NCBI GenBank assembly: GCA_041649175.1
Contig: JBAZNR010000001.1
Location: 158,934-222,933 of the forward strand
Source of the DNA: Candidatus Omnitrophota bacterium
GTDB lineage: Bacteria > Omnitrophota > Gorgyraeia > Zapsychrales > JBAZNR01
DNA: 64,000 bases
Direction: 5' to 3'
Shown here: positions 1-64,000 of the stretch, one piece after another
How the letters are laid out: the number at the start of each line of letters is the position of its first letter
How positions within the stretch are numbered: position 1 is the stretch's first letter
The notes under the pieces: generated by a model
Told to the model about the DNA's origin: nothing
Database searches by the model: none
What the model saw: the letters and a program-made list of their open reading frames with translations, nothing else
Program-made: the position numbers and the translations under genes

Positions 1-1465
1 CGCCGAGCAAAAGAGAGTCGGCAAAAAAGAATTCTTTTTTTTGCGTTACGGCATTAATGCGCAAGATCGGTTCGTGACCCGCATTAATATGTTCAAACGT
101 CATTTTCTCCAGATCCAAGACCCCATAGGCCAGCGAAGCAAAAGTACTTATGGGAACATGGCGCACCAGCATATTATTTAAAATAGAGATCGATTCTATG
201 ATCGATATCCCTTGATGATTCAAATAAAAAAGAAGGATCTTGATCATGGTCATGACAAATGCCGACGGAAGGCTATGGCCGGTCACATCCGCAATAACAA
301 TACCTAAACGGCTATCTTTCATTTCAATACAGTCGTAATAATCTCCTCCAACCACCCCGGCGGCCGCATAAACCGCCGCCATATCGACGCGGCTATTTTT
401 AGGCAAAGACTTCGGTAAAAGTGCCTGTTGGACAACAGCCACCGTCTTTAATTCTTGATTCATCTTTTCTTGGGTTATTCTAAGCTCTTCATTTTTAGCG
501 CGAATTCTTTCGTTGGCGATCTTTAGATATTCGATTAAAGAATCCTGTAAATCCCTAAAAAGCCCGCTGTTTTCAACCGCTACCGATACATGATTCGCTA
601 AAATGATCGCGGTTGCCAAATCTTCCTCAGTAAAGATGTGATCAGATTCCGTAATATTGAAATTCAACGTCCCCTTGACCGAATTTTTATATAATAGCGG
701 AACATTAATGGAACATTTGATCCCTTCTTTCCACTGGATATTGCGAAAACGAGGATCGTCATCAGCTTTGCCGTATAAAAGAAGCGGCTGGCGGTTTTTG
801 ATCACCCAGCCTGTAATGCTATGATTGGCGTCTAAAGATGGATGGATAAGGTCACTGCGTATTTGCGCGCCGGAAAACTCCGAAGCGATCACCATAAACT
901 CGCCCGCCTCTTCCTTTAGCAAGATCACCGAAGCGGTATCCGCATGCAAAAGCTCTCGTCCAACTTTTGTGATATGCGCCAATATTTCTTGTGTTTCCAT
1001 GTTGGAAATAAGTTGGCGCGACAAATGCATGATGGTATTTAGTTTGGCTGTTTTCTGTGTTAATTCTTTCGTTTTATCGGCGAGCTCAAGGTTAAGGCTC
1101 TCTAAACGTTTTTCATGATGGCTCATCAGGTCCCGGAAAGAAACAAGCCCGACAATTTTTCCGTCATCAACAACCGGCATGTGGCGGATCTGCCGCTCGC
1201 GCATCAGCTTTATCGCTTCTAGGTAGGATTCATTGGCCGAAATAACTTTGATATCCTTCGTCATTAGATCACGAAGGACCGGCGAGGCAAGTTCGTTGCC
1301 TTGACGGTTTAACGCCACTTTATTAAGAAGATCTCGTTCGGTAAATATTCCAAAAGATCCGTCTTGGCTGCGGACAACGACCGAACCGATATTCTTCTCG
1401 CGCATCAACAAAACAGCTTTTTCTAACGAGCAAGCGTCATCAACGATCACAACATCTCTCGTCAT
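1..1465 (-). CDS. CBS-CBS-GAF-PP2C (SpoIIE/RsbU-type) serine phosphatase, 5' complete, runs off left edge
   Basis: Hand translation of the minus strand from ATG at 1463-1465 gives MTRDVVIVDDACSLEKAVLLMREKNIGSVVV... (two CBS motifs), then a GAF-like region, then 'GIVIADVTGHSLPSAFVMTM' typical of PP2C/SpoIIE phosphatases. No stop before position 1. Missed by the ORF track because it is open-ended. Confidence 0.6.
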   Translation of the reverse strand, partial: MTRDVVIVDDACSLEKAVLLMREKNIGSVVVRSQDGSFGIFTERDLLNKVALNRQGNELASPVLRDLMTKDIKVISANESYLEAIKLMRERQIRHMPVVDDGKIVGLVSFRDLMSHHEKRLESLNLELADKTKELTQKTAKLNTIMHLSRQLISNMETQEILAHITKVGRELLHADTASVILLKEEAGEFMVIASEFSGAQIRSDLIHPSLDANHSITGWVIKNRQPLLLYGKADDDPRFRNIQWKEGIKCSINVPLLYKNSVKGTLNFNITESDHIFTEEDLATAIILANHVSVAVENSGLFRDLQDSLIEYLKIANERIRAKNEELRITQEKMNQELKTVAVVQQALLPKSLPKNSRVDMAAVYAAAGVVGGDYYDCIEMKDSRLGIVIADVTGHSLPSAFVMTMIKILLFYLNHQGISIIESISILNNMLVRHVPISTFASLAYGVLDLEKMTFEHINAGHEPILRINAVTQKKEFFFADSLLLG

Positions 1466-1508
1466 GCACGAGCAAACTAAATTTTGTTTTTCTGTTTGTA
1501 TCATATGT

Positions 1509-2192
1509 TTAAGACGATGATTGATTGCGGCTTAAGCGCTCAATGTCTTTCTCTTTTTCTTTTAATATAGTTTGTAATCTTTCATATTCCGTCTTGGCGA
1601 CCCATTGCGTCTGGTCGTTTTTCTTGACCAATTCATCGGCGATGTGTTTTTGCTTTAGGAATTCTTTCTTGTAATGATCCACGTCAGACTCAAGTCGCAT
1701 TGATTTTAGGGACAGCTCTTTGTTCTCGCTTGTCAACCTCGTAAGGTCTTTACGCAATTCCGTTAATTCGCGCTCAAGCTTGAGCTTCACGGCATGCTGT
1801 GCTTCCAGCTCAGACTGAACTTTCATAAGGTCATCTTTAAATCCCGAAGCTTCTTTTTCCTTTTTTTGAATGGCGCTTTGATCTTTTTCCAGCCATTCTT
1901 TTTCTTGCAGAACTTTCTCCTGAAGCTTGGTCGTTTTTGCTTTTTCGACCGCAAGGTCTTTAAGTGTATTTTTTTGTTCTTGCTGGAGCTTGCCTATTTC
2001 TGTCTTCAAAGAATAGATATGTTTTTCCAGGCGAGCGATGACAGTTTCCCAGTGCTTCGAGTCGACAATCGGTTCTTTTTGCCTTTGCTGCGACTTTGTT
2101 TTTGATTTCTCCGGGAAAAAAATAAAAAGAGAGATGATCAGTGTTACAACCGCTAAAATGATCGCACAGGCAATAAGTAGGAAATTTGACAT
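1509..2192 (-). CDS. membrane-anchored coiled-coil protein (N-terminal TM, long K/E/Q/L-rich heptad region)
   Basis: ORF track; hydrophobic N-terminus LLIACAIILAVVTLIISLFIFF followed by about 190 aa of coiled-coil-like sequence. Confidence 0.45.
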   Translation of the reverse strand: MSNFLLIACAIILAVVTLIISLFIFFPEKSKTKSQQRQKEPIVDSKHWETVIARLEKHIYSLKTEIGKLQQEQKNTLKDLAVEKAKTTKLQEKVLQEKEWLEKDQSAIQKKEKEASGFKDDLMKVQSELEAQHAVKLKLERELTELRKDLTRLTSENKELSLKSMRLESDVDHYKKEFLKQKHIADELVKKNDQTQWVAKTEYERLQTILKEKEKDIERLSRNQSSS

Positions 2193-2219
2193 ATCGTATG
2201 GTGATTGAAATAATTTTTC

Positions 2220-4298
2220 TTATTCTATCACAGGTTTTTTTCTTTCGTCGCGGAATATCGAAAGATTATTTTTTGCCCTCAAGAAGCGTTTTTGGATCTC
2301 TTTGGCCTTATATTCAAATTCTTGCCTCAAATTCTCCTGCCCCGTCTTTTTATAATAGTGCGCCAAATTAAGATAAGCGGCCGTATGGTTAGCATCAATT
2401 TCAATAGCCTTTTTAAAACATCGCTCAGCCCCTTCAAAATTCCCTACCCCGTCATAAGCGATACCTAAAACATTGTAGGCATCCGCGTATTGTGGATTGA
2501 TCACCAACGCTTGAATATTAGCCGAGATAGACTGAGAATACATTTTTTGCGCCAAATATAAATTTCCCAACGCATAATAACTTTCCGCCGAATGAGGGTT
2601 ATGGCGAATGGCTGTTTTAAAATAATTCTCGGCATCCCCAAAATTATTTAAACGCATATAAATATTACCTAAATTTAAATACGGAACATCGCTTTGAGGG
2701 CGAATACTAGCTGCTTTATAATATTGCGCCGACGCAAATTCAAGCTGCCCCTGCTGATAATAAAGGTTTCCTAAGTTAACATTAGCTTCAAACGATTGAG
2801 GATCAATACGCAAAACTTCTTCCCATTGTCGCTGAGCCTCGCTCACTTTTCCTTTCTTAAAATAGATCTGCCCAAGATTAATGCGGGCAACCGTGTATCG
2901 GCTATCTAAGGCGATCGCCCTTTCATACTGCGCTTGAGCTAGATCCAAGAAACCTTTTTCTTGATAAAAAAGCCCCAAATTATTATGCGGCCTGGCTTTA
3001 GTGGGAGATTTTTTAACAACATCTTCCAATAGAATGATCGGATGAGCCCAAAAAATGTTGCGCGCAAAGGTCAGCAAAAGGAGGCTTAAGACAATACCGC
3101 TAAGAAGAATGACATATTGTTCTTTTTTCGTAAAAATAGCACGAAGCCCCCAAGAGACCAAGAAGGAAAATCCGATCACGGCCACATAAAGACGGTGTTC
3201 AAAAATAAGATCAGGTAGAGGGAAAATGGTTGACTCAGGGATCAAAACAATAAAAAACCACGCCACGCAAAATGATATCACCGGATTTTTTTTGCGCAAC
3301 AGATAGGCCGCAATAATGATAGAAGTTAAAGCAATGAGAGAAAGAACGGCCGGTAAGGAAAATAAATTCCTCACCAAGGAATAGTCGTAATCCAAATTCT
3401 GGTTTATCGGAAGAAATAAAAGCTGAATATATTTTACGAGAACCACCCATTGAGTTAAAAGATAATCCCAGCGCGAAACCTCCGAAGTGACGCGGGTCGC
3501 ATAAGTTAATTTTGAAAGGTCAAAAGACTCCGAGAAGTAATTCAGCGAGAAAAGAATAAGAAAGACCGGGACAAGAACAACCGTTGCAAGAAAAGGAAGT
3601 AAAAGAACGGCTTCTTTTTTGATCGTTTTCCATGACAAGCGGAAAAATAGAGCTTCATAAAGCAAAACCACTAGCGGCACAGTCACAAAGATAGGCTTGG
3701 TCATTGCCCCTAAAAGAACAACACCCCAAAGACACTGATAATCCTTTATCTTAAAACCTTTCTTTAAACGAAGATACAAAATCAAAGCAAGTGTATACGC
3801 GATCGTAGCCAAAATGGTCGAGCGTTGCACAATATAAGTCACAGATTCCGTTTGGATGGGATGCAAAAGAAATATCAAAGCGCTAAAAAATGCGATGAGC
3901 CCCTGGTCTTTACTACTAGCTTGGTGATCTTTCGATGCAAGGCATAACGTCTCACGGATCAGATAAAAAACTAAGATCGCGCAAATCGCGTGGAGAAGAA
4001 AATTAACAAGATGAAACCCAAAAGTATTAAAACCGGAAAAGTGATAATTAAGCGCGAATGTCAGATGGGTTAAAAATCGGCTTGGATCATACCAAAAGAG
4101 CTTATCGAGAGAATCTAAATGCCGAATGAGCGGATTTTTAAAAATAACGGGAATGTCATCGAGTTGGAACGGGGAGGTAAAACCGCGTCCGTAGGCAATA
4201 ACACCTAAAACGATCACAGCGATCGTAAGCTTAACAACGGACCTTTGCGTGAGCAAGCGAGCAACTGATTTGAAATTTAGCAAGAAACCACCGATCAA
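2220..4298 (-). CDS. TMTC/DUF1736-like GT-C membrane glycosyltransferase homolog with C-terminal TPR array (paralog A)
   Basis: Multi-TM N-terminus with 'FQLDDIPVIF', 'HLVNFLLH', 'LHPIQTESVTYIVQRST'; C-terminal half has at least 8 TPR-like repeats (…YERAIALDSRY…, …NLGNLYYQQGQ… etc.). Confidence 0.6.
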   Translation of the reverse strand: MIGGFLLNFKSVARLLTQRSVVKLTIAVIVLGVIAYGRGFTSPFQLDDIPVIFKNPLIRHLDSLDKLFWYDPSRFLTHLTFALNYHFSGFNTFGFHLVNFLLHAICAILVFYLIRETLCLASKDHQASSKDQGLIAFFSALIFLLHPIQTESVTYIVQRSTILATIAYTLALILYLRLKKGFKIKDYQCLWGVVLLGAMTKPIFVTVPLVVLLYEALFFRLSWKTIKKEAVLLLPFLATVVLVPVFLILFSLNYFSESFDLSKLTYATRVTSEVSRWDYLLTQWVVLVKYIQLLFLPINQNLDYDYSLVRNLFSLPAVLSLIALTSIIIAAYLLRKKNPVISFCVAWFFIVLIPESTIFPLPDLIFEHRLYVAVIGFSFLVSWGLRAIFTKKEQYVILLSGIVLSLLLLTFARNIFWAHPIILLEDVVKKSPTKARPHNNLGLFYQEKGFLDLAQAQYERAIALDSRYTVARINLGQIYFKKGKVSEAQRQWEEVLRIDPQSFEANVNLGNLYYQQGQLEFASAQYYKAASIRPQSDVPYLNLGNIYMRLNNFGDAENYFKTAIRHNPHSAESYYALGNLYLAQKMYSQSISANIQALVINPQYADAYNVLGIAYDGVGNFEGAERCFKKAIEIDANHTAAYLNLAHYYKKTGQENLRQEFEYKAKEIQKRFLRAKNNLSIFRDERKKPVIE

Positions 4299-4329
4299 TT
4301 CTTAAACAACCTTTTGACTGATTTCCGTT

Positions 4330-5109
4330 TTAAATAAAATCTTTAATTTTATCCATGAACGATTTAGAATCGAACGTATTATCAATTTCTATCGGCTTCT
4401 CTTTGTTTCGGATCTTTTTCCCCCGTCCGCCTAAAACAAATTGCCCCCATTGAGAATGTGGCGTTTGCTCTTTAGGCTCAATAAGAGAATAAACAACGAC
4501 GGAAACCTGCTTTGCCGCCGGGCAATCATCAAGGGCCTTTATGATCTCATCCGAACTTATTTCCGAAAAACTATACTGCAGAATAAAAAGGTCCGGCAGC
4601 AACTGCAGCGCCTTGCCTAAAGCCTGGTGGCCATCTGCCGCTAAGCTCACCTGGTAACCTTTCGCTTCCAGCTGCGCTTTCATTTCCTGCAGCCGAGCAG
4701 GATTAGTGCCCGCGATCAAGGCCGTCTTGGCTGCGCTTGACGACTTTACAGCGCCAGCTAATAATTTTTTAACTTGAAAAATCAGGTCTTCCGGCTCAAA
4801 AGGTTTGGTTAAAAATGATTGTACTCCTAAACTTTCAAAAGAGTCTTTCATCGCCCCGCGACCCGTCATGACCAAAACCGGAATATGCGCGATCCTCGGG
4901 GTTTCTTTTAACTTCTTATAAAATTGAAATCCGTCCATGCGCGGCAACAAAATGTCTAAGATGATCAGGTCGAACATATTCTCTTTCAAAGTCTCTAGCC
5001 CCTCTATTCCGTCGAGAACGGCAAGGACTTCAAACCCAGAGCGTTCTAATTTAAGCTTAATGAGTTCAGCGATCGCCCGATCGTCTTCGATCACCAAGAT
5101 TTTTTGCAT
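4330..5109 (-). CDS. response regulator: REC domain plus a second REC-like domain lacking the phospho-Asp (pseudo-receiver), no DNA-binding output
   Basis: MQKILVIEDDRAIAELI…DLIILDILLPRMDG…LTKPF (canonical REC); the second domain has 'DLFILQYS' in place of the acceptor Asp. Confidence 0.7.
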   Translation of the reverse strand: MQKILVIEDDRAIAELIKLKLERSGFEVLAVLDGIEGLETLKENMFDLIILDILLPRMDGFQFYKKLKETPRIAHIPVLVMTGRGAMKDSFESLGVQSFLTKPFEPEDLIFQVKKLLAGAVKSSSAAKTALIAGTNPARLQEMKAQLEAKGYQVSLAADGHQALGKALQLLPDLFILQYSFSEISSDEIIKALDDCPAAKQVSVVVYSLIEPKEQTPHSQWGQFVLGGRGKKIRNKEKPIEIDNTFDSKSFMDKIKDFI

Positions 5110-5142
5110 AAATATCCCTCAAATAATGGCACGGTAAATAAT

Positions 5143-6972
5143 TTACTGCTTAGATCTAAGTAAAATTTCTAAGTTGCGCCTAGCAGGTTTAAAATCCGGA
5201 TTAATTTCCAAGGCCTTATGAAGCCACTCTTGCGCATCTCCCGATTTTTCTTCCTGCACGTAACATAAGGCCAAATTGTTCATAGCCCAAATATTACGCG
5301 GCTGCAGTTGAATAGCTTGTTTAAAACATTCTTTTGCTTTCGCTGTGTTTTTCAGTGAAAAATAGGCACTGCCTAGGCTTGCATATGAATCACCATCCCC
5401 AGGATCAATGACCAGGGCTTTTGAATATTCTTCAATAGCCTGTTGCATATTTTGCTGAGCAGCATAACACTGCCCTGATCCACGATAGACATCTCTAAGA
5501 AAAATGTCATAGATGCCCTCTTTCCCTTTTAACTTAGCTTTAGCCGCATACTCTTGCATTATGTTTAGAGCTTTCAAATATTCATCTAGGGCTTTGTCAT
5601 ATTCACCCGCAGAGTAATACGCCTTGGCTAATAAAGTGTGAACGCGTCCTAATTGGCCCTGAAATTTTAAGGTTCGTTCAAAAAGCGGTATTTCTCCCCG
5701 CCAATAAGTATTTTGTTTGATCGTTGCGCCCAAAAAAATTAAAACAACCACAATGAAGAATATCGAAAAGATATTTTGAGATCTTTCTTTTAAGAAAGTA
5801 TCCGAAAGATATTTTAGCGTAGCAACCATGAATAACACAAATCCGCCTAGCGGCAAGTAAAGAAAATGCTCCGAAGTCATAATGGACGAGTATTCAATAA
5901 TAAGCGGCATGATATTAAGAACGGGCAAGATCCAAATAAAGAACCACCCTAACGCGAATAATAAAATAAGCCGATATTCTTTTGAAACTATTTTAAAGAT
6001 CGCTATAATTCCAGCCAAAACTGCCACAATCCCAGCCATAGAACGCCAGGAAAACTGTAAAATATCTATGCTGCGGTAATAATGCAGATCGACGGGAACA
6101 AAAAGAATGGCGAGGTAATCAAGGAGGGTCTTAGGGATTATCCTAATCCTTAGCCATAATTCTTCGGGGTAATCTAGGAAGGATGTTGAGAATGTTCCAA
6201 GGATAAATTTCCGGAGGATAAAATACCCAGCGGCCACGGCCAGAAACCCGCCAACACAAAAAACAGTTTTACCAAAGTCTTTTTTCTCGCTCCGATAAAA
6301 AACCCACTCGAATAAAAAGATCAATGCCGGTAATACAATGGCTTGTTCTTTGGCAAGCAATGCCATTATGAAGAATGCCAACGATGAGATATAGGAAGAG
6401 ACTTGGGATCTTTTATTGCGGCTTTCCCTGGCCTGCAAATAGAAAATAAAGCTCAGTAAACACAATAAAGCAAAAACAAGGTTCGAGATCCCCGATATAC
6501 AACTCACAGATTCCGTTTGAACAGGATGGAGCAGAAATAAAACAGCAGCTACAAAAGAAACCTTCTTTTCTTTTAAGAAATAAGTTAAGACCCGAAAGAA
6601 CAAAATCGCATTGATAATGTGGAGGAGGATGTTCACCAAATGGTATCCATGCGCATTCAATCTGAAAAAGAAGAATTCAACTTTGTAAATGACCTCAAGT
6701 AATGGCCGATAATACGGGTTGACAGCAGCTCGAGCCCCCTCCATTGAAACAGGCTCAAGAAAATATGCCGCAAGATTATCCCAACGCCCAATCAAAGGAT
6801 TATTTTGGATGAATACTACATCATCATGGACAAAGGGATGAAAGATGGCATTGGCATAACCCAAAAGCCCTAGAACAACTAGACAAATCGTAACTTTTTG
6901 CAAGTTTAAAACAACAAAGAAGTTCTCGGTTACTTGCTGCCACGCTTTAAATTGTTTTTCCATAAGCGACAA
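5143..6972 (-). CDS. TMTC/DUF1736-like membrane protein with C-terminal TPR repeats (paralog B, divergent)
   Basis: 'FHPFVHDDVVFIQNNP', 'HLVNILLHIINAILFF', 'LHPVQTESVSCISG' (the QRST part of the motif is degenerate); C-terminal TPRs. Confidence 0.55.
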   Translation of the reverse strand: MSLMEKQFKAWQQVTENFFVVLNLQKVTICLVVLGLLGYANAIFHPFVHDDVVFIQNNPLIGRWDNLAAYFLEPVSMEGARAAVNPYYRPLLEVIYKVEFFFFRLNAHGYHLVNILLHIINAILFFRVLTYFLKEKKVSFVAAVLFLLHPVQTESVSCISGISNLVFALLCLLSFIFYLQARESRNKRSQVSSYISSLAFFIMALLAKEQAIVLPALIFLFEWVFYRSEKKDFGKTVFCVGGFLAVAAGYFILRKFILGTFSTSFLDYPEELWLRIRIIPKTLLDYLAILFVPVDLHYYRSIDILQFSWRSMAGIVAVLAGIIAIFKIVSKEYRLILLFALGWFFIWILPVLNIMPLIIEYSSIMTSEHFLYLPLGGFVLFMVATLKYLSDTFLKERSQNIFSIFFIVVVLIFLGATIKQNTYWRGEIPLFERTLKFQGQLGRVHTLLAKAYYSAGEYDKALDEYLKALNIMQEYAAKAKLKGKEGIYDIFLRDVYRGSGQCYAAQQNMQQAIEEYSKALVIDPGDGDSYASLGSAYFSLKNTAKAKECFKQAIQLQPRNIWAMNNLALCYVQEEKSGDAQEWLHKALEINPDFKPARRNLEILLRSKQ

Positions 6973-7000
6973 CTACTTCCCATTATTTTGACTTTGAAAA

Positions 7001-7423
7001 CTACTTAATCACCCAGCTCCCGTCCTCATTTTGAATTTTATCTCCGGCCGCCGCTTTATCTTTCTGAACTTGAGCAAAGACCTTCTCAATGGTTTCTAAG
7101 GCATTTGTCAAATTGTTTTGTTGTTCAATAGCCCGATAAATACTCTTCCTGTCATTATTCTCAGAAGCAACCAACGATTTTGCGCTTGCATCGTCAATAA
7201 GGGCAACAACATACCCGCGATTTCCCTCGCCGACAATACCTTGGCTTTTTAGCTGACGCAACTGTTCATAACGATTTTTCCGGTTTTCCAGGGCCGACTT
7301 TACCTCGGGGGTCATTTCCTTGATATCGTAACTGCTTTCGCAAAATACGGTATGCGGATTTATTGCCGATATAAAAAAAGCTGCATACGCCACAAGTACT
7401 GCTCTCAATAACATTCTAGACAT
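7001..7423 (-). CDS. DUF1318 / YdbL-like periplasmic protein
   Basis: Signal peptide; 'QGIVGEGNRGYVVAL…SENNDRKSIYRAIEQQN' matches the G-x-VGE…G-Y-L and EN-x-DR…Y core of the YdbL family. Confidence 0.5.
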   Translation of the reverse strand: MSRMLLRAVLVAYAAFFISAINPHTVFCESSYDIKEMTPEVKSALENRKNRYEQLRQLKSQGIVGEGNRGYVVALIDDASAKSLVASENNDRKSIYRAIEQQNNLTNALETIEKVFAQVQKDKAAAGDKIQNEDGSWVIK

Positions 7424-7440
7424 ATTCTTTCTCCTTAAAA

Positions 7441-7638
7441 TTATTTTGTTTGTGTATTTGTTTGTTCTTTTTCACCGCTTACAAAATCTTCAATACTGCT
7501 GGCGGTATCTTTGAGCCCTTTGACATCAATGGTGATATGCGCATTAATGGTGATGGGCCGTTGCGGATCACCGACAGCTTTGACCGTACATCCGCACGCA
7601 AAAAATGCGAGCAGAAATATCGCTATCCATCTATTCAT
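7441..7638 (-). CDS. small lipoprotein, YnbE-like by position and composition (start moved to the internal Met)
   Basis: MNRWIAIFLLAFFACGC lipobox; mature part is a short beta-rich peptide 'PITINAHITIDVKGL'; sits between the YdbH-like and YdbL-like genes as in ydbH-ynbE-ydbL. Confidence 0.4.
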   Translation of the reverse strand: MNRWIAIFLLAFFACGCTVKAVGDPQRPITINAHITIDVKGLKDTASSIEDFVSGEKEQTNTQTK

Positions 7639-7677
7639 AAAATCCCCTTTCTCCGTATTTGACTTTAGCATGTATTC

Positions 7678-8703
7678 TTAAAATTTCTTTAGCAGCCGTC
7701 CAAACGCATTATCTAAATTGACATCGATCGTTAAATTGATATCTAAATTTAATTCTTGGCTGGCCAAATTCACCACTCCCTGCAAATTCTTCTCGCTTAA
7801 GGTATTAAAATAAACAGAAAGTTTATCGAGTCCGACATCGCCCCCAGCCGACGATAGAGCCTCCAAATCGCGTTTTTGAACACTGTTGTAGGGCAATTTG
7901 TCGGCAATAAAATCCAGCAGAGAAGCTTTTATTCTCGCATCCTTAAAAACGCTCAAATCCGCTTCGAGCTGTCTTATCTTTTGGATATTCCCCGCCATAT
8001 TGACAACGCCGCTTAAATGCCCTTTGACCTGAGAAAAAATATCGGGATGTGAACGCGCGATCAATTCTAAGTCGACGTTTTCAAGATTTATACGAGCACT
8101 ATACGGCAACAAAGAAGCGTAATCCAGAAAGATTTCCCCCTTGATATCTCCTTTATAAAATTGGGCGGAAAGATCATTAAGGTGAACTTTTTTGTTATCG
8201 CCCTTAAAATGTGACCGGATGTTTTGAGCCGAATAATCGTACGCCAACAATTGCTGAGCTTTAAAATATCCACTTATTTGTTCTAGATCGATTCCCTGGA
8301 CACCAAAAGACACATCGAGCGAAAGGCCCTGAATTGTCGCCGGAAAAAATGAAATATCCGCTTCTTTCAAAGAACAAAATATCTCTTTCTTTGGCTTTAA
8401 GAAACCGCTCATTTGTTTAAGCTCTATGATCTTAACTGAAATCGCTTGTTTCTGGCCTGAGCTTTCGATGCTTAATTTTACGTCCTCGAGGATCAACCTT
8501 GCCGGAAAATAAAACCGCTGATGGCTGCATTCAAAAGATTGAACTTTCACATCTCTGAACGAAGAATGGATGATATTCCGTACGGCAAAAGGTGTGAGCA
8601 ATGTCGAATTTAATACAAAATAAAAAGCTCCCAAGCCGATCGCGACTAACACTAAAAACCCAATGCCTATTTTGATAATAATTTTCATAATCGCTTCCAT
8701 CAA
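7678..8703 (-). CDS. AsmA/YdbH-like N-terminal-anchored periplasmic protein (short, 341 aa)
   Basis: Single N-terminal TM then a soluble domain; gene order with the downstream lipoprotein and DUF1318 gene mirrors E. coli ydbH-ynbE-ydbL. Confidence 0.35.
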   Translation of the reverse strand: MMEAIMKIIIKIGIGFLVLVAIGLGAFYFVLNSTLLTPFAVRNIIHSSFRDVKVQSFECSHQRFYFPARLILEDVKLSIESSGQKQAISVKIIELKQMSGFLKPKKEIFCSLKEADISFFPATIQGLSLDVSFGVQGIDLEQISGYFKAQQLLAYDYSAQNIRSHFKGDNKKVHLNDLSAQFYKGDIKGEIFLDYASLLPYSARINLENVDLELIARSHPDIFSQVKGHLSGVVNMAGNIQKIRQLEADLSVFKDARIKASLLDFIADKLPYNSVQKRDLEALSSAGGDVGLDKLSVYFNTLSEKNLQGVVNLASQELNLDINLTIDVNLDNAFGRLLKKF

Positions 8704-8708
8704 ATATA

Positions 8709-10766
8709 TTACAGCTGATTTTCCTTCTTTAGGTAACGATTGCGCAATGCTTGAGCCTTGTTTCCATTACCCTTTTGTTCGTAGATCCTCACAGCGCTTT
8801 CCATAGCTGCCTTAGCATCCTTTTCTCGATCTAGCCCGTAGTAGACATTGGCTAGGTTTTCATAGCTTTCCGCGTCGTCAGGATTAAACGTAAGAGCTTT
8901 TTGAAAAATCTTTTCAGCTTCAGGTAAATTCTTCTTAAGGACGTAAACTTTTCCTAAATTATGGTAAGCCAAAGAAAAATCTGGTTTTATTTTCAATAAT
9001 TGTTCGTACTGCTTGATCCCTTCGTCATATTGCCCCATCATCCCATAAGTGCTCGCCAAACCATTATGGGCATTGAGATGATACGGATTATTCTCAATGG
9101 ATTTTTTAAATTGGTCGATCGCTTCCATATATTTTCCCTGACGCGCGTAAAGATTTCCCAGATTGCAATAAGCATCCGCATAATGCTCGTCGATAGCGAT
9201 CGCGGCTTTATATGAGAGTTCGGCTTTCTTTACGTCGTTTTTATTGTGATATAAATACCCTAAATTAAAGTAATAACTTGGATGCGGGCGGCCATCGTCT
9301 TTGTCAATGGCCTCTCGATATTTACGCATCGCCTCATCAATTTTCCCCTGCCGCTCATAAACAACGCCTAAATTATGATGAAACTGGGGATTTTTCGGGT
9401 CTAATTCAATAGCTTTTTTCACATCCCGTTCCGCGAAACTCAGATTTCCTATACGCAAATAATAATCACCGAGATTATTCGCGACACGAGCCTTGTGAGG
9501 AGATTTGCGGAATGTATCAATGAGAAGCGTTTCTTGATTAGCCCAAACATTATTCCTGAGGATCGTCAGGCCCGCAAGCCCTACGGCTATTATCAAAAGA
9601 ATGCCCGTAGCTTTCTTAAGATCGCGACACATGTTCATAACGAGGACAGGAATGAGAATGCAAAAGCCGACCATCGGCAAATAAAGACGATGCTCAAAAA
9701 TAACGTCCGAAATAGGGAAAATACTTGATTCCGGGATCAAGGTTATAAAAAACCAGAGGATCCCAAAACTATAGATCTTATTCGTTTTATAAACTTTTCC
9801 GGCAAAATAAAGCAAATAGCCCAAGATCAATAAGGAGAAAAAGGTCGGAAAGCTGAACATCCCCGGGGAGAGAGGATAATCATAATCAAAATTCTGCCGT
9901 AATGGCAAAAACAAAAGGCGGATATAAGTGATCAAGACATTGATCTGGGTGCTGAAATAAGTATACCGAGAAAACTGACTTGTTTCTTTGGTCGCGTCTA
10001 AAACTTGCGCCAAATCAATGGTTTCGTTTTTCCAGAGCAAAAGTAGCGCCGGAACCAAGACCCAAAGCACCATAAACGGCGCAATAAATTTTAACCTTTT
10101 GAATAGGTCAGAAAAAGGAGTCCTTAAAACACACAACTCCGCGATCACTAAAGCTAGAGGAAGAGTAACAATATTTGGCTTCGTCATGCTGCCTAAGATC
10201 GCACAAAGAAACGATAGAGCAAAATAAATCCTTTTTTCTTTCAAGCGCGCCAAAAGATAAAAAACAACAGAAGCCATATAAAATAAAGCAACCATCACCG
10301 TCGATCTCTGGACAATATACGTGACAGATTCCGTTTGGATAGGATGCAGCAAGAAAATCAATCCGGAGAAAAATGCCATTCTACGGGCATTAACCGCTAG
10401 ACGAGGTTCTTGCAACAAGAAAATTCCCACAAAGTGGAAAACAAGAATACTGCAGATGATATGCAAAATAAGATTTACAAGATGAAAAGAGAACACATTC
10501 AATTTACCGATAAAGAAATTGAAAGCGAACGTCAAATGCGGCAAGAAACGCGTAGGATCAAAACGCCAGACCCACTGCGGATTTTCTAAATGATGAACGG
10601 GCGGATTTTCGACGATGATCTTATAATCATCAAATTGAAAGCCGCTGTGAAGGCTGTTGCTATAGGCAAGAAATCCTACGGCGCAAAAAACAATAGCAAC
10701 CGCTATAAAAAAGCGTTTGTGGGCCGGAATGATATTTTGGATTTTCTGAAAGCTGGTTAAAAGCAT
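8709..10766 (-). CDS. TMTC/DUF1736-like GT-C membrane glycosyltransferase homolog plus TPR array (paralog C)
   Basis: 'FQFDDYKIIVENP', 'HLVNLILH', 'LHPIQTESVTYIVQRST'; C-terminal TPRs. Confidence 0.6.
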   Translation of the reverse strand: MLLTSFQKIQNIIPAHKRFFIAVAIVFCAVGFLAYSNSLHSGFQFDDYKIIVENPPVHHLENPQWVWRFDPTRFLPHLTFAFNFFIGKLNVFSFHLVNLILHIICSILVFHFVGIFLLQEPRLAVNARRMAFFSGLIFLLHPIQTESVTYIVQRSTVMVALFYMASVVFYLLARLKEKRIYFALSFLCAILGSMTKPNIVTLPLALVIAELCVLRTPFSDLFKRLKFIAPFMVLWVLVPALLLLWKNETIDLAQVLDATKETSQFSRYTYFSTQINVLITYIRLLFLPLRQNFDYDYPLSPGMFSFPTFFSLLILGYLLYFAGKVYKTNKIYSFGILWFFITLIPESSIFPISDVIFEHRLYLPMVGFCILIPVLVMNMCRDLKKATGILLIIAVGLAGLTILRNNVWANQETLLIDTFRKSPHKARVANNLGDYYLRIGNLSFAERDVKKAIELDPKNPQFHHNLGVVYERQGKIDEAMRKYREAIDKDDGRPHPSYYFNLGYLYHNKNDVKKAELSYKAAIAIDEHYADAYCNLGNLYARQGKYMEAIDQFKKSIENNPYHLNAHNGLASTYGMMGQYDEGIKQYEQLLKIKPDFSLAYHNLGKVYVLKKNLPEAEKIFQKALTFNPDDAESYENLANVYYGLDREKDAKAAMESAVRIYEQKGNGNKAQALRNRYLKKENQL

Positions 10767-10849
10767 CGCTAGGTAAGGCTAGCTTCTTTTCATTTTAAAA
10801 ATTACCGGTTTGCCGGAATACAGCAGAACGTAACGTCAAAATATGCCGT

Positions 10850-11197
10850 CTAAAAACCTTTTTTAAGTTTCACTAAATAATTCTCAAGATCTTTTATTTG
10901 GACGTTGACCTGGGTAAGCAGTTGCAAAGTGGACGCAGCATCATTATTCTTGGCCATTTGTTCTATTTGCAGAAAAATAGCGCTGATCTTCTTTGCGGAA
11001 ATATTAGCGGACGCGCCCTTCAGGGAATGCGCTAGGTCCTTGATCTGTCCGAAATCTTTTTTCTCCGCGGCCATTTTCATGGCGGATAATTTGGCCGGAC
11101 AATCTCCCAAAAAAATACCGATCAACTCCAAAAGAAGCTCCTTATCATCTTGAACCCGTTCTAGGACTTCGTTTAAATCAATGATGTCATCGCTCAT
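10850..11197 (-). CDS. Hpt (histidine phosphotransfer) domain protein
   Basis: 'DLAHSLKGASANISAKKI' is the Hpt HSLKG(S/A) motif; 4-nt ATGA overlap with the upstream hybrid kinase. Confidence 0.7.
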   Translation of the reverse strand: MSDDIIDLNEVLERVQDDKELLLELIGIFLGDCPAKLSAMKMAAEKKDFGQIKDLAHSLKGASANISAKKISAIFLQIEQMAKNNDAASTLQLLTQVNVQIKDLENYLVKLKKGF

Positions 11198-13506
11198 TTA
11201 TTTGCCTTTCGCGAAAGAATTCCTTCCACCGTCGTATAAAGTTTATTGAAATCGATCGGTTTCGCTACATATCCATCCATACCTGAGGCAAGGCATTTTT
11301 CTTCATCGCCTTCCATGGCGCGCGCCGTCATAGCAATGATAGGGATATGTTTCCCTGTTTGCTTTTCTTCTTCCCTAATCAAACGTGTCGCTTCCAAACC
11401 GTCTAAGATCGGCATCTGGACATCCATCAAGACAACATCAAATGATTCCTTATTGAGCAAATCCATAGCCTGTTGCCCGTTTTCTGCCACCTGGATCTTC
11501 CAATTCCTTTTTTCTAAAACTCTAACCGCGATTTTCTGGTTAACAGGATTATCTTCGGCCAACAGGATCTTAAGTCCGGAAAGGTCTCTTATGGATACGG
11601 CTGCGCCCGAAGATTTTTCTTCGCCCAAAACTGTTGATAAACCGATCCCGGATTCTTTAATGCCAAAATTCCCGGTAAAATAGAAAGTGCTTCCTTTCCA
11701 TTCCTCACTCTCAACCCAGATCCGGCCTTTCATCATTTCAACCAACCGCTTAGAGATCGCAAGCCCTAAGCCTGTTCCGCCAAAACGGCGTGTCGTCGAC
11801 GCATCCGCCTGAATAAAGGGTTGAAAAAGCATTTCTTGTTTATCTTTTGGAATGCCAACCCCCGTATCCGTCACGGAAAACTTTAATTGGCATTCATGCG
11901 CTGAGGAAGAAACCAATTTAACCGCAAGTTCAATTTTTCCTTTTTGCGTAAATTTGATAGCGTTGTTAATAAGATTGATGAGAATTTGCCGCAAACGAAG
12001 CGGATCTCCTTCCAAGATCTCCGGGATCTTAGAATCAATGACAGGAACCAGCTCAAGATTTTTATTTTTTGCCAAAACGGACAGCCCTTTGCAAACACTT
12101 TGAATAACATTGCGCAGATGAAAATCGATCGCCTCTAGGGTGATCTTTCCCGCTTCAACACGAGAAAGATCAAGAATATCATTCAATAAACTTAAAAGGC
12201 TGGTAGCTGCATCCCGCGCTGTCTTTAAATTATCTTTTTGCTCATCATCAAGCGAAGTATCTAACGTTAAATCGATCATGCCGATGATCGCGTTCATCGG
12301 AGTACGCACTTCATGGGACATATTCGCCAAGAAAACCGTCTTAGCACTGTTGGCCTCTTCGGCGGCCAGCTTAGCCTGCAAAAGAACTTCATGGGCTCGT
12401 TTTCGGTCAGTAATATCCTGCATGATCCCCACAGATCCGACGATATTATCATTGGAATCTTTTAAAACATTGACCGAAAGATCAATATCGATCACTTGAC
12501 CGTCTTTACGCGTTATCTTTGTTTCTAAATGATGTTTCGATCCGATCTGGCGGATATCTTCCGAACGGATCTTCTTCCATTCATCCTTAGGATATAAAGA
12601 ACTAACTGGTTTTAAGTACAGGTCTTTTTTCTTCATCCCTAAAAGATTTTCAGTAAACCTGTTCCAAGAAATAATATGCTCATTTTCATCCGTAAGCGTA
12701 ATAGCCGCCGCGGAATTATCCAAAATAACCCGGGTTTTATTTTCAGATTCTCGAAGTTTTCGTTCAGCTATTTTTTGGCTGGTGATATCGCGCATGATGC
12801 CGATAGCGCCGGTAATATTGCCTTCAATGTCTTTTAAAATAGACACCGACAGGTCAACTTCAATGATACTGCCGTCTTTTTTAACTATTTGCGTCTCAAT
12901 GCTAGATAAGATCCCTTTTTTACGGATACGAAACGCGCGGATCCTGCGCCATTCGCGCGCCGGATAAAGTTCTTTGACGGGTTTGTTGAATAAATCGGAT
13001 TTTAACATTCCCAGCATTCTTTCGGCGAAGGGATTCCAGGCAATGATCCGCTCTTCTTTATCAACAACCGTAATCGCAATAGCCGAATTATCAAAAACAA
13101 CACGGAATAATTCCTTAGATTCCAGAAGTTCGCGCTGAACTCTTTTGTGGGTGGAAATATCTTCCAAGATCCCGTCGACCCAAGCAACTTTTCCCTTTGA
13201 GTCCTTAACAGCAACCGTCGTTAAAGAACACCAGATAAAATCGCCGTCTTTTTTCTTAAGCTTGATCTCTTCATTGCGCAGGTAACCTTGGCGCTCGATC
13301 TTCTTGTTAATGAAGGTGTGCGCCTGGCTATGTTCATAGAGTTTACGTGGAGAAATTTTGAGAATTTCGTTTTGGGTATATCCGAGGATCTTCTGAAAGG
13401 CGGGATTCACAAATAAAAAATGCCCCTTGGGGCCAAGGGTTTTACGGTAGACAGCAACCTGCAAATTATCAATTAACTGCTGAAAATCAATATCGGAAAT
13501 AGGCAT
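11194..13506 (-). CDS. cytoplasmic hybrid sensor histidine kinase (3 PAS, HisKA, HATPase_c, REC)
   Basis: Three PAS-like repeats (…DITSQKIAE…, …DITDRKRAH…), 'MSHEVRTPMNAIIGM' H-box, G-boxes 'DTGVGIP…GGTGLGLAI', C-terminal REC 'ILLAEDNPVNQ…DVVLMDVQMP'. Confidence 0.85.
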   Translation of the reverse strand: MPISDIDFQQLIDNLQVAVYRKTLGPKGHFLFVNPAFQKILGYTQNEILKISPRKLYEHSQAHTFINKKIERQGYLRNEEIKLKKKDGDFIWCSLTTVAVKDSKGKVAWVDGILEDISTHKRVQRELLESKELFRVVFDNSAIAITVVDKEERIIAWNPFAERMLGMLKSDLFNKPVKELYPAREWRRIRAFRIRKKGILSSIETQIVKKDGSIIEVDLSVSILKDIEGNITGAIGIMRDITSQKIAERKLRESENKTRVILDNSAAAITLTDENEHIISWNRFTENLLGMKKKDLYLKPVSSLYPKDEWKKIRSEDIRQIGSKHHLETKITRKDGQVIDIDLSVNVLKDSNDNIVGSVGIMQDITDRKRAHEVLLQAKLAAEEANSAKTVFLANMSHEVRTPMNAIIGMIDLTLDTSLDDEQKDNLKTARDAATSLLSLLNDILDLSRVEAGKITLEAIDFHLRNVIQSVCKGLSVLAKNKNLELVPVIDSKIPEILEGDPLRLRQILINLINNAIKFTQKGKIELAVKLVSSSAHECQLKFSVTDTGVGIPKDKQEMLFQPFIQADASTTRRFGGTGLGLAISKRLVEMMKGRIWVESEEWKGSTFYFTGNFGIKESGIGLSTVLGEEKSSGAAVSIRDLSGLKILLAEDNPVNQKIAVRVLEKRNWKIQVAENGQQAMDLLNKESFDVVLMDVQMPILDGLEATRLIREEEKQTGKHIPIIAMTARAMEGDEEKCLASGMDGYVAKPIDFNKLYTTVEGILSRKANK

Positions 13507-13528
13507 AAAAAATCAAAAGCTTTCAGGG

Positions 13529-13819
13529 CTATCTTTTAAATTTCATATTTCGCGCTAGCGCCAAAAATGACATAAGGCCGACGACAACAGCCAAGCATGC
13601 CAGGCAGATTTTCATTAAAGGCATCCACCCTTTTTGTAGATCCGGTAAAGTTCCCGGATGCGTCAAATAGGCAACAGCAACCAAAACAGTAACGATCACA
13701 CAGCCGGCAATAAAGAATAAAAGAAACGAAAAAAGAAATGTTATGACAAGAACATAGAAATTATATAGAAAAAGATTGCCCTTGGCGATCTTACTGGCCG
13801 CAATTCCTATTCTTTCCAT
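13529..13819 (-). CDS. small two-TM membrane protein
   Basis: ORF track; two hydrophobic helices. Confidence 0.3.
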   Translation of the reverse strand: MERIGIAASKIAKGNLFLYNFYVLVITFLFSFLLFFIAGCVIVTVLVAVAYLTHPGTLPDLQKGWMPLMKICLACLAVVVGLMSFLALARNMKFKR

Positions 13820-13853
13820 ACGCTTATCCTGTCAGATGTTCTTGAACAAGTTA

Positions 13854-14642
13854 TTATTGGCTCAGCTTGTATTTTCCTGGCGCTTCCTTGATCCCTAATT
13901 CAGCCTGTTTGATCCGATCGCTGACAAAAGGGTGAGTGTTTAGGATCAACGGTGTTCGCGCACCTTTAGATTCTCGCTCTAATACCTCTAGAGTTTCTAT
14001 CATACCATTGAGACGAAACCCTGCCAAGTACATATATTTAATTCCAAGCAAATCAGCTTGATATTCGTCTTTTCGGCTGTAAGCGGAGGTCACTAATTGC
14101 ATGGCGATATCAGATGCGAGGGAGGCTGTTTGCCTAGATTGATCGGACATTTTAACCTGGCTGAAGATAAGAGCCCCGATCAGGTTATAGCCTAAAGCAG
14201 CCTGGAATTTTTTGATCGTGTGCCTAGCCGCGCAATGGCCGATCTCATGCGCTAAAACAGCCGCGATCTGATCATCGGTCTTTAGCTTCTCCAATAGGCC
14301 GCGAAAAAAATAAATATTTCCTCCGGGTGTTGTAAACGCGTTCAGCTCATCTTTCTCAATGAGAAAAAAATGATAGTTATAGTCTTTGCGGTCAGAAACA
14401 TCGGCAAGCTTCTTCCCTATCTCTTTGACCCTTTCAAGGTCTTTGTCAGATCCGGAAAGCTTATATTGCTGAGTAACTTCCTGGTGGATGTTTTTCCCCA
14501 TGGCGACTTCGGCATCGGTGGGAATAATGATAAATTCTCTTTGCCCGGTGGCCGGATTATATAAACCTAAAGTCGCGCATCCCGAGATGAGGAATAAAAC
14601 AAAAACGAAAAGAAAAGCACTGCGGATCCTTTGAGTTGTCAT
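13854..14642 (-). CDS. M48-family Zn metallopeptidase lipoprotein (BepA/LoiP-like)
   Basis: 'LISGCATLG' lipobox; 'AHEIGHCAARH' HExxH motif. Confidence 0.75.
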   Translation of the reverse strand: MTTQRIRSAFLFVFVLFLISGCATLGLYNPATGQREFIIIPTDAEVAMGKNIHQEVTQQYKLSGSDKDLERVKEIGKKLADVSDRKDYNYHFFLIEKDELNAFTTPGGNIYFFRGLLEKLKTDDQIAAVLAHEIGHCAARHTIKKFQAALGYNLIGALIFSQVKMSDQSRQTASLASDIAMQLVTSAYSRKDEYQADLLGIKYMYLAGFRLNGMIETLEVLERESKGARTPLILNTHPFVSDRIKQAELGIKEAPGKYKLSQ

Positions 14643-15257
14643 TTATCGTTCAAATTTTGTAATGCCCTTCCACCACGAACTACTGTCCCATGTCTTTATG
14701 GTGCGCCACAACTTCCGGGCACTTTTTGTCTTTAAAAAATCAGGGGCTTTTTTAAAGAAATTCTTCGCACCTTTGTATCCATTATCGTAATACTCTTTGG
14801 CCTGCAGCAGGCATTCTAGAATATCCGCATCGCGAGCAACCAAGCTTTCTTTTGTGGATTGCTTATCGTATTCATCGCGGATCTCCTGCATTTGATTTTT
14901 TGCTTTCTTGTTTAGGAATTCAATCTGCTCGCGGAAAACTTTCTTTTCTGCCGACTTAAAATCAATGTAATAATGCCCCATTTTATGCAGATCATTGATC
15001 CGAGCTTCGTGAATATCATTGAAAAGCGTCATCAGCGTAACGCGAAAAGGGTCGGCGCCTTCTAAGTGCGCCAGATAATACCCCATGACAGCACAACGAA
15101 AACAATGCTCGGCAACGCTTTCGGGGTCTTTGATCCCAGCCACCCACCACCCGCTTCGCTTCACCTTCTTTAAAAGGCCGGCTTCGGCGAAAAAATTAAC
15201 GGCGGACAAAATGGATGCAAAATCCTTATCGCCTCTTTTTTTGTTTTGCGATCTCAT
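14643..15257 (-). CDS. HD-domain phosphohydrolase (YfbR/HD_3-like)
   Basis: 'PESVAEHCFRCAVMGYYLAH…LFNDIHEARINDL' resembles the YfbR 'ENVSEHSLQVAM…YHDASEVLTGDL' pattern. Confidence 0.45.
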   Translation of the reverse strand: MRSQNKKRGDKDFASILSAVNFFAEAGLLKKVKRSGWWVAGIKDPESVAEHCFRCAVMGYYLAHLEGADPFRVTLMTLFNDIHEARINDLHKMGHYYIDFKSAEKKVFREQIEFLNKKAKNQMQEIRDEYDKQSTKESLVARDADILECLLQAKEYYDNGYKGAKNFFKKAPDFLKTKSARKLWRTIKTWDSSSWWKGITKFER

Positions 15258-15948
15258 AGCCTATCATTCCTGTTGCCTGAGCAACGTTCAGTGATAATTG
15301 CGGATGTGACATCGGGATCGTCACCGGCAAATCAATTTGTTTCAAGATAATGTCCCTAATCCCTTTTTGTTCCGACCCAAGAACAAGGGCCAGCGGAAAA
15401 GAAAATGAAATATCGCGCAGGTCTTTCCCTTCCTTGGTCACCGCGCCGACGATCCAGATCCCCGATTTCTTCGCTAAAGAAATGGCACTATTAAGATTAC
15501 TGACCTTGGCAACCGGAATATAGTTATCTGCTCCCGATGCCACCCGTAAAACAGCCTCAGTAATATCAACCGAATCGTGCGTAGGCAAAACGATCCCAAA
15601 GCCTCCCAAACAAGCTAAACTTCTAATAATGGCACCCAAATTCTGAGGGTCGTTCAATTCGTCCAAGAAAACGATCGATAAATTTTTTTCTTCGGCCATC
15701 CGTAAAAGCTCGTCAAAAGGCATATAAACAAAATCGTCCACTTCCGCTAAAATTCCCTGGGTGTTCAAGCTTTTGCTTAGCTTCACCATCTTTGAATGCG
15801 GGACAAAAACAACCGGAATTCCCGCCGCAAAGGCTTTTTTGCGGACATAGCTACCGTCGGGATGCCCTTCGCTGATGTGAATTTTTCGAACGCTTTTGGG
15901 ATTAGACCTTAAGCGTTCAAGGACCGGATTTTTTCCGAATAATTTCAT
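15226..15948 (-). CDS. rlmB: SpoU/TrmH-family RNA 2'-O-methyltransferase, RlmB-like
   Basis: 'GKNPVLERLRS' N-terminal substrate-binding motif; SpoU core 'LALVLGSEQKGI'. Confidence 0.7.
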   Translation of the reverse strand: MKLFGKNPVLERLRSNPKSVRKIHISEGHPDGSYVRKKAFAAGIPVVFVPHSKMVKLSKSLNTQGILAEVDDFVYMPFDELLRMAEEKNLSIVFLDELNDPQNLGAIIRSLACLGGFGIVLPTHDSVDITEAVLRVASGADNYIPVAKVSNLNSAISLAKKSGIWIVGAVTKEGKDLRDISFSFPLALVLGSEQKGIRDIILKQIDLPVTIPMSHPQLSLNVAQATGMIGYEIAKQKKRR

Positions 15949-15975
15949 TGGTTCAAATCAATATTTGGACGATGG

Positions 15976-16674
15976 TTAAAAATCATAGATATTGCCAAAA
16001 ATAGGCATGAACGTTTTCACAACAACATAAACGATCAAAGACATGGAAAATAATATAATAAAAATATCCAGAACAGATTCTGTGGTATTTTTTCGGCTGC
16101 ACAATTGAAAATACGCGCTTCTTTTTCCCAGCTTTAATTTTTCTTGGGCCGCTTTTTCAATGAGCTCTTCATCTTTAACTATGTCGCCGGTCAAGATCCT
16201 ATTAAGAATGCTGGTATATTCCTGGTTAAACTCGCACTCTTGAGCAAGATGAGTTTTTTCATCAAAAGAGGAACGGTATTTCCAATCGCACTTCGCGCAA
16301 TACTTCTGATATTCCATATGTATCATCATGGAATCCAAAAGATTGATCACAAGCCAAGGAATGCGAATAACAAAACTAAAGTTAATCGGTTGGATAAGAA
16401 ATCGCTTAAACGCCTTCCCCATTTTAAGCTGATTACGGCTAAATGAATACATGAAGGCAAATGACCGCGCCCGAAAATAACTGCCCACCAGATATTGGGC
16501 ATGGTCTTGATTAGACGCTTTTTGCGTTTTATCAATTTGCTTTTTAAAAAGAGTTTTTTCTTGGATCTTAAGCGCTTCGGACGCCTCAACCTCAAAAAGG
16601 ATCGAGTCACAATAAAGACAAGTGAGCCGTGAACCGGAATGAAACACAATGTCGCATCGATCACATTTTTTCAT
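15976..16674 (-). CDS. hypothetical protein with N-terminal CxxC…CxxC zinc ribbon and C-terminal TM helix
   Basis: 'CDRCDIVF…CLYCDS'; C-terminal hydrophobic segment. Confidence 0.3.
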   Translation of the reverse strand: MKKCDRCDIVFHSGSRLTCLYCDSILFEVEASEALKIQEKTLFKKQIDKTQKASNQDHAQYLVGSYFRARSFAFMYSFSRNQLKMGKAFKRFLIQPINFSFVIRIPWLVINLLDSMMIHMEYQKYCAKCDWKYRSSFDEKTHLAQECEFNQEYTSILNRILTGDIVKDEELIEKAAQEKLKLGKRSAYFQLCSRKNTTESVLDIFIILFSMSLIVYVVVKTFMPIFGNIYDF

Positions 16675-16681
16675 GCAAGGA

Positions 16682-17413
16682 TCACTTTCTTAGCCTGAAC
16701 CCTAAATAAAAAAGTGGACGCAAAATGCTCCACCATCCGATAACGGGTTGCATTTTCGTATATCCAAGTTTTTTCGGAGGATAAATTTTCGTCACACCAA
16801 CTTCCCTGACGCGATAACCCAATGTCACGGCTTTAAAGAAAAGATACGGTTCTAATTCGTAAGCGTTTAGCCACTCCTGCCTTAAATTGATCCGTTCATC
16901 TTTGCACAGAGCCAGACGAAAAGCGCGAAACCCGTTGGTACTGTCCGTAATTTTTTTTCCGGTAAAAAGCGAGAATAATAAAGGATGTAGCCGGGTTGCG
17001 AGTTTTCGATAAAGCGGCATGGCGCCCCCGGCGCCATTTTTCTTTTTGTAGCGGGAACCCTGAACAAAATCAAACCCTTCTTTAAAGATCGGTTCCAGCA
17101 ATTGCGGGATCTCATCCGGATTATCTTTGTCATTGCCCGCCATGATCACCAAAACATCATAGTGTTTTTCTAAAGCATAATTGATCGCCGTACGAATGGC
17201 GGCTCCAACTCCCCGGCGCTGAGGATGACGAATGGTTTTAACCCCGCGCGAAGCAAAACTTTCGATCATCTGCGTCGTTCCATCGGTCGACCCGTCATCA
17301 ACGATCAAATAATCGACTTGAGTGACGACCGGACTTCTTAAAAAACGCTCAATAACGCTTTTTAATTTTATATGTTCATTGAAGGCAACCGGAGAGACAA
17401 GGACTTTATTCAT
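16682..17413 (-). CDS. GT2 glycosyltransferase, Dpm1-like polyprenyl-phosphate sugar synthase (soluble catalytic domain only)
   Basis: 'LIVDDGSTDGT', 'FVQGSRY', 243 aa, no TM. Matches dolichol/polyprenol-phosphate mannose or glucose synthase catalytic subunits. Confidence 0.65.
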   Translation of the reverse strand: MNKVLVSPVAFNEHIKLKSVIERFLRSPVVTQVDYLIVDDGSTDGTTQMIESFASRGVKTIRHPQRRGVGAAIRTAINYALEKHYDVLVIMAGNDKDNPDEIPQLLEPIFKEGFDFVQGSRYKKKNGAGGAMPLYRKLATRLHPLLFSLFTGKKITDSTNGFRAFRLALCKDERINLRQEWLNAYELEPYLFFKAVTLGYRVREVGVTKIYPPKKLGYTKMQPVIGWWSILRPLFYLGFRLRK

Positions 17414-17969
17414 CCAACTTTAATCCCTGGGAAGTCAGTGAATAAAATAGCCCGCAGGAGCATCGCAGAGAATCATCCAATCTTTTCCCACAGCGACAGG
17501 CATAACCCTTGGGTTCGGCCGGGTGGCCGACGACGATAGCAAAGGGCGCGACATCTTTTGTCACAACGCTTCCCGCGCCGATAAAAGCATATTCACCGAT
17601 CGTAATGCCGCATAAAAGCGTAACATTCGCTCCGATGGTTGCTCCTTTTTTAACAAGTGTCTTTTCTAAAACCCAAGGGTCTTTACGATGGCTGCGCGGA
17701 TGACGATCATTAATAAAAGCTGTGTTCGCTCCGCAAAAAACATCATCTTCTAAAGTAATTCCGCTAAAGATCGAAACACCGTTTTTGATCGTAACATGAT
17801 TACCGACGATAGCCCCTTTTTCGATAAAACATCCGTCACAAATATTGCAATGCTCTCCAACAAAAGCACCGTCTTGAATATTCACAAAGGCCCACACGCG
17901 GGTTTTCTTACCGACTTTGGCTTTTTTCCCGACCAATGCTGTTTTATGTTTAAAATAATTTGCCATCAT
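17406..17969 (-). CDS. left-handed beta-helix (hexapeptide) sugar N-acetyltransferase, WbpD/WlbB-like
   Basis: Repeated [LIV]-G-x-x-x-x hexapeptides throughout; overlaps the upstream oxidoreductase. Confidence 0.65.
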   Translation of the reverse strand: MMANYFKHKTALVGKKAKVGKKTRVWAFVNIQDGAFVGEHCNICDGCFIEKGAIVGNHVTIKNGVSIFSGITLEDDVFCGANTAFINDRHPRSHRKDPWVLEKTLVKKGATIGANVTLLCGITIGEYAFIGAGSVVTKDVAPFAIVVGHPAEPKGYACRCGKRLDDSLRCSCGLFYSLTSQGLKLDE

Positions 17970-18985
17970 TACAAAACCTCAACGGGAACACCGCGTTTTA
18001 CAATAGATTCCTGGATAGCGCACAAAGTACGCACCACATCTGCGGCTTTTTGCGCATCCGCCAGATCCGGATTCTTATTTTTCTCAACACAATCAATGAA
18101 ATACTGACTTTGCAATTTTAAGGGTTCCGCTAAACCGATCTTAGGGATCGTGATGCTTCCCTCTTTGGATAAAAGCTGGAATTCGCCGTAGGACTCATAA
18201 AAAACGGCTGTCCGCTCGACGTGTTTGTCATAAAGCTTAACAGGGCCATTATTATCCAAATCGTCCCAGATCACCATTTTTTTATCGCCGACAATGGTGA
18301 TCTGCCGGACTTTTCTAGGGTCAAGCCAACTGACATGAATATTCACAAGAATATTCTTAGGATATTCTAACGTGGCGAATGCTAAATCTTCTAAAGAGTT
18401 TCCGAGGCATTTTTGCCCGCGAGCGGAAACACTGATCGGACAGCTGTCTAACAAATAATTAAAAATAGAAATATCGTGCGGCGCTAAGTCCCAAAGCGCG
18501 TTGACATCGTAACGAAAAGGCCCCAGATTCGTACGCTCCGAATGGGCATAGTAGACTGATCCCAATTCCCCGGATTTGATATATTCTTTGAGGCGGACAA
18601 TACCGGCGTTAAAAACAAAAACATGTCCCACCATGAGGATCTTATTTTTCTGTGAAGCCAGCTCTTTTAATTCACGGCATTCTTTAGCTGTGAGCGCTAA
18701 CGGCTTCTCGCAAAGAACATGCTTATTGTTTTCCAGAGATTCTTTGACCAAGGCATAATGGCTGTTGGTCGGTGTTGCGATGCAAACAGCCGTGATTTCG
18801 GGATTTTTTAAAATTTCCTTATAATCAGAAACAGCCGTTACGGATGGGAACAAACCTTTAATGGCTTTAAGTCTTTCCGCATCCAGGTCAGCGCACATAG
18901 CGACTTTTGAGTTCGCCCCCTGAGAAAAAATACGGATATGATTGGGGCCCCAATGCCCGCAACCGATAACGCCAATGGTAACCAA
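17969..18985 (-). CDS. Gfo/Idh/MocA-family NAD-dependent sugar oxidoreductase, WbpB/WlbA-like
   Basis: 'MVTIGVIGCGHWGPNH' Rossmann N-terminus; typical fold length. Confidence 0.7.
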   Translation of the reverse strand: MVTIGVIGCGHWGPNHIRIFSQGANSKVAMCADLDAERLKAIKGLFPSVTAVSDYKEILKNPEITAVCIATPTNSHYALVKESLENNKHVLCEKPLALTAKECRELKELASQKNKILMVGHVFVFNAGIVRLKEYIKSGELGSVYYAHSERTNLGPFRYDVNALWDLAPHDISIFNYLLDSCPISVSARGQKCLGNSLEDLAFATLEYPKNILVNIHVSWLDPRKVRQITIVGDKKMVIWDDLDNNGPVKLYDKHVERTAVFYESYGEFQLLSKEGSITIPKIGLAEPLKLQSQYFIDCVEKNKNPDLADAQKAADVVRTLCAIQESIVKRGVPVEVL

Positions 18986-19171
18986 ATCTTCCTCCTCAAT
19001 TAAAGTCGTTAACAGGAATATATTATAGTGACGAAAGAGTTATTAAGAAAGATTTTATTTTTGCTTTTCCTCAATACTTTTGATTGTTTGCCGCGGCTAA
19101 AACAGGCTGTAATCTATTGAAACATCGGCTCTTTCAAGATAGAATAGTGAGCAAATTAGAACTTCCAGCTT

Positions 19172-19603
19172 ATGAATATTAAAAATATGGCCTCAACTCA
19201 GAATCTGCGATCGGCTTCTCTTTTTTTGGGAGCGCTCGTCATTATTTCCATCCATATTCATACTCTCATCAAGGAAACAACAAAAAACCAACAACTTCGC
19301 CAAAACGTTCCCGCTCAATTTCTGGGTTATAAATTCGCCGGGCTTGAAGAAACACTGCGCGATGTGCGCTATATTGGCTATTACAGCGATAAAAGCCTTG
19401 ATGACCGCGTTTTTGCCGCGCAATTTGCCCAGGCGCAGTACATCTTAACTCCGGCTATTTTGGATTTTAACAATACTGATCATGATTTCATCCTTTTTGA
19501 TTGTTCCACGGAAGATATTGCCATGAGAAAAATAAAACAGATCGGCGCTGTTCCTTTGAAGAAAAACCAATTCGGGATCATCTTAGCAAGAAAAATAAAA
19601 TGA
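19172..19603 (+). CDS. hypothetical small protein with N-terminal TM
   Basis: ORF track; its TGA stop overlaps the ATG of the next gene (ATGA at 19600-19603). Confidence 0.3.
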   Translation: MNIKNMASTQNLRSASLFLGALVIISIHIHTLIKETTKNQQLRQNVPAQFLGYKFAGLEETLRDVRYIGYYSDKSLDDRVFAAQFAQAQYILTPAILDFNNTDHDFILFDCSTEDIAMRKIKQIGAVPLKKNQFGIILARKIK

Positions 19604-20955
19604 CCGCCATTTTCCCTTATCTACTCTCAACAGCTTTAGGTTATTTGCTGATAAGGACTTTATTTAGAAATCAAACTCCGGTCAGCATTTATTTTTACTT
19701 CTTTGTTTCCATTGGCGCCGGTTTAGGCTTAAGCACTTACATAACTTTCTTTAGTTTTCTTTTATTTGATCAATTAAATCAATTTTTTGTTCTTGCGGCA
19801 CACGCAGTAATCCTATGCCTATTTATTTTGACCGGAAAATTTCTCCTAAAACTTTCCTGGAAAGATCTCTTTATCGTCAGGAAATTTTGCACTCGGGAGC
19901 TTTTATTGTTCCTGATCCTTATTTTTGCCTCTGTTCCCCTGCTTATCCACTGCCAATTTTATCCCAATGGCGGCTGGGATGCCTGGTCTTGTTGGAACTT
20001 AAAAGCCCGTTACCTTTTTCTCGGCGGCGAAGAGTGGCAAAATATGCTAAACCCAATTCTGTGGCGCTCCAGCCCTCACTATCCGCTTCTTTTACCTCTT
20101 ATTAATGTCTGGGGGTGGATGTTCTCTGACCAGACGCTACCGGCAACCCCGATGATCACCTCGGTCGTATTCACGTTCATCACATCCGGGCTTTTGCTCT
20201 TTAGCTTAAATGAAATAACATCCAAGATCGCGTCTGCTTTAGGTATGCTGCTTATAGCCGTGTTGCCGTTTTTTGTGACCATCGGAACAAGCCAGTACTG
20301 CGATATTGTTCTAGGTTATTTTCTTTTAGGGAGCTTTGTTTGCGCGATTCTTGGTATTCGGAAAAATTCTTTGCCTTTGATCGCTTTATCGGGATTGTTT
20401 CTTGGATTTTTGAGCTTCACAAAGCCGGAAGGAACGCTGGCTTCTTTACTGATCGTCTTTTTGTTTTGCGCGTATCTTGTTCTTCGGCAAACACAATTTA
20501 CCCCGAATTTCAGAAAAATTATTACGTATTTTCTAATAACATTTCTTTTTTCGGCCCTACCAACAATTCTTTTCCAGATCGTTTACTCTCCGGGAAATCA
20601 AACATTTATCAACGGGCTCTCTTCGTCATCTGATCCGTCTAATTTTTCCAGATTACAGCTCATCGGAAGTTTCTTTCTAGTGGAATTAGGAAGCCAAAAA
20701 TGGAACGGCCTTTGGATCTTTTTAGGAGTAGGAATTGTGCTTATGGGTAGGAAATGCTGGCAAGGAACAACGCTAATTTTGCCGCTATTTTTCTTAATTT
20801 ATCTTCTTACGATCTTCTTTTATTATTTTCTGAATACTTATTTTGCGGCCGCCTGGTGGCTATCCGTCACACTCAACAGAATTCTTCTAACACTGCTGCC
20901 TTCTGCTATTTTCTGGGTCTTTTCTTCTTTGGGCCGGCTCAGCCAAGAAAAATAA
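19600..20955 (+). CDS. polytopic membrane protein (about 12 TM), possibly a GT-C-type or polymerase-like enzyme. Start reassigned to 19600.
   Basis: MTAIFPYLLSTALGYLL…; Trp/aromatic-rich loops ('GGWDAWSCWNLKARY'); translationally coupled to 19172..19603. Confidence 0.4.
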   Translation: MTAIFPYLLSTALGYLLIRTLFRNQTPVSIYFYFFVSIGAGLGLSTYITFFSFLLFDQLNQFFVLAAHAVILCLFILTGKFLLKLSWKDLFIVRKFCTRELLLFLILIFASVPLLIHCQFYPNGGWDAWSCWNLKARYLFLGGEEWQNMLNPILWRSSPHYPLLLPLINVWGWMFSDQTLPATPMITSVVFTFITSGLLLFSLNEITSKIASALGMLLIAVLPFFVTIGTSQYCDIVLGYFLLGSFVCAILGIRKNSLPLIALSGLFLGFLSFTKPEGTLASLLIVFLFCAYLVLRQTQFTPNFRKIITYFLITFLFSALPTILFQIVYSPGNQTFINGLSSSSDPSNFSRLQLIGSFFLVELGSQKWNGLWIFLGVGIVLMGRKCWQGTTLILPLFFLIYLLTIFFYYFLNTYFAAAWWLSVTLNRILLTLLPSAIFWVFSSLGRLSQEK

Positions 20956-20964
20956 TCTTTTACT

Positions 20965-21441
20965 TTAAAGCCGCTCGATCTTTAAGACCTGATAGTTGAG
21001 GTCTCCCGCCGGAACACGGATCACTAATTTCTCTCCAATGGCTTTTCCCATCAGAGATTTTCCCACCGGAGAAAAAATAGAGATCTTTCCTTCTTCATAA
21101 TTGGCCTCTTCCGGAGAAACAAGCGTATATTTTGTTTCTTCGCCTGTATCAAGATCCTTTAATGTCGCCGTCGCTCCGATAAAGATCTTGTCGGTCGGAA
21201 TATTCTCGTTTTCAATGATCCGCACTCTGGATAATTTCATTTCCAGCTCGGCAATACGCGCCTCGCAATGCGCCTGGGCATCTTTCGCGGCATCATATTC
21301 CGCGTTCTCTGAAATATCTCCCTGCAGCCTGGCCTCGCCGATAGCCTTGGCAATTTTCCGGCGCTCCGTAGTTTTGAGCCGCTCTAGCTCATCGTGTAAT
21401 TTTCGATGCCCTTCCTTGGTCAAATAAAGTTCCCCAGACAT
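20965..21441 (-). CDS. greA: transcription elongation factor GreA
   Basis: 'GDISENAEYDAAKDAQ' and overall GreA length and coiled-coil plus FKBP-like C-terminus. Confidence 0.9.
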   Translation of the reverse strand: MSGELYLTKEGHRKLHDELERLKTTERRKIAKAIGEARLQGDISENAEYDAAKDAQAHCEARIAELEMKLSRVRIIENENIPTDKIFIGATATLKDLDTGEETKYTLVSPEEANYEEGKISIFSPVGKSLMGKAIGEKLVIRVPAGDLNYQVLKIERL

Positions 21442-21506
21442 GCTGTCTCCTTTTTATTTCTGCCTACCACTAAACGGCTATTTATCTTTTTCGTTTAAAC
21501 TTGCCC

Positions 21507-23531
21507 TTATTGACTATTATAATTCTGCAATCGTCTTTGAGCAGAGTCAAGCATCTTTTTGTTGTTTTGATTTTCATAAAGCTTGATGGCGGCCGCTAAA
21601 ACTTTTTGAGCTTCATTGATCTGACCTATTTTATTTAAGGTATTCGCGAGATTAAAATACGCATTGGCAAATTGCACGTCAACAGCAATGGCTTTTTCAT
21701 AACAATCAATCGCTTCATCGTAGCGGCCAAGCATATCCGCAATATTACCCATATTATTATGTGCGGACGCCATTTTATCATCCCGCTTTGCCGCAGACTT
21801 ATACGCGTCATAGGCCATCTCGTATTTTTCTTCCGACACATAAATGTCGCCTAGGCTATAAAACGCGAAAGCAAAATCAGGGTTGAAACGAATGGCTTCG
21901 TAAAAATAAAACTTCGCCTTAGATAGGTCATTTTTCTCCAGATGAACACGCCCCAAACCCGCGTAAGCCGGCGCAAAAGTAGGATTTATCTCCAGGGCCT
22001 TGCGGTAGCTTTCCTCGGCAGCTTTCGAATCCCCTTTTTGCCTATGAACATTACCTAGATTATAATGAGGGCCATCGTAATTGGGTTTGATCTCAATGGC
22101 TAGGTTTAGCTCTGCTATAGCGCGGTCGATATCCCCTTTTTCAAAATAGATATTACCCAGATTATTATGCGGATGCGCGTAATGGTTATCGAGCGCGATC
22201 GCCTTCTCATATTCTTGCTGCGCTTTTTCCAGAAAACCTTTTTCGTGATAGACGACCGCCAAGTTATTATGGACCCTGGCCTTGCCCGGTGATTTTCTAA
22301 CGATATCTTCCAGAAATCCCAATCGATCAGACCAAACAATATTCCTTTGATAACTTAACACGGAAAGAATGCTGATCAATATCAATGCCGCGGCAATTTG
22401 CCATCTTCTAAGAGAAATAAATCGGAACAATAAAACCGCGCAAACAATGATAGCGCCGATCATCGGCAGATAAAGGCGATGTTCAAAAATAACGTCGGCA
22501 ATAGGGAAAAAACTTGATTCTAAGCTTAACGTTAGAAAGAACCAAGAAATACCGAATGCGATCAATTTTTGCTTCTTATAGATTTGCATGGCAAGAATCA
22601 ATATTCCAAAGAGAATACAAAAAGAGAAAAAAGTAGGAAACGAAAAAAAGCTACGCGCGATCGGGTAATCGTAATCCAAGTTCTGATGGACAGGAAAAAC
22701 CAACAGGCGTAAATAGGTTACAAGGACATTGAACTGCGTTAATAAATAATCTCCCCTAGAAATACTGTTCGTTTCCCGCGTTACGTCCAAAAGCCTGGTC
22801 AAATCCCATGATTTGTACTTCCATAGCATTAAAAGAGAAGGGACAGCGACAATCATAAAGACAAATGGCAAAAAAGCTAAGATTATTTTTTTATCCCTCT
22901 TAAAAGAAAAATCCAGGAAAAATATTTCCAGCAGAATAATGGCAAAAGGCAAAGTAATAATAATGGGTTTTGTAAAAAGCCCCACAAAAGCAACGGCAAC
23001 CGAAAAAATATAGAAAATTAATTTCTTTTCTTGGCGAAATCGCACATATAAAAGCAGAGCGAGCAAATAGCACGCACCCGCCAAAAGCGTTGAGCGCTGC
23101 GAAACATATGTGACCGCTGATGTCTGCAGAGGATGAACAAGGAAAATAGCCGCCCCAAAGAAAGCCATGGCTTTCGCATCTTTTAAGGTCCGATTTTCTT
23201 TTAAACCTCTTTGAAATATTTCTTTCAGAAAAAGATAAACAAGGCCCGCTACCGCGAAATGAAGTAATAAATTAACCGCATGATAACCTTCCGGTTTTAA
23301 TCCGCCAAAAAAATAATTGACCGCAAAACTTAAGTGGGTCAAAAATCTCGACGGATCTGTCATCCAAATAACAAAAATACTGCGCAGATCCTTGATCGCC
23401 GAATCTTCAACGATAGTCATATAATCATCGAATTGAAAAGGCGCGCGCAAGGAAGGCCAATAAACACAAACCCCCAAAGCAAAAAGAATAAAAATGGAAA
23501 TGATCGGCGCGATCGCCTTATTTCTTTTCAT
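21507..23531 (-). CDS. TMTC/DUF1736-like GT-C membrane glycosyltransferase homolog plus TPR array (paralog D)
   Basis: 'FQFDDYMTIVEDS', 'HAVNLLLH', 'VHPLQTSAVTYVSQRST'; C-terminal TPRs. Confidence 0.6.
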   Translation of the reverse strand: MKRNKAIAPIISIFILFALGVCVYWPSLRAPFQFDDYMTIVEDSAIKDLRSIFVIWMTDPSRFLTHLSFAVNYFFGGLKPEGYHAVNLLLHFAVAGLVYLFLKEIFQRGLKENRTLKDAKAMAFFGAAIFLVHPLQTSAVTYVSQRSTLLAGACYLLALLLYVRFRQEKKLIFYIFSVAVAFVGLFTKPIIITLPFAIILLEIFFLDFSFKRDKKIILAFLPFVFMIVAVPSLLMLWKYKSWDLTRLLDVTRETNSISRGDYLLTQFNVLVTYLRLLVFPVHQNLDYDYPIARSFFSFPTFFSFCILFGILILAMQIYKKQKLIAFGISWFFLTLSLESSFFPIADVIFEHRLYLPMIGAIIVCAVLLFRFISLRRWQIAAALILISILSVLSYQRNIVWSDRLGFLEDIVRKSPGKARVHNNLAVVYHEKGFLEKAQQEYEKAIALDNHYAHPHNNLGNIYFEKGDIDRAIAELNLAIEIKPNYDGPHYNLGNVHRQKGDSKAAEESYRKALEINPTFAPAYAGLGRVHLEKNDLSKAKFYFYEAIRFNPDFAFAFYSLGDIYVSEEKYEMAYDAYKSAAKRDDKMASAHNNMGNIADMLGRYDEAIDCYEKAIAVDVQFANAYFNLANTLNKIGQINEAQKVLAAAIKLYENQNNKKMLDSAQRRLQNYNSQ

Positions 23532-25591
23532 TATTTTTTATTTTCGTTGAGTTTTTCTTCGATCGCTTCGGCTTTTTTTGTTTGCCCTTGGGCGCGATAC
23601 AATTTTACCGCTTGGCGGGCAGACTCTCTTGATTCTTCAAGGCGGCCGGATTCGTAGAGAGCATTGGCTAAATTAAAATACGCCTGAGCCAAGGAAGGAT
23701 CATGGCTAATGGCTTTTTCATAGTTCTCGATGGATTTTTGAAAATCACCAAAATAAAAAAAGACATTTCCTAAATTGTTAAGCGCATCGGCTAAATCAGG
23801 CTTTAATTGAATAGCCTGTTGATAACTCATCAATGCTTCATAAAAATTACTTTCCGTAAAATAAATATTCCCTAAATTATAATGCGCAAACGGATTTTGA
23901 GGATCAAGCCTTAGGGATTCTTGCAGGGCTGACTTTGCCTCCCCTGTACGTTTGGCGTCAGAATAAAGATTTCCTAATCCCGCATAGGCGGACGCGTTGA
24001 ACTTATCTAAGCTGATCGCCCGGTTAAAAGAATCCATGGCGGCATCAAAATCCCCCTTTTTCTGGGCGACAAGCCCTAAACCTAAGCACACCGAAGAATG
24101 ATCCGGATATTGTCCGGCGAGATTTAAAAGCAGTTTTTCCGCTTCCCGGATATTTCCTGTCTCGAGATAAACCATCGCAAGGTTATAGCGGGCCGTAAAA
24201 TAATCGGGGTCTAAGCTTAAAGCCTTAAGATATTCGGCCTGAGCTTCTTGAAATTTTCCTTTTGAGAAATAAAAATACCCTAAATTGTTATGCGGCCTGG
24301 ATTTTTGGGGTGATTTGGCAACAACGTCTTGCATAAATCTTAGGCCATTGCTCCAAAGATCATTTCTGACATAAGTCAGCACTGAAAATACAGCGACCAC
24401 GGCGACCATAACGCCAATGTATGCCTTTTTATCCTTAAAGAACTTATGAAGGATGGTACACAATAAAATTGCAAATCCAAAACATGATAAATAAACCCGA
24501 TGTTCGTTAATCACATCTGCCAGCGGAAAAATGCTTGAATCAGGTAAAAGGGCGATAAAAAATATGAAAATACCAAATGATACCAGGGGGCGTTTATTAA
24601 ATGATGTAGTCGCAATAAAAATGAGAAGGAAAATTCCCGCCAAAGATAGATACGTCGGAAATTCAAAAATGTTATGAACGATCCTAAAATCATAGTCTAG
24701 GTTCTGTCCGATGGGAACAAAAAGAAGCTGAAGATATTTCATCATGACATTGAACTGAGTGAACAAATAGCTGGGTTGCGGAATATTGAGATAACTTTGT
24801 GTTACAAGCGTTGTTAATTTCCCCATTCCAAAAAGAAAAAGAGGAATGGCCAGCATTGGAAGGACAAAACATAAAAACGTCACTCGCTCCCGCCATCCGG
24901 TATCTGGCTCATCATCTTTAAAGAAACACAACTGCACTAAGATCACGACTAAAGGCAGTGTTGCGATGATAGGTTTACTGAGCATCCCCAGAAAACAGAA
25001 GACGATCGCCCATAAATATAATTTAAAGTTCCGTTCAATTTTTCCTTTAAAAAAGAAATAGAGCGTTGCGACATAAAAGAAACCTGCCAGAACCGTTGAC
25101 CGCTGAACAATATAAGTAACCGCTTGTGTTTGGATGGGATGGAGCAGGAAGATGAGCGCGGTAAATAAAGAAATAAGGAAAGAACTGTCCTCATCCCAGG
25201 CGTTTTTTATCCGGGGCATCTGGAAGATCTGAAAACTAAAAAGAAAAACAAAAAAGCTCGTCATGATGTGGATCAGCAGGTTAACCAAATGCCATCCAAA
25301 AACATTGAGCTTGAATGCCAAGTAAGTTGCAAGAAAGGTAAGATTGGTGAGAAATCTGGAGCGGTCATATTCCCAAAGAGCGGGAAGGTCGAGATTTTTG
25401 ATGAGCGGATTATCCACGATCACCGCATGGTCATCAAACTGAAAATCACCCCAAAAGCTGCGGCTATAAGCGGCAAAAGCAGAAACAACGATGATCCAAA
25501 ATGCCGTCCGAAAACGCCGTGCTCCGGAGAAATATTCTAAAAAAGAAGAGCCGAATAGATCCGCGGCCGAAAAATAAGAAGTTTTGCTCAC
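23531..25591 (-). CDS. TMTC/DUF1736-like GT-C membrane glycosyltransferase homolog plus TPR array (paralog E)
   Basis: 'FQFDDHAVIVDNP', 'HLVNLLIH', 'LHPIQTQAVTYIVQRST'; its TAA stop shares one base with the ATG of paralog D (TAATG). Confidence 0.6.
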   Translation of the reverse strand: MSKTSYFSAADLFGSSFLEYFSGARRFRTAFWIIVVSAFAAYSRSFWGDFQFDDHAVIVDNPLIKNLDLPALWEYDRSRFLTNLTFLATYLAFKLNVFGWHLVNLLIHIMTSFFVFLFSFQIFQMPRIKNAWDEDSSFLISLFTALIFLLHPIQTQAVTYIVQRSTVLAGFFYVATLYFFFKGKIERNFKLYLWAIVFCFLGMLSKPIIATLPLVVILVQLCFFKDDEPDTGWRERVTFLCFVLPMLAIPLFLFGMGKLTTLVTQSYLNIPQPSYLFTQFNVMMKYLQLLFVPIGQNLDYDFRIVHNIFEFPTYLSLAGIFLLIFIATTSFNKRPLVSFGIFIFFIALLPDSSIFPLADVINEHRVYLSCFGFAILLCTILHKFFKDKKAYIGVMVAVVAVFSVLTYVRNDLWSNGLRFMQDVVAKSPQKSRPHNNLGYFYFSKGKFQEAQAEYLKALSLDPDYFTARYNLAMVYLETGNIREAEKLLLNLAGQYPDHSSVCLGLGLVAQKKGDFDAAMDSFNRAISLDKFNASAYAGLGNLYSDAKRTGEAKSALQESLRLDPQNPFAHYNLGNIYFTESNFYEALMSYQQAIQLKPDLADALNNLGNVFFYFGDFQKSIENYEKAISHDPSLAQAYFNLANALYESGRLEESRESARQAVKLYRAQGQTKKAEAIEEKLNENKK

Positions 25592-25638
25592 AATTTAGAA
25601 AGTGAATTTCTTTGTTGGGAACTATTGCGTTTTGACAA

Positions 25639-25872
25639 CTACATGCTTTCCACGGCCTTCATAATGACCGGAACGATCTCTTTAACTTCATTTTTAACCA
25701 AGCGGCCGAGCTTGACAAATTGCCATTCACCGGATTGATTTTGATTCTCGCGAGAGATCTGCAACTTCTTTTCCCCGCCATTATAAGAGAAAACTCCGAC
25801 GGTGATCTTGGTATCGCCAAACTCTTTGGTTTCTTTGAATGTTTCCGCATCCAACGACTTATCGTACGGCAT
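25639..25872 (-). CDS. small PC4-like (ssDNA-binding coactivator p15 fold) protein, tentative
   Basis: 'KITVGVFSYNGGEKKLQISRENQNQSGEWQFVKLGRL' resembles the PC4 beta-sheet and KxG core. Confidence 0.3.
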   Translation of the reverse strand: MPYDKSLDAETFKETKEFGDTKITVGVFSYNGGEKKLQISRENQNQSGEWQFVKLGRLVKNEVKEIVPVIMKAVESM

Positions 25873-25917
25873 TAACTTCCTCCTTTAATAAACCCTGTTT
25901 TTATCACAGGGTCAATG

Positions 25918-26211
25918 TTATAAGCCCGGAATATTCAGGCCCGTTGCGGCCTTCATTTTCTGAGCAGCGACGTTCTGAGACCTCACCACGGCAATATTGA
26001 CCGCCCGCAGCAAATCCCCTTCTAATTTTTGTTTATTGCTCTCCCCTAAAAGCAACGGATCAATTTGTATTGCTTTGAAATTTTGCGCTCCGTTAACAGT
26101 GATCTTGATCCCGCGAATATCACTGATCTCTAAAATAGCCGCTTCTAATTCGCGCTTGATCTTTTCCATTTGACTCTTAACTTCCATCAGCTGTTTCATT
26201 TTATCAAACAT
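25918..26211 (-). CDS. ybaB: nucleoid-associated protein YbaB/EbfC
   Basis: 'ITVNGAQNFKAIQIDPLLL…LLRAVNIAV…ATGLNIPGL' matches the YbaB family end to end. Confidence 0.85.
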   Translation of the reverse strand: MFDKMKQLMEVKSQMEKIKRELEAAILEISDIRGIKITVNGAQNFKAIQIDPLLLGESNKQKLEGDLLRAVNIAVVRSQNVAAQKMKAATGLNIPGL

Positions 26212-26260
26212 AAAATATCTCCTTTAAAAATAATCATCGTTAAAAATATTTCGGTCGATC

Positions 26261-26554
26261 TTACCGCAATCGGTACGCAATCTCTAGAAGAGTTGTCACT
26301 AGAAATGATCGAAGAAACATAATTATGAAAAACACAATAATGGGAGAAATATCTATCCCCAAAGATGGCAAAAGCCTTCGGACCGGATTTAAAACAGGCT
26401 CGGTCGTTCGATAAAGAAATTGAACAATAGGATTAAACGGGTCCGGGTTGACCCAGCTAATCAGCGCCCGTATAAGGATCAGCCAATATGCCAGCGTTAA
26501 AAGGACGTCCAGGACTCTTGTGAGCGCAATAATAAGGTTGCTTAAGACGAACAT
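26261..26554 (-). CDS. YggT-family membrane protein
   Basis: 'LIRALISWVNPDP…TEPVLNPVRRLLP…GIDISPI'. Confidence 0.7.
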   Translation of the reverse strand: MFVLSNLIIALTRVLDVLLTLAYWLILIRALISWVNPDPFNPIVQFLYRTTEPVLNPVRRLLPSLGIDISPIIVFFIIMFLRSFLVTTLLEIAYRLR

Positions 26555-26560
26555 AGTTCC

Positions 26561-27622
26561 CTACCTTTTTTTGTCTTCGGGTTCAAAGGATTTTTCTTGC
26601 TGGTAATTGACAGCGTAAATGGGATAAGGAATAACGATTCCTTCTTGAGCATAGCGCTCTTTCAGTTGCTTAACGAATTCGTGCTTCACCAGATACTGAT
26701 CGACAAATTCCTTCGCTCGCAAGATAACGGTGAAATTTATAGAAGAATTTCCGAACGTATGAAAACGAATGAACGGCTCAAAGTCGACAACACCGCCGGG
26801 AACTTCTTTCATTACATTTTTAGCAACATCAATAGTGACTTTTTCAACATGGTTTAAGTCCGATTGATAATGCACGCCTATCTCTACAAGGACCGCCAGG
26901 TCGGTGCCGGGGTAATAGTAGTTGATAATGCGGGAATTTGTCAGCATCTTGTTAGGAAGAATGACCATGTTGTTTGATAAAAATCTTATCCAAGTTGACC
27001 GCCAACCGATCTTATGGATATAGCCTTCTTCGCCCGATTCAAGCTTTACAAATTGTCCAACCTGAATAGGTTTATCGATCACAATCTGAATACCCGCAAA
27101 AAAGTTTTCCAATGTTGGCTGCAAAGCCAGCGCAACCGCCAAAGAGCCGATTCCCAATGACGCGATGATCGGCGTGATCGAAACACCAAAACTATCTAAA
27201 AGGACAAGACCGCCGATCCCTATTGTGGCAATTCGCACAGCTCCCTGGGCAAACCCGCCGGAAGTTCTTAAAATCTCCATTTTGGGAGTATACGACCGGA
27301 TCAAACCACCAATCAACCTGTCCAAGAAGACAATAACGGCAATGATACTGACGGCCTTAAAAGCTAAAACAAAATAGTGAACCATTTCCGTAGAGGCAAA
27401 AGCAGGAATGATCTTTCCGGCGACAACACCGCCGCTTGCCACGATCAACAATGTCAAAGGCAGATCGGCCGCCTTTAAAAGAATATCATCGGCGGACGTT
27501 CGCGTTCTCTGAACCATCTTCTTCATGTAGCCGAAGCCGATCATTTTAGCCATCAACAATATCCCGACCCACGCTAAATAGATGATCGGAACATAAATCC
27601 ACGCGGGAATATAACCGTACAT
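26561..27622 (-). CDS. MscS-family mechanosensitive channel
   Basis: TM3-like region and the conserved beta-domain 'VTIDVAKNVMKEVPGGVVDFEPFIRFHTFGNSSINFTVIL'. Confidence 0.8.
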   Translation of the reverse strand: MYGYIPAWIYVPIIYLAWVGILLMAKMIGFGYMKKMVQRTRTSADDILLKAADLPLTLLIVASGGVVAGKIIPAFASTEMVHYFVLAFKAVSIIAVIVFLDRLIGGLIRSYTPKMEILRTSGGFAQGAVRIATIGIGGLVLLDSFGVSITPIIASLGIGSLAVALALQPTLENFFAGIQIVIDKPIQVGQFVKLESGEEGYIHKIGWRSTWIRFLSNNMVILPNKMLTNSRIINYYYPGTDLAVLVEIGVHYQSDLNHVEKVTIDVAKNVMKEVPGGVVDFEPFIRFHTFGNSSINFTVILRAKEFVDQYLVKHEFVKQLKERYAQEGIVIPYPIYAVNYQQEKSFEPEDKKR

Positions 27623-27700
27623 ATCACGTTCTCCTCTTCACGAAAAGATTTAAATGGCTCTCTACGGCTTCACGGCCATAGAACATCTTTATTCCTCGGT

Positions 27701-27815
27701 GAAATTCGCCGAAGCTATCCCGATTCGCATCCTGTGGCGAAATTCTTTTCAATAATTTCGCCACGCTCATCGGGATTCGCCTTATAAATCTACTGTCTTA
27801 CGACCGTAGATTTAT
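27701..27815. repeat. nested inverted repeats forming a compound structured element of about 115 nt between mlaD and the MscS gene
   Basis: 10-bp perfect stem ataaatctac/gtagatttat (27784-27815). Long imperfect hairpin atcccgat…tgtggcgaaatt / aatttcgccac…atcgggat (27717-27776). Confidence 0.4.
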
Positions 27816-27827
27816 AGCGAAGGCGAA

Positions 27828-28421
27828 CTAAAAAACTTTGAACAAATTTCCTTCGATGAGCCGCTCTTCAATGCGATTTAACAAACGCTTGGACGTCTTA
27901 GAAATATATTCTAACTCTTTACTGATAGAGTTGATCGTCTTTGAAGTTTCTGTCAGTGAAACAGCCGTATCGCCAAAAGATTCCGCCAAGTCTTGAACAT
28001 CTAAAGGGTCTTCGCCTAAGATCGGAGTGGAGAGATCAACGCTGGATGTCGCTTCATCAGTGCTCATATCAATCACTTTCCCGCCTAAAAGCCCTTCGGT
28101 CTTGATCGCAACGCGAGAACTTTTCTCCAATTGAGGCTTGTAACGCTTAAAGACATTAAGTGTCACCTGAACTCCTCGCCCTTGGATCTTTTCACTTAAG
28201 AAATCGATTTTCCAAACCGTTCCAACATTAACCCCTGATAAACGAATAGGAGCTCCGACGGATAAGCCACCCACTTCCCTAAAAAGGACCGTAATGGGAA
28301 AACGAGGCTGCGTAAAACCTTTTTCATTGCTGATGGCCCAGATCACCACAAAGATCAAAAAGATCCCTATGAAGAAAAATATCCCGGCATAAAATCTTTT
28401 TACAAAATCACGTTTATCCAT
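27828..28421 (-). CDS. mlaD: MlaD-like MCE-domain protein
   Basis: N-terminal TM then MCE domain 'ITVLFREVGGLSVGAPIRLSGVNVGTV'. Confidence 0.75.
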   Translation of the reverse strand: MDKRDFVKRFYAGIFFFIGIFLIFVVIWAISNEKGFTQPRFPITVLFREVGGLSVGAPIRLSGVNVGTVWKIDFLSEKIQGRGVQVTLNVFKRYKPQLEKSSRVAIKTEGLLGGKVIDMSTDEATSSVDLSTPILGEDPLDVQDLAESFGDTAVSLTETSKTINSISKELEYISKTSKRLLNRIEERLIEGNLFKVF

Positions 28422-28435
28422 TTAAGCCCTCCTGG

Positions 28436-29152
28436 TCAACTAAAGAATTTTCGCACGAACGGATCGGTTGAAGTTTCAAAATCATGTTTTGTTCCCACCA
28501 GCCAAAGACGCCCTTCATGAATTAAAGCCAGCCGGTCGGCAATACGAAACGAATTAATGATATCGTGCGAGGTGATCACGGTTGTTGCGTTAAGTTTTCT
28601 GCTTAAATCCAAAATAAGTTGAGAGATATCCTGACTGCGAATAGGGTCAAGCCCGGACGTCGGCTCGTCACAAAAAAGAATTTTTGAGTTAAGGATAACA
28701 CATCGGGCCAAAGCCGCTCTTTTTTTCATCCCGCCGCTTAACTCAACCGGATATTTTTCTTGGGCGTCTTCTAGCCCGACCAGCTTAAGTGTTTCCATAA
28801 CCCTGCTTCGGATTTCTTCTTCGCTTAACTCGGTATGTTCTTCCAAAGGGAAAGCAACGTTCTCAAAAATCGTCATAAAATCATATAGGGCCCCCTCTTG
28901 GAACAAATATCCGATCTCTTTGCGCACCTTAAGCAACTCTCGCTCGGAAAGCTGCGTAATGTCCGTTGCGTTGATCTCAACACTGCCTCGGTCGGGCCGG
29001 CGCAATCCAACGAGGTGTTGTAAAAAAACACTTTTCCCCGCCCCGCTTTCTCCTAAAATGACCAAGATCTCTCCCTCGCGAATTTCAAGGTCAATATCGC
29101 TTAAAATCGCTTCGCCGTTGATCTCTTTAGATAGACCCCGGATCCGGATCAA
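28436..29152 (-). CDS. mlaF: MlaF-like ABC transporter ATP-binding protein
   Basis: Walker A 'GESGAGKS', signature 'LSGGMKKRAALAR', Walker B 'LFCDEPTSGLD'. Confidence 0.85.
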   Translation of the reverse strand: MIRIRGLSKEINGEAILSDIDLEIREGEILVILGESGAGKSVFLQHLVGLRRPDRGSVEINATDITQLSERELLKVRKEIGYLFQEGALYDFMTIFENVAFPLEEHTELSEEEIRSRVMETLKLVGLEDAQEKYPVELSGGMKKRAALARCVILNSKILFCDEPTSGLDPIRSQDISQLILDLSRKLNATTVITSHDIINSFRIADRLALIHEGRLWLVGTKHDFETSTDPFVRKFFS

Positions 29153-29487
29153 TGCATATCCTTTTTTTCAAAAAATCTGAATTTATTCCTGCCGAATTTT
29201 GTATACAAACGGTTATATGGACGAACGTCGATCTTTTCGGCAAAAAATTCTGTTCCGCGGTATTCGCCGAGCTTATTCATTTCGGAATCCGTCAAAACCT
29301 CAACCTCATCGGTCGGAAACCATAACCCGTTCTCAAAATCAATGGGTTGGCCGTCTTTGATCCAGTCCGCTTCAGCCGATGGCGTATAAAATCCTTTTAG
29401 CTGAACCGAGGCGCCGCCGCAACCGGAAAAAATAGCTGCCGCCGCCAAAAGAATAAAAAAAATACTTTTCTCACCTGCCCGTTTCAC
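29149..29487 (-). CDS. small lipoprotein of unknown function inserted between mlaE and mlaF
   Basis: 'AAAAIFSGCGG' lipobox; 4-nt overlap with mlaF. Confidence 0.4.
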   Translation of the reverse strand: MKRAGEKSIFFILLAAAAIFSGCGGASVQLKGFYTPSAEADWIKDGQPIDFENGLWFPTDEVEVLTDSEMNKLGEYRGTEFFAEKIDVRPYNRLYTKFGRNKFRFFEKKDMH

Positions 29488-29515
29488 GCAAGCCTCCTTT
29501 GTAGGAACGTAAATA

Positions 29516-30283
29516 TTACCAAAGTGTTAAAATAATTTTTGTCAAGAATGCATTAGATAAAACCACCAAAATATAAGAAAAGGCAACGGCCTTGGTCGTA
29601 TATTTTCCTACACCCATAGAACCGCCCTTTGTGCTAAAACCTTGGTAGCAACAAATCCATCCGATCAGGATAGCAAAAAAGAATGTCTTCACAAACCCAC
29701 TAAAAAAATCAACATATCCGATGGCATCAATGGTACGATTGATATAAAAAGATCCCGGAATATTGGCTTCAAAGATCCCGACAAAATATCCTCCGGCAAT
29801 ACCAATGACTTCCGATAGGACAACAAGGATCGGCAGCACCAAAAAACAAGCGATCATTCGCGGAACAACTAAAAACTCGATCGGATCAACGCCTAAGGTG
29901 CGCGTTGCCAAAAGCTGGTCATTAACGCTCATGGTTCCCAGTTCAGCGGTGATGCGCGCTCCTGTTTTCCCCGAGAAAATGATCGCGCCAAAAACCGGGC
30001 TTAGCTCGCGCACTAAAGAAAGAGCCACTAATTGCGCCACATATTCCTTGGCGCCAAACCGATCCAGCATCATATAGCCCTGTATTGCCAAGACAGCGCC
30101 CGTCGCAAACGAAGTCAACGCAATAATGACGATCGACTGGATGCCTTGTTCGTAGATCTGCTTTAAAACCTCTCCTAAGCGAATTTTTCCTCTAAAAATA
30201 TTCCGCAAAACATCACCCAGAAAAAGCAACGCATCGCCTAGCCCGCAGATAAAACCAACGATATAATCAAGAATATAGCGCAT
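29516..30283 (-). CDS. mlaE: MlaE-like ABC transporter permease
   Basis: Five TM permease matching the MlaE/YrbE family pattern. Confidence 0.8.
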   Translation of the reverse strand: MRYILDYIVGFICGLGDALLFLGDVLRNIFRGKIRLGEVLKQIYEQGIQSIVIIALTSFATGAVLAIQGYMMLDRFGAKEYVAQLVALSLVRELSPVFGAIIFSGKTGARITAELGTMSVNDQLLATRTLGVDPIEFLVVPRMIACFLVLPILVVLSEVIGIAGGYFVGIFEANIPGSFYINRTIDAIGYVDFFSGFVKTFFFAILIGWICCYQGFSTKGGSMGVGKYTTKAVAFSYILVVLSNAFLTKIILTLW

Positions 30284-30320
30284 GGATCCTTATGATCTAA
30301 AAATTCTTAAAGTAAAAAAG

Positions 30321-30824
30321 TTACTGATCCTTTAACCAGATCTTTTCAAGCTCAGAAGTGATCTCATGTTCCAGCGTCTTTGAGATCGTTTTATTTTCTT
30401 CACGCTTGATACGGGCGGATTTATCTTCGTTGCCGTCCGCGTGCCGCGGCTTTACTTGCGCCACAAAATCTTTAACATTTAAAACATCAGCCCCTAATGC
30501 CCGTATCGAAAACCTTAATTCTTTATCATCCGTGACAACAATGATGTTTTTCTTGCGGGTTGCTGTCGAAAGGATACGCCTGATCCTGTCATCTGCCGTT
30601 TCACCTTGAGAAAAAACGATTTTTACGGATGTCGTGTTTTGTGCGGCCGATTCAAAAGGCCATCCGTCAAAAACGATCGTCACAATATTTTTTACACTGC
30701 CTTGCGGCCGAAAAATCTCGACAAAACGCGCCAGATCTCCCCGGGCACTTTTAAATTCTCTCGGAGCTAATGCCGGGAGCTGATGGACGATATTATAACC
30801 ATCGAGGATATATTGGAGCGCCAT
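30321..30824 (-). CDS. NYN-domain (PIN-like) RNase, YacP/Rae1-like
   Basis: 'YILDGYNIVHQLP…' N-terminus and about 165 aa length. Confidence 0.5.
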   Translation of the reverse strand: MALQYILDGYNIVHQLPALAPREFKSARGDLARFVEIFRPQGSVKNIVTIVFDGWPFESAAQNTTSVKIVFSQGETADDRIRRILSTATRKKNIIVVTDDKELRFSIRALGADVLNVKDFVAQVKPRHADGNEDKSARIKREENKTISKTLEHEITSELEKIWLKDQ

Positions 30825-30844
30825 GAATTATCATTTCACTTAAC

Positions 30845-31828
30845 TTACGGCGAAGCTGTTTCGGCGGTTTTCTTGATCAGTTCTTTGACCGGAGACTTGG
30901 TCGCCGCATAAACAATGCCGCCAAAAAGCCCCACAATGACCATGAATAAAAACGTCATTAAGCTAATGCTCACCGCTATTCCGGAACTGACACCAACCTT
31001 AGCCAATAAATACGCCGCCCCCGCTTCGCGCACGCCTAATCCACCTATCGATGGAAGAGTGGTGATCACGCAAATAATGGGTGTAAAAATAATGAAATAG
31101 ATCAAAAGAATGTCTTGGTGTAAAGCTTTTCCCAGAAAGAACGAAACGATCGCGGCTAAAACTTGCGCGAATCCCGACAAGGCCACAACCTTATAAAGCG
31201 CGGTTCGTTTATCTTTCAACAAAGCGATATCATAATGAAGATCCATCAAATTTTTCTGGATCTTAGGTAGCCGGCTGAAGATCCGGCATCCAAAAGAATA
31301 TATTTTCTCGTTAAATAAAACTGTCCCGACAAATACCGATACCGCCGCCATGGCAAAAATAGTAAGCGACAATGACCTGTCATCGATCAAATGCTGGCCG
31401 ATCATAAAAGAAACAATGGCGACCACAGCCATGCCGGCAAAACCGCTTAAACGATCCAGCAAAACTGATGCCACGACTTTGGCTTTCTCGTTACAATGTA
31501 CGCATAGGCCGATCGTCTTGATAACATCGCCACCGATAGCGCTCGGTAAAAATAAATTTCCAAAAAGGCCTATAAAGAAATAACGGAAAATATTTGTCAA
31601 AGAAACTTTAATATCCAAAGCCCTGATCAAAACCATCCACCGCACCAAAAGGACAAAATTGATCACAGCGAAGACCGCTCCGGCGCAAAGAATATACGTC
31701 AGGTCGGCTGTTTTAAATATTTCCCAAGTCGCAGAAATATCAATTTTTCGAAAGAGATAGATAAGCAAAGCGGCGCTTAAGCCAACACGCACCAAAAGTC
31801 CGAAGATATCTTTAAGTTTCTGTTTCAT
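30845..31828 (-). CDS. UPF0104 / YbhN-family flippase-like polytopic membrane protein
   Basis: 'LRWMVLIRAL…IGLFGNLFLPSAIGGDVIKT' family signature. Confidence 0.6.
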   Translation of the reverse strand: MKQKLKDIFGLLVRVGLSAALLIYLFRKIDISATWEIFKTADLTYILCAGAVFAVINFVLLVRWMVLIRALDIKVSLTNIFRYFFIGLFGNLFLPSAIGGDVIKTIGLCVHCNEKAKVVASVLLDRLSGFAGMAVVAIVSFMIGQHLIDDRSLSLTIFAMAAVSVFVGTVLFNEKIYSFGCRIFSRLPKIQKNLMDLHYDIALLKDKRTALYKVVALSGFAQVLAAIVSFFLGKALHQDILLIYFIIFTPIICVITTLPSIGGLGVREAGAAYLLAKVGVSSGIAVSISLMTFLFMVIVGLFGGIVYAATKSPVKELIKKTAETASP

Positions 31829-31831
31829 TTT

Positions 31832-32746
31832 TCAGCGAACCTGACTAAAGATTGTTTTCGCGCATTCATTATATCCTTCTTCAGCAATATAAGAACTACG
31901 CACCAAAGGAGCGCTTAGAACCGATTTAAACCCTAAAGATAATCCCATGGTTTTGAAAGCATTAAACTCTTCCGGCGAATAAAACCGTTCCACCTTTAAG
32001 TGGCGTTTAGATTTAGAAGGCGCGAGATATTGACCGATGGTTAAAATATCACAATCAACCGATCGTAAATCGCGCATAACGTCCTCAATTTCCTTTTCTT
32101 GTTCGCCAAGCCCTAACATAAAACTTGATTTGGTAAAAATTGTTTTATCTAAGGTTTTCAGGGATGCCAAAACATCCAAGGACCTTTGATATTGTGCTTG
32201 AGGCCTAACTTTCGGCGAGAGGCGTCTTACAGTTTCAATATTATGGCTCATCACTTCGGGATGGGCATCAGCCACAATTCTTAAAAGTTCAGCTTTTCCG
32301 GAGAAATCAGGAATAAGGACTTCCACCTTTGTAAGCGGCGTTAACTCTTTGATTTGACGGATAACATCCGCGAAATGTCCGGCCCCTTCATCCGCCAAAT
32401 CATCGCGGGCAACGGAGGTGATGACGGCATAGCGAAGGTTCATTTCTTTGACCGTCAAAGCCACATTGCAAGGTTCGTCTTTGTCGACTTTTTCCGGAAG
32501 GCCGGCAGCCACCGCGCAAAAACGGCAAGCCCGCGTGCAAATATTCCCTAAGATCATGAACGTTGCCACACCTTTGCCCCAGCATTTTCCTAAATTAGGA
32601 CAACGCGCGCTTTCACAAACCGTATGCAAACGGTCAGACCGAAATGATTCTTTCATCTCGCGGATCTTGGCTAGGTCGGGTAAATCCTGCTTAAACCAGG
32701 CGGGAAGTTTTTGAGAAGGCTCTTGGGTTAAGGTATCAGCGGGCAT
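31832..32746 (-). CDS. lipA: lipoyl synthase
   Basis: 'CESARCPNLGKCWG' and radical-SAM 'CTRACRFC'. Confidence 0.9.
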   Translation of the reverse strand: MPADTLTQEPSQKLPAWFKQDLPDLAKIREMKESFRSDRLHTVCESARCPNLGKCWGKGVATFMILGNICTRACRFCAVAAGLPEKVDKDEPCNVALTVKEMNLRYAVITSVARDDLADEGAGHFADVIRQIKELTPLTKVEVLIPDFSGKAELLRIVADAHPEVMSHNIETVRRLSPKVRPQAQYQRSLDVLASLKTLDKTIFTKSSFMLGLGEQEKEIEDVMRDLRSVDCDILTIGQYLAPSKSKRHLKVERFYSPEEFNAFKTMGLSLGFKSVLSAPLVRSSYIAEEGYNECAKTIFSQVR

Positions 32747-32754
32747 AAATCTGT

Positions 32755-33258
32755 TTATGTTTTTTGTACCTGACGGATGGCTTTCAGTTTTGGCCTTAAT
32801 TTGATCTTTGCGGCCAGATTGGCATAATCCGTTATGAGCTTGCCTTTAAGATGATCTGTTTCATGTAAAATAACACGAGCTAAAAGTTCATCGTACTCTT
32901 TACGGATGAGCTGATTATCTTCGTCAAGATGTTCGACTAAGATTTTCTTCGGACGCTTTACTTTAACGATAATGCCCGGAATGCTCAAACACCCTTCTTC
33001 CAGGACCTCTGAACCGCTTTTTTTTAGAATACGCGGATTAATGAAAGCGGCAGGGCCGTTACCGACATCCGCAACAAAGATTTGCTCATTAATTCCCACT
33101 TGCGGAGCGGCCAGTCCAACCCCTTTGTTCTGATGCATGGTTTCGATCATCGAGGCGATCAACATACGCTCGCCGGCATTCACACGCTTGACCACAGAAG
33201 ATTTCTTGCGCAAGCAAGGATCCCCGTAAATCCTAATTTTTAATTCTGTTTTTATCAT
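32755..33258 (-). CDS. def: peptide deformylase
   Basis: 'GVGLAAPQVG', 'EGCLSIPG', 'HETDHLKG'. Confidence 0.85.
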   Translation of the reverse strand: MIKTELKIRIYGDPCLRKKSSVVKRVNAGERMLIASMIETMHQNKGVGLAAPQVGINEQIFVADVGNGPAAFINPRILKKSGSEVLEEGCLSIPGIIVKVKRPKKILVEHLDEDNQLIRKEYDELLARVILHETDHLKGKLITDYANLAAKIKLRPKLKAIRQVQKT

Positions 33259-33583
33259 CCAGATGAACGATTTTTGTTTTTAAGCCCTTGGCTTCTTTTT
33301 CATCCACAAGCGCGTAACTTAAAATGATCAGCTCATCCCCCGCAAACCCAAAGCGTGCCGCCGGGCCGTTGAGACAAATTTCTCCCGTATTGGGCTTTCC
33401 GGCAATGGCATATGTTTCAATGCGAGAACCGTTATTCACGTTTAAAACCTCAACTTTTTCGCCTTCGATAATATCAACCGCCTTAAGAATAGCTGAATCA
33501 ACGGTAATACTTCCTTGGTAATAAAGTTGGGCTTCGGTCACTTTAGCATGAGCAATTTTTGACTTACAAAACGTAATGAACAT
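33233..33583 (-). CDS. panD: aspartate 1-decarboxylase
   Basis: 'KIAHAKVTEAQLYYQGSITVD…YAIAG…ICLNGPAA' (pyruvoyl-forming G-S site). Confidence 0.85.
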   Translation of the reverse strand: MFITFCKSKIAHAKVTEAQLYYQGSITVDSAILKAVDIIEGEKVEVLNVNNGSRIETYAIAGKPNTGEICLNGPAARFGFAGDELIILSYALVDEKEAKGLKTKIVHLDDKNRIKN

Positions 33584-33603
33584 GGTAACTCCTGATTATG
33601 ATC

Positions 33604-33927
33604 TTATTTAATGTTTTGATTAGCACGGCTCACCAGTTGGTCTTTGCTTAAAGCCCCGACGATCTGGTCGACCACTTTTCCTTCTTTAAAGAACATAAGC
33701 GTCGGGATAGACATGACGCCATATTTCATGGCTAAATTTTGAGCATCATCAATGTTGAGCTTGGCGACTTTGAGTTTTCCCGAGAATTCTTTCGCTACTT
33801 CATCAACAATGGGGCTGATCATACGGCAAGGCCCGCACCATTCAGCCCAAAAATCAACCAAAACAGGAACAGTTGATTTCAAAACTTCCTGGTCAAAATT
33901 TTTCTCATCCAAATGCAAAAGACTCAT
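33604..33927 (-). CDS. trxA: thioredoxin
   Basis: 'WAEWCGPCRMISP'. Confidence 0.9.
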   Translation of the reverse strand: MSLLHLDEKNFDQEVLKSTVPVLVDFWAEWCGPCRMISPIVDEVAKEFSGKLKVAKLNIDDAQNLAMKYGVMSIPTLMFFKEGKVVDQIVGALSKDQLVSRANQNIK

Positions 33928-34123
33928 TACATCTCCTCCTGTAGGTAATATAGTAACTAATACTACTAATTATGTGTGATTTAAGCCCATCAGCTTAAAA
34001 TCAAGAAAGTTGAGAGTGTATTATATACTGATTGGTCTTGCGCCGCAAGGATATTCACGGGCGAGAAACCCGGAAATATCAAGATGATGCCAATTAAGAA
34101 TCGCTTCTCTTAAAGACTTTCTA

Positions 34124-34639
34124 TCATTTTTCCGCAGGAAAAACGGTGATCTTGTCCCCGGTGATCTTCGCGTTTGGAACAATGATCCGCTTGCCATCCG
34201 ATGTCACAATGATCGTATTGAATATTTGGATCTCCTCAACAACTCCCAAAGCACCACCCGCTTCGACCGTACTGCCCACATGAAATGGCTGAAAAATGAT
34301 CAGCATAACTCCCGCAGCAAAGTTTGACAAAGAACCTTGCAAGGCCAAGCCAACCGCCAAGCCGGCGGCACCAAGAACCGCGATAAACGATGTTGTCTCA
34401 ACACCCAGTTTATTTAAGGCGGCAATAACGGCAAATGCCAGGATAATAAAGTACACCATGTCCTTAGCAAAGGTAACGAGTGTTCTATTGATCTTTGAGC
34501 GCGTCATGGATTTATCAACTATCTTAGATACGATCTGGGCCGCCCATTTTCCCAAAATGAAGATAACGACCGCCGCCAGCAAATTAATGCCATATTGAAT
34601 CAAATAACCGTAGATCTTATCCCAATTTTCTTGCATCAA
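34124..34639 (-). CDS. small MscS-family channel-like protein
   Basis: 'ALQGSLSNFAAGVMLIIFQPFHVGSTVE…GVVEEIQIFNTIIVTSDGKRIIVPN'. Confidence 0.55.
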   Translation of the reverse strand: MMQENWDKIYGYLIQYGINLLAAVVIFILGKWAAQIVSKIVDKSMTRSKINRTLVTFAKDMVYFIILAFAVIAALNKLGVETTSFIAVLGAAGLAVGLALQGSLSNFAAGVMLIIFQPFHVGSTVEAGGALGVVEEIQIFNTIIVTSDGKRIIVPNAKITGDKITVFPAEK

Positions 34640-36963
34640 TTCTCCTCCTCATTATTTTTATCAATAAAAAACCGATTATACGCTTGCAAACCCAAGTAAT
34701 ATTCGCACACAGGTTTCAAATCCCGATTAATAGGATAACTTTTAAGCAATAGCTCTACTCGGGCATGTTTATAATCTATCGGCTTCATATACTTCGTATT
34801 AACAACACTTTGAATGTCCTCCCGATATTCCAAAGGAAAAGCAGAAAGAATTTGTTGGTATCTTCTTTCATTTTTATTGAACGGCGCATTAGACGCTAAG
34901 CAAAAAGATCCATAGATCTTAATGTGATCAAAGACAGAGAATAAAGTTCCCAAGACCACGCGATATTCATTCATCCACAGCAAAAGAACACCGCCCGGCG
35001 CAAGGCGGTCTTTGATCAACTGCAAAAATTCCTGCGAATAAACATTATTGCTGTACGCAGTCGTTGTCCGGATAAGATTAATGAGAATAAGGTCATATTT
35101 TTCATCTGTCCTTAACAAAAATCTTCTTCCGTCATCAATGACCAGATGAATGCGCGGATCAGACAGCATCCTATCGAAGAAAGGTATTTTTATCAAATTC
35201 CGGATAAGCGCGCGATGGATCTCAACGACCGTGATCTTTTTGGCCTCAATACTTTTTCTAATTGCTTCGGTAATAGACCCCGTTCCATAACCAATGACGA
35301 GGATATTATCCATACGGGGCGCGAAACTAGCCGCTTCCATAGCTTCATAAAAAAACATATGGCTCGGATATCCTCCCTCGGAAGAACCATTGATATAATT
35401 TGCAATATATTTCCCCTGCTGCGCGGTCACCACCACCGCTCCCACATCTTCTTCGATCAAGACAGCCGAGGTGTTCGCGGACAAAGGATGCATTAATTCA
35501 TAAAGCTGAGTTTTCTTAGGAAAGAAGATGAAAAGAATGGTCAGAAGGATCAGCAGGCCTGATTTTTGTGCAAGGCGCATTTGCCAATTTGCGGAAGTTT
35601 TTATCCAAAATCCTAAAAGAATGCCGATACAGCAAAAGATGATCAAAGTTTGTTCCGTGCCCAAATACGCTAAAAGCAAAAACCCCGTAACAAGCCCGCC
35701 TAAAAGATTGCCGATCGTGTTAAAGAAATAGATGGTCCCGATCGTCTTGCCTTCTTTATTTTTCTCCGATAAACCCAAAAGAGAGATAAGAGGAAAGCTT
35801 GCCCCCATCAAAATCGTTGGAACTAGCACAAAAACGATCGGCCATAAGAAAACATCAATGAGAGAATACAAAAACCAAAAAAATGTTACCGGCCTAAGAA
35901 GGCTTTCCTGAAATGCCGCGATGGTCGGTAAAAAAGGATGCAGGTCATGCGCGAATGAGATCGTCGTCGCCCAGCGAAAATGGGTATTTTTTGTCAGATA
36001 AAAATACCCGATAAAAACGACCATAACAAATAAAGCGATAAAAAACTGCAGAAGAAAAAAAAGGCTGCGCTTGTCCGCACTTTTATGTTTATTTAAATGC
36101 CGGTTCATCCATAAACTTCCCAAAGCAATACCTAAAAGATAAACAGCCAGTACCGTTGAGAATGTATACGCAGACGCCTTAAGCGGGATCTTGATGACGC
36201 GAAACCAAATGATCTCATATCCGATCGCCAGAAATCCCGTAATAAATACCAATAAATACGCCATTTTTCCGAATAGAAAATCACTGCCTTGATCATCATG
36301 AGCTTGAGGCAGCTCTGCCGCGCGAACAGGCATAGACCTGGCAAGAAAGATCAACAAGGCCAAAATGCCGTTGATCGTAACGGCAACATAGATAGCGGTA
36401 TCCAAGCCAAAGAAAGAAATGATCACATAGCTCGCGCATAAAGCTCCAAAAGCCGCTCCGATCGTATTGATAAAATACAAGTGGCTGACCGTCTTAAAGA
36501 AATCCCGGACAAAGCTATTGAATATTTTTGTTAAAAGCGGAAGCGTCATTCCCATCAAAAACGTCGGGAGCGACAAAAACAAGAACATGTACGCAAACGA
36601 AAGCCAGTAATCGCTTCCGGCCGTGTGGCGGCCGAGAAAATCTAGGAAAGGAATGCTTAAAACCCCAAAACAGCCGATCAGTATCTCGATGATAAAATAA
36701 AAAGTGATCTTGTCTTTGATGCGCTCAGCGAGCACTCCGCCTAAAAGCGCTCCGCATCCTAATCCAAACATATAAACACTCACGATCAAAGCGGAAGAGA
36801 TCTCTCCAACCCCATAATAAAGCGTTAAAAGTCTTTGCCAAACCACCTGATAGATCAGTCCGGCAAATCCGGAGAAGAAAAAGACAAAAGAGAGCAATGA
36901 GCTGATATGGCGAGAATTCTGAAGCGAACTTGAAAGCGGATTTTTCTTAAAGAAGAAATTCAT
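34636..36963 (-). CDS. fusion of MFS-like polytopic membrane domain and C-terminal spermidine/spermine synthase-like domain
   Basis: About 500 aa with 12 or more TM, then 'ILVIGYGTGSITEAIRKS…VVEIHRAL…' resembling the aminopropyltransferase Rossmann fold. Confidence 0.55.
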   Translation of the reverse strand: MNFFFKKNPLSSSLQNSRHISSLLSFVFFFSGFAGLIYQVVWQRLLTLYYGVGEISSALIVSVYMFGLGCGALLGGVLAERIKDKITFYFIIEILIGCFGVLSIPFLDFLGRHTAGSDYWLSFAYMFLFLSLPTFLMGMTLPLLTKIFNSFVRDFFKTVSHLYFINTIGAAFGALCASYVIISFFGLDTAIYVAVTINGILALLIFLARSMPVRAAELPQAHDDQGSDFLFGKMAYLLVFITGFLAIGYEIIWFRVIKIPLKASAYTFSTVLAVYLLGIALGSLWMNRHLNKHKSADKRSLFFLLQFFIALFVMVVFIGYFYLTKNTHFRWATTISFAHDLHPFLPTIAAFQESLLRPVTFFWFLYSLIDVFLWPIVFVLVPTILMGASFPLISLLGLSEKNKEGKTIGTIYFFNTIGNLLGGLVTGFLLLAYLGTEQTLIIFCCIGILLGFWIKTSANWQMRLAQKSGLLILLTILFIFFPKKTQLYELMHPLSANTSAVLIEEDVGAVVVTAQQGKYIANYINGSSEGGYPSHMFFYEAMEAASFAPRMDNILVIGYGTGSITEAIRKSIEAKKITVVEIHRALIRNLIKIPFFDRMLSDPRIHLVIDDGRRFLLRTDEKYDLILINLIRTTTAYSNNVYSQEFLQLIKDRLAPGGVLLLWMNEYRVVLGTLFSVFDHIKIYGSFCLASNAPFNKNERRYQQILSAFPLEYREDIQSVVNTKYMKPIDYKHARVELLLKSYPINRDLKPVCEYYLGLQAYNRFFIDKNNEEEN

Positions 36964-37109
36964 TTTAATTTTTGGAACGTATTTTTGCGCTCAAGGATAT
37001 GGGACATTATACAGATAATGCTTCTTTACGGCAAATATTTTAGGAAATGCCAAAAGCCGATCTGCGCTTGTCTAAAAAGGAGTTTTGATCTATTAAGATT
37101 TAAAGACGA

Positions 37110-38435
37110 TTAATGTTTGCGGAATTTATTCCACTGCGGTTTGCTGTGGCGCTTCTCATGCTGATGAGAAGATCTGCCGGAAAATGATCTGCCCTGAAAT
37201 TTACTTGGAAACGGCCTGCGCGAACGCGAAAATGAAGATGACGACGAAGATTGATCAAATTGTTCCGGGGGAATTTCCGGATGTTTAGAAACAGGAAGAG
37301 GGATGCGGATAAGTTTTTCAATATTGCGCACATCACTAGCTTGATCGGGCGTGGCAAAAGAAATGGCGCGCCCTTGATGCCCGGCTCGCCCGGTGCGCCC
37401 GATACGATGCACATAATTCTCGGCATCTTCGGGAAGATCAAAATTGATTACCAACTCAATGCCGACAACATCAATACCTCTGGCGGCAATATCTGTCGCT
37501 ACCAGCACTCTGTATTTCCCTGACTTAAATCCTTCCAGGGCTTCCCGGCGCTGATTTAAAGAACGGTCGGAATGTATTTCTGCGGCCCGATAACCCATAT
37601 TGCGGATCTCGCGCACGATTTTACCGGCATTGTGTTTGGTGCGAGAAAACAAAAGAACAGCGCCGTGATATTGAGCGAGTAGTTTTCCTAAAAGCCGCAA
37701 CTTGGCATCTTTTTTCACGATGAATAATTCTTGAGTAATACGGTCAGCCGCTGTTCCGGATGGCGCGACTTCCACGGAAACAGGAAGCTTCATATATTTG
37801 GCGGCAATATTCATGATCTCTTTGGGAATGGTCGCTGAAAAAAGCATGGTCTGACGGTCTTTAGGAACAAAGCGTAAGATTTTTTCGATTTGCGGAGCAA
37901 AACCCATATCGAGCATACGGTCCGCTTCATCCAAAACGAGCATCGTGACTTCATTGGGAAGCACGTTCCAACGTTCCATGTGATCTAAAAGCCTGCCCGG
38001 AGTTGCGATAATAATACGCGGCCCACGTCGAAGAGCCTGCACCTGCGCGTCCATCGGAGCGCCGCCGATAAGACAAGCCGTGCGCATATTGAACGGACGC
38101 ACAATGGCTTGAAAGGCCTCATCAATTTGAATAGCTAATTCCCTGGTCGGCGCTAGAACAAGCCCGTTTCCTTTACGTTGCGCCAAGCGTTGTACCATCG
38201 GAATAGCAAACGAATGGGTTTTGCCGGTACCGGTTTGCGCAATGCCGACAATGTCCTTACCTTCGACAGCTAAAGGAATGGCTTTACGTTGAATAGGCGT
38301 GGGGGTTTTAAATTTTATTCGAGCAAGAATTTCGAGGATCTTAGGCGCAATGCCTAACCCGTCAAAATTTTGATGTTCTAAGATAGGCTCCGGCGTAAGA
38401 TTGCCGTTTACAGCTGGTTTATGATGCATAGTCAT
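37110..38435 (-). CDS. DEAD-box ATP-dependent RNA helicase with Arg/Ser-rich C-terminal tail
   Basis: 'AQTGTGKT', 'DEAD', 'SAT', 'HRIGRTGRAG'. Confidence 0.9.
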   Translation of the reverse strand: MTMHHKPAVNGNLTPEPILEHQNFDGLGIAPKILEILARIKFKTPTPIQRKAIPLAVEGKDIVGIAQTGTGKTHSFAIPMVQRLAQRKGNGLVLAPTRELAIQIDEAFQAIVRPFNMRTACLIGGAPMDAQVQALRRGPRIIIATPGRLLDHMERWNVLPNEVTMLVLDEADRMLDMGFAPQIEKILRFVPKDRQTMLFSATIPKEIMNIAAKYMKLPVSVEVAPSGTAADRITQELFIVKKDAKLRLLGKLLAQYHGAVLLFSRTKHNAGKIVREIRNMGYRAAEIHSDRSLNQRREALEGFKSGKYRVLVATDIAARGIDVVGIELVINFDLPEDAENYVHRIGRTGRAGHQGRAISFATPDQASDVRNIEKLIRIPLPVSKHPEIPPEQFDQSSSSSSFSRSRRPFPSKFQGRSFSGRSSHQHEKRHSKPQWNKFRKH

Positions 38436-38749
38436 GATCGAGAAACCTTTGATTTATGTTCCGGTAATAGTTGGCTGGCGTGGACATGGCAATAAGCTTC
38501 ATGATTATAAATGCTTAAAATATGCTTGCACAAACGCTGCTTACATTTTCGCCCTTTATAAGAAGTTCTGATTTTCTTGATATTGCCTCCGCCAAATTAA
38601 AAGATCGAATAAAAAAACCGCCAAGGTTAGTTGTTGTTCCCTCGCGCGGCCATGAAAGGTCTTCTAAACTCTGTAGGTGATTATACTCTCTTCTGGAGGT
38701 TTGTCAAACAGAACTATGGGCGAGCCCAAAAAAGAAATCAAGGTGGATC

Positions 38750-40396
38750 TTACGACAAAAATTGCTTAGCCCGGTCGATCGATTCTTTCATTCCGGAAAA
38801 AACATTATCCTCACCGATCAGGTCATAAAGATTGGATTTAACCATTTCATTTAAAGGCTGTACATGAAGGCCCGTGATGATCAAATGAATGCCGCTTTTT
38901 TTGCATTTTTCGTAAAAACATTTTAAGGCGTGCATTCCGGTCGAATCAATAAGGGGTACATCGCGAAATCGCAAGATCCTCACCTTAGGTCTTTCGCCGA
39001 TGGCTCGGTCGGTCTCATCAAAACGATTGGCCGCGCCGAAAAACAAAGGCCCGTTAATTTCGTAAACCTGAACGCCCGCCGGAACCGGGATCATCGAAGA
39101 AAGCTGATCACCATTTCTTTCATCGTCCTGAATTTCTTTGGCAAAAATACGAATATTGGTAACGTCCGCCATGCGTTTCATAAAAAGAAAAGCAGACAAC
39201 ACAACGCCCAATTCAATGGCCGCTGAAAGGTCGATCAAAACAGTAACGAGAAAGGTTGATAAAAGAACGATCTTATCCCCTTTTGATCCGCTCAAAAGTT
39301 CCCGAAATGAACGCCATTCACTCATATGATAAGCGACGACAACTAAAATCCCGGCAAGACAGGCCAACGGAACTTTTCCGATAAATTTTCCAAACAAAAG
39401 CATGACCGCAAAAACAGTCAACGAGTGAATGATCCCGGCAATCGGTGTTCGTCCGCCGTTTTTAATATTCGTAACGGTGCGCGCAATAGCTCCCGTTGAC
39501 GGGATCCCGCCAAAAATAGACGAACCGATATTAGCAATTCCTTGGCCCACCAATTCCATATTAGAGCGATGTTTTCCGCCGATCATACCGTCCGAAACAA
39601 CAGCGGATAAAAGTGACTCGATGCCGCCCAAAAGCGCGATGGTAAACGCGGGTTGAAAAAGATTGCGCATCACAGCTATATCAAAGTCCGGCATACGCGG
39701 CATAGGCAGCGCATGCGGAAGCTCCCCAAACCTTGAATGGATTGTTTCAACAGGCAGATTAAAAATAGAAACGAGGGCTGATGTCGCAATAATAGAAACA
39801 AGGGCACCGGGTACGCGACGGGAAACTTTGGGCCAGATCGTTATGATACACACCGTCAATAAAGCGATGGCCAATGCCAAATAATTCACAGAGCCGATAT
39901 TTCGTATAAAGGCAATCCACTTTTCAATAAAATCAACCGGAATAACAGCTACCGAAAGCCCTAAAAAGTCTTTCACCTGAGATGAAAAAATAATAACCGC
40001 AATCCCGCTGGTAAATCCTACCATCACCGCGTGCGGAATAAATTTAATGATCGTCCCGAACTTCGCGAACCCCATGATCAAAAGGATAACGCCGGCCATT
40101 AAGGTCGCGAGGACAAGACCGTCAACTCCATATTTTTGGACAACACTATAGATGATAACAACGAAAGCGCCCGTCGGGCCGCCAATTTGCACCCGGCTTC
40201 CGCCAAATGCCGAAACAAGAAATCCGGCGATGACTGCAGTAATTAGGCCTTTTTCCGGAGAAACGCCGGAGGCGATCGCAAAGGCAATGGCCAAAGGAAT
40301 GGCAACAATTCCGACGACAACTCCGGCGATCGCGTCAGCAATAAATTGACTTCGCGAATAACCCTTGAGTGTTGTAAAAATTTTTGGAGTGAGCAT
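38750..40396 (-). CDS. SulP-family anion transporter with C-terminal STAS domain
   Basis: SulP TM core plus STAS; the start codon abuts a terminator hairpin with no SD, so the true start is uncertain. Confidence 0.8.
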   Translation of the reverse strand: MLTPKIFTTLKGYSRSQFIADAIAGVVVGIVAIPLAIAFAIASGVSPEKGLITAVIAGFLVSAFGGSRVQIGGPTGAFVVIIYSVVQKYGVDGLVLATLMAGVILLIMGFAKFGTIIKFIPHAVMVGFTSGIAVIIFSSQVKDFLGLSVAVIPVDFIEKWIAFIRNIGSVNYLALAIALLTVCIITIWPKVSRRVPGALVSIIATSALVSIFNLPVETIHSRFGELPHALPMPRMPDFDIAVMRNLFQPAFTIALLGGIESLLSAVVSDGMIGGKHRSNMELVGQGIANIGSSIFGGIPSTGAIARTVTNIKNGGRTPIAGIIHSLTVFAVMLLFGKFIGKVPLACLAGILVVVAYHMSEWRSFRELLSGSKGDKIVLLSTFLVTVLIDLSAAIELGVVLSAFLFMKRMADVTNIRIFAKEIQDDERNGDQLSSMIPVPAGVQVYEINGPLFFGAANRFDETDRAIGERPKVRILRFRDVPLIDSTGMHALKCFYEKCKKSGIHLIITGLHVQPLNEMVKSNLYDLIGEDNVFSGMKESIDRAKQFLS

Positions 40397-40406
40397 AAAA
40401 AAATAA

Positions 40407-40440
40407 AACCTTGACGGTGTTCGATCAAGGTTTTCTCGTT
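40407..40440. terminator. bidirectional Rho-independent terminator (8-bp stem aaccttga/tcaaggtt, 10-nt loop, A-run upstream and T-run downstream)
   Basis: Seen directly; on the minus strand it follows the ACR3 gene and abuts the SulP start codon. Confidence 0.55.
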
Positions 40441-40557
40441 GGCTGCTTAAAACAGTCTGTGTTAAAAAATGGAACCCTTATGATTCGGACATCAAATAAC
40501 TATTCTTAAATCTTGTGTTAATTATATACCGCTTTAAAAAAGCCGCAAGAATATTCT

Positions 40558-41601
40558 TTAATTTAAATTTTCTCTCTTCCGGAAAAATCTCGCAACGTTA
40601 ACCAATAGTAACATCACCGGCACTTCAATAAGCGGTCCGATGACGGTCGCAAATGCCTGCAGAGAATTAATGCCAAAAATCGCGACCGCAACGGCAATGG
40701 CCAACTCAAAATCATTGCTAGCGGCGGTAAACGAAACTGCGGTCGCTTGCGCATGATTTGACCTGAGCTTCTTGGAAAACCAATAGGTCACAAACCACAT
40801 GACGATAAAATATATCGTCAGCGGAACCGCGATCCGCACCACATCTAAAGGTAATCGGACGATATATTCCCCCTTAAGCGAAAACATCACAAAAATGGTA
40901 AATAATAACGCCACTAACGTGATCGGGCTGATCCGCGGAATATAAATATTATCAAACCATTCCCGCCCCTTTATTTTGATAAGCGTAAACCGGCTTGCGA
41001 CACCCGCAAAGAAAGGAATTCCCAAATAGATCAAAACTGTTTTAGCCGATTCTGCCATTGAAATGCTGATATTGGACCCTTGAGCTATTCCGAGAAAACT
41101 CAAAAGAAGTGTTATAAAAATATAAATATATAGAGCGTAAAACAAAACTTGAAAAACCGCGTTAAAAGCCACTAACCCTGCCGCTAATTCTCTATCTCCG
41201 TCGGAAAGATCATTCCAAACGATCACCATAGCAATACAACGCGCCAAGCCAACCAAAATAACTCCCACCATATATTCGGGATATCCACGCAAGAAAATAA
41301 CAGCCAAGGCCGTCATAACAATCGGGCCGATGATCCAATTTTGCAAAAGCGAAAGCCCAAGTAATTTTTTATTCTTAAAGATCTTTCCGATTTCTTCATA
41401 CTTAACTTTTGCCAAAGGCGGATACATCATCAAAATGAGCCCAATTGCGATCGGGATATTTGTACTTCCCGACTGAAATTGATTCCAAAAACCAGCGATC
41501 CCCGGCGAAAAATATCCAACACCGACGCCAATAGCCATAGCCAAAAGGATCCAGAGAGTTAGAAAGCGATCTAAAAACGAAAGTTTTTTATTATCGTTCA
41601 T
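40558..41601 (-). CDS. ACR3-family arsenite efflux permease
   Basis: '[24 protein letters not shown]…' N-terminus and overall ACR3 topology. Confidence 0.8.
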
Positions 41602-41679
41602 GATTTTATTCCCGTAAAATTTGATGTGCCTGAGATCAATACTTCGGAAGATTTGCGCGAAAGATTTAAAGAATTTATT

Positions 41680-42378
41680 TTAAAACTCAAAATTGATACT
41701 TCCGGCCACCGCCGTCGCGTCTAGAAATTGGCCTTCAATATTAAGCCAGATCTTCGGTGTTAAGAAAATATCTGTTCCGGCAATAAGCCCTATACTTTTT
41801 CCAAGATCTGATTTAACCCGCTTACGGACGGTATCCACCCAGCGAATTTCATCCATGCGCGACCAACGTGTTCCAAGATACGGCGTCAGCTTTCCTATTT
41901 GCTGCGATGCCAGAAAGGAAAACTGCCAATCATCTAAAACGGCTTTTTGTTTTGACGCGCCTACGGAGGCTGTTTCGGGGTGTATGCTGATATGCTGAAA
42001 TCCAAAAACCATTTTTGTTTGCTCGTGTTCAAAAACCTTCAAGCGAAAACCATACCCGCCGCCTAAAAACGTCGTGTAGCTGACACGGTCTGTCGACGAT
42101 GGATATTCCTTAATATTCCCCGCGCCGCCTTTCAAGTCTAAAGAAAGCCAATCAAAGATCCCGTAAGATAAAAGGATAAAATTCTGAAGACTGCGTACTT
42201 TTCCGTAATCGTCTTCGAGGGAACGCTTGAGAACGTTGTAGGTTTGAGCGCCGGCAAAAATATGTTGCGCCTGCGGCATATGTGTTCCGTAGCACGGAGC
42301 CGCCCAGCCTGAAACGGGGAAAGCGAGGCTTACCAACAAAGCCAAAATAACATTTCTATTTTTTGACAATATTTTCAT
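41680..42378 (-). CDS. putative outer-membrane beta-barrel protein
   Basis: Signal peptide; alternating amphipathic strands; C-terminal '…SINFEF' aromatic end. Confidence 0.4.
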   Translation of the reverse strand: MKILSKNRNVILALLVSLAFPVSGWAAPCYGTHMPQAQHIFAGAQTYNVLKRSLEDDYGKVRSLQNFILLSYGIFDWLSLDLKGGAGNIKEYPSSTDRVSYTTFLGGGYGFRLKVFEHEQTKMVFGFQHISIHPETASVGASKQKAVLDDWQFSFLASQQIGKLTPYLGTRWSRMDEIRWVDTVRKRVKSDLGKSIGLIAGTDIFLTPKIWLNIEGQFLDATAVAGSINFEF

Positions 42379-42418
42379 CTTGCTTAAAAAGGTACGGCTG
42401 TTTTGCTATGACTGCTTT

Positions 42419-42607
42419 TTAACGGCCGCCATCTTTACGCTTTGAAAAACAGTCCTTGCAATAAACCGGACGGTCTTCTCGGGGCTTAAAAGGGACTTCA
42501 CATTCTTTTTTGCATTCGGCGCAAACTGCTTTGTGCATCTCGCGCGGCCCACCATACCCACCACCTTGAAACGCCATATCCTTATCCTCTTTCTGGTATG
42601 TTGCCAT
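42419..42607 (-). CDS. small CxxC-x17-CxxC zinc-ribbon protein
   Basis: 'CAECKKECEVPFKPREDRPVYCKDCF' (4-Cys ribbon). Preferred over the overlapping 42406..42612 frame. Confidence 0.4.
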   Translation of the reverse strand: MATYQKEDKDMAFQGGGYGGPREMHKAVCAECKKECEVPFKPREDRPVYCKDCFSKRKDGGR

Positions 42608-42769
42608 ACCAACTTGATTGTTGAACTACATTTAAATTCTTATAATCTAAAATGTATTCGGGATTTTATTCTTTGTCTTAAGCTGCTTTGGTACCGATAC
42701 TACCAGATTTCCCTGTCTCAGTAAATAGGAATATTAAATGATAGGAATTCTATCGGTGCTTAGACGCAA

Positions 42770-42802
42770 ACTTAAATTAAGAAAGGCTGCAACACGCAGC
42801 CC
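42770..42802 (-). terminator. Rho-independent terminator-like hairpin (GGCUGC-GUGUU-GCAGCC) plus U-rich tail on the minus strand
   Basis: + strand 'aggctgcaacacgcagcc' preceded by 'cttaaattaagaaag'. Confidence 0.45.
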
Positions 42803-42972
42803 AGCGGAGGGATTTTAGGCTTTCCTTCGGCCAAGCGGCCAAAGCAGAAATACAATGATCCAAAACACGGGATTAAACGCGATCATGAAAAAAGTTTTAA
42901 ACGTTTCTGAGATAAATCCTCCTACGGATAACAATGACTATTCTGAAGAATTAAATTAAATTCTTTTAAATA

Positions 42973-43311
42973 CTACCCGCCAAAGATCATCTTAAATAAA
43001 CCGCCGATAATAATAAACGGTATGGCAAGAACATAGCCGATCGCATGAAACGTAGAACTTATCACTCCGGGGCGCTCAGTCTCTGTATCCGTTGTCGTGA
43101 TCGTCGTGGTTGTTTCGCTTTCTTGCGAAACCGACTCATCTTGCTGCCTTGTAATATATCCTTTATTGCTGAAATCTTTTTGTTCTTGGCTAACAGCCGG
43201 ATATGTTGTCACCGTTGTTTCTGTTGTCGTTGTTTTATGCGCACTGGCGCAGCCTCCTGCAAAAACAAAAATTATGGCGAGGCCTAAACAAGCACTGTTT
43301 TTGATTTTCAT
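42973..43311 (-). CDS. Thr-rich lipoprotein with C-terminal hydrophobic anchor (start moved to internal Met)
   Basis: 'AAGGAGG' SD 5 nt upstream of the ATG at 43309-43311; 'IFVFAGGCASA' lipobox; TTTTETTVTT and ETTTTITTTDTETE tracts. Confidence 0.45.
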   Translation of the reverse strand: MKIKNSACLGLAIIFVFAGGCASAHKTTTTETTVTTYPAVSQEQKDFSNKGYITRQQDESVSQESETTTTITTTDTETERPGVISSTFHAIGYVLAIPFIIIGGLFKMIFGG

Positions 43312-43324
43312 CTTGGCCTCCTTT

Positions 43325-43465
43325 TTAATCATTATGATCAACTGTTCTTTGGATGCTTCCCCCGGCGTTCTCCACATCTTTCCCCGCGCCTCTCATCATA
43401 TTGCAACCTAAAACTGAGGTTGCCAAAAATAAAACCGCTAATATTATCAAGAAAAAGTTTTTCAT
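43325..43465 (-). CDS. entericidin-family (EcnA/EcnB-like) small lipoprotein, 46 aa. Not in the ORF track.
   Basis: Hand translation gives MKNFFLIILAVLFLATSVLGCNMMRGAGKDVENAGGSIQRTVDHND. Compare E. coli EcnB '…[28 protein letters not shown]'. Confidence 0.6.
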   Translation of the reverse strand: MKNFFLIILAVLFLATSVLGCNMMRGAGKDVENAGGSIQRTVDHND

Positions 43466-43530
43466 GGCATCTTTCTATTTTAATAAATCTACTGCTCACG
43501 TTGTCCCCAGATAGAGAACAACTAAAAATA

Positions 43531-43794
43531 CTATTCCTCTACATTGATTCTTTTTTCGATCTTCTCGTTTGTTTTTGCTTCTATCTTTGGAGCTGATACC
43601 GGCCTAGGAATGATCAACTGGGTCTTTCGAGCTTTATAAATTGATTTTCCTGTTTGCTGCGCTTCCCCTGGTTTTACCGGTTTTAACATTCCCGCAAAAC
43701 TAAAAGTTAAAAACCCGACAACAGACAAAACAACAGCCATCACCATCATTGTGCTTTTCATATAATCCATTCCTTTTCCATTGATTGATGACAC
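43531..43794 (-). CDS. small single-TM protein
   Basis: ORF track; one hydrophobic helix. Confidence 0.3.
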   Translation of the reverse strand: MSSINGKGMDYMKSTMMVMAVVLSVVGFLTFSFAGMLKPVKPGEAQQTGKSIYKARKTQLIIPRPVSAPKIEAKTNEKIEKRINVEE

Positions 43795-44128
43795 CTTATT
43801 TTATTCATTTTTTTCCTGCCAAGAGGAAAGCCAATCATCTGGCCTATGCTCCCAAACCCGGCTCCTTCTCAGATAATGATTTTGTGGAACTTTGCAGATC
43901 CCACGACTTAAAAGAAGCTGTCTTATGGCATCTCTCGTCGTCACCCTTTTTGATCTATTTTCTCTGATCATCTTTTCTCACCTCCCCAGCTATGCTATCG
44001 CTAGTTGACAATAGCATTGTAGACAAAACACTAGAGAACGGTCAATTGTACTAAGGTACAACTCCTGGTTCTCCCTTTTAGGGCGTATTCCAGAAAATAT
44101 GATGAGATAATACTCGCGGTTTTTATTT

Positions 44129-45115
44129 TTAATTCTGTATCAACTCAATAAGCTTAGGATAAACCACTGTAGTTTTTTGGTAAGGTTGTTCCGGGTCAAT
44201 GAGGTCATGCAAAATACCTAAATTCTTATCAAACTGAAAGTGTGTTATTTTAACGCTGCTGTGTCGACGCCATTCTTTAATAACTCCATCGATCGTCTTC
44301 TCATTGACCGCACCATCCAAAGCGCTTGTAACAACTACAATGGCCCGAGTCTTTGGCGCCACGCTCCTGGCTTTTTTCATAACTGCCCAGCCAAGACACA
44401 TGATCTGAGCAACCCCTCTGGTCGAAAATCCGAAATAAGAGGACGTCGGCCCCGTGAGCGCTGTCTTTCCTTTCTTGTCCCACCACTCGAACTTATTGGG
44501 CCAAATGTATAAGAGGTTGATGGTCGGTTTAAACAAACCTGTCGGCAACCCCTTCCACCCCCAGAAAGGCGCGATGATAACAGCCTTATCAACATCGCTT
44601 CTATTTTGCGCGACCCAACCGGCCATGTTCGCGCCCATGGAAAAACCAACGATCGTGACATGTTTGCCCAGCCCTTGGGCAATATCCACGGATTCATCAC
44701 ATAATATGGCCAATTCCAACGCAGTCAGCTGGGCGAGGTCATTGGTCATCCGGTCCTTAAGGCCATGGTGCGGGACCCGGGGGATCAGAACATTATATCC
44801 CTTTTCATAAAAGATCTTTCCCAGCGCTTCAAATTGCCGGGGGCTATTGGTGTTCCCGTGAAAGAATACGATTGTCTCACGCGTTTCTTCCCCATGTGCC
44901 AGAAAAATAAGGCGCCCATCCGGGGAAACATCTTCCCCATCAAGAGCGCGTAAATGATCAATGCGCCTAACGCTTTCCTGATAGCTGAGAGATGGATTAG
45001 CTTTTGAAACGAGATGGCGCGTACGGACAGGTTTTAAAAAAAGAAAGCAAGCGCAGAGCAAGATTGCCAATAAAACAGTTCCCAGAAACTTAATGAAGAA
45101 AAGCTGTAACATCAA
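44129..45115 (-). CDS. alpha/beta-hydrolase (esterase/lipase-like) with N-terminal TM
   Basis: 'GFSMGANMAGW' GxSxG nucleophile elbow. Confidence 0.65.
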   Translation of the reverse strand: MMLQLFFIKFLGTVLLAILLCACFLFLKPVRTRHLVSKANPSLSYQESVRRIDHLRALDGEDVSPDGRLIFLAHGEETRETIVFFHGNTNSPRQFEALGKIFYEKGYNVLIPRVPHHGLKDRMTNDLAQLTALELAILCDESVDIAQGLGKHVTIVGFSMGANMAGWVAQNRSDVDKAVIIAPFWGWKGLPTGLFKPTINLLYIWPNKFEWWDKKGKTALTGPTSSYFGFSTRGVAQIMCLGWAVMKKARSVAPKTRAIVVVTSALDGAVNEKTIDGVIKEWRRHSSVKITHFQFDKNLGILHDLIDPEQPYQKTTVVYPKLIELIQN

Positions 45116-45121
45116 TGGCCC

Positions 45122-45526
45122 CTATGGAGTAGCCTGCGCATGAGTGTCGACCTTACCTTGCTTCAAGTCTTCTTTAGTTTTCTCAGCCAGTAAGCCATAC
45201 TTTTTTCGGATCTTCTCCAAATTCTCATCCGAGAGTTTTTCAATATCCATCATTTCGTTATGAGCTCCTTTGGTAGCTCGGATGATCTCATCAAGCTTGA
45301 GTTGAATCGCAATGGTGTGGCGATTTTGACTATTTTGAATGATAAAAAGCATGATAATAGAAATGACTGCTGCCAAAGTACTGATGATGAGCTGCCAGGT
45401 ATTATTAAAATGGAGTGCCGGTCCGAGCAGGCCCCAAACTAAAATAATAATAAATGCTAAAAAACACGCGAACGGTTGCGCGGCTTTATTGGAAAGCCAT
45501 TTTGAGAATACTGAAAAATATTCCAT
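45122..45526 (-). CDS. 'low-affinity iron permease' family (PF04120-like) small two-TM protein
   Basis: 'TWQLIISTLAAVISIIMLFIIQNSQNRHTIAIQLKLDEIIRATKGAHN…DIEKLSDENLEKIRKKY' matches the family consensus. Confidence 0.5.
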   Translation of the reverse strand: MEYFSVFSKWLSNKAAQPFACFLAFIIILVWGLLGPALHFNNTWQLIISTLAAVISIIMLFIIQNSQNRHTIAIQLKLDEIIRATKGAHNEMMDIEKLSDENLEKIRKKYGLLAEKTKEDLKQGKVDTHAQATP

Positions 45527-45550
45527 TGTTTCTCATCCTCTTTATTTTTC

Positions 45551-47719
45551 CTAACTCAAAGTTTCCTTAAATCTATCCAAACATATTTTCATAAATTGAT
45601 CCGGAAAAGCGTCAAACATCCTTTCCGCATGGCCGCCATCTTCCATGATGGTCAAAAGCTTAGGCTCCTTTGCCTTTGCAAATAAAAGCTGACTATGACT
45701 CAGCTTGACGAGCCAGTCTTTCTCACCATGAAGGAAGAGAACCGGTGTCGGTGATATCTTATCAACAACGTCGCGAGGCCGGATCTTTTGTAAAGCCAGG
45801 CTGCCTGACCTGACACCCTTCCCTTTCCCTTTGATCCCAAAATTAAGCATGAGATCTCTCCACATATCTTTTTCCCAAAAATGAAAATCGATCTTTCCTA
45901 AATCTGACGGGGAACTGACAGCGATCACACTATCAATGTTCTGATGGAAACTTGCCTCAACCAATGCGATCGCAGCACCCAGTGAAAACCCGATCACGCC
46001 GATTTTTTCATACTTGTTTTCTTTCGCATAAGCCGTGATCGCCCGAAGATCTTTTTGTTCAAGCGCTGTCCACGTAAACACATCGCTGCTCTTGCCATGC
46101 CCGCGAAAATCGAACACGATCACATCGTATTCTTTGCTAAATGCGTCAGCCATCCCTTTAAATAAAACCGTATCCTTATTGTTGTAAAATCCGGGCGCGA
46201 TAATAATAACTTTGAAAAACCCTCCTTTAATATGAAGAAAGGAGATGCGTTTCCCATCCTCTGTCATCACGTAACGATCAGGCTCGCTCTCCTGCGCAGG
46301 AGAAGGCGTCAGTTCAGCAGTTTTCGCCGTTCCATTAAGCGGAGTTGCGACTAAGTCGCCGGCCGCGCTCTTAGAAGAAAGGTCGTCGCTCTTTACCGTC
46401 GTATCATTAATTTTCTTGGGTTCCGTTTTCTTAAAATTTCCTTCAAAGATCGACATGATTATGGATTGAACATAATTTTTGTAAATATCCAACTCTGCTC
46501 TCATGCGCCAAAAGAAAAGATACTGCGAACTATTTCTCTTGCCCACGGAAATTGTTTTTCTTGATCTCGCATCTTCATAAATGGCTAACATGCGTTTGGC
46601 GGAGGCACTGATCGTGTATTTTTCTGCCGTCGTTCTTGCGGCCTGCTTTATGGTTTGTGTTTCTTCGGGAGAACGATTTAAAACCCACAGCAGTGCCTCA
46701 GAAAAGCTGGGTTGATCCATCTCCATAAGCAATCGTCCGTTACTGCCGTCTTTGACCATGTCCCGCGCTCCGGGCGCATCCAGCGCTACCACCGGAGCAC
46801 CTGATGCCATGGCTTCAATCAAGACGATCCCTTGAGTTTCGCTTAATGAGGCAAAGGCAAAAACATCCATAGCAAAATAAGCATCAACCAAATTCTGATA
46901 CTGCAAAACCCCGACCAAATGCACTCTTTCTTGAAGACCGGCTTTTTGAAAGGTGCCTTTGATCATTTTCTCTGATGAGCCTTTGCCAACGATCAGGGCA
47001 TGGACTCTTGTATCTTTCTTTAACGCTTCAACCATGCACTGGATCAGAAAGTCCAAATTTTTTTCCGACGCCAGACGCCCCGCATGTCCGATCACTAAGG
47101 CATCAAGAGGGATGTGGTTCTGCTCGCGAAACCCTTTTCTATCGCCTTTTGAGAAACGCTTCAAATCAACCCCGGTCGGAACGATCTCCATGGGTGTTTT
47201 AACACCTCTTTTAAGCAAGATTTCCTGCACGCTTTCGCAGGGCACGATCAGCCGGTCCACAAAATTGGCATATCCGGCAGACAGCTTGACCATAAATCGC
47301 TTGACTCCCTCGTTCTGAACCGGCAAATCCTGTGTGTACTCCTCAAACATCGTATGATACGTAAAGACCAGCGGTATAGCGTGCTGCCGGCTGAGGCGTA
47401 GAGCAAAATCTCCCATAAAAAACGGGCAATGGCTGTGGACAATATCCGGTGAAAATTCTTTCATAAGCCGCGTTAAGAGCATGGAAAACGGAAAATTAAC
47501 AGAGAAAATCGTCCGGTTGAATTTTTGGAAAGCGGGAAGCCGGATAACACCCGGCTCCTCTACGGGAGCCCCGTTAAAGGTTGGAGTCACGATCAAAACC
47601 TCATGCCCCAAAGTTTTAAATTCTTCGCTAAAAGAATAAACCGATTGCTCTAATCCTCCGACGATCGGGAAATAGGTATTTGTCATCATGAGAATTCTCA
47701 TTTTTTCTCCTTCGCACAA
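45551..47719 (-). CDS. fusion of N-terminal GT4 glycosyltransferase and C-terminal alpha/beta-hydrolase
   Basis: 'MRILMMTNTYFPIVGGLEQSV…' GT-B/GT4 and EX7E-like region; C-terminal 'GVIGFSLGAAIAL' nucleophile elbow. Confidence 0.6.
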   Translation of the reverse strand: MCEGEKMRILMMTNTYFPIVGGLEQSVYSFSEEFKTLGHEVLIVTPTFNGAPVEEPGVIRLPAFQKFNRTIFSVNFPFSMLLTRLMKEFSPDIVHSHCPFFMGDFALRLSRQHAIPLVFTYHTMFEEYTQDLPVQNEGVKRFMVKLSAGYANFVDRLIVPCESVQEILLKRGVKTPMEIVPTGVDLKRFSKGDRKGFREQNHIPLDALVIGHAGRLASEKNLDFLIQCMVEALKKDTRVHALIVGKGSSEKMIKGTFQKAGLQERVHLVGVLQYQNLVDAYFAMDVFAFASLSETQGIVLIEAMASGAPVVALDAPGARDMVKDGSNGRLLMEMDQPSFSEALLWVLNRSPEETQTIKQAARTTAEKYTISASAKRMLAIYEDARSRKTISVGKRNSSQYLFFWRMRAELDIYKNYVQSIIMSIFEGNFKKTEPKKINDTTVKSDDLSSKSAAGDLVATPLNGTAKTAELTPSPAQESEPDRYVMTEDGKRISFLHIKGGFFKVIIIAPGFYNNKDTVLFKGMADAFSKEYDVIVFDFRGHGKSSDVFTWTALEQKDLRAITAYAKENKYEKIGVIGFSLGAAIALVEASFHQNIDSVIAVSSPSDLGKIDFHFWEKDMWRDLMLNFGIKGKGKGVRSGSLALQKIRPRDVVDKISPTPVLFLHGEKDWLVKLSHSQLLFAKAKEPKLLTIMEDGGHAERMFDAFPDQFMKICLDRFKETLS

Positions 47720-49197
47720 GCGCAGACCAATCCATCCATTGAGGATTGGGTCTTTAATTCTATAAGCGCTTTTCTAGCCGCTATACATATCGCGTCGTAA
47801 GAGTTTTTCGCCCCCATGGCTAAGCCTTCTTTTTCCAGGTCTTTAGGCAGAAGCGGCTTACCAAACCTCACCCTGATCGGATGGCGCTTAGGATACGTTG
47901 CCGTACTAGACCAAGCCTCATGAGCTCCTTCGATCGCCACAGGCACAAGCTTTGCCCCTGTCTCCTTGGCCAAGACGCCGAATCCTTTTTTAAATTTCCC
48001 GATTTTGCCAGTAGCGCTGCGCAACCCTTCAGGAAAGAAACACAAGCCCTTTCCATGTTCTAACACAAGAAAACAACTACGTAGCGCTTCTAAGAAATGC
48101 GTTGAGAAATCAAAAGGAATAAATCTTCCCATCTTGACGAGATTCCATAAAATACTAGACTTTTCAAACGGCCTAAAAAAATACGGCCCAAAAACAAAAT
48201 AAAAAAGCTGAAACACTGGTCGACGCGGCAAACAAGCGGCAATGGCTGGCCCATCAAGAAAACTCGTATGGTTGCCATACAGAATATAAGCTCCTTCTTC
48301 AGGTACGTTCTTTGCGCCTTCTTCTTTAATACTGAAAAACAACTTAAAAATCAAACAATCGATAGCTGTCAAAACAAATCGAAACAACCAGGCAAAGTAA
48401 CCTGTGCTCAATTCGATCATTTCCAAATTTTCTTTTTTCGGCGGTACGCGTAAATTTTCTTTCCAATAGTCTGGCCCTAAAGGTATCTTTTGATTCTTCG
48501 AGGAAATGCCTTTGGCTTCCTTCAGCGCCTCCGCTATCCCTAAAATAAGATCCTTGACGCTAAAGGCTCTCGAGATCGCCTCTTCATTTATATCAGTTCC
48601 AAGAGCTGCCTCAAGGCACGAAGCAAGCTCTAGCCTGCCTAATGAATCTATGCCAATGTCCAGCTCTAATGAATTCTCAAGGATTATTGATCCGGTGATA
48701 CCGCTTTGTTCCTTCAAACATTTTAAAACTTTTATGCCGATCTCAGACTCTATCAAAAGAAGATCTTCTGGTAAAAGTTCTTTTGATACCGGAAGAGAGC
48801 CTTCTATGCCCTTAATCACCCTGGATTCATATATCTTCTTGACTGCGCTTCTTTCTAACTTACCGAAAAGCGTATGGGGTAAATCCTCAAGCGTAATCGT
48901 AAAACCTTTAAGCCTTTTATGCAAAGGGAGTGATTGCGAGGCATTGTCAAATCTCTCCTTAATGACAGAGCGTAGATTCACTTCACCAAATTCCCTAAAA
49001 TCATCAAGATCTGGCTGAATAATAGCCCAAAGAACTTTCGTCTTCCCTGCGCCTTCCATTCCAGAGACTGTAAAAACGCACATCTCTTTGACCGGAGCAA
49101 CTTTTGTATAAGCTTGCTCAATCTCTTCCGGATAAATTTTTTCCCCCGATTTCAATATGATAAAATTTTTAATTCTGGATGTCAGAGATGTGGTCAT
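47698..49197 (-). CDS. three-part protein: AMP-binding C-terminal subdomain, ACP (PP-binding) domain, PlsC-type lysophospholipid acyltransferase
   Basis: 'KSGEKIYPEEIEQAYTKVAPVKEMCVFTV' (AMP-binding_C-like); 'LDIGIDSLGRLEL' phosphopantetheine Ser motif; 'GNHTSFLDGP' HX4D acyltransferase motif. Confidence 0.5.
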   Translation of the reverse strand: MTTSLTSRIKNFIILKSGEKIYPEEIEQAYTKVAPVKEMCVFTVSGMEGAGKTKVLWAIIQPDLDDFREFGEVNLRSVIKERFDNASQSLPLHKRLKGFTITLEDLPHTLFGKLERSAVKKIYESRVIKGIEGSLPVSKELLPEDLLLIESEIGIKVLKCLKEQSGITGSIILENSLELDIGIDSLGRLELASCLEAALGTDINEEAISRAFSVKDLILGIAEALKEAKGISSKNQKIPLGPDYWKENLRVPPKKENLEMIELSTGYFAWLFRFVLTAIDCLIFKLFFSIKEEGAKNVPEEGAYILYGNHTSFLDGPAIAACLPRRPVFQLFYFVFGPYFFRPFEKSSILWNLVKMGRFIPFDFSTHFLEALRSCFLVLEHGKGLCFFPEGLRSATGKIGKFKKGFGVLAKETGAKLVPVAIEGAHEAWSSTATYPKRHPIRVRFGKPLLPKDLEKEGLAMGAKNSYDAICIAARKALIELKTQSSMDGLVCACAKEKK

Positions 49198-49201
49198 TTA
49201 T

Positions 49202-51934
49202 CTACCTCGCTCCTGTCGGCAAGCAGGATTTCAATTCAAAAGAATTCGTTCCTGGTGTAATTCTAACGTCATTAAAACCTTGCAATTGAATATCTATGGG
49301 TGGCTCGCTCTCAAACCACTGTCCTTGCCATTCGACAAGGATATTTTGCCCTTGAGGTTTTATGGAAATTTGAATATTTCCAAAACTTGTTGGCGCGGGA
49401 CCAAAAGAGATCGTTTGTTTTTTTTCTAACCAGATACACGGGATCCCGGAACATAAGATCAATCGCTCACCTTCTTCGCGCACAAAACAATTTCTGATCA
49501 TCAAAACCCATTCCGCCGCGGCCCACACATGCTGTCCGTCCCCCATACATCCGCCACCGGTACGCGGATGGACCGACTCAGGCCATTGCCCCGTTGGTGA
49601 AGCCAGCTTGGCCACCGCAGTCATCAAATCAAAATACCTTGGATCTCCCGCACGCAAAAGCACTTGAGCTAAATGCAGCGTAAGGTACGGATTGATCCCA
49701 GAATGAGTCATATCATGAAAGAATCCGCCATGAACTAAACAATTTTTCATTAAGAAATCAGCTGTGTCTAAGATCTTTGGGTCATTGGGTTCAAAAACAC
49801 GAAGCGGATAACTCGCCACCAAAGAGCCGATAGCCCCTGTATCCAAGCGCCGATAGGGAGAAGCTGGTATGGTAGGCTTTTTAAAACGCTCTTCCACTTT
49901 TTTTAAACTTTGTTCAATGCTGGCAAGTAATGCCTGCGATTCCTTTTCAAAATAAACAGCCTTCTCCTGATCTTTATAAGCCGCGCATAAAAAGGCTGAC
50001 GCTTTTAATCCTGCAACAGCCCAAAAGTCATCCCAATAATAAAAATCATTTGGCCCCAAATGCTCGGCGCTAAATCCCGATGGCAGTAAGCCCGCATGAG
50101 GGGATTGCAAGTTACTCGGCAAACGCTTTTTGCAGATCCACTGGCTCGCTTTATGGATGGATTCTTTCCATTCGTTAGGAGGGACATTTCCTGTCATCTC
50201 GCAATACTGACGCATGATCCACAAGGCCTCTCCATTAGAATCCCATTCCCCTTCTTGGGAAAGAAAATAACCTTGTTTTGTCTGGCGGGAACGAAAACAA
50301 TCTAGAGCCCTGCGGACACGCTCATTTAGCCCAACACATAACAAGGCATGCAATATGAACGCAGCATCACGAAACCAAAACCGTCGATAAATATAAGGAC
50401 CCGGATAAACTTCCCTGGGGGAATGCAGGACCATCGCATGAATCGCAGCTTCATAAAGAAATTGAAAATGCTCATCAGGAATTTTTAATGAACACACGCC
50501 TTGAAGGCTTTTTGCCCACTGTGCTTTAGCAATGTCTTGATAGTCTCCATAAGATTTTTCTTCATTTTTATTTTTCGTTAAAGGTACTGAAATAGTAATT
50601 TCTTCTTTTTGTCCGGATTCTAATATGAAAATAGCAGCAGAGCTAGCCATGCCGACTTTGCATGCCACTTCTTTTTCATTTTCTTCCGACGAAAACAACG
50701 GATCTTCCTGTTTTTTCTTCGTCGGTGGTATAGGAAAGGTCAAGCGGCTATATACATCGCCGCGATGATAATCAGAAAACATATACTGATCGGCGGGCTT
50801 ATCAAAATAGACGGAATGTTCGCGGTTAACTTGCCAGCCTAACGAGCCTTCCAGAAGAACAATACTATGTATAAAACTCACGCCTTCCGGGTTATACGGC
50901 CGCAAGGAGACAATTAATCGCGCATTGATAAAAACCTTTGCTGTGACTTTGATCTGGCAAAGAGGCGCTTGAGCTGATCCAATAACTTGCGTTCTTAATT
51001 GAAGGCTTAATTGATCTGAACTTGATGCTGTCGTCACATAAAAATCGTTATCTAGGCCCATCTTTTGCGATACGCTGTCACATTGCGACGGGATCAATGG
51101 ATCCCCTTTTTGGGGGATTATCCAGACATCAAGTGACCATCCATCATAATAGGGAGTCACAAGGCCGCGCGGATCCACCAAAGGGAAATCGATGCTATCG
51201 GGAACACCTAAGGCGGTCCAATTTCGGTGGGTAAGATTAATTTGGGTTAGCGAAAAAGATCTTGGAATGAACGCCACGTTGTGAGGATCATACTGGCATC
51301 GTACCCAATAGGGCCAGATCCAATCAAGATTATGCTGGATCGCTAAACTATTAAGTAAACCACGCGCGTGCAAAACAACGCCTGAGCGTAACAACTCCGT
51401 GGGAGCTGCTACCTCGGAAGGCTGCGAAAAGTTTTGCAATTGGGAAAGAACTTTGATGGGATCTAAAAACCCTTGCTTGCGCGCGGCATCAGTGACTAGA
51501 AATCTCCACGGAACCCATTTCCACCACACAAAATAAGCCCCCTTTTTTAAAAGAGACCTGAAAACCCACCACTTAAAGCAAATGAAAGTAAGCAATCCTG
51601 TAAACACCGCAGCGATAACCAAAGCCAAGAAAACAGAACTTGGCCACACGCTTAGAACATATCGGTTTATTAAAACATTAATTTCTAAGGCTAGGAAATT
51701 AATCAATATATACCGACGAATTTCAACATATGACGGCTGGTTACACTGAAATATCCAATATTTATTAAGCAAATACGCGGCAATACCCGCACACGTAAAA
51801 GAAACTGCTTTGGACAGACTGAAAGATAGAAAATGAATTAAGAAATAGTAAATACCAAAATCTACCGCCCCAACAAAAACCCCTGCGATAAGAAACCGGA
51901 CAATTTCTTTCTTAACATTCAGATTAGTTTTCAA
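49202..51934 (-). CDS. GtrA-like N-terminal membrane domain fused to a large (about 780 aa) six-hairpin glycosidase-like domain (GH15/GH63/GDE_C-like)
   Basis: N-terminal 4-TM 'RFLIAGVFVGAVDFGIYYFL…KYWIFQ' GtrA pattern; C-terminal alpha/alpha-toroid-like repeats. Hydrolase family not resolved. Confidence 0.45.
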   Translation of the reverse strand: MKTNLNVKKEIVRFLIAGVFVGAVDFGIYYFLIHFLSFSLSKAVSFTCAGIAAYLLNKYWIFQCNQPSYVEIRRYILINFLALEINVLINRYVLSVWPSSVFLALVIAAVFTGLLTFICFKWWVFRSLLKKGAYFVWWKWVPWRFLVTDAARKQGFLDPIKVLSQLQNFSQPSEVAAPTELLRSGVVLHARGLLNSLAIQHNLDWIWPYWVRCQYDPHNVAFIPRSFSLTQINLTHRNWTALGVPDSIDFPLVDPRGLVTPYYDGWSLDVWIIPQKGDPLIPSQCDSVSQKMGLDNDFYVTTASSSDQLSLQLRTQVIGSAQAPLCQIKVTAKVFINARLIVSLRPYNPEGVSFIHSIVLLEGSLGWQVNREHSVYFDKPADQYMFSDYHRGDVYSRLTFPIPPTKKKQEDPLFSSEENEKEVACKVGMASSAAIFILESGQKEEITISVPLTKNKNEEKSYGDYQDIAKAQWAKSLQGVCSLKIPDEHFQFLYEAAIHAMVLHSPREVYPGPYIYRRFWFRDAAFILHALLCVGLNERVRRALDCFRSRQTKQGYFLSQEGEWDSNGEALWIMRQYCEMTGNVPPNEWKESIHKASQWICKKRLPSNLQSPHAGLLPSGFSAEHLGPNDFYYWDDFWAVAGLKASAFLCAAYKDQEKAVYFEKESQALLASIEQSLKKVEERFKKPTIPASPYRRLDTGAIGSLVASYPLRVFEPNDPKILDTADFLMKNCLVHGGFFHDMTHSGINPYLTLHLAQVLLRAGDPRYFDLMTAVAKLASPTGQWPESVHPRTGGGCMGDGQHVWAAAEWVLMIRNCFVREEGERLILCSGIPCIWLEKKQTISFGPAPTSFGNIQISIKPQGQNILVEWQGQWFESEPPIDIQLQGFNDVRITPGTNSFELKSCLPTGAR

Positions 51935-52103
51935 TAAAATTTTCCTTCTGGATGGTCTATCTCTTCGTGATTTCCTGCGCTGTTAAAAACGAGGGACCCC
52001 TCTAAAAAATTGATCCTTAAAACAATAAGAATAGCTTTCTTGCTCAGAACTTACCATCCTCCGCCCCCTCCATCTTCAAGCAGAGGATGGTTTATCTTAA
52101 GTT

Positions 52104-52223
52104 CTATGTGGACATGATCTTCCGGCCGGCTTTACGATTCTTTACTTTTCCGCGTCCGCCGGGCCTCTTAGAAGCCCGCTTTTTTGCTGCCGTCATTCTT
52201 CCCCCTCGACTTTTCTTCGCCAT
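52104..52223 (-). CDS. candidate 39-aa highly basic protein (MAKKSRGGRMTAAKKRASKRPGGRGKVKNRKAGRKIMST). Not in the ORF track.
   Basis: Strong SD 'AAGGAGGT' 9 nt upstream of ATG (rc of 52224-52245); K/R content about 40%. Confidence 0.3.
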   Translation of the reverse strand: MAKKSRGGRMTAAKKRASKRPGGRGKVKNRKAGRKIMST

Positions 52224-52271
52224 TTCTTACAAACCTCCTTTTATGTTTTACAACTTGGTTGCCGTTTTTAA

Positions 52272-52931
52272 TTATTGTGTCGTAGTAGTGGTGGTCGTTG
52301 TGGTGGTTGTCGTGACAGTCGGTGAATACAGCGTAATATAACGCGCCAGCTGTTTCCCATCTTTTGCCACATATTCAACTTTAACAACATCGCCGGGCTT
52401 GATCATTAATTCCACGGGTTGTTTACTTGGACTGCGCATCACAATGATAGTCTTGGGGTCAAAAACAAAATAAGAGATCCTGCTTTTTTCTTCTTGGCCG
52501 ATCCTTACTCTTTCTTCCACCTCAAGCGTTCCAGCCGTAACATCAATAGCCTTTAACTCACCAAAGGCTTGCTGATACTCGGATGCCGGCAAAGGATTGA
52601 CAATGACTTTCTGTATAACTTTATCCTCTTGTCCGTCCGCCACATCAATAGTGACATATTGACCTGCCCGTAAGTCACCGACGTTGAGAAACTTTACATC
52701 CGCAGAATCAGTAACTCGCGTTTCATTTTGAGTAATTCTATACGCGATCGTTTTAGTGCCCTGGGGTGTCTCTCGATTAATTTCTAATTTACCTTGTTGA
52801 ATATCTACCCATCCGATTTCTCCTGATACCTGATGCACACCCACAGCCTCTTCAGCGCGCACAGATATGCCGCTGAATAATGCAACGGCCGCAATAACAC
52901 TAAATACTTTCAGATAATTTATATTCATCAA
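52272..52931 (-). CDS. secreted protein with C-terminal poly-Thr (T12) tail
   Basis: Signal peptide 'VIAAVALFSGISVRA'; C-terminus TVTTTTTTTTTTTTQ encoded by mixed ACN codons. Confidence 0.5.
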   Translation of the reverse strand: MMNINYLKVFSVIAAVALFSGISVRAEEAVGVHQVSGEIGWVDIQQGKLEINRETPQGTKTIAYRITQNETRVTDSADVKFLNVGDLRAGQYVTIDVADGQEDKVIQKVIVNPLPASEYQQAFGELKAIDVTAGTLEVEERVRIGQEEKSRISYFVFDPKTIIVMRSPSKQPVELMIKPGDVVKVEYVAKDGKQLARYITLYSPTVTTTTTTTTTTTTQ

Positions 52932-53004
52932 ACACGTTCCTTCCTAAAGATTAATTGTTTTAAATCACAGCATCCCGCTCTCACGAAAAAGACGTTGCCT
53001 TTCC

Positions 53005-53280
53005 TCAAAATTTTACTTTAAATTGCCCCTTACCATTATCTTGAGACGCCTCTTTCTTTTTTTCTTCTTTAATCACTTCTTTCTCAGCTATTTTTTCGGC
53101 CCTGATCTCCTTATTCTTCTTACTGTTGAACTCATCTCGGGTGCGTTTAAATTTTGCCTTTTCATTAGCATGCTCATACGCCGACATATTTGGGCGAGGT
53201 GATTTCTCGTTTCGCGCAAATCCTAAAACCGACACAGAAAACAATAGGCAGCACCCAATAACCATTATTTTCTTTTTCAT
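53005..53280 (-). CDS. small secreted Lys/Glu-rich protein
   Basis: Signal peptide MKKKIMVIGCCLLFSVSVLGFA; charged repetitive mature region. Confidence 0.35.
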   Translation of the reverse strand: MKKKIMVIGCCLLFSVSVLGFARNEKSPRPNMSAYEHANEKAKFKRTRDEFNSKKNKEIRAEKIAEKEVIKEEKKKEASQDNGKGQFKVKF

Positions 53281-53355
53281 TTCTTTTCCCTTTCTTTACG
53301 GAGCCCACAACAGTTAGTCTGCTCCTTTTAAAACTATCCCTCCGTTAGCGATCTA

Positions 53356-53634
53356 CTATTGGACAGCGCCTCTAACGGAATCCGCCACATCGCGACCCGC
53401 CGATTTAATATCATGCCCGACATCTTCAAGCGAGCTTCTAAAAAGTGGCCGTCCTCCGGCAATAGCCCAAATAAGAAAAACAGCCAAGAGGATAGCTAAA
53501 ACACCTGTAGGCCCATATCCCCACGACTTGTTGTAAGGCCAAGTGGGAAAAGTTGCCGCTAGAAAAACAACAATAATCAACAATAGTAAAGTTTCTGTAG
53601 TCATTTGATCTCTCCTTTTAGCGGACAGCCGCAA
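53356..53634 (-). CDS. small two-TM membrane protein
   Basis: ORF track; hydrophobic helices. Confidence 0.3.
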   Translation of the reverse strand: MRLSAKRRDQMTTETLLLLIIVVFLAATFPTWPYNKSWGYGPTGVLAILLAVFLIWAIAGGRPLFRSSLEDVGHDIKSAGRDVADSVRGAVQ

Positions 53635-54076
53635 TGCGGTTACTTTGCATCCCCGGAGAGGCCTGCGCGAAATGCGCCATCATATCATCAATGGATTTTA
53701 ACTTTGTGATCTCCATGCGATCTCGATGCAGTTTTAAGTCGCATCCTGTTTCCCTTTGAACAATTCTTTCAATGCTTGCCCAGCTACTGTGCTTGGAATT
53801 AAACTTAACTTGTTTGAGGTTCTTTAGGTCTAAGGAACCTCTGGATGTCCCAGGGAGATAAATCGTTCCATTGCTAAAATCGACAGCAAAGGCGATCACG
53901 CCTGGAATAATGCCAAAAAGCAATCCTATCCCATCGAGAAGAACAACTCCCGCGTCAATATGTCCTGCTCTTTGCCCTCTGCGCTCAGGATATAGAATTG
54001 TTCCGCAACCCATTAATTGAAAAACCAAAATACCGCAGATCAAGATACTCAATGTATTTGATAATTTTCTGAACAT
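53618..54076 (-). CDS. membrane/lipoprotein of unknown function
   Basis: 'ILICGILVFQLMGCG' lipobox-like, second TM. Confidence 0.35.
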   Translation of the reverse strand: MFRKLSNTLSILICGILVFQLMGCGTILYPERRGQRAGHIDAGVVLLDGIGLLFGIIPGVIAFAVDFSNGTIYLPGTSRGSLDLKNLKQVKFNSKHSSWASIERIVQRETGCDLKLHRDRMEITKLKSIDDMMAHFAQASPGMQSNRIAAVR

Positions 54077-54156
54077 AAATCCTCCACCTTTTTTGTGATA
54101 TTATTTTTTCGTTCTTATTTCTCACAGCGATACGTGCGCTCATTTCCGCAAATAAC

Positions 54157-54327
54157 TTACACAGACCCGATCCGAGCTCTCCCAAAAATGAAAATAATGA
54201 TCGACAGGATCAAAAAGACAAAAAATAGGATCTTGGCGATTTCAATGGCCGAACCCGCAATGCCACCAAACCCCAATAGCGCTGCAACAATAGCAATGAT
54301 AAAAAATGTAACCGCGTAATGTAACAT
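54157..54327 (-). CDS. UPF0391 / DUF1328 (YtjA-like) small membrane protein, 56 aa. Not in the ORF track.
   Basis: Hand translation gives [56 protein letters not shown], matching the '[21 protein letters not shown]' family core. Confidence 0.6.
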
Positions 54328-54383
54328 AGGGCCCTCCTTTCCTTTAACTTCATGATGATAATTCTAAAAGAAAGCAGGATTAA

Positions 54384-54405
54384 ATCAATTGTACCGAGGT
54401 ATACT
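54384..54405. promoter_or_regulatory. copy 1 of a conserved 22-nt motif ATCAATTGTACCGAGGTATACT, upstream of the UPF0391 gene and downstream of the FixJ-type RR
   Basis: 20/22 identical to 56566..56587. Confidence 0.4.
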
Positions 54406-54454
54406 CTTGGTTTTACTGATGAGAAGTTGACCTTTTCGAAGAATTAAGAAGCGG

Positions 54455-55081
54455 CTAATACTGGATGGAGGTAATGCCGGCTTTTTGGGCGAGATGAATG
54501 AGTTCGGTCACGGTTTTGGCTTGCATCTTCTGCATGACTCGGCCGCGGTGGACTTTTATTGTCTGCAGGGCCGTTCCCCGCTTAAAGGCAATTTGCTTAT
54601 TGAGCATTCCGTTAACAACCAGGCGGAAAACTTCAAGCTCTCGAGGGGAGAGTGTTTTGATATTTCGCCAAATTTTTGCTGTTTCGGCTTGTTTTTTATT
54701 TGTGGCTTTGCTTTTTACAATAGCAAGCTTGATGGCATCAAGAAGTTTCGGTGTGGCAAAGGGTTTGATAAAGAAGTCTACGGCTCCGGCTTTTATAGCT
54801 TTCACGCTCTTGGGAACATCGCCATACCCGGTAATAAAAATAATCGGGATATTGATCCCCTGTTGCACCATTTTCTCCTGTAGAACAAGCCCATTGATAT
54901 CCGGCAGACGGATATCAAGCAACAGGCAAGACGGCACCTTGGGATGTTTAAAAGTTAAGAAATCTTTAGCCCGCGTAAACGTCTCGGCCTTAAATCCGTA
55001 TGATTTTAACAATAGAGACAGGGCGCGGCACACCGAAACATCATCGTCAACAATATAGATGACAGCGCCATTACTTGTCAT
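54455..55081 (-). CDS. response regulator, REC plus LuxR-type HTH (FixJ/NarL family)
   Basis: 'VIYIVDDDVSVCRAL…LLDIRLPDING'; C-terminal 'LSPRELEVFRLVVNGMLNKQIA…'. Confidence 0.85.
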   Translation of the reverse strand: MTSNGAVIYIVDDDVSVCRALSLLLKSYGFKAETFTRAKDFLTFKHPKVPSCLLLDIRLPDINGLVLQEKMVQQGINIPIIFITGYGDVPKSVKAIKAGAVDFFIKPFATPKLLDAIKLAIVKSKATNKKQAETAKIWRNIKTLSPRELEVFRLVVNGMLNKQIAFKRGTALQTIKVHRGRVMQKMQAKTVTELIHLAQKAGITSIQY

Positions 55082-56025
55082 GAGTCTTTCTTTCCATTAA
55101 CGGGAAGGGTGAAATAAAAGGTTGCCCCGCGATCACGGTTATTCTTGGCCTCCAACCGGCCGCCGTGGGCTTCAATAATGGAGCGGCTTATAGACAGGCC
55201 CATACCCAAACCGTCCGGTTTATTGGTAAAAAAGTGAGTAAAGAGCTTTTTCATATTCTCAGCCGGAATGCCGCATCCCGAATCCCTGACTTCCACCACA
55301 ATGGTGTCGGCATCTTTGCGCGATGATTTGATCAGCATTTCTTGGGAATCACTGCCCGCATCCATAGCCTCTAGGCTGTTACTGATAAGATTCAAGAGCA
55401 CCTGTTGCAGTTGTATACGATCCCCCTGGATGGAGGGAAGCCTGCTGTCCAATTCGAAGTTGATGATTTTATTTCTGACGGTGATATGAGTTATGATAAG
55501 TGTGACCGTATCATTGATAAGATCGCTGATATTAAGAAGCTCCAAGGAGGGCTTACTCTTTTTCAATAATGTCCGCAACCGCCGAATAACCTCAGCGGCC
55601 CGATGATCATCATCAATAATGTGCTGCAAAATTTCCTGTAACTGGGGTTCCCTGCCCGCGAACATACGCTGAGCCGCTTGAGCATAAGAAAGAATGGCCG
55701 TTAGAGGTTGGCTGATTTCATGCGCCAAAGACGAAACGAACTCAGCAAGCTTTCCCACGCGCGTCACATGTAAAAGTTCCTCGCGTTGTTCCTCGATCTT
55801 CAGATCGGCGATCTTTTCCCGGTCAGCTCCCCGTTTTAACTGCCCGCTTCGTATTTTCAGCTCGCTTGTTTGCTGGCGCAGCCTTCGTTTCAGATTTTTT
55901 TGATCTGTTTGCTCGAGGAGCGCTTTTTTCGCAACCTTCCTGCCGGCACTTTGACGAACAGGCTCTTTTTTAATGGCCCGGCGCATCCCTTTAGCGATTA
56001 TTTTCTTTTCTGGTTTCATAGTCAT
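55078..56025 (-). CDS. soluble histidine kinase (coiled-coil, HisKA, HATPase_c), no TM or recognisable sensor domain
   Basis: 'LAHEISQPLTAI' H-box; 'DSGCGIP…GLGMGLSISRSI' G-boxes. Confidence 0.8.
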   Translation of the reverse strand: MTMKPEKKIIAKGMRRAIKKEPVRQSAGRKVAKKALLEQTDQKNLKRRLRQQTSELKIRSGQLKRGADREKIADLKIEEQREELLHVTRVGKLAEFVSSLAHEISQPLTAILSYAQAAQRMFAGREPQLQEILQHIIDDDHRAAEVIRRLRTLLKKSKPSLELLNISDLINDTVTLIITHITVRNKIINFELDSRLPSIQGDRIQLQQVLLNLISNSLEAMDAGSDSQEMLIKSSRKDADTIVVEVRDSGCGIPAENMKKLFTHFFTNKPDGLGMGLSISRSIIEAHGGRLEAKNNRDRGATFYFTLPVNGKKDS

Positions 56026-56063
56026 TTGTTAACCTTTTGCAAGAAACGTCACTATTATATTCC

Positions 56064-56477
56064 TTACTGTTTGATCATGCTATCCGTATTTTCTGTGGCC
56101 ACATTGATAAGATCCACCAGCGTCTGTCCATCAAAGGGCTTTTGCAAAAATCCCACGGCCCCTACTTTCATCGCCCTATCCACGGCACTCTCCTTCTTTT
56201 CGGCAGAAATAAAGATAACGGAAATTTTCGACCCCGAATCAAGCAGTTCTTTCTGCATGGCCCACCCGTCCGATCCCGGCATATGAATGTCAAGAACGAG
56301 ACAACCCGTTGCATCTATAGGCACGGCATCAAAAAAACCTTTTGCTGAGTTAAATGTGACCACTTCAAACTCATACGTCATCAAAAGAATTTTAAGCGCG
56401 AGGCACACAGACTCATCATCATCCACTATATAGATTTTCTTTTTGTCTGTAAGCAACTTTTCCTCCTCCCCGACCAA
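56064..56477 (-). CDS. single-domain response regulator (CheY-like)
   Basis: 'KIYIVDDDESVCLAL…LVLDIHMPGSDG…LQKPF'. Confidence 0.8.
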   Translation of the reverse strand: MVGEEEKLLTDKKKIYIVDDDESVCLALKILLMTYEFEVVTFNSAKGFFDAVPIDATGCLVLDIHMPGSDGWAMQKELLDSGSKISVIFISAEKKESAVDRAMKVGAVGFLQKPFDGQTLVDLINVATENTDSMIKQ

Positions 56478-56565
56478 TAAACAAAATTTTCCATTGGAAA
56501 AATTAAGACCAAGCGATTATAAATAACACTAAGCCTGGAAATATTCTATATAAGACAGCGAAAGA

Positions 56566-56587
56566 ATCAATTATACCGAGGTATAAT
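56566..56587. promoter_or_regulatory. copy 2 of the conserved 22-nt motif ATCAATTATACCGAGGTATAAT, in the leader of the REC-HK-RR operon
   Basis: 20/22 identical to 54384..54405; contains a TATAAT-like hexamer in either orientation. Confidence 0.4.
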
Positions 56588-56698
56588 AAGGGCAATGGAT
56601 ATGCATTCGAACATAAAAAATCCCCGGTGATATTTACCACCGGGGATTGCTTGCTTCTGGCAAGAAGTTTTGACAAGTTGGCATCGCACAACATCAAA

Positions 56699-57040
56699 TC
56701 AAATTGCGGTTCCGCCTCTTTCTTTAGTACGGATTCGAATGCACTCCTCCAATGGTGTAATAAAAATTTTTCCATCTCCGATTTTACCCTTGCCGTGTAC
56801 AGCACTGCTAAGAATAGCGTCCACTGCGATTTCGACAAACTCGTCATTGCAGGCAATATCCAGGCGCACTTTTGAGATAAGCTCCGGAACAACTTCATGT
56901 CCGCGAAAAATATCCGTTTCTTCTGCCCTCCCCCGTCCAGCACAGCGCGAAACAGTGATGCGATAGATTTCTTTTTTCACCAAGGCTTCCCGAACTTCAT
57001 CAAGTTTATCGGGTTGAATAATAGCAGTCACAAGCTTCAT
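56699..57040 (-). CDS. glnK: PII nitrogen regulatory protein (GlnK-type, next to amtB); T-loop lacks Tyr51
   Basis: 'MKLVTAIIQPDKLDEVREAL…GKIGDGKIFITPLEECIRIRT'; T-loop 'GRGRAEETDIFRGHEV' (Y46F, Y51V relative to E. coli GlnB). Confidence 0.85.
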   Translation of the reverse strand: MKLVTAIIQPDKLDEVREALVKKEIYRITVSRCAGRGRAEETDIFRGHEVVPELISKVRLDIACNDEFVEIAVDAILSSAVHGKGKIGDGKIFITPLEECIRIRTKERGGTAI

Positions 57041-57069
57041 CCGTTGATCCTCCTCAGGCGTTAATAATT

Positions 57070-58422
57070 TTAGTCTAAGCTAAGCATACCGTATCCATGT
57101 TCACCGTGCAGGGCATGATCGAGACCCGCCATTTCATTTGCTTTATCCAAACGAAATCCTATTGTTTTTTCAACAACATAACAAATGAATAAAGTACCGG
57201 CGACCGAAAGCGCAATCACGGCCCCCAATCCTTGAAGCTGTACCACCAATTGATCCCAGGCAGTCCAACCTTTTCCGACGGATATAAACCAGCTGGGACG
57301 AATAAAAAATGACAAAAGCAAAACCGCTGATCCGCTACCAACCGCATGAATACCAAAACAGTCCAAGCTGTCATCATAGGCAAGCTTTGTTTTAAGAAGC
57401 AAGGCAAGAAAACAGATGCAGGCTGATAAAGCGCCTAAGGCAAGCGCGCCACTAGGTAACACCACTCCGGCTGCCGGCGTAATTGCAACCAACCCCGCAA
57501 GAATTCCGGAAACAAATCCTAACGATGTCGCTTTTTTAAAAAGAATTGCTTCAATGATAAGCCATGTCAGGGCGCCGCTGGCCGCCGAAATCTGAGTCAT
57601 GGTCAACGCCCGAGCGGTATCCAGTCCGCTATGAACAGTTGATCCTGCATTAAATCCAAACCACCCAACCCATAAAAATCCTGCGCCTGTCAGCGTCATG
57701 ACAAGGTTGTTGGGGCGCATCGTTGTTTTGGGGTATCCGCGCCGCGGACCTAAAAAAAGTGCCGCCACCAACGCGCTTACACCTGCGGACACGTGGATCA
57801 CCAACCCACCGGCCAAGTCAATAACTCCCGCTTTGGCCAACCAGCCATCTGATGCCCACACCCAATGACACAACGGACAATAGACAATGAGAAACCATAG
57901 CGAAATAAACAAACAGTACCCTTTAAAATAGACCCGTTCCGCTAATGCCCCGGCAATCAGCGCCGGTGCAATGATAGCGAATTTTCCCTGAAACATAGCA
58001 ATCACATATTCCGGAACACCGTTAACGATGCTGTTATCTATCCCCTGCAGAAAGAAATATTGAGGATTCCATCCCAAAAATCCACCAAGAATATTTTTCC
58101 CAAAGCACAATGCATAGCCACAAACAACCCAAAGAATCCCGATAATCGCAATCGAGACAAAACAATGCATCATCGTTCCTAAAACGTTTTTGGTTCTCAC
58201 CAATCCGCCATAAAACATAGCCAGGCCTGGAACCATCAACAACACTAATGCTGTTGCGATGAGCATCCAAGCCGTTGTCCCTGTGTCCACGACTTCTTCG
58301 GCAACTGTTTGCGCCCAGCATGGGCCAGAAAAAATACCGCATAAAAACAATGCAACCGTCAACATTCGTATGATAGATTTTATTTTCTCCATCTTAAGTC
58401 CTTTGCTTATTTTACATTTCAT
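57070..58422 (-). CDS. amtB: ammonium transporter (Amt family). Start possibly at the internal Met (58392).
   Basis: Signal peptide then the conserved Amt TM core ('…DLAGGLVIHVSAGVSALVAALFLGPR…'). Confidence 0.85.
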   Translation of the reverse strand: MKCKISKGLKMEKIKSIIRMLTVALFLCGIFSGPCWAQTVAEEVVDTGTTAWMLIATALVLLMVPGLAMFYGGLVRTKNVLGTMMHCFVSIAIIGILWVVCGYALCFGKNILGGFLGWNPQYFFLQGIDNSIVNGVPEYVIAMFQGKFAIIAPALIAGALAERVYFKGYCLFISLWFLIVYCPLCHWVWASDGWLAKAGVIDLAGGLVIHVSAGVSALVAALFLGPRRGYPKTTMRPNNLVMTLTGAGFLWVGWFGFNAGSTVHSGLDTARALTMTQISAASGALTWLIIEAILFKKATSLGFVSGILAGLVAITPAAGVVLPSGALALGALSACICFLALLLKTKLAYDDSLDCFGIHAVGSGSAVLLLSFFIRPSWFISVGKGWTAWDQLVVQLQGLGAVIALSVAGTLFICYVVEKTIGFRLDKANEMAGLDHALHGEHGYGMLSLD

Positions 58423-58714
58423 GTTTCTCGACTTAGCATCTCACCTTTAAAAATGCCTATCCTTTTATTGGACATCATCGCCCAAAAATGAAAAGAAACC
58501 TTCCCGAAAACAAAACGTTTTCAGAAAAGGCTTCTTTGCCTTTAAATATTACGGCACCAATGCCGCAAATAGGTACGTAAGTATATTACAAGTTTAAAGT
58601 TATGGTGTCTGTGATACTCATCACACATAAAAAAGCTATGACCACTTTAGGCAATCATAGCCTAAAATCCCTATCACTTGCTAAAGCGAGTTAAATTAAC
58701 GGGTAGGTGATCCC

Positions 58715-58736
58715 GCCAAAAGTGGGGGCGACCCCC
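58715..58736 (-). terminator. Rho-independent terminator-like GC hairpin (GGGGG-TCG-CCCCC) followed by ACUUUUGG on the minus strand
   Basis: Seen directly: + strand 'ccaaaagtgggggcgaccccc'. Confidence 0.45.
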
Positions 58737-58757
58737 TGGCCTTCCGCCAGGACAGGA

Positions 58758-58778
58758 AAGATCCACAATCTTGTGCTC
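58758..58778 (-). repeat. 21-nt exact duplicate of the tRNA-His D-stem/anticodon-arm segment (pseudo-tRNA fragment)
   Basis: 'aagatccacaatcttgtgctc' is identical to 58948..58968 inside tRNA-His. Confidence 0.7.
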
Positions 58779-58916
58779 CCCCGTTTTCCAAAACCTAAAG
58801 ACAATGCCCTGCGTTTAAAACTGCCCCTTGACTAAGCACTTGAAATTTTTTCGCTTTGCTCAAAAATTTCTGCGTAATCACGGGGTTTCATTTCGCTCGC
58901 AAGAGCGAAATTCAAG

Positions 58917-58992
58917 GGTGGGTGAAGGGATTTGAACCCTCGACCCCAAGATCCACAATCTTGTGCTCTAACCGAACTGAGCTACACCCACC
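58917..58992 (-). tRNA. tRNA-His (anticodon GTG) with encoded G-1; CCA not encoded
   Basis: rc folds as GGUGGGU(G-1)…anticodon loop UUGUGGA…T-arm GAGGG/UUCAAAU/CCCUU…CACCCACC. Confidence 0.85.
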
Positions 58993-59024
58993 ATTAAATC
59001 AATTTTCTCTAAAAACCGTGAAAT

Positions 59025-60050
59025 CTAATCAGCAGTCCCTTTTTCTTTAACATCCTGCTGCCGAACACTTCCGGAAAAAGGAATTGAATCGATCTTAAAA
59101 CTATCCATCTTGGTCTTAAAATTCAAATTAAGTGTCATTTCATTATTCTGAGACTGCATCCCGGACAATAGCATATCTTCAAAAGAAAAAGATTTTGAAT
59201 CTTTCTCACCCGCTGGTTCAAAAACTAAATCCCGTATTTTTAATTGGCATTTGACGTTCATCTCATTGTTTTTTGAGATCAAACGCGTTGTGGCATCAAT
59301 AAAAATACTTTTCACATCCTTGCTGAAAGAGTCTTTATAGTAATGAGAAAAGGTCTTTCCGTCAAGGTTGGAAACTTCAAGTGTTGCATCCATATCTTTC
59401 TTGTGCCAATTCACCCATCCGCCGCCTTTAATAGTGCCGGCGCTTGATGACGCATGCGGATTTTGCACATAAGCTTTAAAATGAAATTTGGTTGTTGTTG
59501 CCCGCGGGCCAAAACTTACTCTCGAAGCCTTGAGATTAATATCTTTAAGAGCAATGGAAAATCCTTCAGGATCCGAAGGCGTATCAACAAAGTTAAATTT
59601 TCCTTCTCTGATAAGCAATTGGTCGATCGCAAGTCCGGAAAAATCTTCTCGAACGATATTTTCCTGCGGCTCTATTTTCGTTGCCGCGTTATCTTTTTGA
59701 TCGGAAGGACTTCCCAAAACAATACCAGACTCGCCTTTTTTGATCACAATAAATGGCTCGGTAAGAATTAATTTCCTCAGACGCACATCTTTATCGGCAA
59801 AGTGAAATGGGTCGATAGCCGCCGCAATACTTGAAACTCGAAAATAATCATCCACGCTTAAGTCTTTGATATGGATGGTTAGTGGAAAAGAGACATAGAC
59901 AGACCCAATGACCACAGGACGATGGAAGATCTCTTTAAGATGGGTTTCAACCAATCGTTTTCCGTTGATGCTAATAAAAATAAACGCGCTGATAAAAACG
60001 ACGCTTAACAAAAATAAAACTGTAATAACAATTTTCTTAAAGATAGTCAT
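59025..60050 (-). CDS. AsmA-like N-terminal-anchored periplasmic protein (341 aa), same architecture as 7678..8703
   Basis: Single N-terminal TM then soluble domain; flanked by tRNA-His and tRNA-Arg. Confidence 0.35.
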   Translation of the reverse strand: MTIFKKIVITVLFLLSVVFISAFIFISINGKRLVETHLKEIFHRPVVIGSVYVSFPLTIHIKDLSVDDYFRVSSIAAAIDPFHFADKDVRLRKLILTEPFIVIKKGESGIVLGSPSDQKDNAATKIEPQENIVREDFSGLAIDQLLIREGKFNFVDTPSDPEGFSIALKDINLKASRVSFGPRATTTKFHFKAYVQNPHASSSAGTIKGGGWVNWHKKDMDATLEVSNLDGKTFSHYYKDSFSKDVKSIFIDATTRLISKNNEMNVKCQLKIRDLVFEPAGEKDSKSFSFEDMLLSGMQSQNNEMTLNLNFKTKMDSFKIDSIPFSGSVRQQDVKEKGTAD

Positions 60051-60077
60051 TGATCAATTTGTATCCCTGAAAATACG

Positions 60078-60151
60078 CGTCCCCGGGCCGATTCGAACGG
60101 CCGACCCTTTGCTTAGAAGGCAAATGCTCTATCCACCTGAGCTACGGGGAC
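60078..60151 (-). tRNA. tRNA-Arg (anticodon TCT); CCA not encoded
   Basis: rc = GUCCCCGUAGCUCAGGUGGAUAGAGCAUUUGCCUUCUAAGCAAAGGGUCGGCCGUUCGAAUCGGCCCGGGGACG; cloverleaf confirmed by hand. Confidence 0.85.
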
Positions 60152-60356
60152 AATTCGATATTATTAAAAATCACCTTAAGGCTAGCGCACCATCATTTCT
60201 CGAGTAAAACACCGGCTAAAAGGATAAGCCCTCGATTGACTTATCGAGGGCTTATCCTATCAAATTTAAAAGATGCTGTAAAGAATGATTTGCCGCCTAA
60301 ATAACTCTTAAATCAAGAAAACAGAAATATAGATACTTTTCGCGAAGAGAGAATGT

Positions 60357-60848
60357 TTATTTCGCTGTTGCACTTTCAATTTTTTGTAATGCGGCCGTAG
60401 CTTTCTGAAGACTTTCTGTTTGATTTTGCGCTTTAAAGATCTCCATACTTTTTTTGATGTTTTCTATAGCCTGATCCTCTTTATTTTGCAGATCATAGCA
60501 GCCGGCGATTAAGAGATACGCTTGGCCGTTTTGCGGGTCAAGGCTAGTCACTTTGCGAAAACTTTTAACGGCATTGTCATAACTTTGAATTCTCATGAAA
60601 ACTTGTCCAAGAGCAAAAAAGGCTTGCGGATTTGTGGGATCTTGGGCCGCGGCAACTTCAAAGGCCTGGATAGCTTTAACGGCATCACCTTTGGCTAAAT
60701 AAACTTCTCCGAGTTTAAAGAAATCTTGTTTCTCTTCCATTGTCGTTGCAGAATTTAAAGCCTGCCCTTCTTGTGTCGAAGCGGATTCTTTTGACCCGCA
60801 ACCGACCAAAAGAACGCCAAAACAAACCATGAGTAATATTTTTTTCAT
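60357..60848 (-). CDS. TPR-repeat lipoprotein
   Basis: 'VLLVGCGS' lipobox; three or four TPR-like repeats. Confidence 0.6.
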   Translation of the reverse strand: MKKILLMVCFGVLLVGCGSKESASTQEGQALNSATTMEEKQDFFKLGEVYLAKGDAVKAIQAFEVAAAQDPTNPQAFFALGQVFMRIQSYDNAVKSFRKVTSLDPQNGQAYLLIAGCYDLQNKEDQAIENIKKSMEIFKAQNQTESLQKATAALQKIESATAK

Positions 60849-60967
60849 CGACCCCTCTCTTCTCTTATTAATATGTTGATTTAATTCAACGGTTATTGTA
60901 GTTTAATAGTAAGGTCCTGACAAGAAGAAAATGCCTTAGGGGTTTTCTTTCAAAAAAGGAAAATGCT

Positions 60968-61534
60968 ATGTTCAAAAAAGCTCTTTGCTTGATGATTCTT
61001 CTGATGTCCTGCGGATGCGACTCAGGAAATACGGTTCGCTCCATAAAAGATTTAGGCGAACCTCTGGCAGAGTCTTATTTTGAACTTCGCTTCCCTCAAA
61101 ATTGGAAAATTACCAGCCAAATTGACACCTCCCTTGTTGATCACCCCACAACCACTTTCTTTTTCCGTCATCCGGGAAACCGAAAATGCTATATCTCCGT
61201 CGAGATCGTCAGGTTCCACGAAGATGACAATACAGGCATGATCGACCTCACCAAGATCGCGAGTTCTAAGATACGTAACTTAAGAAATTCTTTTGCGCAG
61301 GAGAAATATATCGACTTTTCATTCAAAACTTTTAACACCACGCTCGCCGGACAAGATGCTATCCGAGTTTTTGTGCAAGCAAGCCGCTCAAACGTCAACC
61401 GCGAAGCCACCTCTTATGTTGTCGGTTTCCGCAATCAAGGATACATCATCTCTTACCAATGGTTTGACAATTGGAGCAACGATGCCAAGAAAATAGTCAA
61501 AGAAGCCATTGGATCTTTTCGGTTACTTAAATAA
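60968..61534 (+). CDS. lipoprotein of unknown function
   Basis: 'ILLMSCGCDSG' lipobox; one of the few + strand genes. Confidence 0.4.
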   Translation: MFKKALCLMILLMSCGCDSGNTVRSIKDLGEPLAESYFELRFPQNWKITSQIDTSLVDHPTTTFFFRHPGNRKCYISVEIVRFHEDDNTGMIDLTKIASSKIRNLRNSFAQEKYIDFSFKTFNTTLAGQDAIRVFVQASRSNVNREATSYVVGFRNQGYIISYQWFDNWSNDAKKIVKEAIGSFRLLK

Positions 61535-61551
61535 TATAAGGCAGTTTGGAA

Positions 61552-63813
61552 TTATTTGAACTGGCGGGCTGTATCGATGATCTTGCTTTTTGTTAGAAGA
61601 TCTTGAGTCTTCTTGACGGCATCGGCAAGATCAATTTGCGCGATGGCCGCTCTCATTTTTGGAATATATTTAAAATCTGCGCTTAACTTCCTGACCCCGA
61701 TTCCTAGCAAATAGGGAAGATATTGCACATGGTGCGCCATATCTCCGCAGATAGAAATATCTTTCTTGTGTTTAAGAGCCGCGTCAACCACTCGCTTTAA
61801 CGACCGCAAGATCGCCGGATGATGTGGTAAATAAAGTTCAGCTACTTTTTCATTGGTGCGGTCAACGGCGAGCATATACTGAATAAAATCGTTCGTTCCG
61901 ATCGAAAAGAAATCTGCTTCCTCGGCCAACTCATCAATGATCTCTAGGATAGACGGGATCTCGATCATCAGCCCGATCTCGGGACGCTCGCAAAAGGGGA
62001 CTTTTTCTTTTCTAAGGCTGCCGCAACATTGAAAAACAATTTTTCGTGCTTCTAAGAATTCATCCAAAGACGAGATCATGGGAAACATAATTCTAACTGT
62101 TGTCCCCGCCCCGGCACGTAAAATAGCTCGTATCTGTTGAATAAAAATATCCTTATGCTTTAAGGAAAACCGGATCGAGCGCATCCCCAAAAAAGGATTC
62201 GCTTCTTTTTCGTCATTATAATAGGATAAGATTTTATCTCCGCCGATATCCAGCGTACGAAAGGTAATTTCTTTACCGCGCATTTCATTGACAAGGCGCT
62301 GATAAATAACAAATTGCTCTTCTTCCGACGGGAAATCACTTCGGACAATGAACGGGAACTCGGTCCGATAAAGCCCTACTCCTTCGGTCTTAAATTCATG
62401 CGCGAATTTCAAATCACTCAAAAGATTAATATTAGAAAAGATCTTTATTTTAACCCCGTCTTTGGTTTGAGCTTGAGAAGAAATAAATTCCTTAAATTGC
62501 GCGGCTTGCGCTTTAGCTTCATCATGATGTTTAAAGCGTTCCACCACATCATCGGAAGGGTCTAAATAGATGTTACCCAGCTGCGCATCCATCAAGATCT
62601 TTGACTGATCAGAGATAAAAAGCAACTGTTGCTCATCGGCGATGATCAAGGGGATCTGCAGCGACCGGGAAAGAATAGACAAATGCGAGGTCACTCCTCC
62701 GCTTAAAAGGATCACGCCGCGGACATTTTGAGAAGAAAACTTCAGTAGATCTGTCGGGAATATCTCTTTGGCAACAATGATCTTCCCCGAATATTGTTCG
62801 GCGGATTTGTTGAGCCCGATCATATTCTCTAAAATCCTTCGCCCAATGTCTTCTACATCATGGCTTTTCTCGCGCAAATAGGCGTTGGACATTTGCTGAA
62901 ACCGTTCCATATAATTTTTAACAACGGATAAAACAGCTTCGGGAGGATTCATACCATTTTTAATAAGCTGGGCGATCGGATCAATGAATCCTTTATCTTT
63001 CAGCATAAGGATCTGAGCGGTAAAAATAAGAGAGGCAACATCTAAAAGACGTTCTTCCACCTGATTTTGGAGGGTTTCCAATTGTTTTTCCGTCGAGTGT
63101 AAAGCGCGATAAAAATCCTCCAGCGTAAATGCTTGGGTAAGATATTTTTCCTGCAGCATCAGTTGCATCGGTTCGCTATTAAAAACAACTGCCGGCGCGA
63201 ACGCAAATCCTTCCGAACCTACCTTACCTCTGATCAACTTAACTTTCCTTTTTGTTTTAAATTCTTGGGGCCGGCGGGATCCGCCTTCCCCGCGTAAGAT
63301 CATCAAAAGTTTGGCTGTTTCAATGGTATTGGCTAGTTGCGAGGTGATAGCGCGCATGGTCCTAATGTCTTCATCGGTAAAATAATTTTTCTTGGTATTT
63401 TGAACGACGATAACACCGATACGGTTATTTCCGCGTAAGATTGGAACCGCTAAAAATGATTCATAGCGATCTTCCCCGATCTCCGGAAAATATTTAAAAT
63501 GCGGGCTGCGGCTGGCATTTTTTTCGCAAATTGGACGTAATTCTTTTAATGCTAAACCCGTTAAGCCTTCGTTTAATTTCATCTTAACTTTTCCGACTGA
63601 ATCCGGATGAAGGCCTTTGGTCGCTTTTAACACCAACTCATTTTTTTCTTCATAAAAAAGATAGACGGAACAGACCTGGGATCCCATATGCTCGGAGATC
63701 ATCACGACAATTTTCTGCAAAAAAGTCTCTAAACTTTCCACATCAATGAAAAGCCCGCTGAGCTCTCCGATGTCACAGATAAGTTGCGTATGGTCACGTG
63801 TCGGTTGTTTCAT
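61552..63813 (-). CDS. ptsP: GAF-domain phosphoenolpyruvate-protein phosphotransferase (Enzyme I-Ntr)
   Basis: N-terminal GAF; EI core 'GGVTSHLSILSRSLQIPLI'; PEP-utilising C-terminal TIM-barrel motifs. Confidence 0.85.
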   Translation of the reverse strand: MKQPTRDHTQLICDIGELSGLFIDVESLETFLQKIVVMISEHMGSQVCSVYLFYEEKNELVLKATKGLHPDSVGKVKMKLNEGLTGLALKELRPICEKNASRSPHFKYFPEIGEDRYESFLAVPILRGNNRIGVIVVQNTKKNYFTDEDIRTMRAITSQLANTIETAKLLMILRGEGGSRRPQEFKTKRKVKLIRGKVGSEGFAFAPAVVFNSEPMQLMLQEKYLTQAFTLEDFYRALHSTEKQLETLQNQVEERLLDVASLIFTAQILMLKDKGFIDPIAQLIKNGMNPPEAVLSVVKNYMERFQQMSNAYLREKSHDVEDIGRRILENMIGLNKSAEQYSGKIIVAKEIFPTDLLKFSSQNVRGVILLSGGVTSHLSILSRSLQIPLIIADEQQLLFISDQSKILMDAQLGNIYLDPSDDVVERFKHHDEAKAQAAQFKEFISSQAQTKDGVKIKIFSNINLLSDLKFAHEFKTEGVGLYRTEFPFIVRSDFPSEEEQFVIYQRLVNEMRGKEITFRTLDIGGDKILSYYNDEKEANPFLGMRSIRFSLKHKDIFIQQIRAILRAGAGTTVRIMFPMISSLDEFLEARKIVFQCCGSLRKEKVPFCERPEIGLMIEIPSILEIIDELAEEADFFSIGTNDFIQYMLAVDRTNEKVAELYLPHHPAILRSLKRVVDAALKHKKDISICGDMAHHVQYLPYLLGIGVRKLSADFKYIPKMRAAIAQIDLADAVKKTQDLLTKSKIIDTARQFK

Positions 63814-63854
63814 AGAGAATATTCTTTAGGATGGTTTACGGCCTGAAGAGTAAA

Positions 63855-63947
63855 AAATCGGGGAGGAGAGATTTGCCCGCCGTGAACCTTTGGTTCATGG
63901 CGAGGTCTCGCCCCGACATATCATCGGGGCGGAAACTCTTGCTCCCA
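63855..63947 (-). repeat. degenerate duplicate of the tRNA-Pro 3' half, with about 50 nt replacing the T-loop region
   Basis: Shares 'aaaatcggggaggagagatttg' (63855-63876 vs 63952-63973) and 'ctcttgctccca' (63936-63947 vs 63984-63995) with the adjacent tRNA. Confidence 0.6.
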
Positions 63948-63955
63948 TAATAAAA

Positions 63956-64000
63956 TCGGGGAGGAGAGATTTGAACTCTCGACCTCTTGCTCCCAAAGCA
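63956..64000 (-). tRNA. tRNA-Pro (anticodon TGG), 3' portion only; gene runs off right edge
   Basis: rc = …UGC UUUGGGA GCAAG AGGUC GAGAG UUCAAAU CUCUC CUCCCCG A; C1:G72 and A73 typical of tRNA-Pro. Confidence 0.6.

Follow-up and report, generated by a model that had tools for sequence, protein, structure and literature searches.

Gene content and packing of the locus

The locus lies in a MAG of an uncultured Omnitrophota bacterium with a compact genome of about 1.2 Mb, and the window referred to below is the whole stretch of DNA that was analysed, 64,000 nucleotides in length. The genes under study are collected in Table 1. A preliminary description of this DNA had listed them as a tightly packed string running from a hybrid kinase to a PP2C phosphatase, and this order was borne out, with every gene on the minus strand and a largest gap of 83 bp, in keeping with the claimed spacing of less than 90 bp. 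The claimed ATGA overlap of the kinase and Hpt genes is also real in the sequence. However, such close same-strand spacing is not special to the string but typical of this compact genome, the median gap being 24.5 bp inside the string and 28 bp elsewhere in the window. Moreover, the co-directional run reaches position 18985 and passes through housekeeping-type genes. A scan of the sequence found promoter-like sites to be no more numerous than after shuffling and showed no clear terminator between genes that would mark off a unit. The string is not a discrete gene unit but belongs to a block, at least 19 kb long, that is conserved in one Omnitrophota lineage.

Table 1. Genes of the string and its flank, in order of position in the window
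Feature	Position	Strand	Characteristics
CBS-CBS-GAF-SpoIIE (PP2C) phosphatase	1..1504	-	Pfam assignment; C-terminus outside the window
CC, membrane-anchored coiled-coil protein	1509..2192	-	One N-terminal transmembrane helix (6-24), coiled coil of ~200 aa
TMTC-A	2220..4298	-	GT-C fold membrane domain (D47/D48) and 7-8 TPRs
Response regulator (RR) without output domain	4330..5109	-	Pfam: canonical REC and a second Response_reg stretch
TMTC-B	5143..6972	-	GT-C-like membrane domain and TPRs; conserved partner of Hpt
YdbL-like DUF1318 periplasmic protein	7001..7423	-	Pfam DUF1318 E=1.1e-18; BLASTP against E. coli YdbL E=7e-16
YnbE-like small lipoprotein	7441..7671	-	BLASTP against E. coli YnbE E=2e-7, 33% identity
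Short AsmA-like protein, 341 aa	7678..8703	-	N-terminal membrane anchor, transmembrane segment 8-26
TMTC-C	8709..10766	-	GT-C-like membrane domain and C-terminal TPRs; accessory paralogue
Stand-alone Hpt phosphotransfer protein, 115 aa	10850..11197	-	ATGA overlap with the stop codon of the kinase gene
Soluble hybrid histidine kinase, 770 aa	11194..13506	-	Pfam: three PAS, HisKA, HATPase_c, REC
Small two-transmembrane-helix protein	13529..13819	-	Immediately upstream of the kinase gene; belongs to the conserved core

The phosphorelay and its terminal regulator

Multistep phosphorelays with a stand-alone Hpt protein are known from Vibrio, in which LuxQ/LuxN signal through LuxU to LuxO, and from Caulobacter, in which CckA signals through ChpT to CtrA/CpdR. 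The genes in the window resemble these systems in that the hybrid kinase has its receiver at the C-terminus and that a small Hpt (with an HxxKG histidine) and a terminal receiver are each proteins of their own. They differ in that the kinase is soluble and has three PAS domains, that the terminal protein lacks an output domain, whether DNA-binding or enzymatic, and that the relay genes are separated by GT-C/TPR genes and the AsmA trio. The kinase, whose orthologues share 54-68% identity, matched HisKA (E=5.5e-20), HATPase_c (E=2.6e-30) and Response_reg (E=5.9e-28) in Pfam, and both phospho-sites are present, namely H398 in HisKA and D695 in the C-terminal REC. The Hpt protein matched Pfam Hpt (E=1.2e-13), and its H57 lies within AHSLKG (the HSLKG motif) and is invariant across all 50 orthologues. 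A complete His-Asp-His-Asp relay is thus encoded among the TMTC-like genes and physically interleaved with them, as the preliminary description had stated, and the predicted lack of transmembrane segments in the kinase, Hpt, regulator and PP2C agrees with its view that these signalling proteins are cytoplasmic. Judged from domains and residues, the phosphorelay is genuine, but of a conventional cytoplasmic multistep type. In NCBIfam, Hpt matched LuxU (E=5.5e-6) and the receiver of the regulator matched CpdR and DivK-like single-domain regulators; these matches are far under the equivalog cut-offs, so the relay is orthologous to none of the named systems.

The regulator proved to have the degenerate second receiver and the lack of an output domain that had been ascribed to it. 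The active site of its first receiver is complete (D9/D10/D52/T82/K102), and the second carries Q178 instead of the phospho-acceptor Asp and AGTN instead of the acidic DD pair. Q178 is invariant across nine orthologues, and the second receiver of distant homologues is still a true one. The C-terminal segment is also conserved, with K231, E237, P239, F246 and D247 invariant. In the AF2 model, the pseudo-receiver consists of four beta-alpha units (pLDDT 80-90) followed by a region below 50 (residues 211-248), and the orientation of the domains is poorly modelled (pTM 0.48). The top structural match of the model was the Rec-Rec' pair of PleD (E ~1e-14, 233-242 alignment columns, 25% identity). 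In the regulator, as in PleD of Caulobacter crescentus, a pseudo-receiver without the Asp comes after the phospho-accepting receiver; unlike PleD, the regulator has no GGDEF, and a conserved stretch of about 40 residues, of uncertain structure, takes the place of the alpha4-beta5 region in its pseudo-receiver.

From these residues, the soluble three-PAS kinase would autophosphorylate on H398, and the phosphate would move to D695 of the kinase's own receiver, then to H57 of Hpt, and in this genome would most likely end on D52 of the regulator. In PleD, phosphorylation repacks both receiver domains and drives dimerisation (PMC12632262). We infer a similar switch here, in which the phosphorylated receiver would repack against the pseudo-receiver and alter dimerisation or partner binding. 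Since the regulator is an output-less protein of REC and pseudo-REC, contacts with other proteins are its most likely mode of action, and the output of the relay would be post-translational, not transcriptional.

The TMTC-like, coiled-coil and AsmA-trio proteins

The eukaryotic TMTC1-4 are protein O-mannosyltransferases of the GT-C/PMT clan, and their full-length bacterial homologues are uncharacterised. The N-terminal membrane domain of the TMTC-like proteins has the GT-C fold, and the C-terminal TPR arrays matched multiple TPR families in Pfam (E 1e-26 to 1e-42). TMTC-B, read as a glycosyltransferase-like enzyme of GT-C fold whose TPRs would lie in the periplasm, has an HDD motif with D50/D51, both invariant in orthologues, and a KEQ motif with K208/E209, and TMTC-C keeps D46 of the DD motif. 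In TMTC-A, D47 is invariant and D48 is at least 90% conserved among 55 sequences, which agrees with the DD motif described for the first extracytoplasmic loop of TMTC (PMC7801869). The putative enzymes differ from TMTC1-4 in having no Pfam GT-C family match above threshold and in their multiplication, five paralogues lying within 25 kb of the window. The N-terminal domains of TMTC-A and TMTC-C had no Pfam match even at E up to 10, the sole Pfam GT-C match of TMTC-B was GT-C_AftD (21 bits versus a cut-off of 26), and a PDB sequence search with the N-terminal domains matched nothing. Fold and motifs, as opposed to family matches, are thus what suggests their TMTC-like identity. A family search with CC gave no match; its coiled coil is probably on the cytoplasmic side.

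The labels given earlier to the AsmA trio stood in part. The BLASTP matches uphold the YnbE and YdbL assignments, the YnbE alignment taking in the lipobox Cys and the PITIN motif; the true start of this lipoprotein is probably Met12, near 7638. The AsmA/YdbH label is weak: the AsmA-like protein matched Pfam AsmA with a score of 27.3 (E=2e-6), under the cut-off of 29.8, and TamB with E=7.5e-5, and pairwise comparison with E. coli YdbH gave no significant similarity. In E. coli, YdbH-YnbE-YdbL form an intermembrane lipid-transport bridge (PMC11126948). The N-terminal anchor is conserved and the gene order is the same here (AsmA-like, small lipoprotein, DUF1318), but the AsmA-like protein is far shorter than the 879 aa of YdbH. 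The trio also occurs in L035, L037, L050, L052, L105, L111 and L112.

Gene order in related Omnitrophota

The comparison covered 55 distinct TMTC-B orthologous loci of related Omnitrophota. The recurrent core is the small membrane protein, the hybrid kinase where present, Hpt, TMTC-B and CC, and the layout seen most often is kinase, Hpt, TMTC-B, CC. Hpt is upstream of TMTC-B in 36 of the 40 loci with enough flank. Downstream of TMTC-B, CC follows directly in 19 of 30 loci, TMTC-A and then CC follow in 4, and the regulator, TMTC-A and CC follow in another 4, two of them with PP2C; in 27 of the 30, the last TMTC gene is followed by CC. The regulator was found in five distinct genomes only and, wherever there is context, lies between TMTC-B and TMTC-A (5/5), and TMTC-C has its present position only in the window and L029. 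The interleaved layout arose by lineage-specific insertions of TMTC-C, the AsmA trio, the regulator and TMTC-A into an inherited block. The relay had been called unusual for being split around glycosyltransferase-like genes; the interleaving is real, but the split is the product of these insertions and so does not clearly speak for control of glycosylation by the relay.

A further receiver gene bears on the end of the relay. About 14 loci have a REC-only gene of about 151 aa at 1.5-2.5 kb downstream of CC, and this gene may encode the usual acceptor in related loci. Most related loci have no regulator in the block; therefore, transfer from Hpt to the regulator is not established. The regulator could instead be a phosphate sink or branch point, competing for Hpt phosphate and tuning the flow to a real output regulator such as the REC-only protein. 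Its lack of an output domain would fit such a role, as would the fact that it is a lineage-restricted addition and that most genomes have a working block without it, and the REC-only protein of L026 has the first receiver of the regulator as its top match in the window (33% identity). However, the pseudo-receiver and the conserved C-terminal segment suggest dedicated partner binding, not a bare sink; PleD-type Rec-Rec' pairs are dimerisation switches (PMC12632262); and L001 carries the regulator with no REC-only gene seen downstream, so another acceptor is not evident there. We consider a sink improbable.

The PP2C phosphatase

The visible part of PP2C is 501 aa, cut by the window start, and an orthologue has 589 aa. 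Similar to the SpoIIE/RsbU/RsbP partner-switching and RssB-type REC-PP2C proteins, a SpoIIE-family PP2C here follows sensory domains and has intact metal-binding motifs (GGDYYD and DVTGH); it differs in its CBS-CBS-GAF input module and in the absence of adjacent STAS or anti-sigma genes, none being found among the window genes at 1-19 kb or downstream of the L001 orthologue. In the preliminary description, all the genes, PP2C included, made up one redox- or metabolite-sensing circuit controlling the glycosylation machinery or fed back on by it. The common strand, the gap of 4 bp between PP2C and CC, the intact catalytic motifs and the same placement in one related species (L001/2/5) speak for such a circuit. 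However, this species and the window are the only two of 30 related loci with PP2C, which is missing from the regulator-bearing L006 and L111 and also from L026, L027 and L029; its presence fails to track the relay or TMTC genes across genomes, and its slot elsewhere holds a ferritin gene, a flavodoxin-like gene or nothing. Because of this rarity and variable slot, PP2C is probably an accessory gene outside any circuit. As to the proposed redox or metabolite sensing, PAS, GAF and CBS are generic domains from which a ligand is not inferable. The complete circuit is very improbable.

Relation of the relay to its neighbours

The relay and the TMTC-like, CC and AsmA genes might be neighbours by descent only, functionally unrelated, with the relay targets encoded elsewhere and adjacency kept because a compact genome of this size retains long co-directional gene strings. 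The equal gap sizes inside and outside the string and the scan for promoters and terminators are in keeping with this, and the block from GFO to CC is collinear in relatives over its whole length, rRNA methylase, HD hydrolase and M48 protease genes included. Moreover, of the recognisable members of the block, the kinase is the least stable: among 25 related loci, it holds its position in 19, Hpt in 23, and SpoU and HD in all 25, with the small two-transmembrane-helix protein present in 23. In 28 loci with distant TMTC-B-like paralogues, no relay genes lie immediately beside the TMTC gene, so no independent re-association was seen. On the other hand, Hpt with its invariant His stays just upstream of TMTC-B or the AsmA trio despite clean loss of the kinase, the regulator was found only between two TMTC genes, and Hpt, TMTC-B and CC remain together through many surrounding rearrangements. 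Descent alone thus has a substantial chance of being the whole account, though short of even.

The best explanation overall, which we hold with modest confidence, is a conventional relay with a PleD-like regulator inside an inherited block, its layout produced by insertions and PP2C probably unrelated to it. For the earlier proposal that the relay regulates glycosylation, adjacency to the TMTC genes is the sole basis, and this adjacency does not extend to the distant paralogues. Any action of the relay on TMTC-B or CC is hypothetical, and its functional coupling to the TMTC and CC genes is plausible but unproven, and rather doubtful at present. As a hint of such coupling, Hpt with an intact His still adjoins TMTC-B in at least six loci from which the kinase has been lost.

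Gene content and the encoded phosphorelay

The window has a GC content of 40-46% and a coding density of about 92%, with nearly all transcription from the minus strand. ORF listing and translation recovered every gene of the preliminary description at the same coordinates, which confirmed the observation of a gene string on one strand. The largest gap within this string was 83 bp, within the limit of 90 bp originally reported, and the ATGA overlap in which the kinase gene ends and the Hpt gene begins was read in the sequence. Rfam and tRNA scans of 1-19 kb yielded no matches.

Genes of the string and the two genes immediately preceding the kinase
Gene	Position	Strand	Assignment and remarks
CBS-CBS-GAF-SpoIIE phosphatase (PP2C)	1-1504	-	Pfam; C-terminus beyond window; orthologue of 589 aa
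Coiled-coil membrane protein (CC)	1509-2192	-	without family match; single N-terminal transmembrane helix and long coiled coil
TMTC-A	2220-4298	-	multi-pass membrane domain, C-terminal TPRs (Pfam)
Regulator (RR), 259 aa	4330-5109	-	two Response_reg stretches (Pfam)
TMTC-B	5143-6972	-	multi-pass membrane domain, C-terminal TPRs (Pfam)
DUF1318 (YdbL-like)	7001-7423	-	Pfam
YnbE-like ORF, 76 aa	7441-7671	-	similarity to E. coli YnbE
AsmA-like, 341 aa	7678-8703	-	weak AsmA match (Pfam)
TMTC-C	8709-10766	-	multi-pass membrane domain, C-terminal TPRs (Pfam)
Hpt	10850-11197	-	Pfam
Hybrid kinase (HK)	11194-13506	-	3 PAS, HisKA, HATPase_c, REC (Pfam)
Small membrane protein (small TM), 96 aa	within 13529-14642	-	two transmembrane helices, without family match; immediately upstream of kinase; kept in 23/25 related loci
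M48 metalloprotease	within 13529-14642	-	lipoprotein-like signal sequence (LISGC); upstream of kinase; kept in 20/25 related loci

At the level of residues, the string encodes the complete His-Asp-His-Asp relay that had been proposed, and all phospho-acceptors were found (H398 and D695 of the kinase, H57 of Hpt in the motif AHSLKG, and D52 of the regulator). The active site of the first receiver of the regulator was intact, with D9/D10/D52/T82/K102 all present. The kinase, Hpt, regulator and PP2C contained no hydrophobic segment and are therefore predicted to be cytoplasmic. A separate classical two-component set, consisting of a REC-GerE regulator, a HisKA-HATPase kinase and a REC-only protein, was located at 54455-56477 (-) and is unrelated to the phosphorelay and the TMTC-like genes.

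The second receiver of the regulator was indeed degenerate, with Q178 at the Asp position and AGTN in place of the acidic pair. Q178 was invariant in 9 orthologues and the distant homologues P0014 and P0016-19 retained a true second receiver, so that the pseudo-receiver is a derived, fixed feature. A scan of genome contigs with the regulator alignment revealed two full-length orthologues only, the remaining matches being generic receivers. In the AF2 model, pLDDT was above 90 for the first receiver and 80-90 for the four beta-alpha units of the second domain. The top structural match was the Rec-Rec' pair of PleD (E about 1e-14, 233-242 columns), which the regulator resembles in being a receiver joined to a pseudo-receiver. 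Phosphorylation of PleD changes the packing of these two domains against each other and drives the protein to dimerise (PMC12632262). Residues 211-248 of the regulator (window 4366-4479), which stand in for the alpha4-beta5 region of the pseudo-receiver, were conserved and had pLDDT below 50, and five residues within this segment (K231, E237, P239, F246 and D247) were invariant among orthologues; the segment may be a partner-binding element.

The TMTC-like proteins and the AsmA trio

The N-terminal domains of TMTC-A and TMTC-C had no match in Pfam (E up to 10), that of TMTC-B matched GT-C_AftD only, below threshold, and none of the three matched PDB sequences. The family nevertheless had at least 2724 relatives at E <1e-5, some of which are named 'protein O-mannosyl-transferase' by JGI. 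In a 55-sequence alignment, D47 was invariant and D48 nearly so after the first transmembrane helix, and H49-D50-D51 and K208-E209 were invariant in the TMTC-B orthologues. Human TMTC1-4 carry DD and KE(T/Q) motifs, and full-length bacterial homologues have been noted (PMC7801869); these motifs agree with the D47/D48 and HDD/KE residues of the window proteins. The family naming, the invariant motifs and a confident AF2 model of TMTC-A (pLDDT 91.6) together support the label of a TMTC-like GT-C fold plus TPR. A literature search on Leptospira LIC11990, which possibly has the same architecture and whose TPR domain has been solved, yielded no functional study. Two more TMTC-like paralogues, 37-40% identical to TMTC-A, were observed at 21507-23531 and 23531-25591 (-) (P0143 and P0189 on record for this genome), and five TMTC-like genes and one PMT_2-like GT-C gene lie within 25 kb.

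The trio between TMTC-C and TMTC-B resembles E. coli YdbH-YnbE-YdbL, an intermembrane lipid bridge (PMC11126948), in its gene order and in the N-terminal anchor of the AsmA-like protein. The DUF1318 protein matched E. coli YdbL at E=7e-16 and the small ORF matched YnbE at E=2e-7, lipobox cysteine included, whereas the AsmA-like protein, which is short, had no significant similarity to E. coli YdbH. The true start of the YnbE-like ORF is probably Met12, at about position 7638, because the alignment with E. coli YnbE begins there and the lipobox cysteine is then placed correctly.

Comparative gene order

Related loci were collected from contigs with homologues of the regulator and TMTC-A and by scanning genomes with the regulator alignment and metagenomes with a TMTC-B alignment, and 19 window proteins were mapped onto all of them by tblastn. 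TMTC-B was at least 35% identical to that of the window in 55 distinct loci (after clustering at 95% nucleotide identity), and these formed one orthologous block: GFO-Hexapep-GT2-(unknown)-SpoU-HD-(M48)-small TM-[HK]-Hpt-[TMTC-C]-[AsmA-YnbE-YdbL]-TMTC-B-[RR]-[TMTC-A]-CC. Upstream flank of 7.5 kb or more was available for 25 loci; SpoU and HD were present in all 25, GFO, Hexapep and GT2 in 24 each, small TM and Hpt in 23 each, M48 in 20 and the kinase in 19. Where the TMTC-B-like paralogue was more distant, at 32% identity or less (28 loci), no kinase, Hpt or CC gene immediately adjoined the TMTC gene.

Of the 40 loci whose upstream flank reached 1.5 kb or more, 36 had Hpt upstream of TMTC-B; the kinase accompanied it in 28 of these and was missing from 8. 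The loss of the kinase was clean in at least six of these eight, the small membrane protein gene abutting Hpt. In L038, L041, L042/L039, L048, L055, L059, L085/L054 and L102, where the kinase was cleanly lost, Hpt kept its phospho-His and its gene remained directly between the small membrane protein gene and TMTC-B. The AsmA trio was also found between Hpt and TMTC-B in L050, L052, L105 and L112, and was present in L035 and L037 without kinase or Hpt.

Flank of at least 3.5 kb after TMTC-B was available for 30 loci, of which 19 had CC directly next, 4 had TMTC-A and then CC, 4 had regulator, TMTC-A and CC (two of these also with PP2C), and 3 had no detected CC. A search for CC homologues gave 4 matches only, none annotated, and a 226-aa gene beside the distant regulator homologue P0013 (L003) was rejected as a CC homologue, having no tblastn match at E <1e-5. 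The regulator was confined to the window, L001/2/5 (one related species), L006, L111 and L112, always flanked by TMTC-B and TMTC-A, and PP2C to the window and L001/2/5; elsewhere the site that follows CC and precedes the aminotransferase gene held a ferritin gene, a flavodoxin-like gene, both or nothing. The regulator and PP2C are accessory genes. About 14 related loci had a REC-only gene of about 151 aa located 1.5-2.5 kb beyond CC on its downstream side (in L026 at 12402-12857, behind the genes for an aminotransferase and a dCMP deaminase); in the genome of the window, the corresponding site lies past the window start. The relay may ordinarily end on this protein, and in most related genomes its terminal acceptor is encoded outside the block.

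Relation of the relay to the putative glycosylation genes

The tight packing noted in the preliminary description does not mark the string as one unit. The median same-strand gap was 24.5 bp within the string and 28 bp outside it, and the co-directional genes run on to 18985 through the small membrane protein, M48 protease, HD hydrolase, SpoU methylase, GT2, acyltransferase and oxidoreductase, so that small gaps are no evidence of an operon in this genome. Promoter-like sites in a consensus scan were no commoner than in shuffled sequence, and a terminator scan found no intergenic terminator delimiting a unit.

The proposal that the relay regulates the putative glycosylation machinery, or receives feedback from it, stood in part. 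The relay is complete and interleaved with TMTC-like genes; however, its split layout is a matter of insertions, and the conservation of the block is not specific to the relay, since neighbouring genes of housekeeping type show equal or greater stability and no independent re-association of relay genes with TMTC genes was seen elsewhere. TMTC-C, the AsmA trio, the regulator and TMTC-A are the inserted genes that produced this layout, and PP2C was gained at a site of variable content. PP2C, assigned to the circuit in the preliminary description, was too patchy for such membership and is probably unrelated to the relay; a partner-switching module was likewise rejected, both for this patchiness and because STAS or anti-sigma neighbours were absent. 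Among the variants of this lineage-wide block, that of the window is the most elaborate, and the main value of recognizing the 'split relay' as such a variant is, at present, corrective. The best explanation would be a conventional cytoplasmic relay of PAS kinase, Hpt and PleD-like adaptor inside an inherited envelope-gene neighbourhood, the only unusual points being a Rec-Rec' regulator that lacks an output domain and the conservation of Hpt, the GT-C/TPR gene and CC as neighbours.

Several observations hint at coupling. The phospho-His of Hpt is invariant and its site beside TMTC-B is held even without the kinase, the regulator has been found solely between two TMTC genes, and Hpt, TMTC-B and CC stay together despite many rearrangements. 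In CC, basic residues follow helix 6-24, and by the positive-inside rule the coiled coil is probably cytoplasmic; we infer that CC is the most plausible cytoplasmic contact of Hpt or the regulator. A functional coupling of the relay to TMTC-B and CC is accordingly a tentative reading, held at clearly less than even weight. It is a good deal more doubtful, and in our judgement improbable, that Hpt, TMTC-B and CC constitute a functional unit in which a periplasmic GT-C enzyme of protein glycosylation is under direct, post-translational gating by the cytoplasmic phosphorelay, via Hpt or the PleD-like adaptor and the coiled coil of CC. To our knowledge, phospho-control of a GT-C glycosyltransferase has not been described. 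If the adjacency were functional, it would offer a first handle both on the role of the very large, uncharacterised bacterial TMTC-like GT-C/TPR family and on how Omnitrophota tie glycosylation in the periplasm, or the assembly of the envelope, to the state of the cytoplasm.

Candidate sugar-donor genes were observed further upstream. A soluble GT2 (243 aa), a hexapeptide acyltransferase and a GFO/IDH/MocA oxidoreductase are encoded at 16682-18985 (-), a trio kept in 24 of the 25 related loci, and divergent from it at 19501-20955 (+) is the gene of a 484-aa protein with a sub-threshold PMT_2 match (E=3.7e-5). Together this set (16682-20955) looks like an ArnC/ArnT-style pairing of a lipid-linked sugar donor maker with a GT-C transferase, and the trio could supply donor to the TMTC-like enzymes as well.

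Follow-up and report, generated by a model that had tools for sequence, protein, structure and literature searches.

Five paralogous TMTC-like GT-C membrane proteins with TPR arrays in an Omnitrophota bacterium: candidate periplasmic glycosyltransferases

Several GT-C glycosyltransferases resemble the proteins described here. The eukaryotic TMTC1-4 enzymes (CAZy family GT105) are protein O-mannosyltransferases, and prokaryotic homologues of TMTC have been noted previously. The PMT/POMT enzymes (GT39), among them yeast Pmt1, Pmt2 and Pmt4, also O-mannosylate proteins. TMEM260 is a metazoan O-mannosyltransferase with an 11-TM GT-C module and a TPR-like C-terminus; it has no significant sequence similarity to the TMTCs, and distant bacterial homologues of it have been reported (PMC10214176). 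In Pseudomonas aeruginosa, the pilin D-arabinofuranosyl transferase TfpW, a protein of about 650 aa, is required for pilin O-glycosylation. ArnT (GT83), which modifies lipid A, lacks a TPR domain. Three-component Und-P-sugar modification systems consist of a GT2 synthase, a flippase and a GT-C transferase.

Five genes, here called paralogs A to E (Table 1), were analysed in a 64,000-nucleotide stretch of DNA from Candidatus Omnitrophota, referred to as the window. A first-pass annotation had described them as sharing one architecture, and this description was borne out. All five open reading frames lie exactly at the positions it gave, all on the minus strand, and the proteins can be aligned end to end. 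The common plan, within 609–692 aa, is a membrane domain of 11 helices with a TPR array C-terminal to it. Between 9 and 11 helices had been proposed, and 11 were found in the AlphaFold models and in the alignment with TMTC. The proposed count of six to nine TPR repeats is right for paralog C but too high for B.

Table 1. Positions of the paralogs, their domains and other genes of the window
Feature	Nucleotides	Strand	Amino acids	Remarks
Paralog A	2220–4298	(-)	692 aa	ORF
Paralog A GT-C membrane domain	3048–4298	(-)	1–417
Paralog A DD	4155–4160	(-)	47–48
Paralog A TPR domain	2223–3047	(-)	418–692	Predicted periplasmic; Pfam matches are TPR only
Paralog B	5143–6972	(-)	609 aa	Divergent subfamily
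Paralog B membrane domain	5701–6972	(-)	1–424
Paralog B DD		(-)	50–51
Paralog B TPR domain	5146–5700	(-)	425–609	Short, 4–5 repeats
Paralog C	8709–10766	(-)	685 aa
Paralog C membrane domain	9543–10766	(-)	1–408
Paralog C DD	10626–10631	(-)	46–47
Paralog C TPR domain	8712–9542	(-)	409–685	About 7 repeats and a capping helix
Paralog D	21507–23531	(-)	674 aa
Paralog D membrane domain	22332–23531	(-)	1–400
Paralog D DD		(-)	35–36
Paralog D TPR domain		(-)	401–674
Paralog E	23531–25591	(-)	686 aa	GTG start
Paralog E membrane domain	24353–25591	(-)	1–413
Paralog E DD		(-)	53–54
Paralog E TPR domain		(-)	414–686
Short GT2	16682–17413	(-)	243 aa	Candidate polyprenyl-phosphate sugar synthase; Pfam Glycos_transf_2
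GT-C-like gene	19501–20955			Adjoins the short GT2
LPG_synthase_TM/UPF0104 gene	30845–31828			Presence confirmed
GtrA-domain gene	49202–51934			Presence confirmed

The other paralogs are 30–39% identical to paralog A. Mutual identity among A, C, D and E is 36–44% in the membrane domain and 29–37% in the TPR domain, and B shares 27–30% and 24–29%, respectively, with the other four. A profile of the five paralogs matches each of them at E<1e-147, a figure that is circular because the profile was made from the same five sequences. The likeness is nevertheless beyond chance: both the end-to-end identity to A and thousands of foreign homologues support it independently. Paralog A is 50–52% identical to its nearest foreign relatives versus 41% to the window paralogs. 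Orthologues of D in other Omnitrophota are 51–61% identical to it, and the E–D pair and its neighbours are found there in the same order. The stop codon of E and the start codon of D share one base (TAATG), so these two genes are probably co-translated. The five copies are old paralogs belonging to separate orthologous groups.

The paralogs are homologous to eukaryotic TMTC1-4 across the whole membrane domain. Alignment by hhalign of 68 bacterial N-domains with TMTC1-4 (sequences in Additional file 1 of PMC7801869) gave a probability of 100% and E=2.4e-40 over 374 aligned columns, from TM1 to TM11, and a B-type profile gave E=1.4e-36. Reversed TMTC (E 0.25–0.62) and an unrelated 484-aa membrane protein of the window (E 0.32) were negative as controls. 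In addition, a BLASTP comparison of paralog C with human TMTC3 gave E=6e-23 at 26% identity. The TMTC kinship proposed in the first-pass annotation therefore stands, but the Pfam matches expected there were obtained in part. TPR families score above cut-off in all five paralogs, whereas TMTC_DUF1736 (PF08409) has no match at E<=10 in any of the five N-domains, and PMT_2 is scored by paralog E only, with 19 bits where the cut-off is 26.1. Against human TMTC1 and TMTC3, the TMTC_DUF1736 model scores E~1e-31. The TM7–TM8 loop, which is the DUF1736 region, is still aligned between the bacterial proteins and TMTC by hhalign. The HP..TE motif had been named together with DUF1736; it sits outside that region, at TM3/EL2. 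In the PMT enzymes, a luminal MIR beta-trefoil domain is inserted between helices, whereas the window paralogs have a C-terminal TPR array and no Pfam match to MIR.

Three motif cores recognized earlier are invariant in all five paralogs, namely F-x-x-DD (FQLDD, FVHDD and, three times, FQFDD), H-x-V-N-x-x-x-H and H-P-x-Q-T-x-x-V. The longer LHP..QRST pattern is approximate, since the E of QTE varies in D (VHPLQTSAV) and E (QTQAV), and B, which retains the TMTC-like YYRPL and KEQ, reads SGISN at the site of QRST in the other four. Across 357 family members, D46 is conserved at 99%, D47 at 95%, K196 at 97%, H95/N98/H102 at 98–100%, H141-P142-Q144 at 99% and E358/H359/Y362 at 98–100%. The acidic first-loop motif of the GT-C superfamily is present as DD, aligned with the DD of TMTC. 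The TMTC likeness extends to the order of the motifs: F-x-x-DD, (Y)RPL, YHLVNxxLH, HP(I/V)xTExV and a K in EL3, then D-(W/Y) in EL4, P-x-S-(N/S) in TM9 and E-x-x-LY-x-P-x-x-G-F in EL5. It also includes the TPR array on the non-cytoplasmic side (predicted here) and the presence of several paralogs per genome.

In TMTC, the glutamate of KE(T/Q) is metal-binding and the arginine of ERxxY is phosphate-binding. The ligand-binding motifs M1–M7, as defined by Eisenhaber et al. (2021), were compared one by one. M1 (DD) is retained. For M2, R alone is retained in A, C, D and E, in which the SHK of SHKSYRP is deleted, and B has YRPL. In M3 the R is retained and D is replaced by T; B reads GISN. M4 keeps its K; its glutamate is also present in B (KEQ) but is a P in the other four (KE to KP). 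B has lost the aspartate of M5 (DW), which the other four keep, and M6 is partly retained. M7 keeps E and Y, and the arginine of ERxxY is replaced by an invariant histidine. With these motifs altered, the donor chemistry may differ from that of TMTC. The lipid carrier of the donor would be undecaprenyl, in contrast to the dolichyl carrier of TMTC, and the cadherin substrates are absent from bacteria.

Some of these substitutions could be read as a sign that some or all of the paralogs, notably B, are catalytically dead and serve as membrane-anchored TPR scaffolds. B is without the Arg of the QRST/GRAD motif and without the DW-equivalent aspartate, and A, C, D and E are without the Glu of KE. 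However, DD, HPxQT, the EL3 Lys and E-H-x-x-Y are 95–100% conserved in the 357 members, and the model of B is a complete GT-C fold. The variant residues of B (G161, S163, N164, KEQ and LHYYR) are invariant or nearly so over its 49 orthologues, which indicates purifying selection on a functional site and not decay. Loss of activity is considered very improbable, and the earlier suggestion that B, in which DD is kept, may be non-catalytic was not upheld. On sequence grounds, B is a member of a separate conserved orthologous group and not a degenerate copy. It probably also differs from the other paralogs in donor or metal handling.

In the AlphaFold models (pLDDT 94.2 and 89.4), the membrane module has the GT-C fold, as had been anticipated. 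The nearest solved structures are the protein O-mannosyltransferases Pmt4 and Pmt2, yet sequence identity to these enzymes is about 10%. In each of the five paralogs, lysine and arginine together account for 19–35% of the predicted cytoplasmic loops but for 7–9% of the outside ones. Because of this positive-inside bias and the 11 TM helices, the N-terminus is predicted to be cytoplasmic, and the DD loop, the C-terminus and the TPR arrays to face the periplasm, in agreement with the periplasmic TPRs first proposed. The conserved residues are all predicted to lie in periplasmic-facing loops, with DD in loop 1, HPxQT at TM3/EL2, K in EL3, D/H-Y in EL4 and E-H-x-x-Y in EL5.

The most likely role of the bacterial family is the periplasmic glycosylation of envelope molecules. 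In the explanation that we favour and hold to be reasonably probable, the paralogs are inner-membrane GT-C glycosyltransferases, homologous to TMTC, that move a lipid-linked single sugar to a TPR-held acceptor, likeliest a protein. Homology, fold, motif conservation and paralogy form its demonstrated part. A small Dpm1/ArnC-like GT2 would put the sugar on undecaprenyl phosphate at the cytoplasmic face, the lipid-linked sugar would then be flipped to the periplasmic face, and the GT-C module would pass the single sugar to the acceptor gripped by the TPR array. Analogy with TMTC, the PMT enzymes and Pseudomonas TfpW points to protein as the acceptor, where Ser/Thr of folded periplasmic or envelope proteins would be the likeliest sites. 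The divergence of the TPR domains suggests that the five paralogs probably differ in acceptor.

The short GT2 of the window is most like polyprenyl-phosphate sugar synthases; its best NCBIfam scores are for dolichyl-phosphate hexose transferase, AglJ, PpgS and ArnC, and none of them reaches the cut-off. It is located 4–6 kb from the paralogs in a separate sugar-modification operon and adjoins a different GT-C-like gene, which could be its real partner. Elsewhere, 80 loci from other phyla were surveyed; in 8 of them (Bacteroidales, Acidobacteriota, Deltaproteobacteria and Gammaproteobacteria) a homologous short GT2 lies immediately beside family members in the same orientation, and a GT2 is found within 10 kb of family members in 22 of the 80 foreign loci. 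One GT2 is placed inside a five-paralog array (locus L071). The proposed link to a Dpm1-like GT2 thus gains from adjacency in foreign loci, but in the window the gene belongs to its own operon and scores below curated cut-offs. From family knowledge and gene neighbourhood, a Dpm1-like GT2 is a plausible donor synthase for the five paralogs. GT2 genes are common generally, and only about 10% of the loci show such adjacency.

The UPF0104 flippase-like and GtrA-domain genes, which had been associated with the paralogs, are present in the window, but co-occur with the family in only 2 and 0 of 80 loci, respectively; no dedicated flippase linked to the family was found in these 80 loci. The five genes are embedded in a syntenic housekeeping backbone and not in a dedicated island, and their earlier presentation as a system overstated the layout.

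The same enzymes and donor could instead serve a non-protein acceptor, such as lipid A/LPS core, an exopolysaccharide or a cell-wall polymer, with the TPR domain binding the polymer or docking on an export machine. ArnT, the GtrC-type O-antigen modifiers and the Aft/Emb arabinosyltransferases are precedents, and periplasmic TPR domains of other systems bind polysaccharides too. The TPR domains of the paralogs have sub-threshold matches to BcsC, PgaA and PrsT, periplasmic TPR proteins that function in polysaccharide export. The neighbouring GT2 operon resembles a pathway for modifying UDP-HexNAc, of the kind typically found in LPS or glycan synthesis, and envelope lipid-transport genes (Mla, AsmA-like) lie near the paralogs. 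These envelope genes, however, are retained by synteny of the whole backbone and not by specific linkage. In addition, the nearest family of known function (TMTC) and the nearest solved folds all act on proteins, as does TfpW, the sole characterised bacterial enzyme found with this architecture. A non-protein acceptor is accordingly regarded as rather unlikely.

[quoted passage not shown] A bacterial enzyme of the same GT-C plus TPR architecture, likened by description, has already been characterised. The paralogs might, like TfpW, be multifunctional enzymes, each building a short homo-oligosaccharide from a polyprenyl-phosphate sugar by polymerisation and then passing it on to one particular surface protein, e.g. 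pilin; their architecture, size and DDX motif match the description of TfpW, a proposed D-Araf polymeriser and transferase. However, tfpW adjoins D-Araf synthesis genes and lies directly downstream of pilA, whereas the window as a whole encodes no type IV pilin N-terminal motif and no DprE-like arabinose genes were found in the Pfam survey. The demonstrated kinship is, moreover, with TMTC, which adds single mannoses. Such polymerising activity is therefore judged improbable, and transfer of a single sugar is preferred.

More broadly, the paralogs may represent an undescribed, TMTC-type periplasmic protein O-glycosylation present in many phyla, in which the GT-C plus TPR paralogs of an array would each choose different folded envelope proteins by their TPR domains and attach one sugar, taken from an undecaprenyl-phosphate donor that a Dpm1-like GT2 supplies. 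This wider proposal is tentative; if it is true, the animal TMTC enzymes would descend from the bacterial family.

TMEM260 is set apart by its description, whereas the window proteins are clearly TMTC-like and are additional members of the prokaryotic TMTC-homologue family already noted. No report of a biochemical activity for any bacterial member was found in the searched literature. The family is very large, with over 100,000 clusters, and commonly shows tandem arrays of paralogs. Two JGI records label relatives 'protein O-mannosyl-transferase' by automatic annotation.

Five open reading frames, paralogs A to E, were found exactly where the first-pass annotation had placed them, and their top database matches, from a Candidatus Omnitrophota MAG, are 100% identical to them. 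The five proteins can be aligned along their full length. Five elements are invariant in all of them: F-x-x-D-D close to the first helix, H-x-V-N-x-x-x-H, H-P-x-Q-T-x-x-V, a Lys-x6-Pro pair and E-H-x-x-Y. A longer consensus proposed earlier holds only approximately, with exceptions in D (VHPLQTSAV), E (QTQAV) and B (SGISN for QRST). The proposed six to nine TPR repeats fit C (about seven plus a capping helix) but not B (4-5). Pairwise identity among A, C, D and E is 36-44% in the membrane domains and 29-37% in the TPR domains; B stands apart, with 27-30% and 24-29% respectively. E and D share one base (TAATG) and are therefore probably co-translated. Identity to foreign relatives (A 50-52%, B 44-47%, C 46-48%, D 51-61%) exceeds identity between paralogs. 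Since A, B, C and D are each closer to foreign relatives than to one another, the duplications are old.

Coordinates of the paralogs, of other genes in the window and of paralog arrays in foreign loci (numbered within each locus)
Feature	Coordinates	Strand	Remarks
Paralog A	2220-4298	-	692 aa
Two-component genes	4330-5109 and 10850-13506	-	among paralogs; response regulator, Hpt, hybrid PAS histidine kinase with receiver
Paralog B	5143-6972	-	609 aa
AsmA-like protein (341 aa), 76-aa ORF, DUF1318 protein	7001-8703	-	between B and C
Paralog C	8709-10766	-	685 aa
GT2 operon	16682-18985	-	oxidoreductase, acetyltransferase, GT2
GT-C-like membrane protein, 484 aa	19501-20955	+	PMT_2 24.4 bits (cut-off 26.1), no TPR
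Paralog D	21507-23531	-	674 aa
Paralog E	23531-25591	-	686 aa
MFS transporter-spermidine/spermine synthase fusion, 775 aa	34636-36963	-	
GT4 glycosyltransferase-alpha/beta-hydrolase fusion, 722 aa; next gene, 499 aa	45551-49197	-	genes overlap
N-terminal GtrA/DPMS membrane domain plus large region, 910 aa	49202-51934	-	weak 'oligosaccharide amylase' match, 27.9 bits
L071, Deltaproteobacteria MAG	9854-19155		five tandem paralogs, GT2 embedded among them
L026, Bacteroidales MAG	5171-13474		four paralogs, strict tandem
L003, Omnitrophota single-cell genome	3421-13486		five paralogs within 10 kb

Pfam and NCBIfam detect only the TPR half of A to E, and NCBI names such proteins only 'tetratricopeptide repeat protein'. 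When the isolated membrane domains were searched against both libraries, nothing rose above cut-off; the only signals, both below threshold, were E against PMT_2 at 19 bits (26.1 required) and B against GT-C_AftD at 21 bits (26 required). The DUF1736 match that had been expected was absent from all five membrane domains. As a positive control, PF08409 (TMTC_DUF1736) from the same library matched the N-domains of human TMTC1 and TMTC3 at E~1e-31 (residues ~256-335). According to Eisenhaber et al. (PMC7801869), DUF1736 corresponds to the TM7-TM8 loop and HPIHTE lies at TM3/EL2; the HP..TE motif had therefore been assigned to DUF1736 wrongly.

The claimed kinship to TMTC1-4 was borne out by profile comparison. 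Profiles of the bacterial membrane domains (C-type, n=68; B-type, n=49 sequences) were compared with eight sequences, human and Drosophila TMTC1-4, taken from the N-domain alignment in Additional file 1 of PMC7801869. The C-type profile matched TMTC with a probability of 100% and E=2.4e-40 over 374 aligned columns, from TM1 to TM11, and the B-type profile with E=1.4e-36. Both controls were clean: reversed TMTC sequences gave E 0.25-0.62, and the window's unrelated 484-aa membrane protein gave E 0.32. In a plain BLASTP comparison, paralog C matched human TMTC3 at E=6e-23 (26% identity, 390 columns). In bacteria, TMTC1-4 have their counterpart in this family.

A GT-C fold, also proposed at first pass, was confirmed with AlphaFold2 models of C (pLDDT 94.2, pTM 0.91) and B (pLDDT 89.4, pTM 0.88). 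Foldseek with the full-length C model returned TPR proteins only. In the search with the B model, GT-C enzymes ranked first (Pmt4 20.8, Pmt2 19.2, STT3B 18.7, ALG12 18.5, AglB 18.0, ArnT 16.0, PglB 15.9 and AftA 15.8). On this ranking the predicted fold has the protein O-mannosyltransferases as its nearest solved relatives. No PDB sequence matched the profile of the five N-domains at E<=10, and the PDB searches found neither a full-length TMTC-like structure nor one uniting such a membrane domain with a TPR array. Eleven helices were taken from the models, with hydrophobic cores set by eye. In all five paralogs the K+R share is 19-35% in predicted cytoplasmic loops versus 7-9% in outside loops. 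This predicts a cytoplasmic N-terminus and a periplasmic location for the DD loop, for every conserved motif and, as had been suggested, for the TPR array. TMTC topology agrees with this prediction, as does the experimentally probed topology of TfpW, the pilin-glycosylating enzyme of Pseudomonas.

The ligand-binding motifs of TMTC are only partly retained, and core residues are 95-100% conserved among 357 family members. The altered metal- and phosphate-binding positions suggest that the donor is handled differently than in TMTC, and differently in B than in A, C, D and E.

TMTC ligand-binding motifs and their counterparts in the five paralogs
Motif	TMTC	A, C, D, E	B
M1	DD	kept	kept
M2	SHKSYRP	R alone kept, 13-residue deletion	YYRPL
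M3	GRAD	QRST	GISN
M4	KE(T/Q)xxT	KPxxxT	KEQ kept
M5	DW	D-Y	LHYYR
M6	PFIPASN	(T)LIPESS	
M7	AERVLY	FEHRLY, His for phosphate-binding Arg	EHFLY

Paralog B belongs to an orthologous group of its own (564 matches), in which Omnitrophota orthologues are 40-50% identical, many of them with a precomputed PMT_2 match. Among 49 orthologues there is little or no variation in FVHDD, YYRP, HPxQ, G161-x-S163-N164, KEQ, LHYYR and EHxLY. The QRST said to be lost from B is thus replaced by a fixed subfamily signature and has not decayed. B also keeps the YRPL and KEQ motifs of TMTC, which are altered in A, C, D and E, and the suggestion that it is non-catalytic is unsupported.

The gene layout was less favourable to a dedicated 'system' of five genes. 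Related Omnitrophota, with ~56% protein identity to the window, keep the order Mla, YggT, YbaB, E, D, GreA, a reverse-strand membrane protein, oxidoreductase, acetyltransferase, GT2, SpoU, HD protein, M48 peptidase and PAS kinase. The majority of the neighbouring genes in the window are not found again close to family members in 80 foreign loci, the fetched neighbourhoods of relatives elsewhere. A dedicated glycosylation island was therefore rejected; the layout is the backbone synteny of a small genome. The suggested links to the UPF0104 and GtrA-domain genes did not hold up either, recurring in 2/80 and 0/80 foreign loci.

The link to a Dpm1-like GT2 enzyme survived in part. GT2 homologues, which also resemble polyprenyl-phosphate sugar synthases, lie within 10 kb of family members in 22/80 foreign loci. 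Eight loci have them immediately next to a family member and in the same orientation (<=71 nt), and two more have them within 350 nt, across four phyla; chance adjacency would be expected for roughly 3 of 23 GT2 matches. This is a real though modest enrichment, and five Bacteroidales loci are possibly non-independent. The window GT2 (243 aa), on the other hand, sits in its own operon beside another GT-C-like gene. It is closest to dolichyl-phosphate hexose transferase, AglJ, PpgS and ArnC, far below curated cut-offs, and its operon partners are a UDP-GlcNAc-3-dehydrogenase-like oxidoreductase and a NeuD/PglB/VioB-type acetyltransferase. The 484-aa gene is divergent from this operon, and by analogy with an ArnC/ArnT-like pair its product may be the true partner of the GT2. 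A 459-aa reverse-strand gene occupies its position in the related genomes (L081, L082). The 484-aa protein was also considered as a sixth paralog and rejected (hhalign E as in the control; no PDB sequence relatives).

In the best-supported reading, a small GT2 would make an undecaprenyl-phosphate sugar, which would be flipped to the periplasmic face. The GT-C module would then move the sugar onto an acceptor that the TPR superhelix presents in the periplasm; the DD of loop 1 would serve as catalytic base or metal site, and a Lys/His/Glu cluster would handle the phosphate. Protein Ser/Thr is the favoured acceptor by analogy, since TMTC (the nearest family with known function), Pmt4 and Pmt2 (the nearest solved folds) and TfpW (the one bacterial enzyme found that has this architecture and is characterised) all modify proteins. 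The main rival is transfer to a glycan or lipid, as by ArnT-, Gtr- or Aft-type enzymes. No pilin genes hinting at a TfpW-like role were found in the window.

The membrane-domain profile matched 105,982 cluster representatives (50% identity) at E<=0.001 among 1.84 billion, and 28,145 clusters at E<=1e-30. A genome scan placed relatives in Omnitrophota, Planctomycetota, Desulfobacterota, Nitrospirota, Nitrospinota, Bacteroidales, Acidobacteriota, Hydrogenedentota and others. At least two profile matches (E<1e-5) were present in 27/80 foreign loci, with a maximum of five, some of the weaker ones being fragments or very weak; the family thus typically occurs as multi-paralog arrays, which are not peculiar to the window. 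Arrays denser than the window's exist in L071, L026 and L003, and these look like better experimental starting points than the present genome.

Prokaryotic TMTC homologues receive a single sentence in PMC7801869, TMTCs constitute CAZy family GT105, and bacterial genome surveys list GT105 matches, so that family membership would not surprise specialists. Two JGI records already call relatives 'protein O-mannosyl-transferase', and the literature searched contained no functional work on bacterial members. The five paralogs are new members of a known family, not a new class of system. The value of the finding lies in a testable hypothesis and a very large annotation gap: with this many clusters, no Pfam or NCBIfam model and TPR-only names, a very large, probable periplasmic glycosyltransferase family is hidden from present annotation. 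A bacterial member could serve as a tractable model for the mechanism and structure of TMTC, in which the TMTC3 His67Asp mutation occurs in cobblestone lissencephaly (cited in PMC7801869). If the acceptors are proteins, bacterial protein O-glycosylation would be widespread beyond the known PglL/PglB/PMT routes, and the recurring tandem arrays would offer a natural system for substrate choice by TPR arrays.

Several other genes in the window deserve mention. The position of the hybrid PAS kinase is conserved in L081 and L082; elsewhere two-component genes are linked to the family no more than their usual abundance predicts (8-10/80 foreign loci). The trio between B and C resembles the ydbH-ynbE-ydbL envelope lipid-transport operon of E. 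coli, with a much shorter AsmA-like protein here, and its 76-aa ORF has a PITIN motif and a signal like that of lipoproteins (FFACGC). The 910-aa GtrA/DPMS protein is an unusual fusion with no homologue near family members in the 80 foreign loci. The 499-aa protein has a phosphopantetheine-binding site and an acyltransferase domain, and together with the overlapping GT4 fusion gene it may form a glycolipid synthesis module.

Follow-up and report, generated by a model that had tools for sequence, protein, structure and literature searches.

A conserved core of a small membrane protein, a GH15-like protein and a GT4 glycosyltransferase, with fused forms in Omnitrophota, as a candidate glycolipid operon

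The window analysed here, a 64-kb (64,000-nucleotide) stretch of DNA from an uncultured Omnitrophota bacterium, carries five tightly packed, co-directional genes on the minus strand at 44129-51934, here called g1 to g5. Three of them encode large fusion proteins. A preliminary description had proposed that the cluster acylates and glycosylates, and possibly deacylates, a lipid carrier. What are these proteins, do they belong together, and which pathway would they form?

Gene layout and domain composition

All five minus-strand ORFs were recovered at the coordinates first listed, with lengths of 910, 499, 722, 134 and 328 aa for g1 to g5, respectively. Given their length and conservation (orthologues share approximately 70-87% identity), they are not chance ORFs. 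The close packing was confirmed: 4 nt lie between the stop codon of g1 and the ATG of g2, the stop codon of g2 and the ATG of g3 share an ATGA overlap, and spacings of 24 nt and 6 nt separate g3 from g4 and g4 from g5. The genes of the operon are translationally coupled. Pfam, NCBIfam and fold comparison also showed the original domain calls to be correct. All features below lie on the minus strand.

The product of g1 (49202..51934) joins a GtrA-like membrane domain to a GH15-like protein, which bears out the proposed fusion of a four-TM domain to a glycosidase-like one. It is 100% identical to a database entry, 'GtrA family protein', from a Candidatus Omnitrophota MAG, and orthologues with 69-77% identity occur in more than 100 clusters. 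Residues 13-125 (51560..51898) form the GtrA/DPMS 4-TM domain (Pfam PF04138, E 3.6e-13, score 50.2 bits with the cut-off at 26.1); hydrophobic segments cover residues 10-125, and the AlphaFold model has four helices at 5-32, 38-61, 69-96 and 101-129. Residues 136-235 (51230..51529) are the highly conserved aromatic/basic N-terminal region of a 750-aa family, and their equivalent is the N-terminus of stand-alone homologues. This region contains the motifs WWKW..PWRF and AIQHNLDWIWPYW and many invariant columns (alignments A1 and A2), is modelled as low-confidence helices, and probably lies at the membrane interface.

The GH15-like module comprises an N-terminal beta-sandwich (residues 240-450, 50585..51217) and an (alpha/alpha)6 barrel (residues 462-817, 49484..50551). 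The barrel carries the GH15-like motifs YRRFWFRD(523), GEWDSNGEALW, FYYWD(635)DFW, YRRLD(698), QWPE(786) and GCMGD(799)G..HVWAAAEW, and is followed by a C-terminal beta-sandwich (residues 818-901, 49232..49483) with an AlphaFold pLDDT mostly above 90. Sequence similarity to GH15 is weak (profile E 0.007), Pfam GH15 gave no match to g1 at threshold, and an Asp stands where GH15 has its catalytic-acid Glu. The module shares 13-14% identity with GH15 glucoamylase/glucodextranase (PDB 1lf6, 1ulv), from which g1 differs by its additional conserved region at the N-terminus and sandwich at the C-terminus, its membrane anchor and its genomic tie to a GT4. Since the N-terminus and the segment after TM4 of g1 are positively charged, the GH15-like domain is predicted to be cytoplasmic, on the same side as the NDP-sugar- and ACP-dependent enzymes.

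The g2 protein (47698..49197, 499 aa) is a truncated ElbD-like protein in which a remnant of an ANL C-terminal subdomain precedes an ACP and a PlsC acyltransferase, confirming the composition first suggested. Its orthologues are approximately 485 aa long and 70-87% identical. Residues 1-135 (48793..49197) correspond to the C-terminal subdomain of an adenylate-forming enzyme, starting exactly at the A8 hinge (RIKNFIILKSGEKIYPEEIE) and containing the A10 motif FGKLER. Although the AMP-binding_C_3 match falls under the Pfam cut-off (17.5 vs 20.8 bits), the assignment is confirmed by three observations: paralogues of approximately 906 aa with AMP-binding, ACP and PlsC domains align along the whole of g2 at 37-46% identity (alignment A3); the region matches C-terminal parts of NCBIfam acyl-CoA ligase models (E 7e-6 and weaker); and Foldseek retrieves ligase C-subdomains such as 3cw9 (3.7 Å over 117 columns). 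Of the 28 orthologues, 21 have the A10 lysine and 7 have lost it, whereas all four full-length paralogues keep it, so the remnant is probably catalytically dead.

Residues 150-222 (48532..48750) form the ACP domain (Pfam PP-binding, E 2.5e-5), whose fold resembles A-PCP didomains (5msw, E 1.5e-7). Its phosphopantetheine site, DSLGR, contains Ser185, which is invariant in 28/28 orthologues. A hydrophobic segment (266-290) lies ahead of the PlsC-type domain at residues 274-449 (47851..48378; Pfam PF01553, E 1.2e-14). The H310-x4-D315 and FPEG (388-391) motifs are likewise invariant in all 28. Among NCBIfam models, this domain best matches the acyltransferase portion of acyl-[ACP]--phospholipid O-acyltransferase (Aas; PRK08633, E 4e-21), and PDB PlsC 5kym is matched both by sequence (6.5e-10) and by fold (5e-7).

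The predicted fusion of a GT4 glycosyltransferase to an alpha/beta-hydrolase in g3 (45551..47701) was upheld by Pfam. The listed ORF of 722 aa begins with TTG; translation most likely begins instead at the ATG at 47701, the codon of its M7. The GT4 domain (ORF residues 7-385, 46565..47701) matches Glyco_transf_4 (6.5e-36) and Glycos_transf_1 (2.9e-32). Its best NCBIfam family is alpha-monoglucosyl-diacylglycerol synthase (2.7e-42), scoring 145 bits where the cut-off is 400. GlcN_PG_synth (5.7e-28) is also matched under its cut-off, PglJ, TuaC and EPS families are among the further matches, and PDB similarities include MshA (1.2e-18) and PimA (6e-15). The hydrolase domain (ORF residues 504-703, 45611..46210) matches Abhydrolase_1 (3.2e-18), carries a GFSLG nucleophile motif and resembles esterase 5g59 (6e-13).

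The two remaining genes were correctly identified at first sight. g4 (45122..45526) encodes a small PF04120 membrane protein (E 5e-39) with two hydrophobic, TM segments. g5 (44129..45115) encodes an alpha/beta-hydrolase (Abhydrolase_6, 3.1e-9) weakly similar to monoacylglycerol lipases (E 2e-4); its hydrophobic N-terminal residues 1-33 may be a signal peptide or an anchor. Both genes belong to the operon here, but neither is a conserved partner: across 80 loci, g4 recurs in three and g5, an occasional partner, in four.

A core conserved across many phyla

Co-conservation was counted over 59 species-level loci. The GT4 comes after the GH15-like gene in 57 of them, and g2 is present in 34, with GtrA alongside in 33 of those; its position between g1 and g3 is kept in 33 loci. 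A hydrolase is fused to the GT4 or directly follows it in 17/59 loci, all 17 of which have g2. Thus g1, g2 and g3 are co-conserved in relatives. The core, a small multi-TM protein with the GH15-like protein and the GT4, is conserved across many bacterial phyla. The fusions had been regarded as uncommon; they are not peculiar to the source genome. In a large clade of Omnitrophota they are the usual form, as lineage-specific versions of the multi-phylum core.

GtrA occurs both fused to the GH15-like protein and as a separate upstream gene. Outside the Omnitrophota clade, DedA/VTT or DUF2062 takes the place of GtrA ahead of the GH15-like gene, and stand-alone GH15-like genes overlap the stop codon of the DedA gene. 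The fused and separate forms, together with the VTT/DedA or DUF2062 proteins in the same slot, identify GtrA as a true partner. In these other lineages, an alkaline-phosphatase-type phosphodiesterase and EEP protein is either joined to the GT4 or encoded after it.

Other neighbours recur around the core. A patatin-like lipoprotein lies upstream in approximately 15 loci, and two operons (L055 and L057) include a PLD/cardiolipin-synthase-like gene and a TreT-like GT4. In one gammaproteobacterium, an ACP-FAAL-PlsC gene directly follows the operon; its domain order is not that of g2, and the protein was independently assembled. At locus L085, one Bac_transf gene (PF02397) lies approximately 5 kb downstream, with other genes in between.

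A proposed glycolipid pathway and its alternatives

We consider it about an even chance that the operon makes or edits a membrane-bound glycolipid, a lipid-linked alpha-glycoside, at the cytoplasmic face of the inner membrane. The chemical steps are all inferred from family resemblance. The GT4 of g3, predicted to be retaining and most like lipid-acceptor GT4s (monoglucosyl-DAG synthase, PimA, MshA), would transfer an alpha-linked hexose from an NDP-sugar to a membrane lipid. Its fused hydrolase may remove an acyl chain from that lipid or from a precursor of it; the phosphodiesterase and EEP module of other lineages would instead remove a phospho-headgroup. g2 would pass an acyl chain from its own ACP to a lyso-lipid (re-acylation) or to the sugar. 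Because the adenylation core is missing and the A10 lysine is decaying, the ACP would be loaded in trans. Candidate loaders are the approximately 906-aa full-length paralogue or another acyl-ACP synthetase; no loader was found in the 64-kb window. The retained ANL subdomain may be a structural or docking relic. The GH15-like domain, held at the membrane via GtrA, could act as an alpha-glycosidase or transglycosylase of the inverting type, in which D635 is the putative acid and E786 the putative base, and would trim, turn over or pass on the alpha-glycosyl headgroup. GtrA may bind the tail of the lipid and perhaps also translocate the product; in other lineages, DedA/VTT or DUF2062 would take this role.

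The original lipid proposal gains independent support from genomic context, namely the swaps in the membrane slot, the lipid-enzyme neighbours and the phosphodiesterase-EEP fusion, while the lipid carrier, its acylation and its deacylation are what we infer. Several points weigh against a glycolipid. The GT4 scores far under the monoglucosyl-DAG synthase cut-off, and GT4 enzymes also use soluble and polyprenyl-linked acceptors. To our knowledge, characterised GH15 substrates are soluble alpha-glucans, dextran and trehalose, not lipids. GtrA and DedA are best known with polyprenyl-phosphate rather than acylglycerol lipids. Moreover, it looks futile to keep a synthase and a hydrolase for the same bond in one compartment, unless one of them serves to edit or regulate the other.

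The substrate could instead be a polyprenyl-phosphate-linked sugar or glycan of an envelope polysaccharide or lipid-carrier pathway, with GtrA, DedA or DUF2062 binding or flipping an undecaprenyl-phosphate intermediate, the GT4 extending it and the GH15-like protein trimming it. PF04138 covers the TM module of dolichol-phosphate mannose synthase as well as that of polyprenyl-phosphate sugar systems, many GT4s work on lipid-carrier-linked glycans (PglJ, TuaC and EPS families among them), and DedA proteins are described as polyprenyl-phosphate transporters (bioRxiv 10.1101/2022.02.03.479048). However, the recurrent partners are of glycerolipid type (PlsC with ACP, patatin, PLD-like, esterase and EEP). 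In the clustered neighbourhoods, the conserved core operon itself showed no priming phosphoglycosyl transferase, GT2 GtrB-like, Wzx/Wzy or GT-C partner (the Bac_transf gene at L085 lies apart from the operon), which also counts against this reading, and we regard it as unlikely.

More doubtful still is the reading in which g1 and g3 together make and break down a soluble alpha-glucoside, for example trehalose, a small alpha-glucan or a glucosyl compatible solute, with the membrane proteins and the acyltransferase only loosely connected. It would fit database matches to GH15 glucoamylases, glucodextranases and dextran dextrinase and to the GT4 enzymes TreT, sucrose-phosphate synthase and glycogen synthase, as well as the TreT-like gene within the operon in L055 and L057; GH15 also includes trehalases. 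Yet the 4-TM domain is physically joined to the GH15-like protein in the more than 100 clusters, the DedA stop codon is overlapped by stand-alone GH15-like genes, the GT4 is joined to a lipid-type hydrolase or a phosphodiesterase-EEP module, and g2 sits between g1 and g3 with overlapping signals. Finally, it is very improbable that g2 is a functionless, pseudogene-like remnant and the three-gene unit a lineage accident: the whole adenylation core is gone, the A10 lysine varies and the exact g2 sequence is absent among database matches while g1 is found at 100%, but the same truncated start in 28/28 orthologues with high identity across the clade, the invariant ACP serine, HX4D and FPEG, and the position kept in 33 loci indicate purifying selection.

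Comparison with known systems

The glycolipid reading has partial precedents. The short glycolipid operons gpgSDF (Pseudomonas aeruginosa, GlcN-phosphatidylglycerol) and hexSDF (Clostridioides difficile) combine a cytoplasmic GT4 acting on a membrane lipid, a sugar-headgroup enzyme and a small multi-TM proposed flippase (PMC12713373). The operon described here shares this GT4, headgroup-enzyme and multi-TM composition, but it has a GH15-like headgroup enzyme where those operons have a deacetylase, and GtrA, DedA or DUF2062 where they have the membrane protein UPF0104; its ACP/acyltransferase and hydrolase modules are extra. In mycobacterial phosphatidylinositol mannoside synthesis, PimA and PatA resemble g3 and g2, as a GT4 acting on a phospholipid and then an HX4D-type acyltransferase. 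PatA acylates the glycolipid of the PimA route; it uses acyl-CoA without an ACP, the pair has no glycosidase-like partner or fused hydrolase, and the identity of PimA to the g3 GT4 is low. The PlcP-Agt system of Sinorhizobium, Agrobacterium and SAR11 remodels phospholipids to glycolipids under phosphate limitation through a lipid phosphoesterase and a GT4 that glycosylates the resulting diacylglycerol. It resembles the GT4 and phosphodiesterase/EEP fusions of relatives, but PlcP is a metallophosphoesterase whereas their module is AP-superfamily with EEP, and PlcP-Agt has no GH15-like gene, flippase-like gene or ACP-acyltransferase; the window operon has an esterase instead of a phosphoesterase.

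Individual fusions have parallels too. Like g1, archaeal dolichol-phosphate mannose synthase covalently joins a GtrA-type 4-TM domain to a sugar-active domain, a cytoplasmic one working on a lipid-linked sugar; there it is an N-terminal GT2 and in g1 a C-terminal GH15-like domain. E. coli Aas (2-acyl-GPE acyltransferase/acyl-ACP synthetase), which re-acylates lysophospholipids with acyl-ACP, has the acyltransferase part closest to g2 PlsC, whereas in g2 the domains come in the opposite order, an ACP is part of the same protein and there is no adenylation core. ElbD of Myxococcus xanthus and ElbD-like proteins carry an acyl-activating domain, an ACP and an AGPAT/PlsC domain on one polypeptide (PMC9131029), and FAAL-lysophospholipid acyltransferase fusions have been noted as unexplained architectures (PMC8460268). 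The approximately 906-aa paralogues of g2 have this ElbD-like architecture. g2 itself has neither the reductase domain nor the entire N-terminal adenylation subdomain, and without the latter it would be unable to activate a fatty acid itself. A literature search for the operon returned no description. Most likely, the genes form an undescribed pathway that would make or remodel a membrane glycolipid.

Gene organization and genomic surroundings

Five open reading frames on the minus strand occupy positions 44129-51934 and encode proteins of 910, 499, 722, 134, and 328 amino acids (g1 to g5). The stop codon of g1 (49202-51934) is followed after 4 nt by the ATG of g2 (47698-49197), and the TGA of g2 and the ATG of g3 (45551-47701) are joined in an ATGA overlap. 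Because of this overlap, the start of g3 was placed at 47701 and not at the TTG at 47719. Spacers of 24 nt and 6 nt separate g3 from g4 (45122-45526) and g4 from g5 (44129-45115), respectively. The nearest gene 5' of g1 is a basic ORF of 39 aa about 170 nt away, and 334 nt separate g5 from the next downstream ORF. Judged by this spacing and by the distance to the flanking ORFs, the five genes look like a single transcription unit. Promoter and terminator consensus scans of the operon were uninformative, performing no better than on shuffled sequence.

The 39-aa ORF (52104-52223, minus strand; MAKKSRGGRMTAAKKRASKRPGGRGKVKNRKAGRKIMST) is extremely basic, is preceded by a strong AAGGAGG ribosome-binding site, and sits between g1 and the gene of a secreted protein. 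The latter (52272-52931, minus strand) encodes 219 aa with a signal-peptide-like N-terminus and a C-terminal run of 11 threonines, and matched no Pfam or NCBIfam family. About 20 of 80 related loci have a relative of it (39-70% identity) at variable distance upstream of their g1 homologue. The remainder of the window holds ordinary chromosomal genes, including those for MlaFED (27828-30283), peptide deformylase, thioredoxin, tRNAs, two-component systems, and an ammonium transporter. A stand-alone LPG_synthase_TM/UPF0104 membrane protein (30845-31828, minus strand; E 1.2e-36) belongs to the same family as GpgF, a proposed glycolipid flippase of P. aeruginosa, and is flanked by a YacP-like NYN gene and a lipoyl-synthase-like radical SAM gene. 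Five paralogous-looking TPR-rich proteins of 609-692 aa (2220-4298, 5143-6972, 8709-10766, 21507-23531, and 23531-25591, all minus strand) have dense TPR arrays in their C-terminal halves and about 400 N-terminal residues without a Pfam match. At 34636-36963 (minus strand), a 775-aa protein fuses an MFS transporter domain (24-321) with a spermidine/spermine-synthase-like domain (547-662).

The GtrA domain and the GH15-like module of g1

Residues 13-125 of g1 form a GtrA/DPMS domain (Pfam PF04138, 50.2 bits against a cut-off of 26.1) with 4 transmembrane helices at 5-32, 38-61, 69-96, and 101-129 in the AlphaFold model, accompanied by hydrophobic segments. PF04138 was matched by 22 of 60 aligned homologues; the remaining 38 are stand-alone forms that lack the GtrA domain. 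In some loci a separate GtrA gene lies directly upstream instead of being fused, which is the usual sign of a genuine functional partner. The preliminary description gave GT2 enzymes as the normal partners of GtrA, yet the conserved glycosyltransferase partner of the GtrA-bearing gene is a GT4 and not a GT2, and neither a GT2 (GtrB-type) nor a GT-C gene was present in the operon or the scanned neighbours. The positive-inside topology predicted for g1 puts the GH15-like domain in the cytoplasm, alongside the enzymes that use NDP-sugars and ACP.

The 775 residues of g1 outside the GtrA domain had no Pfam match even at E 10, and phmmer searches of the C-terminal region against the PDB returned nothing. 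The GH15 likeness emerged only with a broader profile and fold searches. A first family profile reached GH15 entries at E 0.2-0.5 only; a broader profile of 30 sequences retrieved the PDB glucoamylase 1lf6 (E 0.007), aligned on the Y-x-x-W-x-RD motif, and also matched an archaeal debranching enzyme and a GH125 protein. Among the 60 family members, 26 matched the NCBIfam model TIGR01577 of a GH15-type oligosaccharide amylase (at best E 1.7e-7 and 28 bits, where the cut-off is 821), 4 matched the NCBIfam glucoamylase model, and 3 weakly matched Pfam PF00723 (GH15; best E 0.065). These weak scores indicate distant homology and not family membership.

The AlphaFold model of g1 (60 homologues; pLDDT 78, pTM 0.76) shows a very conserved but poorly predicted helical stretch at residues ~140-215, a beta-sandwich (240-450), an (alpha/alpha)6 barrel (462-817), and a second beta-sandwich (818-901). 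The GH15 architecture, an N-terminal beta-sandwich followed by an (alpha/alpha)6 catalytic barrel, is thus present in the model. The barrel carries the motifs YRRFWFRD(523), GEWDSNGEALW, FYYWD(635)D, YRRLD(698), QWPE(786), and HVWAAAEW, and the residues D523, D635, D698, E786, and D799 do not vary among 30 members with 25-52% identity to g1. In the GH15 motif order, YYWD(635)D occupies the position of the WEE (acid) motif and QWPE(786) that of the base. By this order, the module probably uses an Asp as acid and a Glu as base. The glycosidase-like domain proposed for g1 stands as a GH15-type fold; membership of the GH15 family does not, the profiles being sub-threshold. Taking together the model fold, the weak profile matches, and the invariant motif residues, we call the 750-aa protein (the GH15-like part of g1 and its stand-alone homologues) a putative new, unmodelled family of the GH15/GH65 structural clan, outside GH15 proper.

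An exhaustive search of 1.84 billion representatives recovered at least 472 clusters (50% identity) of the 750-aa family at E ≤1e-30 and 1409 at E ≤1e-10. Relatives of the GH15-like protein share 50-77% identity across Omnitrophota, Planctomycetota, Gammaproteobacteria (Methylobacter and Thiobacillus MAGs), Nitrospinota, and deltaproteobacterial MAGs. Homologues that stand alone, with about 750 aa and 50-57% identity, come from gammaproteobacterial, Nitrospinota, deltaproteobacterial, and Planctomycetota MAGs; every one carries the annotation hypothetical and lacks a Pfam domain. The clusters recovered include a second subfamily (33-38% identity), which is also without a Pfam match. Databases label the GH15-like protein, which has no Pfam model, only as 'hypothetical' or 'GtrA family', and a protein 100% identical to g1 is recorded as 'GtrA family protein' in a Candidatus Omnitrophota MAG. 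No paper on the family was found; the literature was covered in part, so its absence there is unproven.

The partner genes g2 and g3

The N-terminal part of g3 is a GT4 glycosyltransferase, whose two GT-B halves match PF13439 (124 bits) and PF00534 (112 bits). The best of 59 NCBIfam matches is an alpha-monoglucosyl-diacylglycerol synthase (NF049988, E 2.7e-42), and its 145.5 bits against a cut-off of 400 correspond to a family resemblance and not to an equivalog. PDB matches include MshA (~1e-18) and PimA (6e-15). The alpha/beta-hydrolase fused to the GT4 matches PF00561 (66.7 bits) and has a GFSLG nucleophile motif; its closest solved relatives are esterases. Further downstream, g4 is a PF04120 protein with two TM segments, and g5 is an alpha/beta-hydrolase (PF12697, 38.2 bits) that has a hydrophobic segment at its N-terminus and faintly resembles monoacylglycerol lipases. 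Both had been counted into the pathway, and we rejected them as members of the system, as they recur in only 3 and 4 of 80 loci, respectively.

In g2, Pfam recognizes a PlsC domain (PF01553, E 1.2e-14, 54.6 bits against 23) and a PP-binding domain (PF00550, E 2.5e-5, 24.9 bits against 20.8), with an AMP-binding_C_3 match below threshold. Several NCBIfam acyl-CoA ligase models match g2 with their C-termini, and the acyltransferase part resembles that of Aas, an acyl-ACP-dependent lysophospholipid acyltransferase (E 4e-21). The predicted model is of moderate confidence (pLDDT 68) and matches A-PCP didomains, ligase C-subdomains (3.5-4 Å over ~115 columns), and PlsC in Foldseek; the PDB PlsC 5kym was matched both in sequence and in fold. 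Decisive for the identity of the N-terminal subdomain were proteins of 901-916 aa with complete AMP-binding, ACP, and PlsC domains, encoded no more than 10 kb from the cluster in seven related loci. These full-length paralogues match AMP-binding_C and AMP-binding_C_3, and g2 aligns to their C-terminal 485 residues with 37-46% identity. This alignment and the fold matches bear out the earlier assignment of the g2 N-terminus to the C-terminal subdomain of an AMP-binding enzyme.

The large N-terminal ATP/AMP subdomain is missing from g2, and its A3 motif is absent throughout the 64-kb window. A tblastn search of 83 related loci found no stand-alone ANL N-domain, which occurred only inside the 901-916-aa proteins. 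All 28 truncated orthologues share a common start point at the A8 hinge of adenylate-forming enzymes. The A10 catalytic Lys is present in all 4 full-length proteins but in only 21 of the 28 truncated orthologues, including the window copy; in the other 7 it is replaced by H, R, Q, T, L, E, or F. The adenylation remnant apparently is no longer under catalytic constraint, and as g2 has no adenylation core, the loading of its carrier domain must come from elsewhere. The closest known proteins are ElbD and Aas, and the adenylation core of both is missing from g2. ElbD combines a FAR-like reductase, ACS, ACP, and AGPAT (PMC9131029), whereas g2 has only half of the ACS, with ACP and AGPAT. Judged from its sequence, g2 is a truncated ElbD-like protein. 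Its best database match has 87% identity over 97% coverage; unlike for g1, an identical protein was not among the matches. The C-terminus of the window copy extends about 14 residues beyond those of its orthologues, and the source record may annotate g2 differently.

Conservation, operon variants, and a proposed glycolipid pathway

A scan with one genome per GTDB species yielded 441 loci with a g1 relative, of which the best 80 were analysed; synteny was counted in the 59 of these with at least 3.5 kb downstream. The co-conservation expected for g1, g2, and g3 in relatives was found there to differing extents. A GT4 gene lies directly 3' of the g1 homologue, or of g2 where that is inserted, in 57 of the 59 loci. 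The g2 gene stands between the g1 homologue and the GT4 in 34, and 33 of those 34 have GtrA. A hydrolase is fused to the GT4 or directly follows it in 17 loci, all 17 with g2 and GtrA. This confinement to g2-bearing loci, which are related and not independent observations, fits a deacylation/re-acylation cycle. Frequent neighbours in Omnitrophota are patatin-like lipoproteins, a GH1 enzyme, and DUF3108 proteins.

The upstream position is variable. In five proteobacterial-type loci, a DedA-type membrane protein (VTT), the 750-aa protein, and the GT4 follow one another with overlapping start and stop codons, and in 4 of the 5 the GT4 is followed by a protein of ~800 aa that joins an alkaline-phosphatase-type Phosphodiest domain to an EEP domain (AP-EEP). 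Other Omnitrophota have the GT4 fused to the AP-EEP module (~1230 aa) and a DUF2062 protein in the upstream slot. The DUF2062 protein in the GtrA/DedA slot of locus L052 (9547-10023, plus strand) also has a match below cut-off (E 5.7e-20) to the NCBIfam model of BspA, a type IV effector of Brucella. In a gammaproteobacterial metagenome contig (locus L086), a 943-aa ACP-FAAL-PlsC protein (12981-15812, plus strand) comes directly after a VTT, 750-aa, GT4, and AP-EEP operon. Its three activities are those of the 906-aa ACS-ACP-PlsC protein of Omnitrophota, with the domains in a different order, which suggests that the two were recruited independently. The literature mentions fusions of FAAL and lysophospholipid acyltransferase only as architectures that lack an explanation (PMC8460268). 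In two further loci, L055 and L057 (the latter at ~10091-17700), the order is 750-aa protein, VTT, GT4, GtrA (125 aa), a TreT-like GT4 (PF21269), an alpha/beta-hydrolase, and a PLD/cardiolipin-synthase-like protein, which hints at a trehalose- or phosphatidyl-sugar-type product.

We rate the cluster as a glycolipid biosynthesis or remodelling operon around an unmodelled glycosidase-fold family. Three features argue for a membrane lipid with an alpha-linked sugar as the substrate: one slot holds any of three small multi-TM proteins that are unrelated to one another, lipid-type hydrolases are fused to the GT4, and ACP-dependent PlsC acyltransferases have been recruited repeatedly. Two of the three slot proteins (GtrA, DedA/VTT, DUF2062) are linked to the translocation of lipid-linked sugars or polyprenyl-phosphate, and a polyprenyl-phosphate-linked glycan pathway is the main rival to a glycolipid pathway. 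Less likely, set beside the same lipid-type partners, is a soluble alpha-glucoside cycle. A non-functional g2 is also less likely; the DSL serine of the ACP (Ser185), HX4D (H310, D315), and FPEG (E390) are invariant among its orthologues (n=28).

Tentatively, and as a possibility more than a probability, the 750-aa protein may found a new family of the GH15/GH65 structural clan whose substrates would be alpha-glycosides anchored in lipid on the cytoplasmic side of the membrane, and may be the hub of an undescribed multi-phylum (phospho)glycolipid pathway with a translocator-like protein, a GT4, a lipid hydrolase, and an ACP-dependent acyltransferase. In such a glycolipid pathway, GtrA, DedA/VTT, or DUF2062 would serve interchangeably in the translocator-like slot, and the lipid hydrolase would be either an esterase or a phosphodiesterase with an EEP module. 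In Omnitrophota, the adenylation subdomain left in the acyltransferase would be catalytically dead and serve for docking, so that the carrier domain of the enzyme can be loaded in trans. Weakest in this scheme is the part assigned to the GH15-like enzyme, which could perform hydrolytic editing or turnover, transglycosylation as in the GH15 dextran dextrinase, or phosphorolysis. A precedent for pairing a synthase with a glycosidase-fold domain that trims is cyclic beta-1,2-glucan synthase, also among the structural matches.

In the part of the literature covered, no description of the operon turned up under Omnitrophota lipids, under GtrA/DedA/DUF2062, under GH15 with glycolipids, or under DedA with glycolipids and phosphate limitation, and the lipocone paper makes no mention of GtrA, VTT, DUF2062, or GT4. 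The operon logic resembles that of PimA/PatA and PlcP/Agt. It comes closest to that of gpgSDF/hexSDF, where a GT4 and an enzyme that modifies the headgroup go together with a putative flippase (PMC12713373). Those operons combine the GT4 with a sugar N-deacetylase and a UPF0104 protein, whereas here the GT4 has no deacetylase beside it and the membrane protein is of another family. The operon fails to qualify as a member of any of these three systems.

A GPI-anchor-like reading was not adopted: the PIGA model was absent among the 17 Pfam families listed for g3 at E ≤0.01, and the AP/EEP module is missing from the window. In that analogy, the GT4 would correspond to PIG-A, the AP-superfamily domain to the EtN-P transferases, the EEP domain to the C-terminal domain of PGAP2IP, and the hydrolase to PGAP1. 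The EEP domain of AP-EEP proteins matches Pfam PF23226 (PGAP2IP C-terminal domain).

Since the proteobacterial version of the operon has only four genes, the question of the pathway is directly testable. That so many lineages conserve this translationally coupled operon points to a class of membrane lipid that lipidomics has yet to link to genes. It could bear on the uses of ACP-tethered acyl chains beyond fatty-acid synthesis, on the actual cargo of DedA, GtrA, and DUF2062 proteins, and on how uncultured, possibly host-dependent Omnitrophota build and remodel their envelopes.
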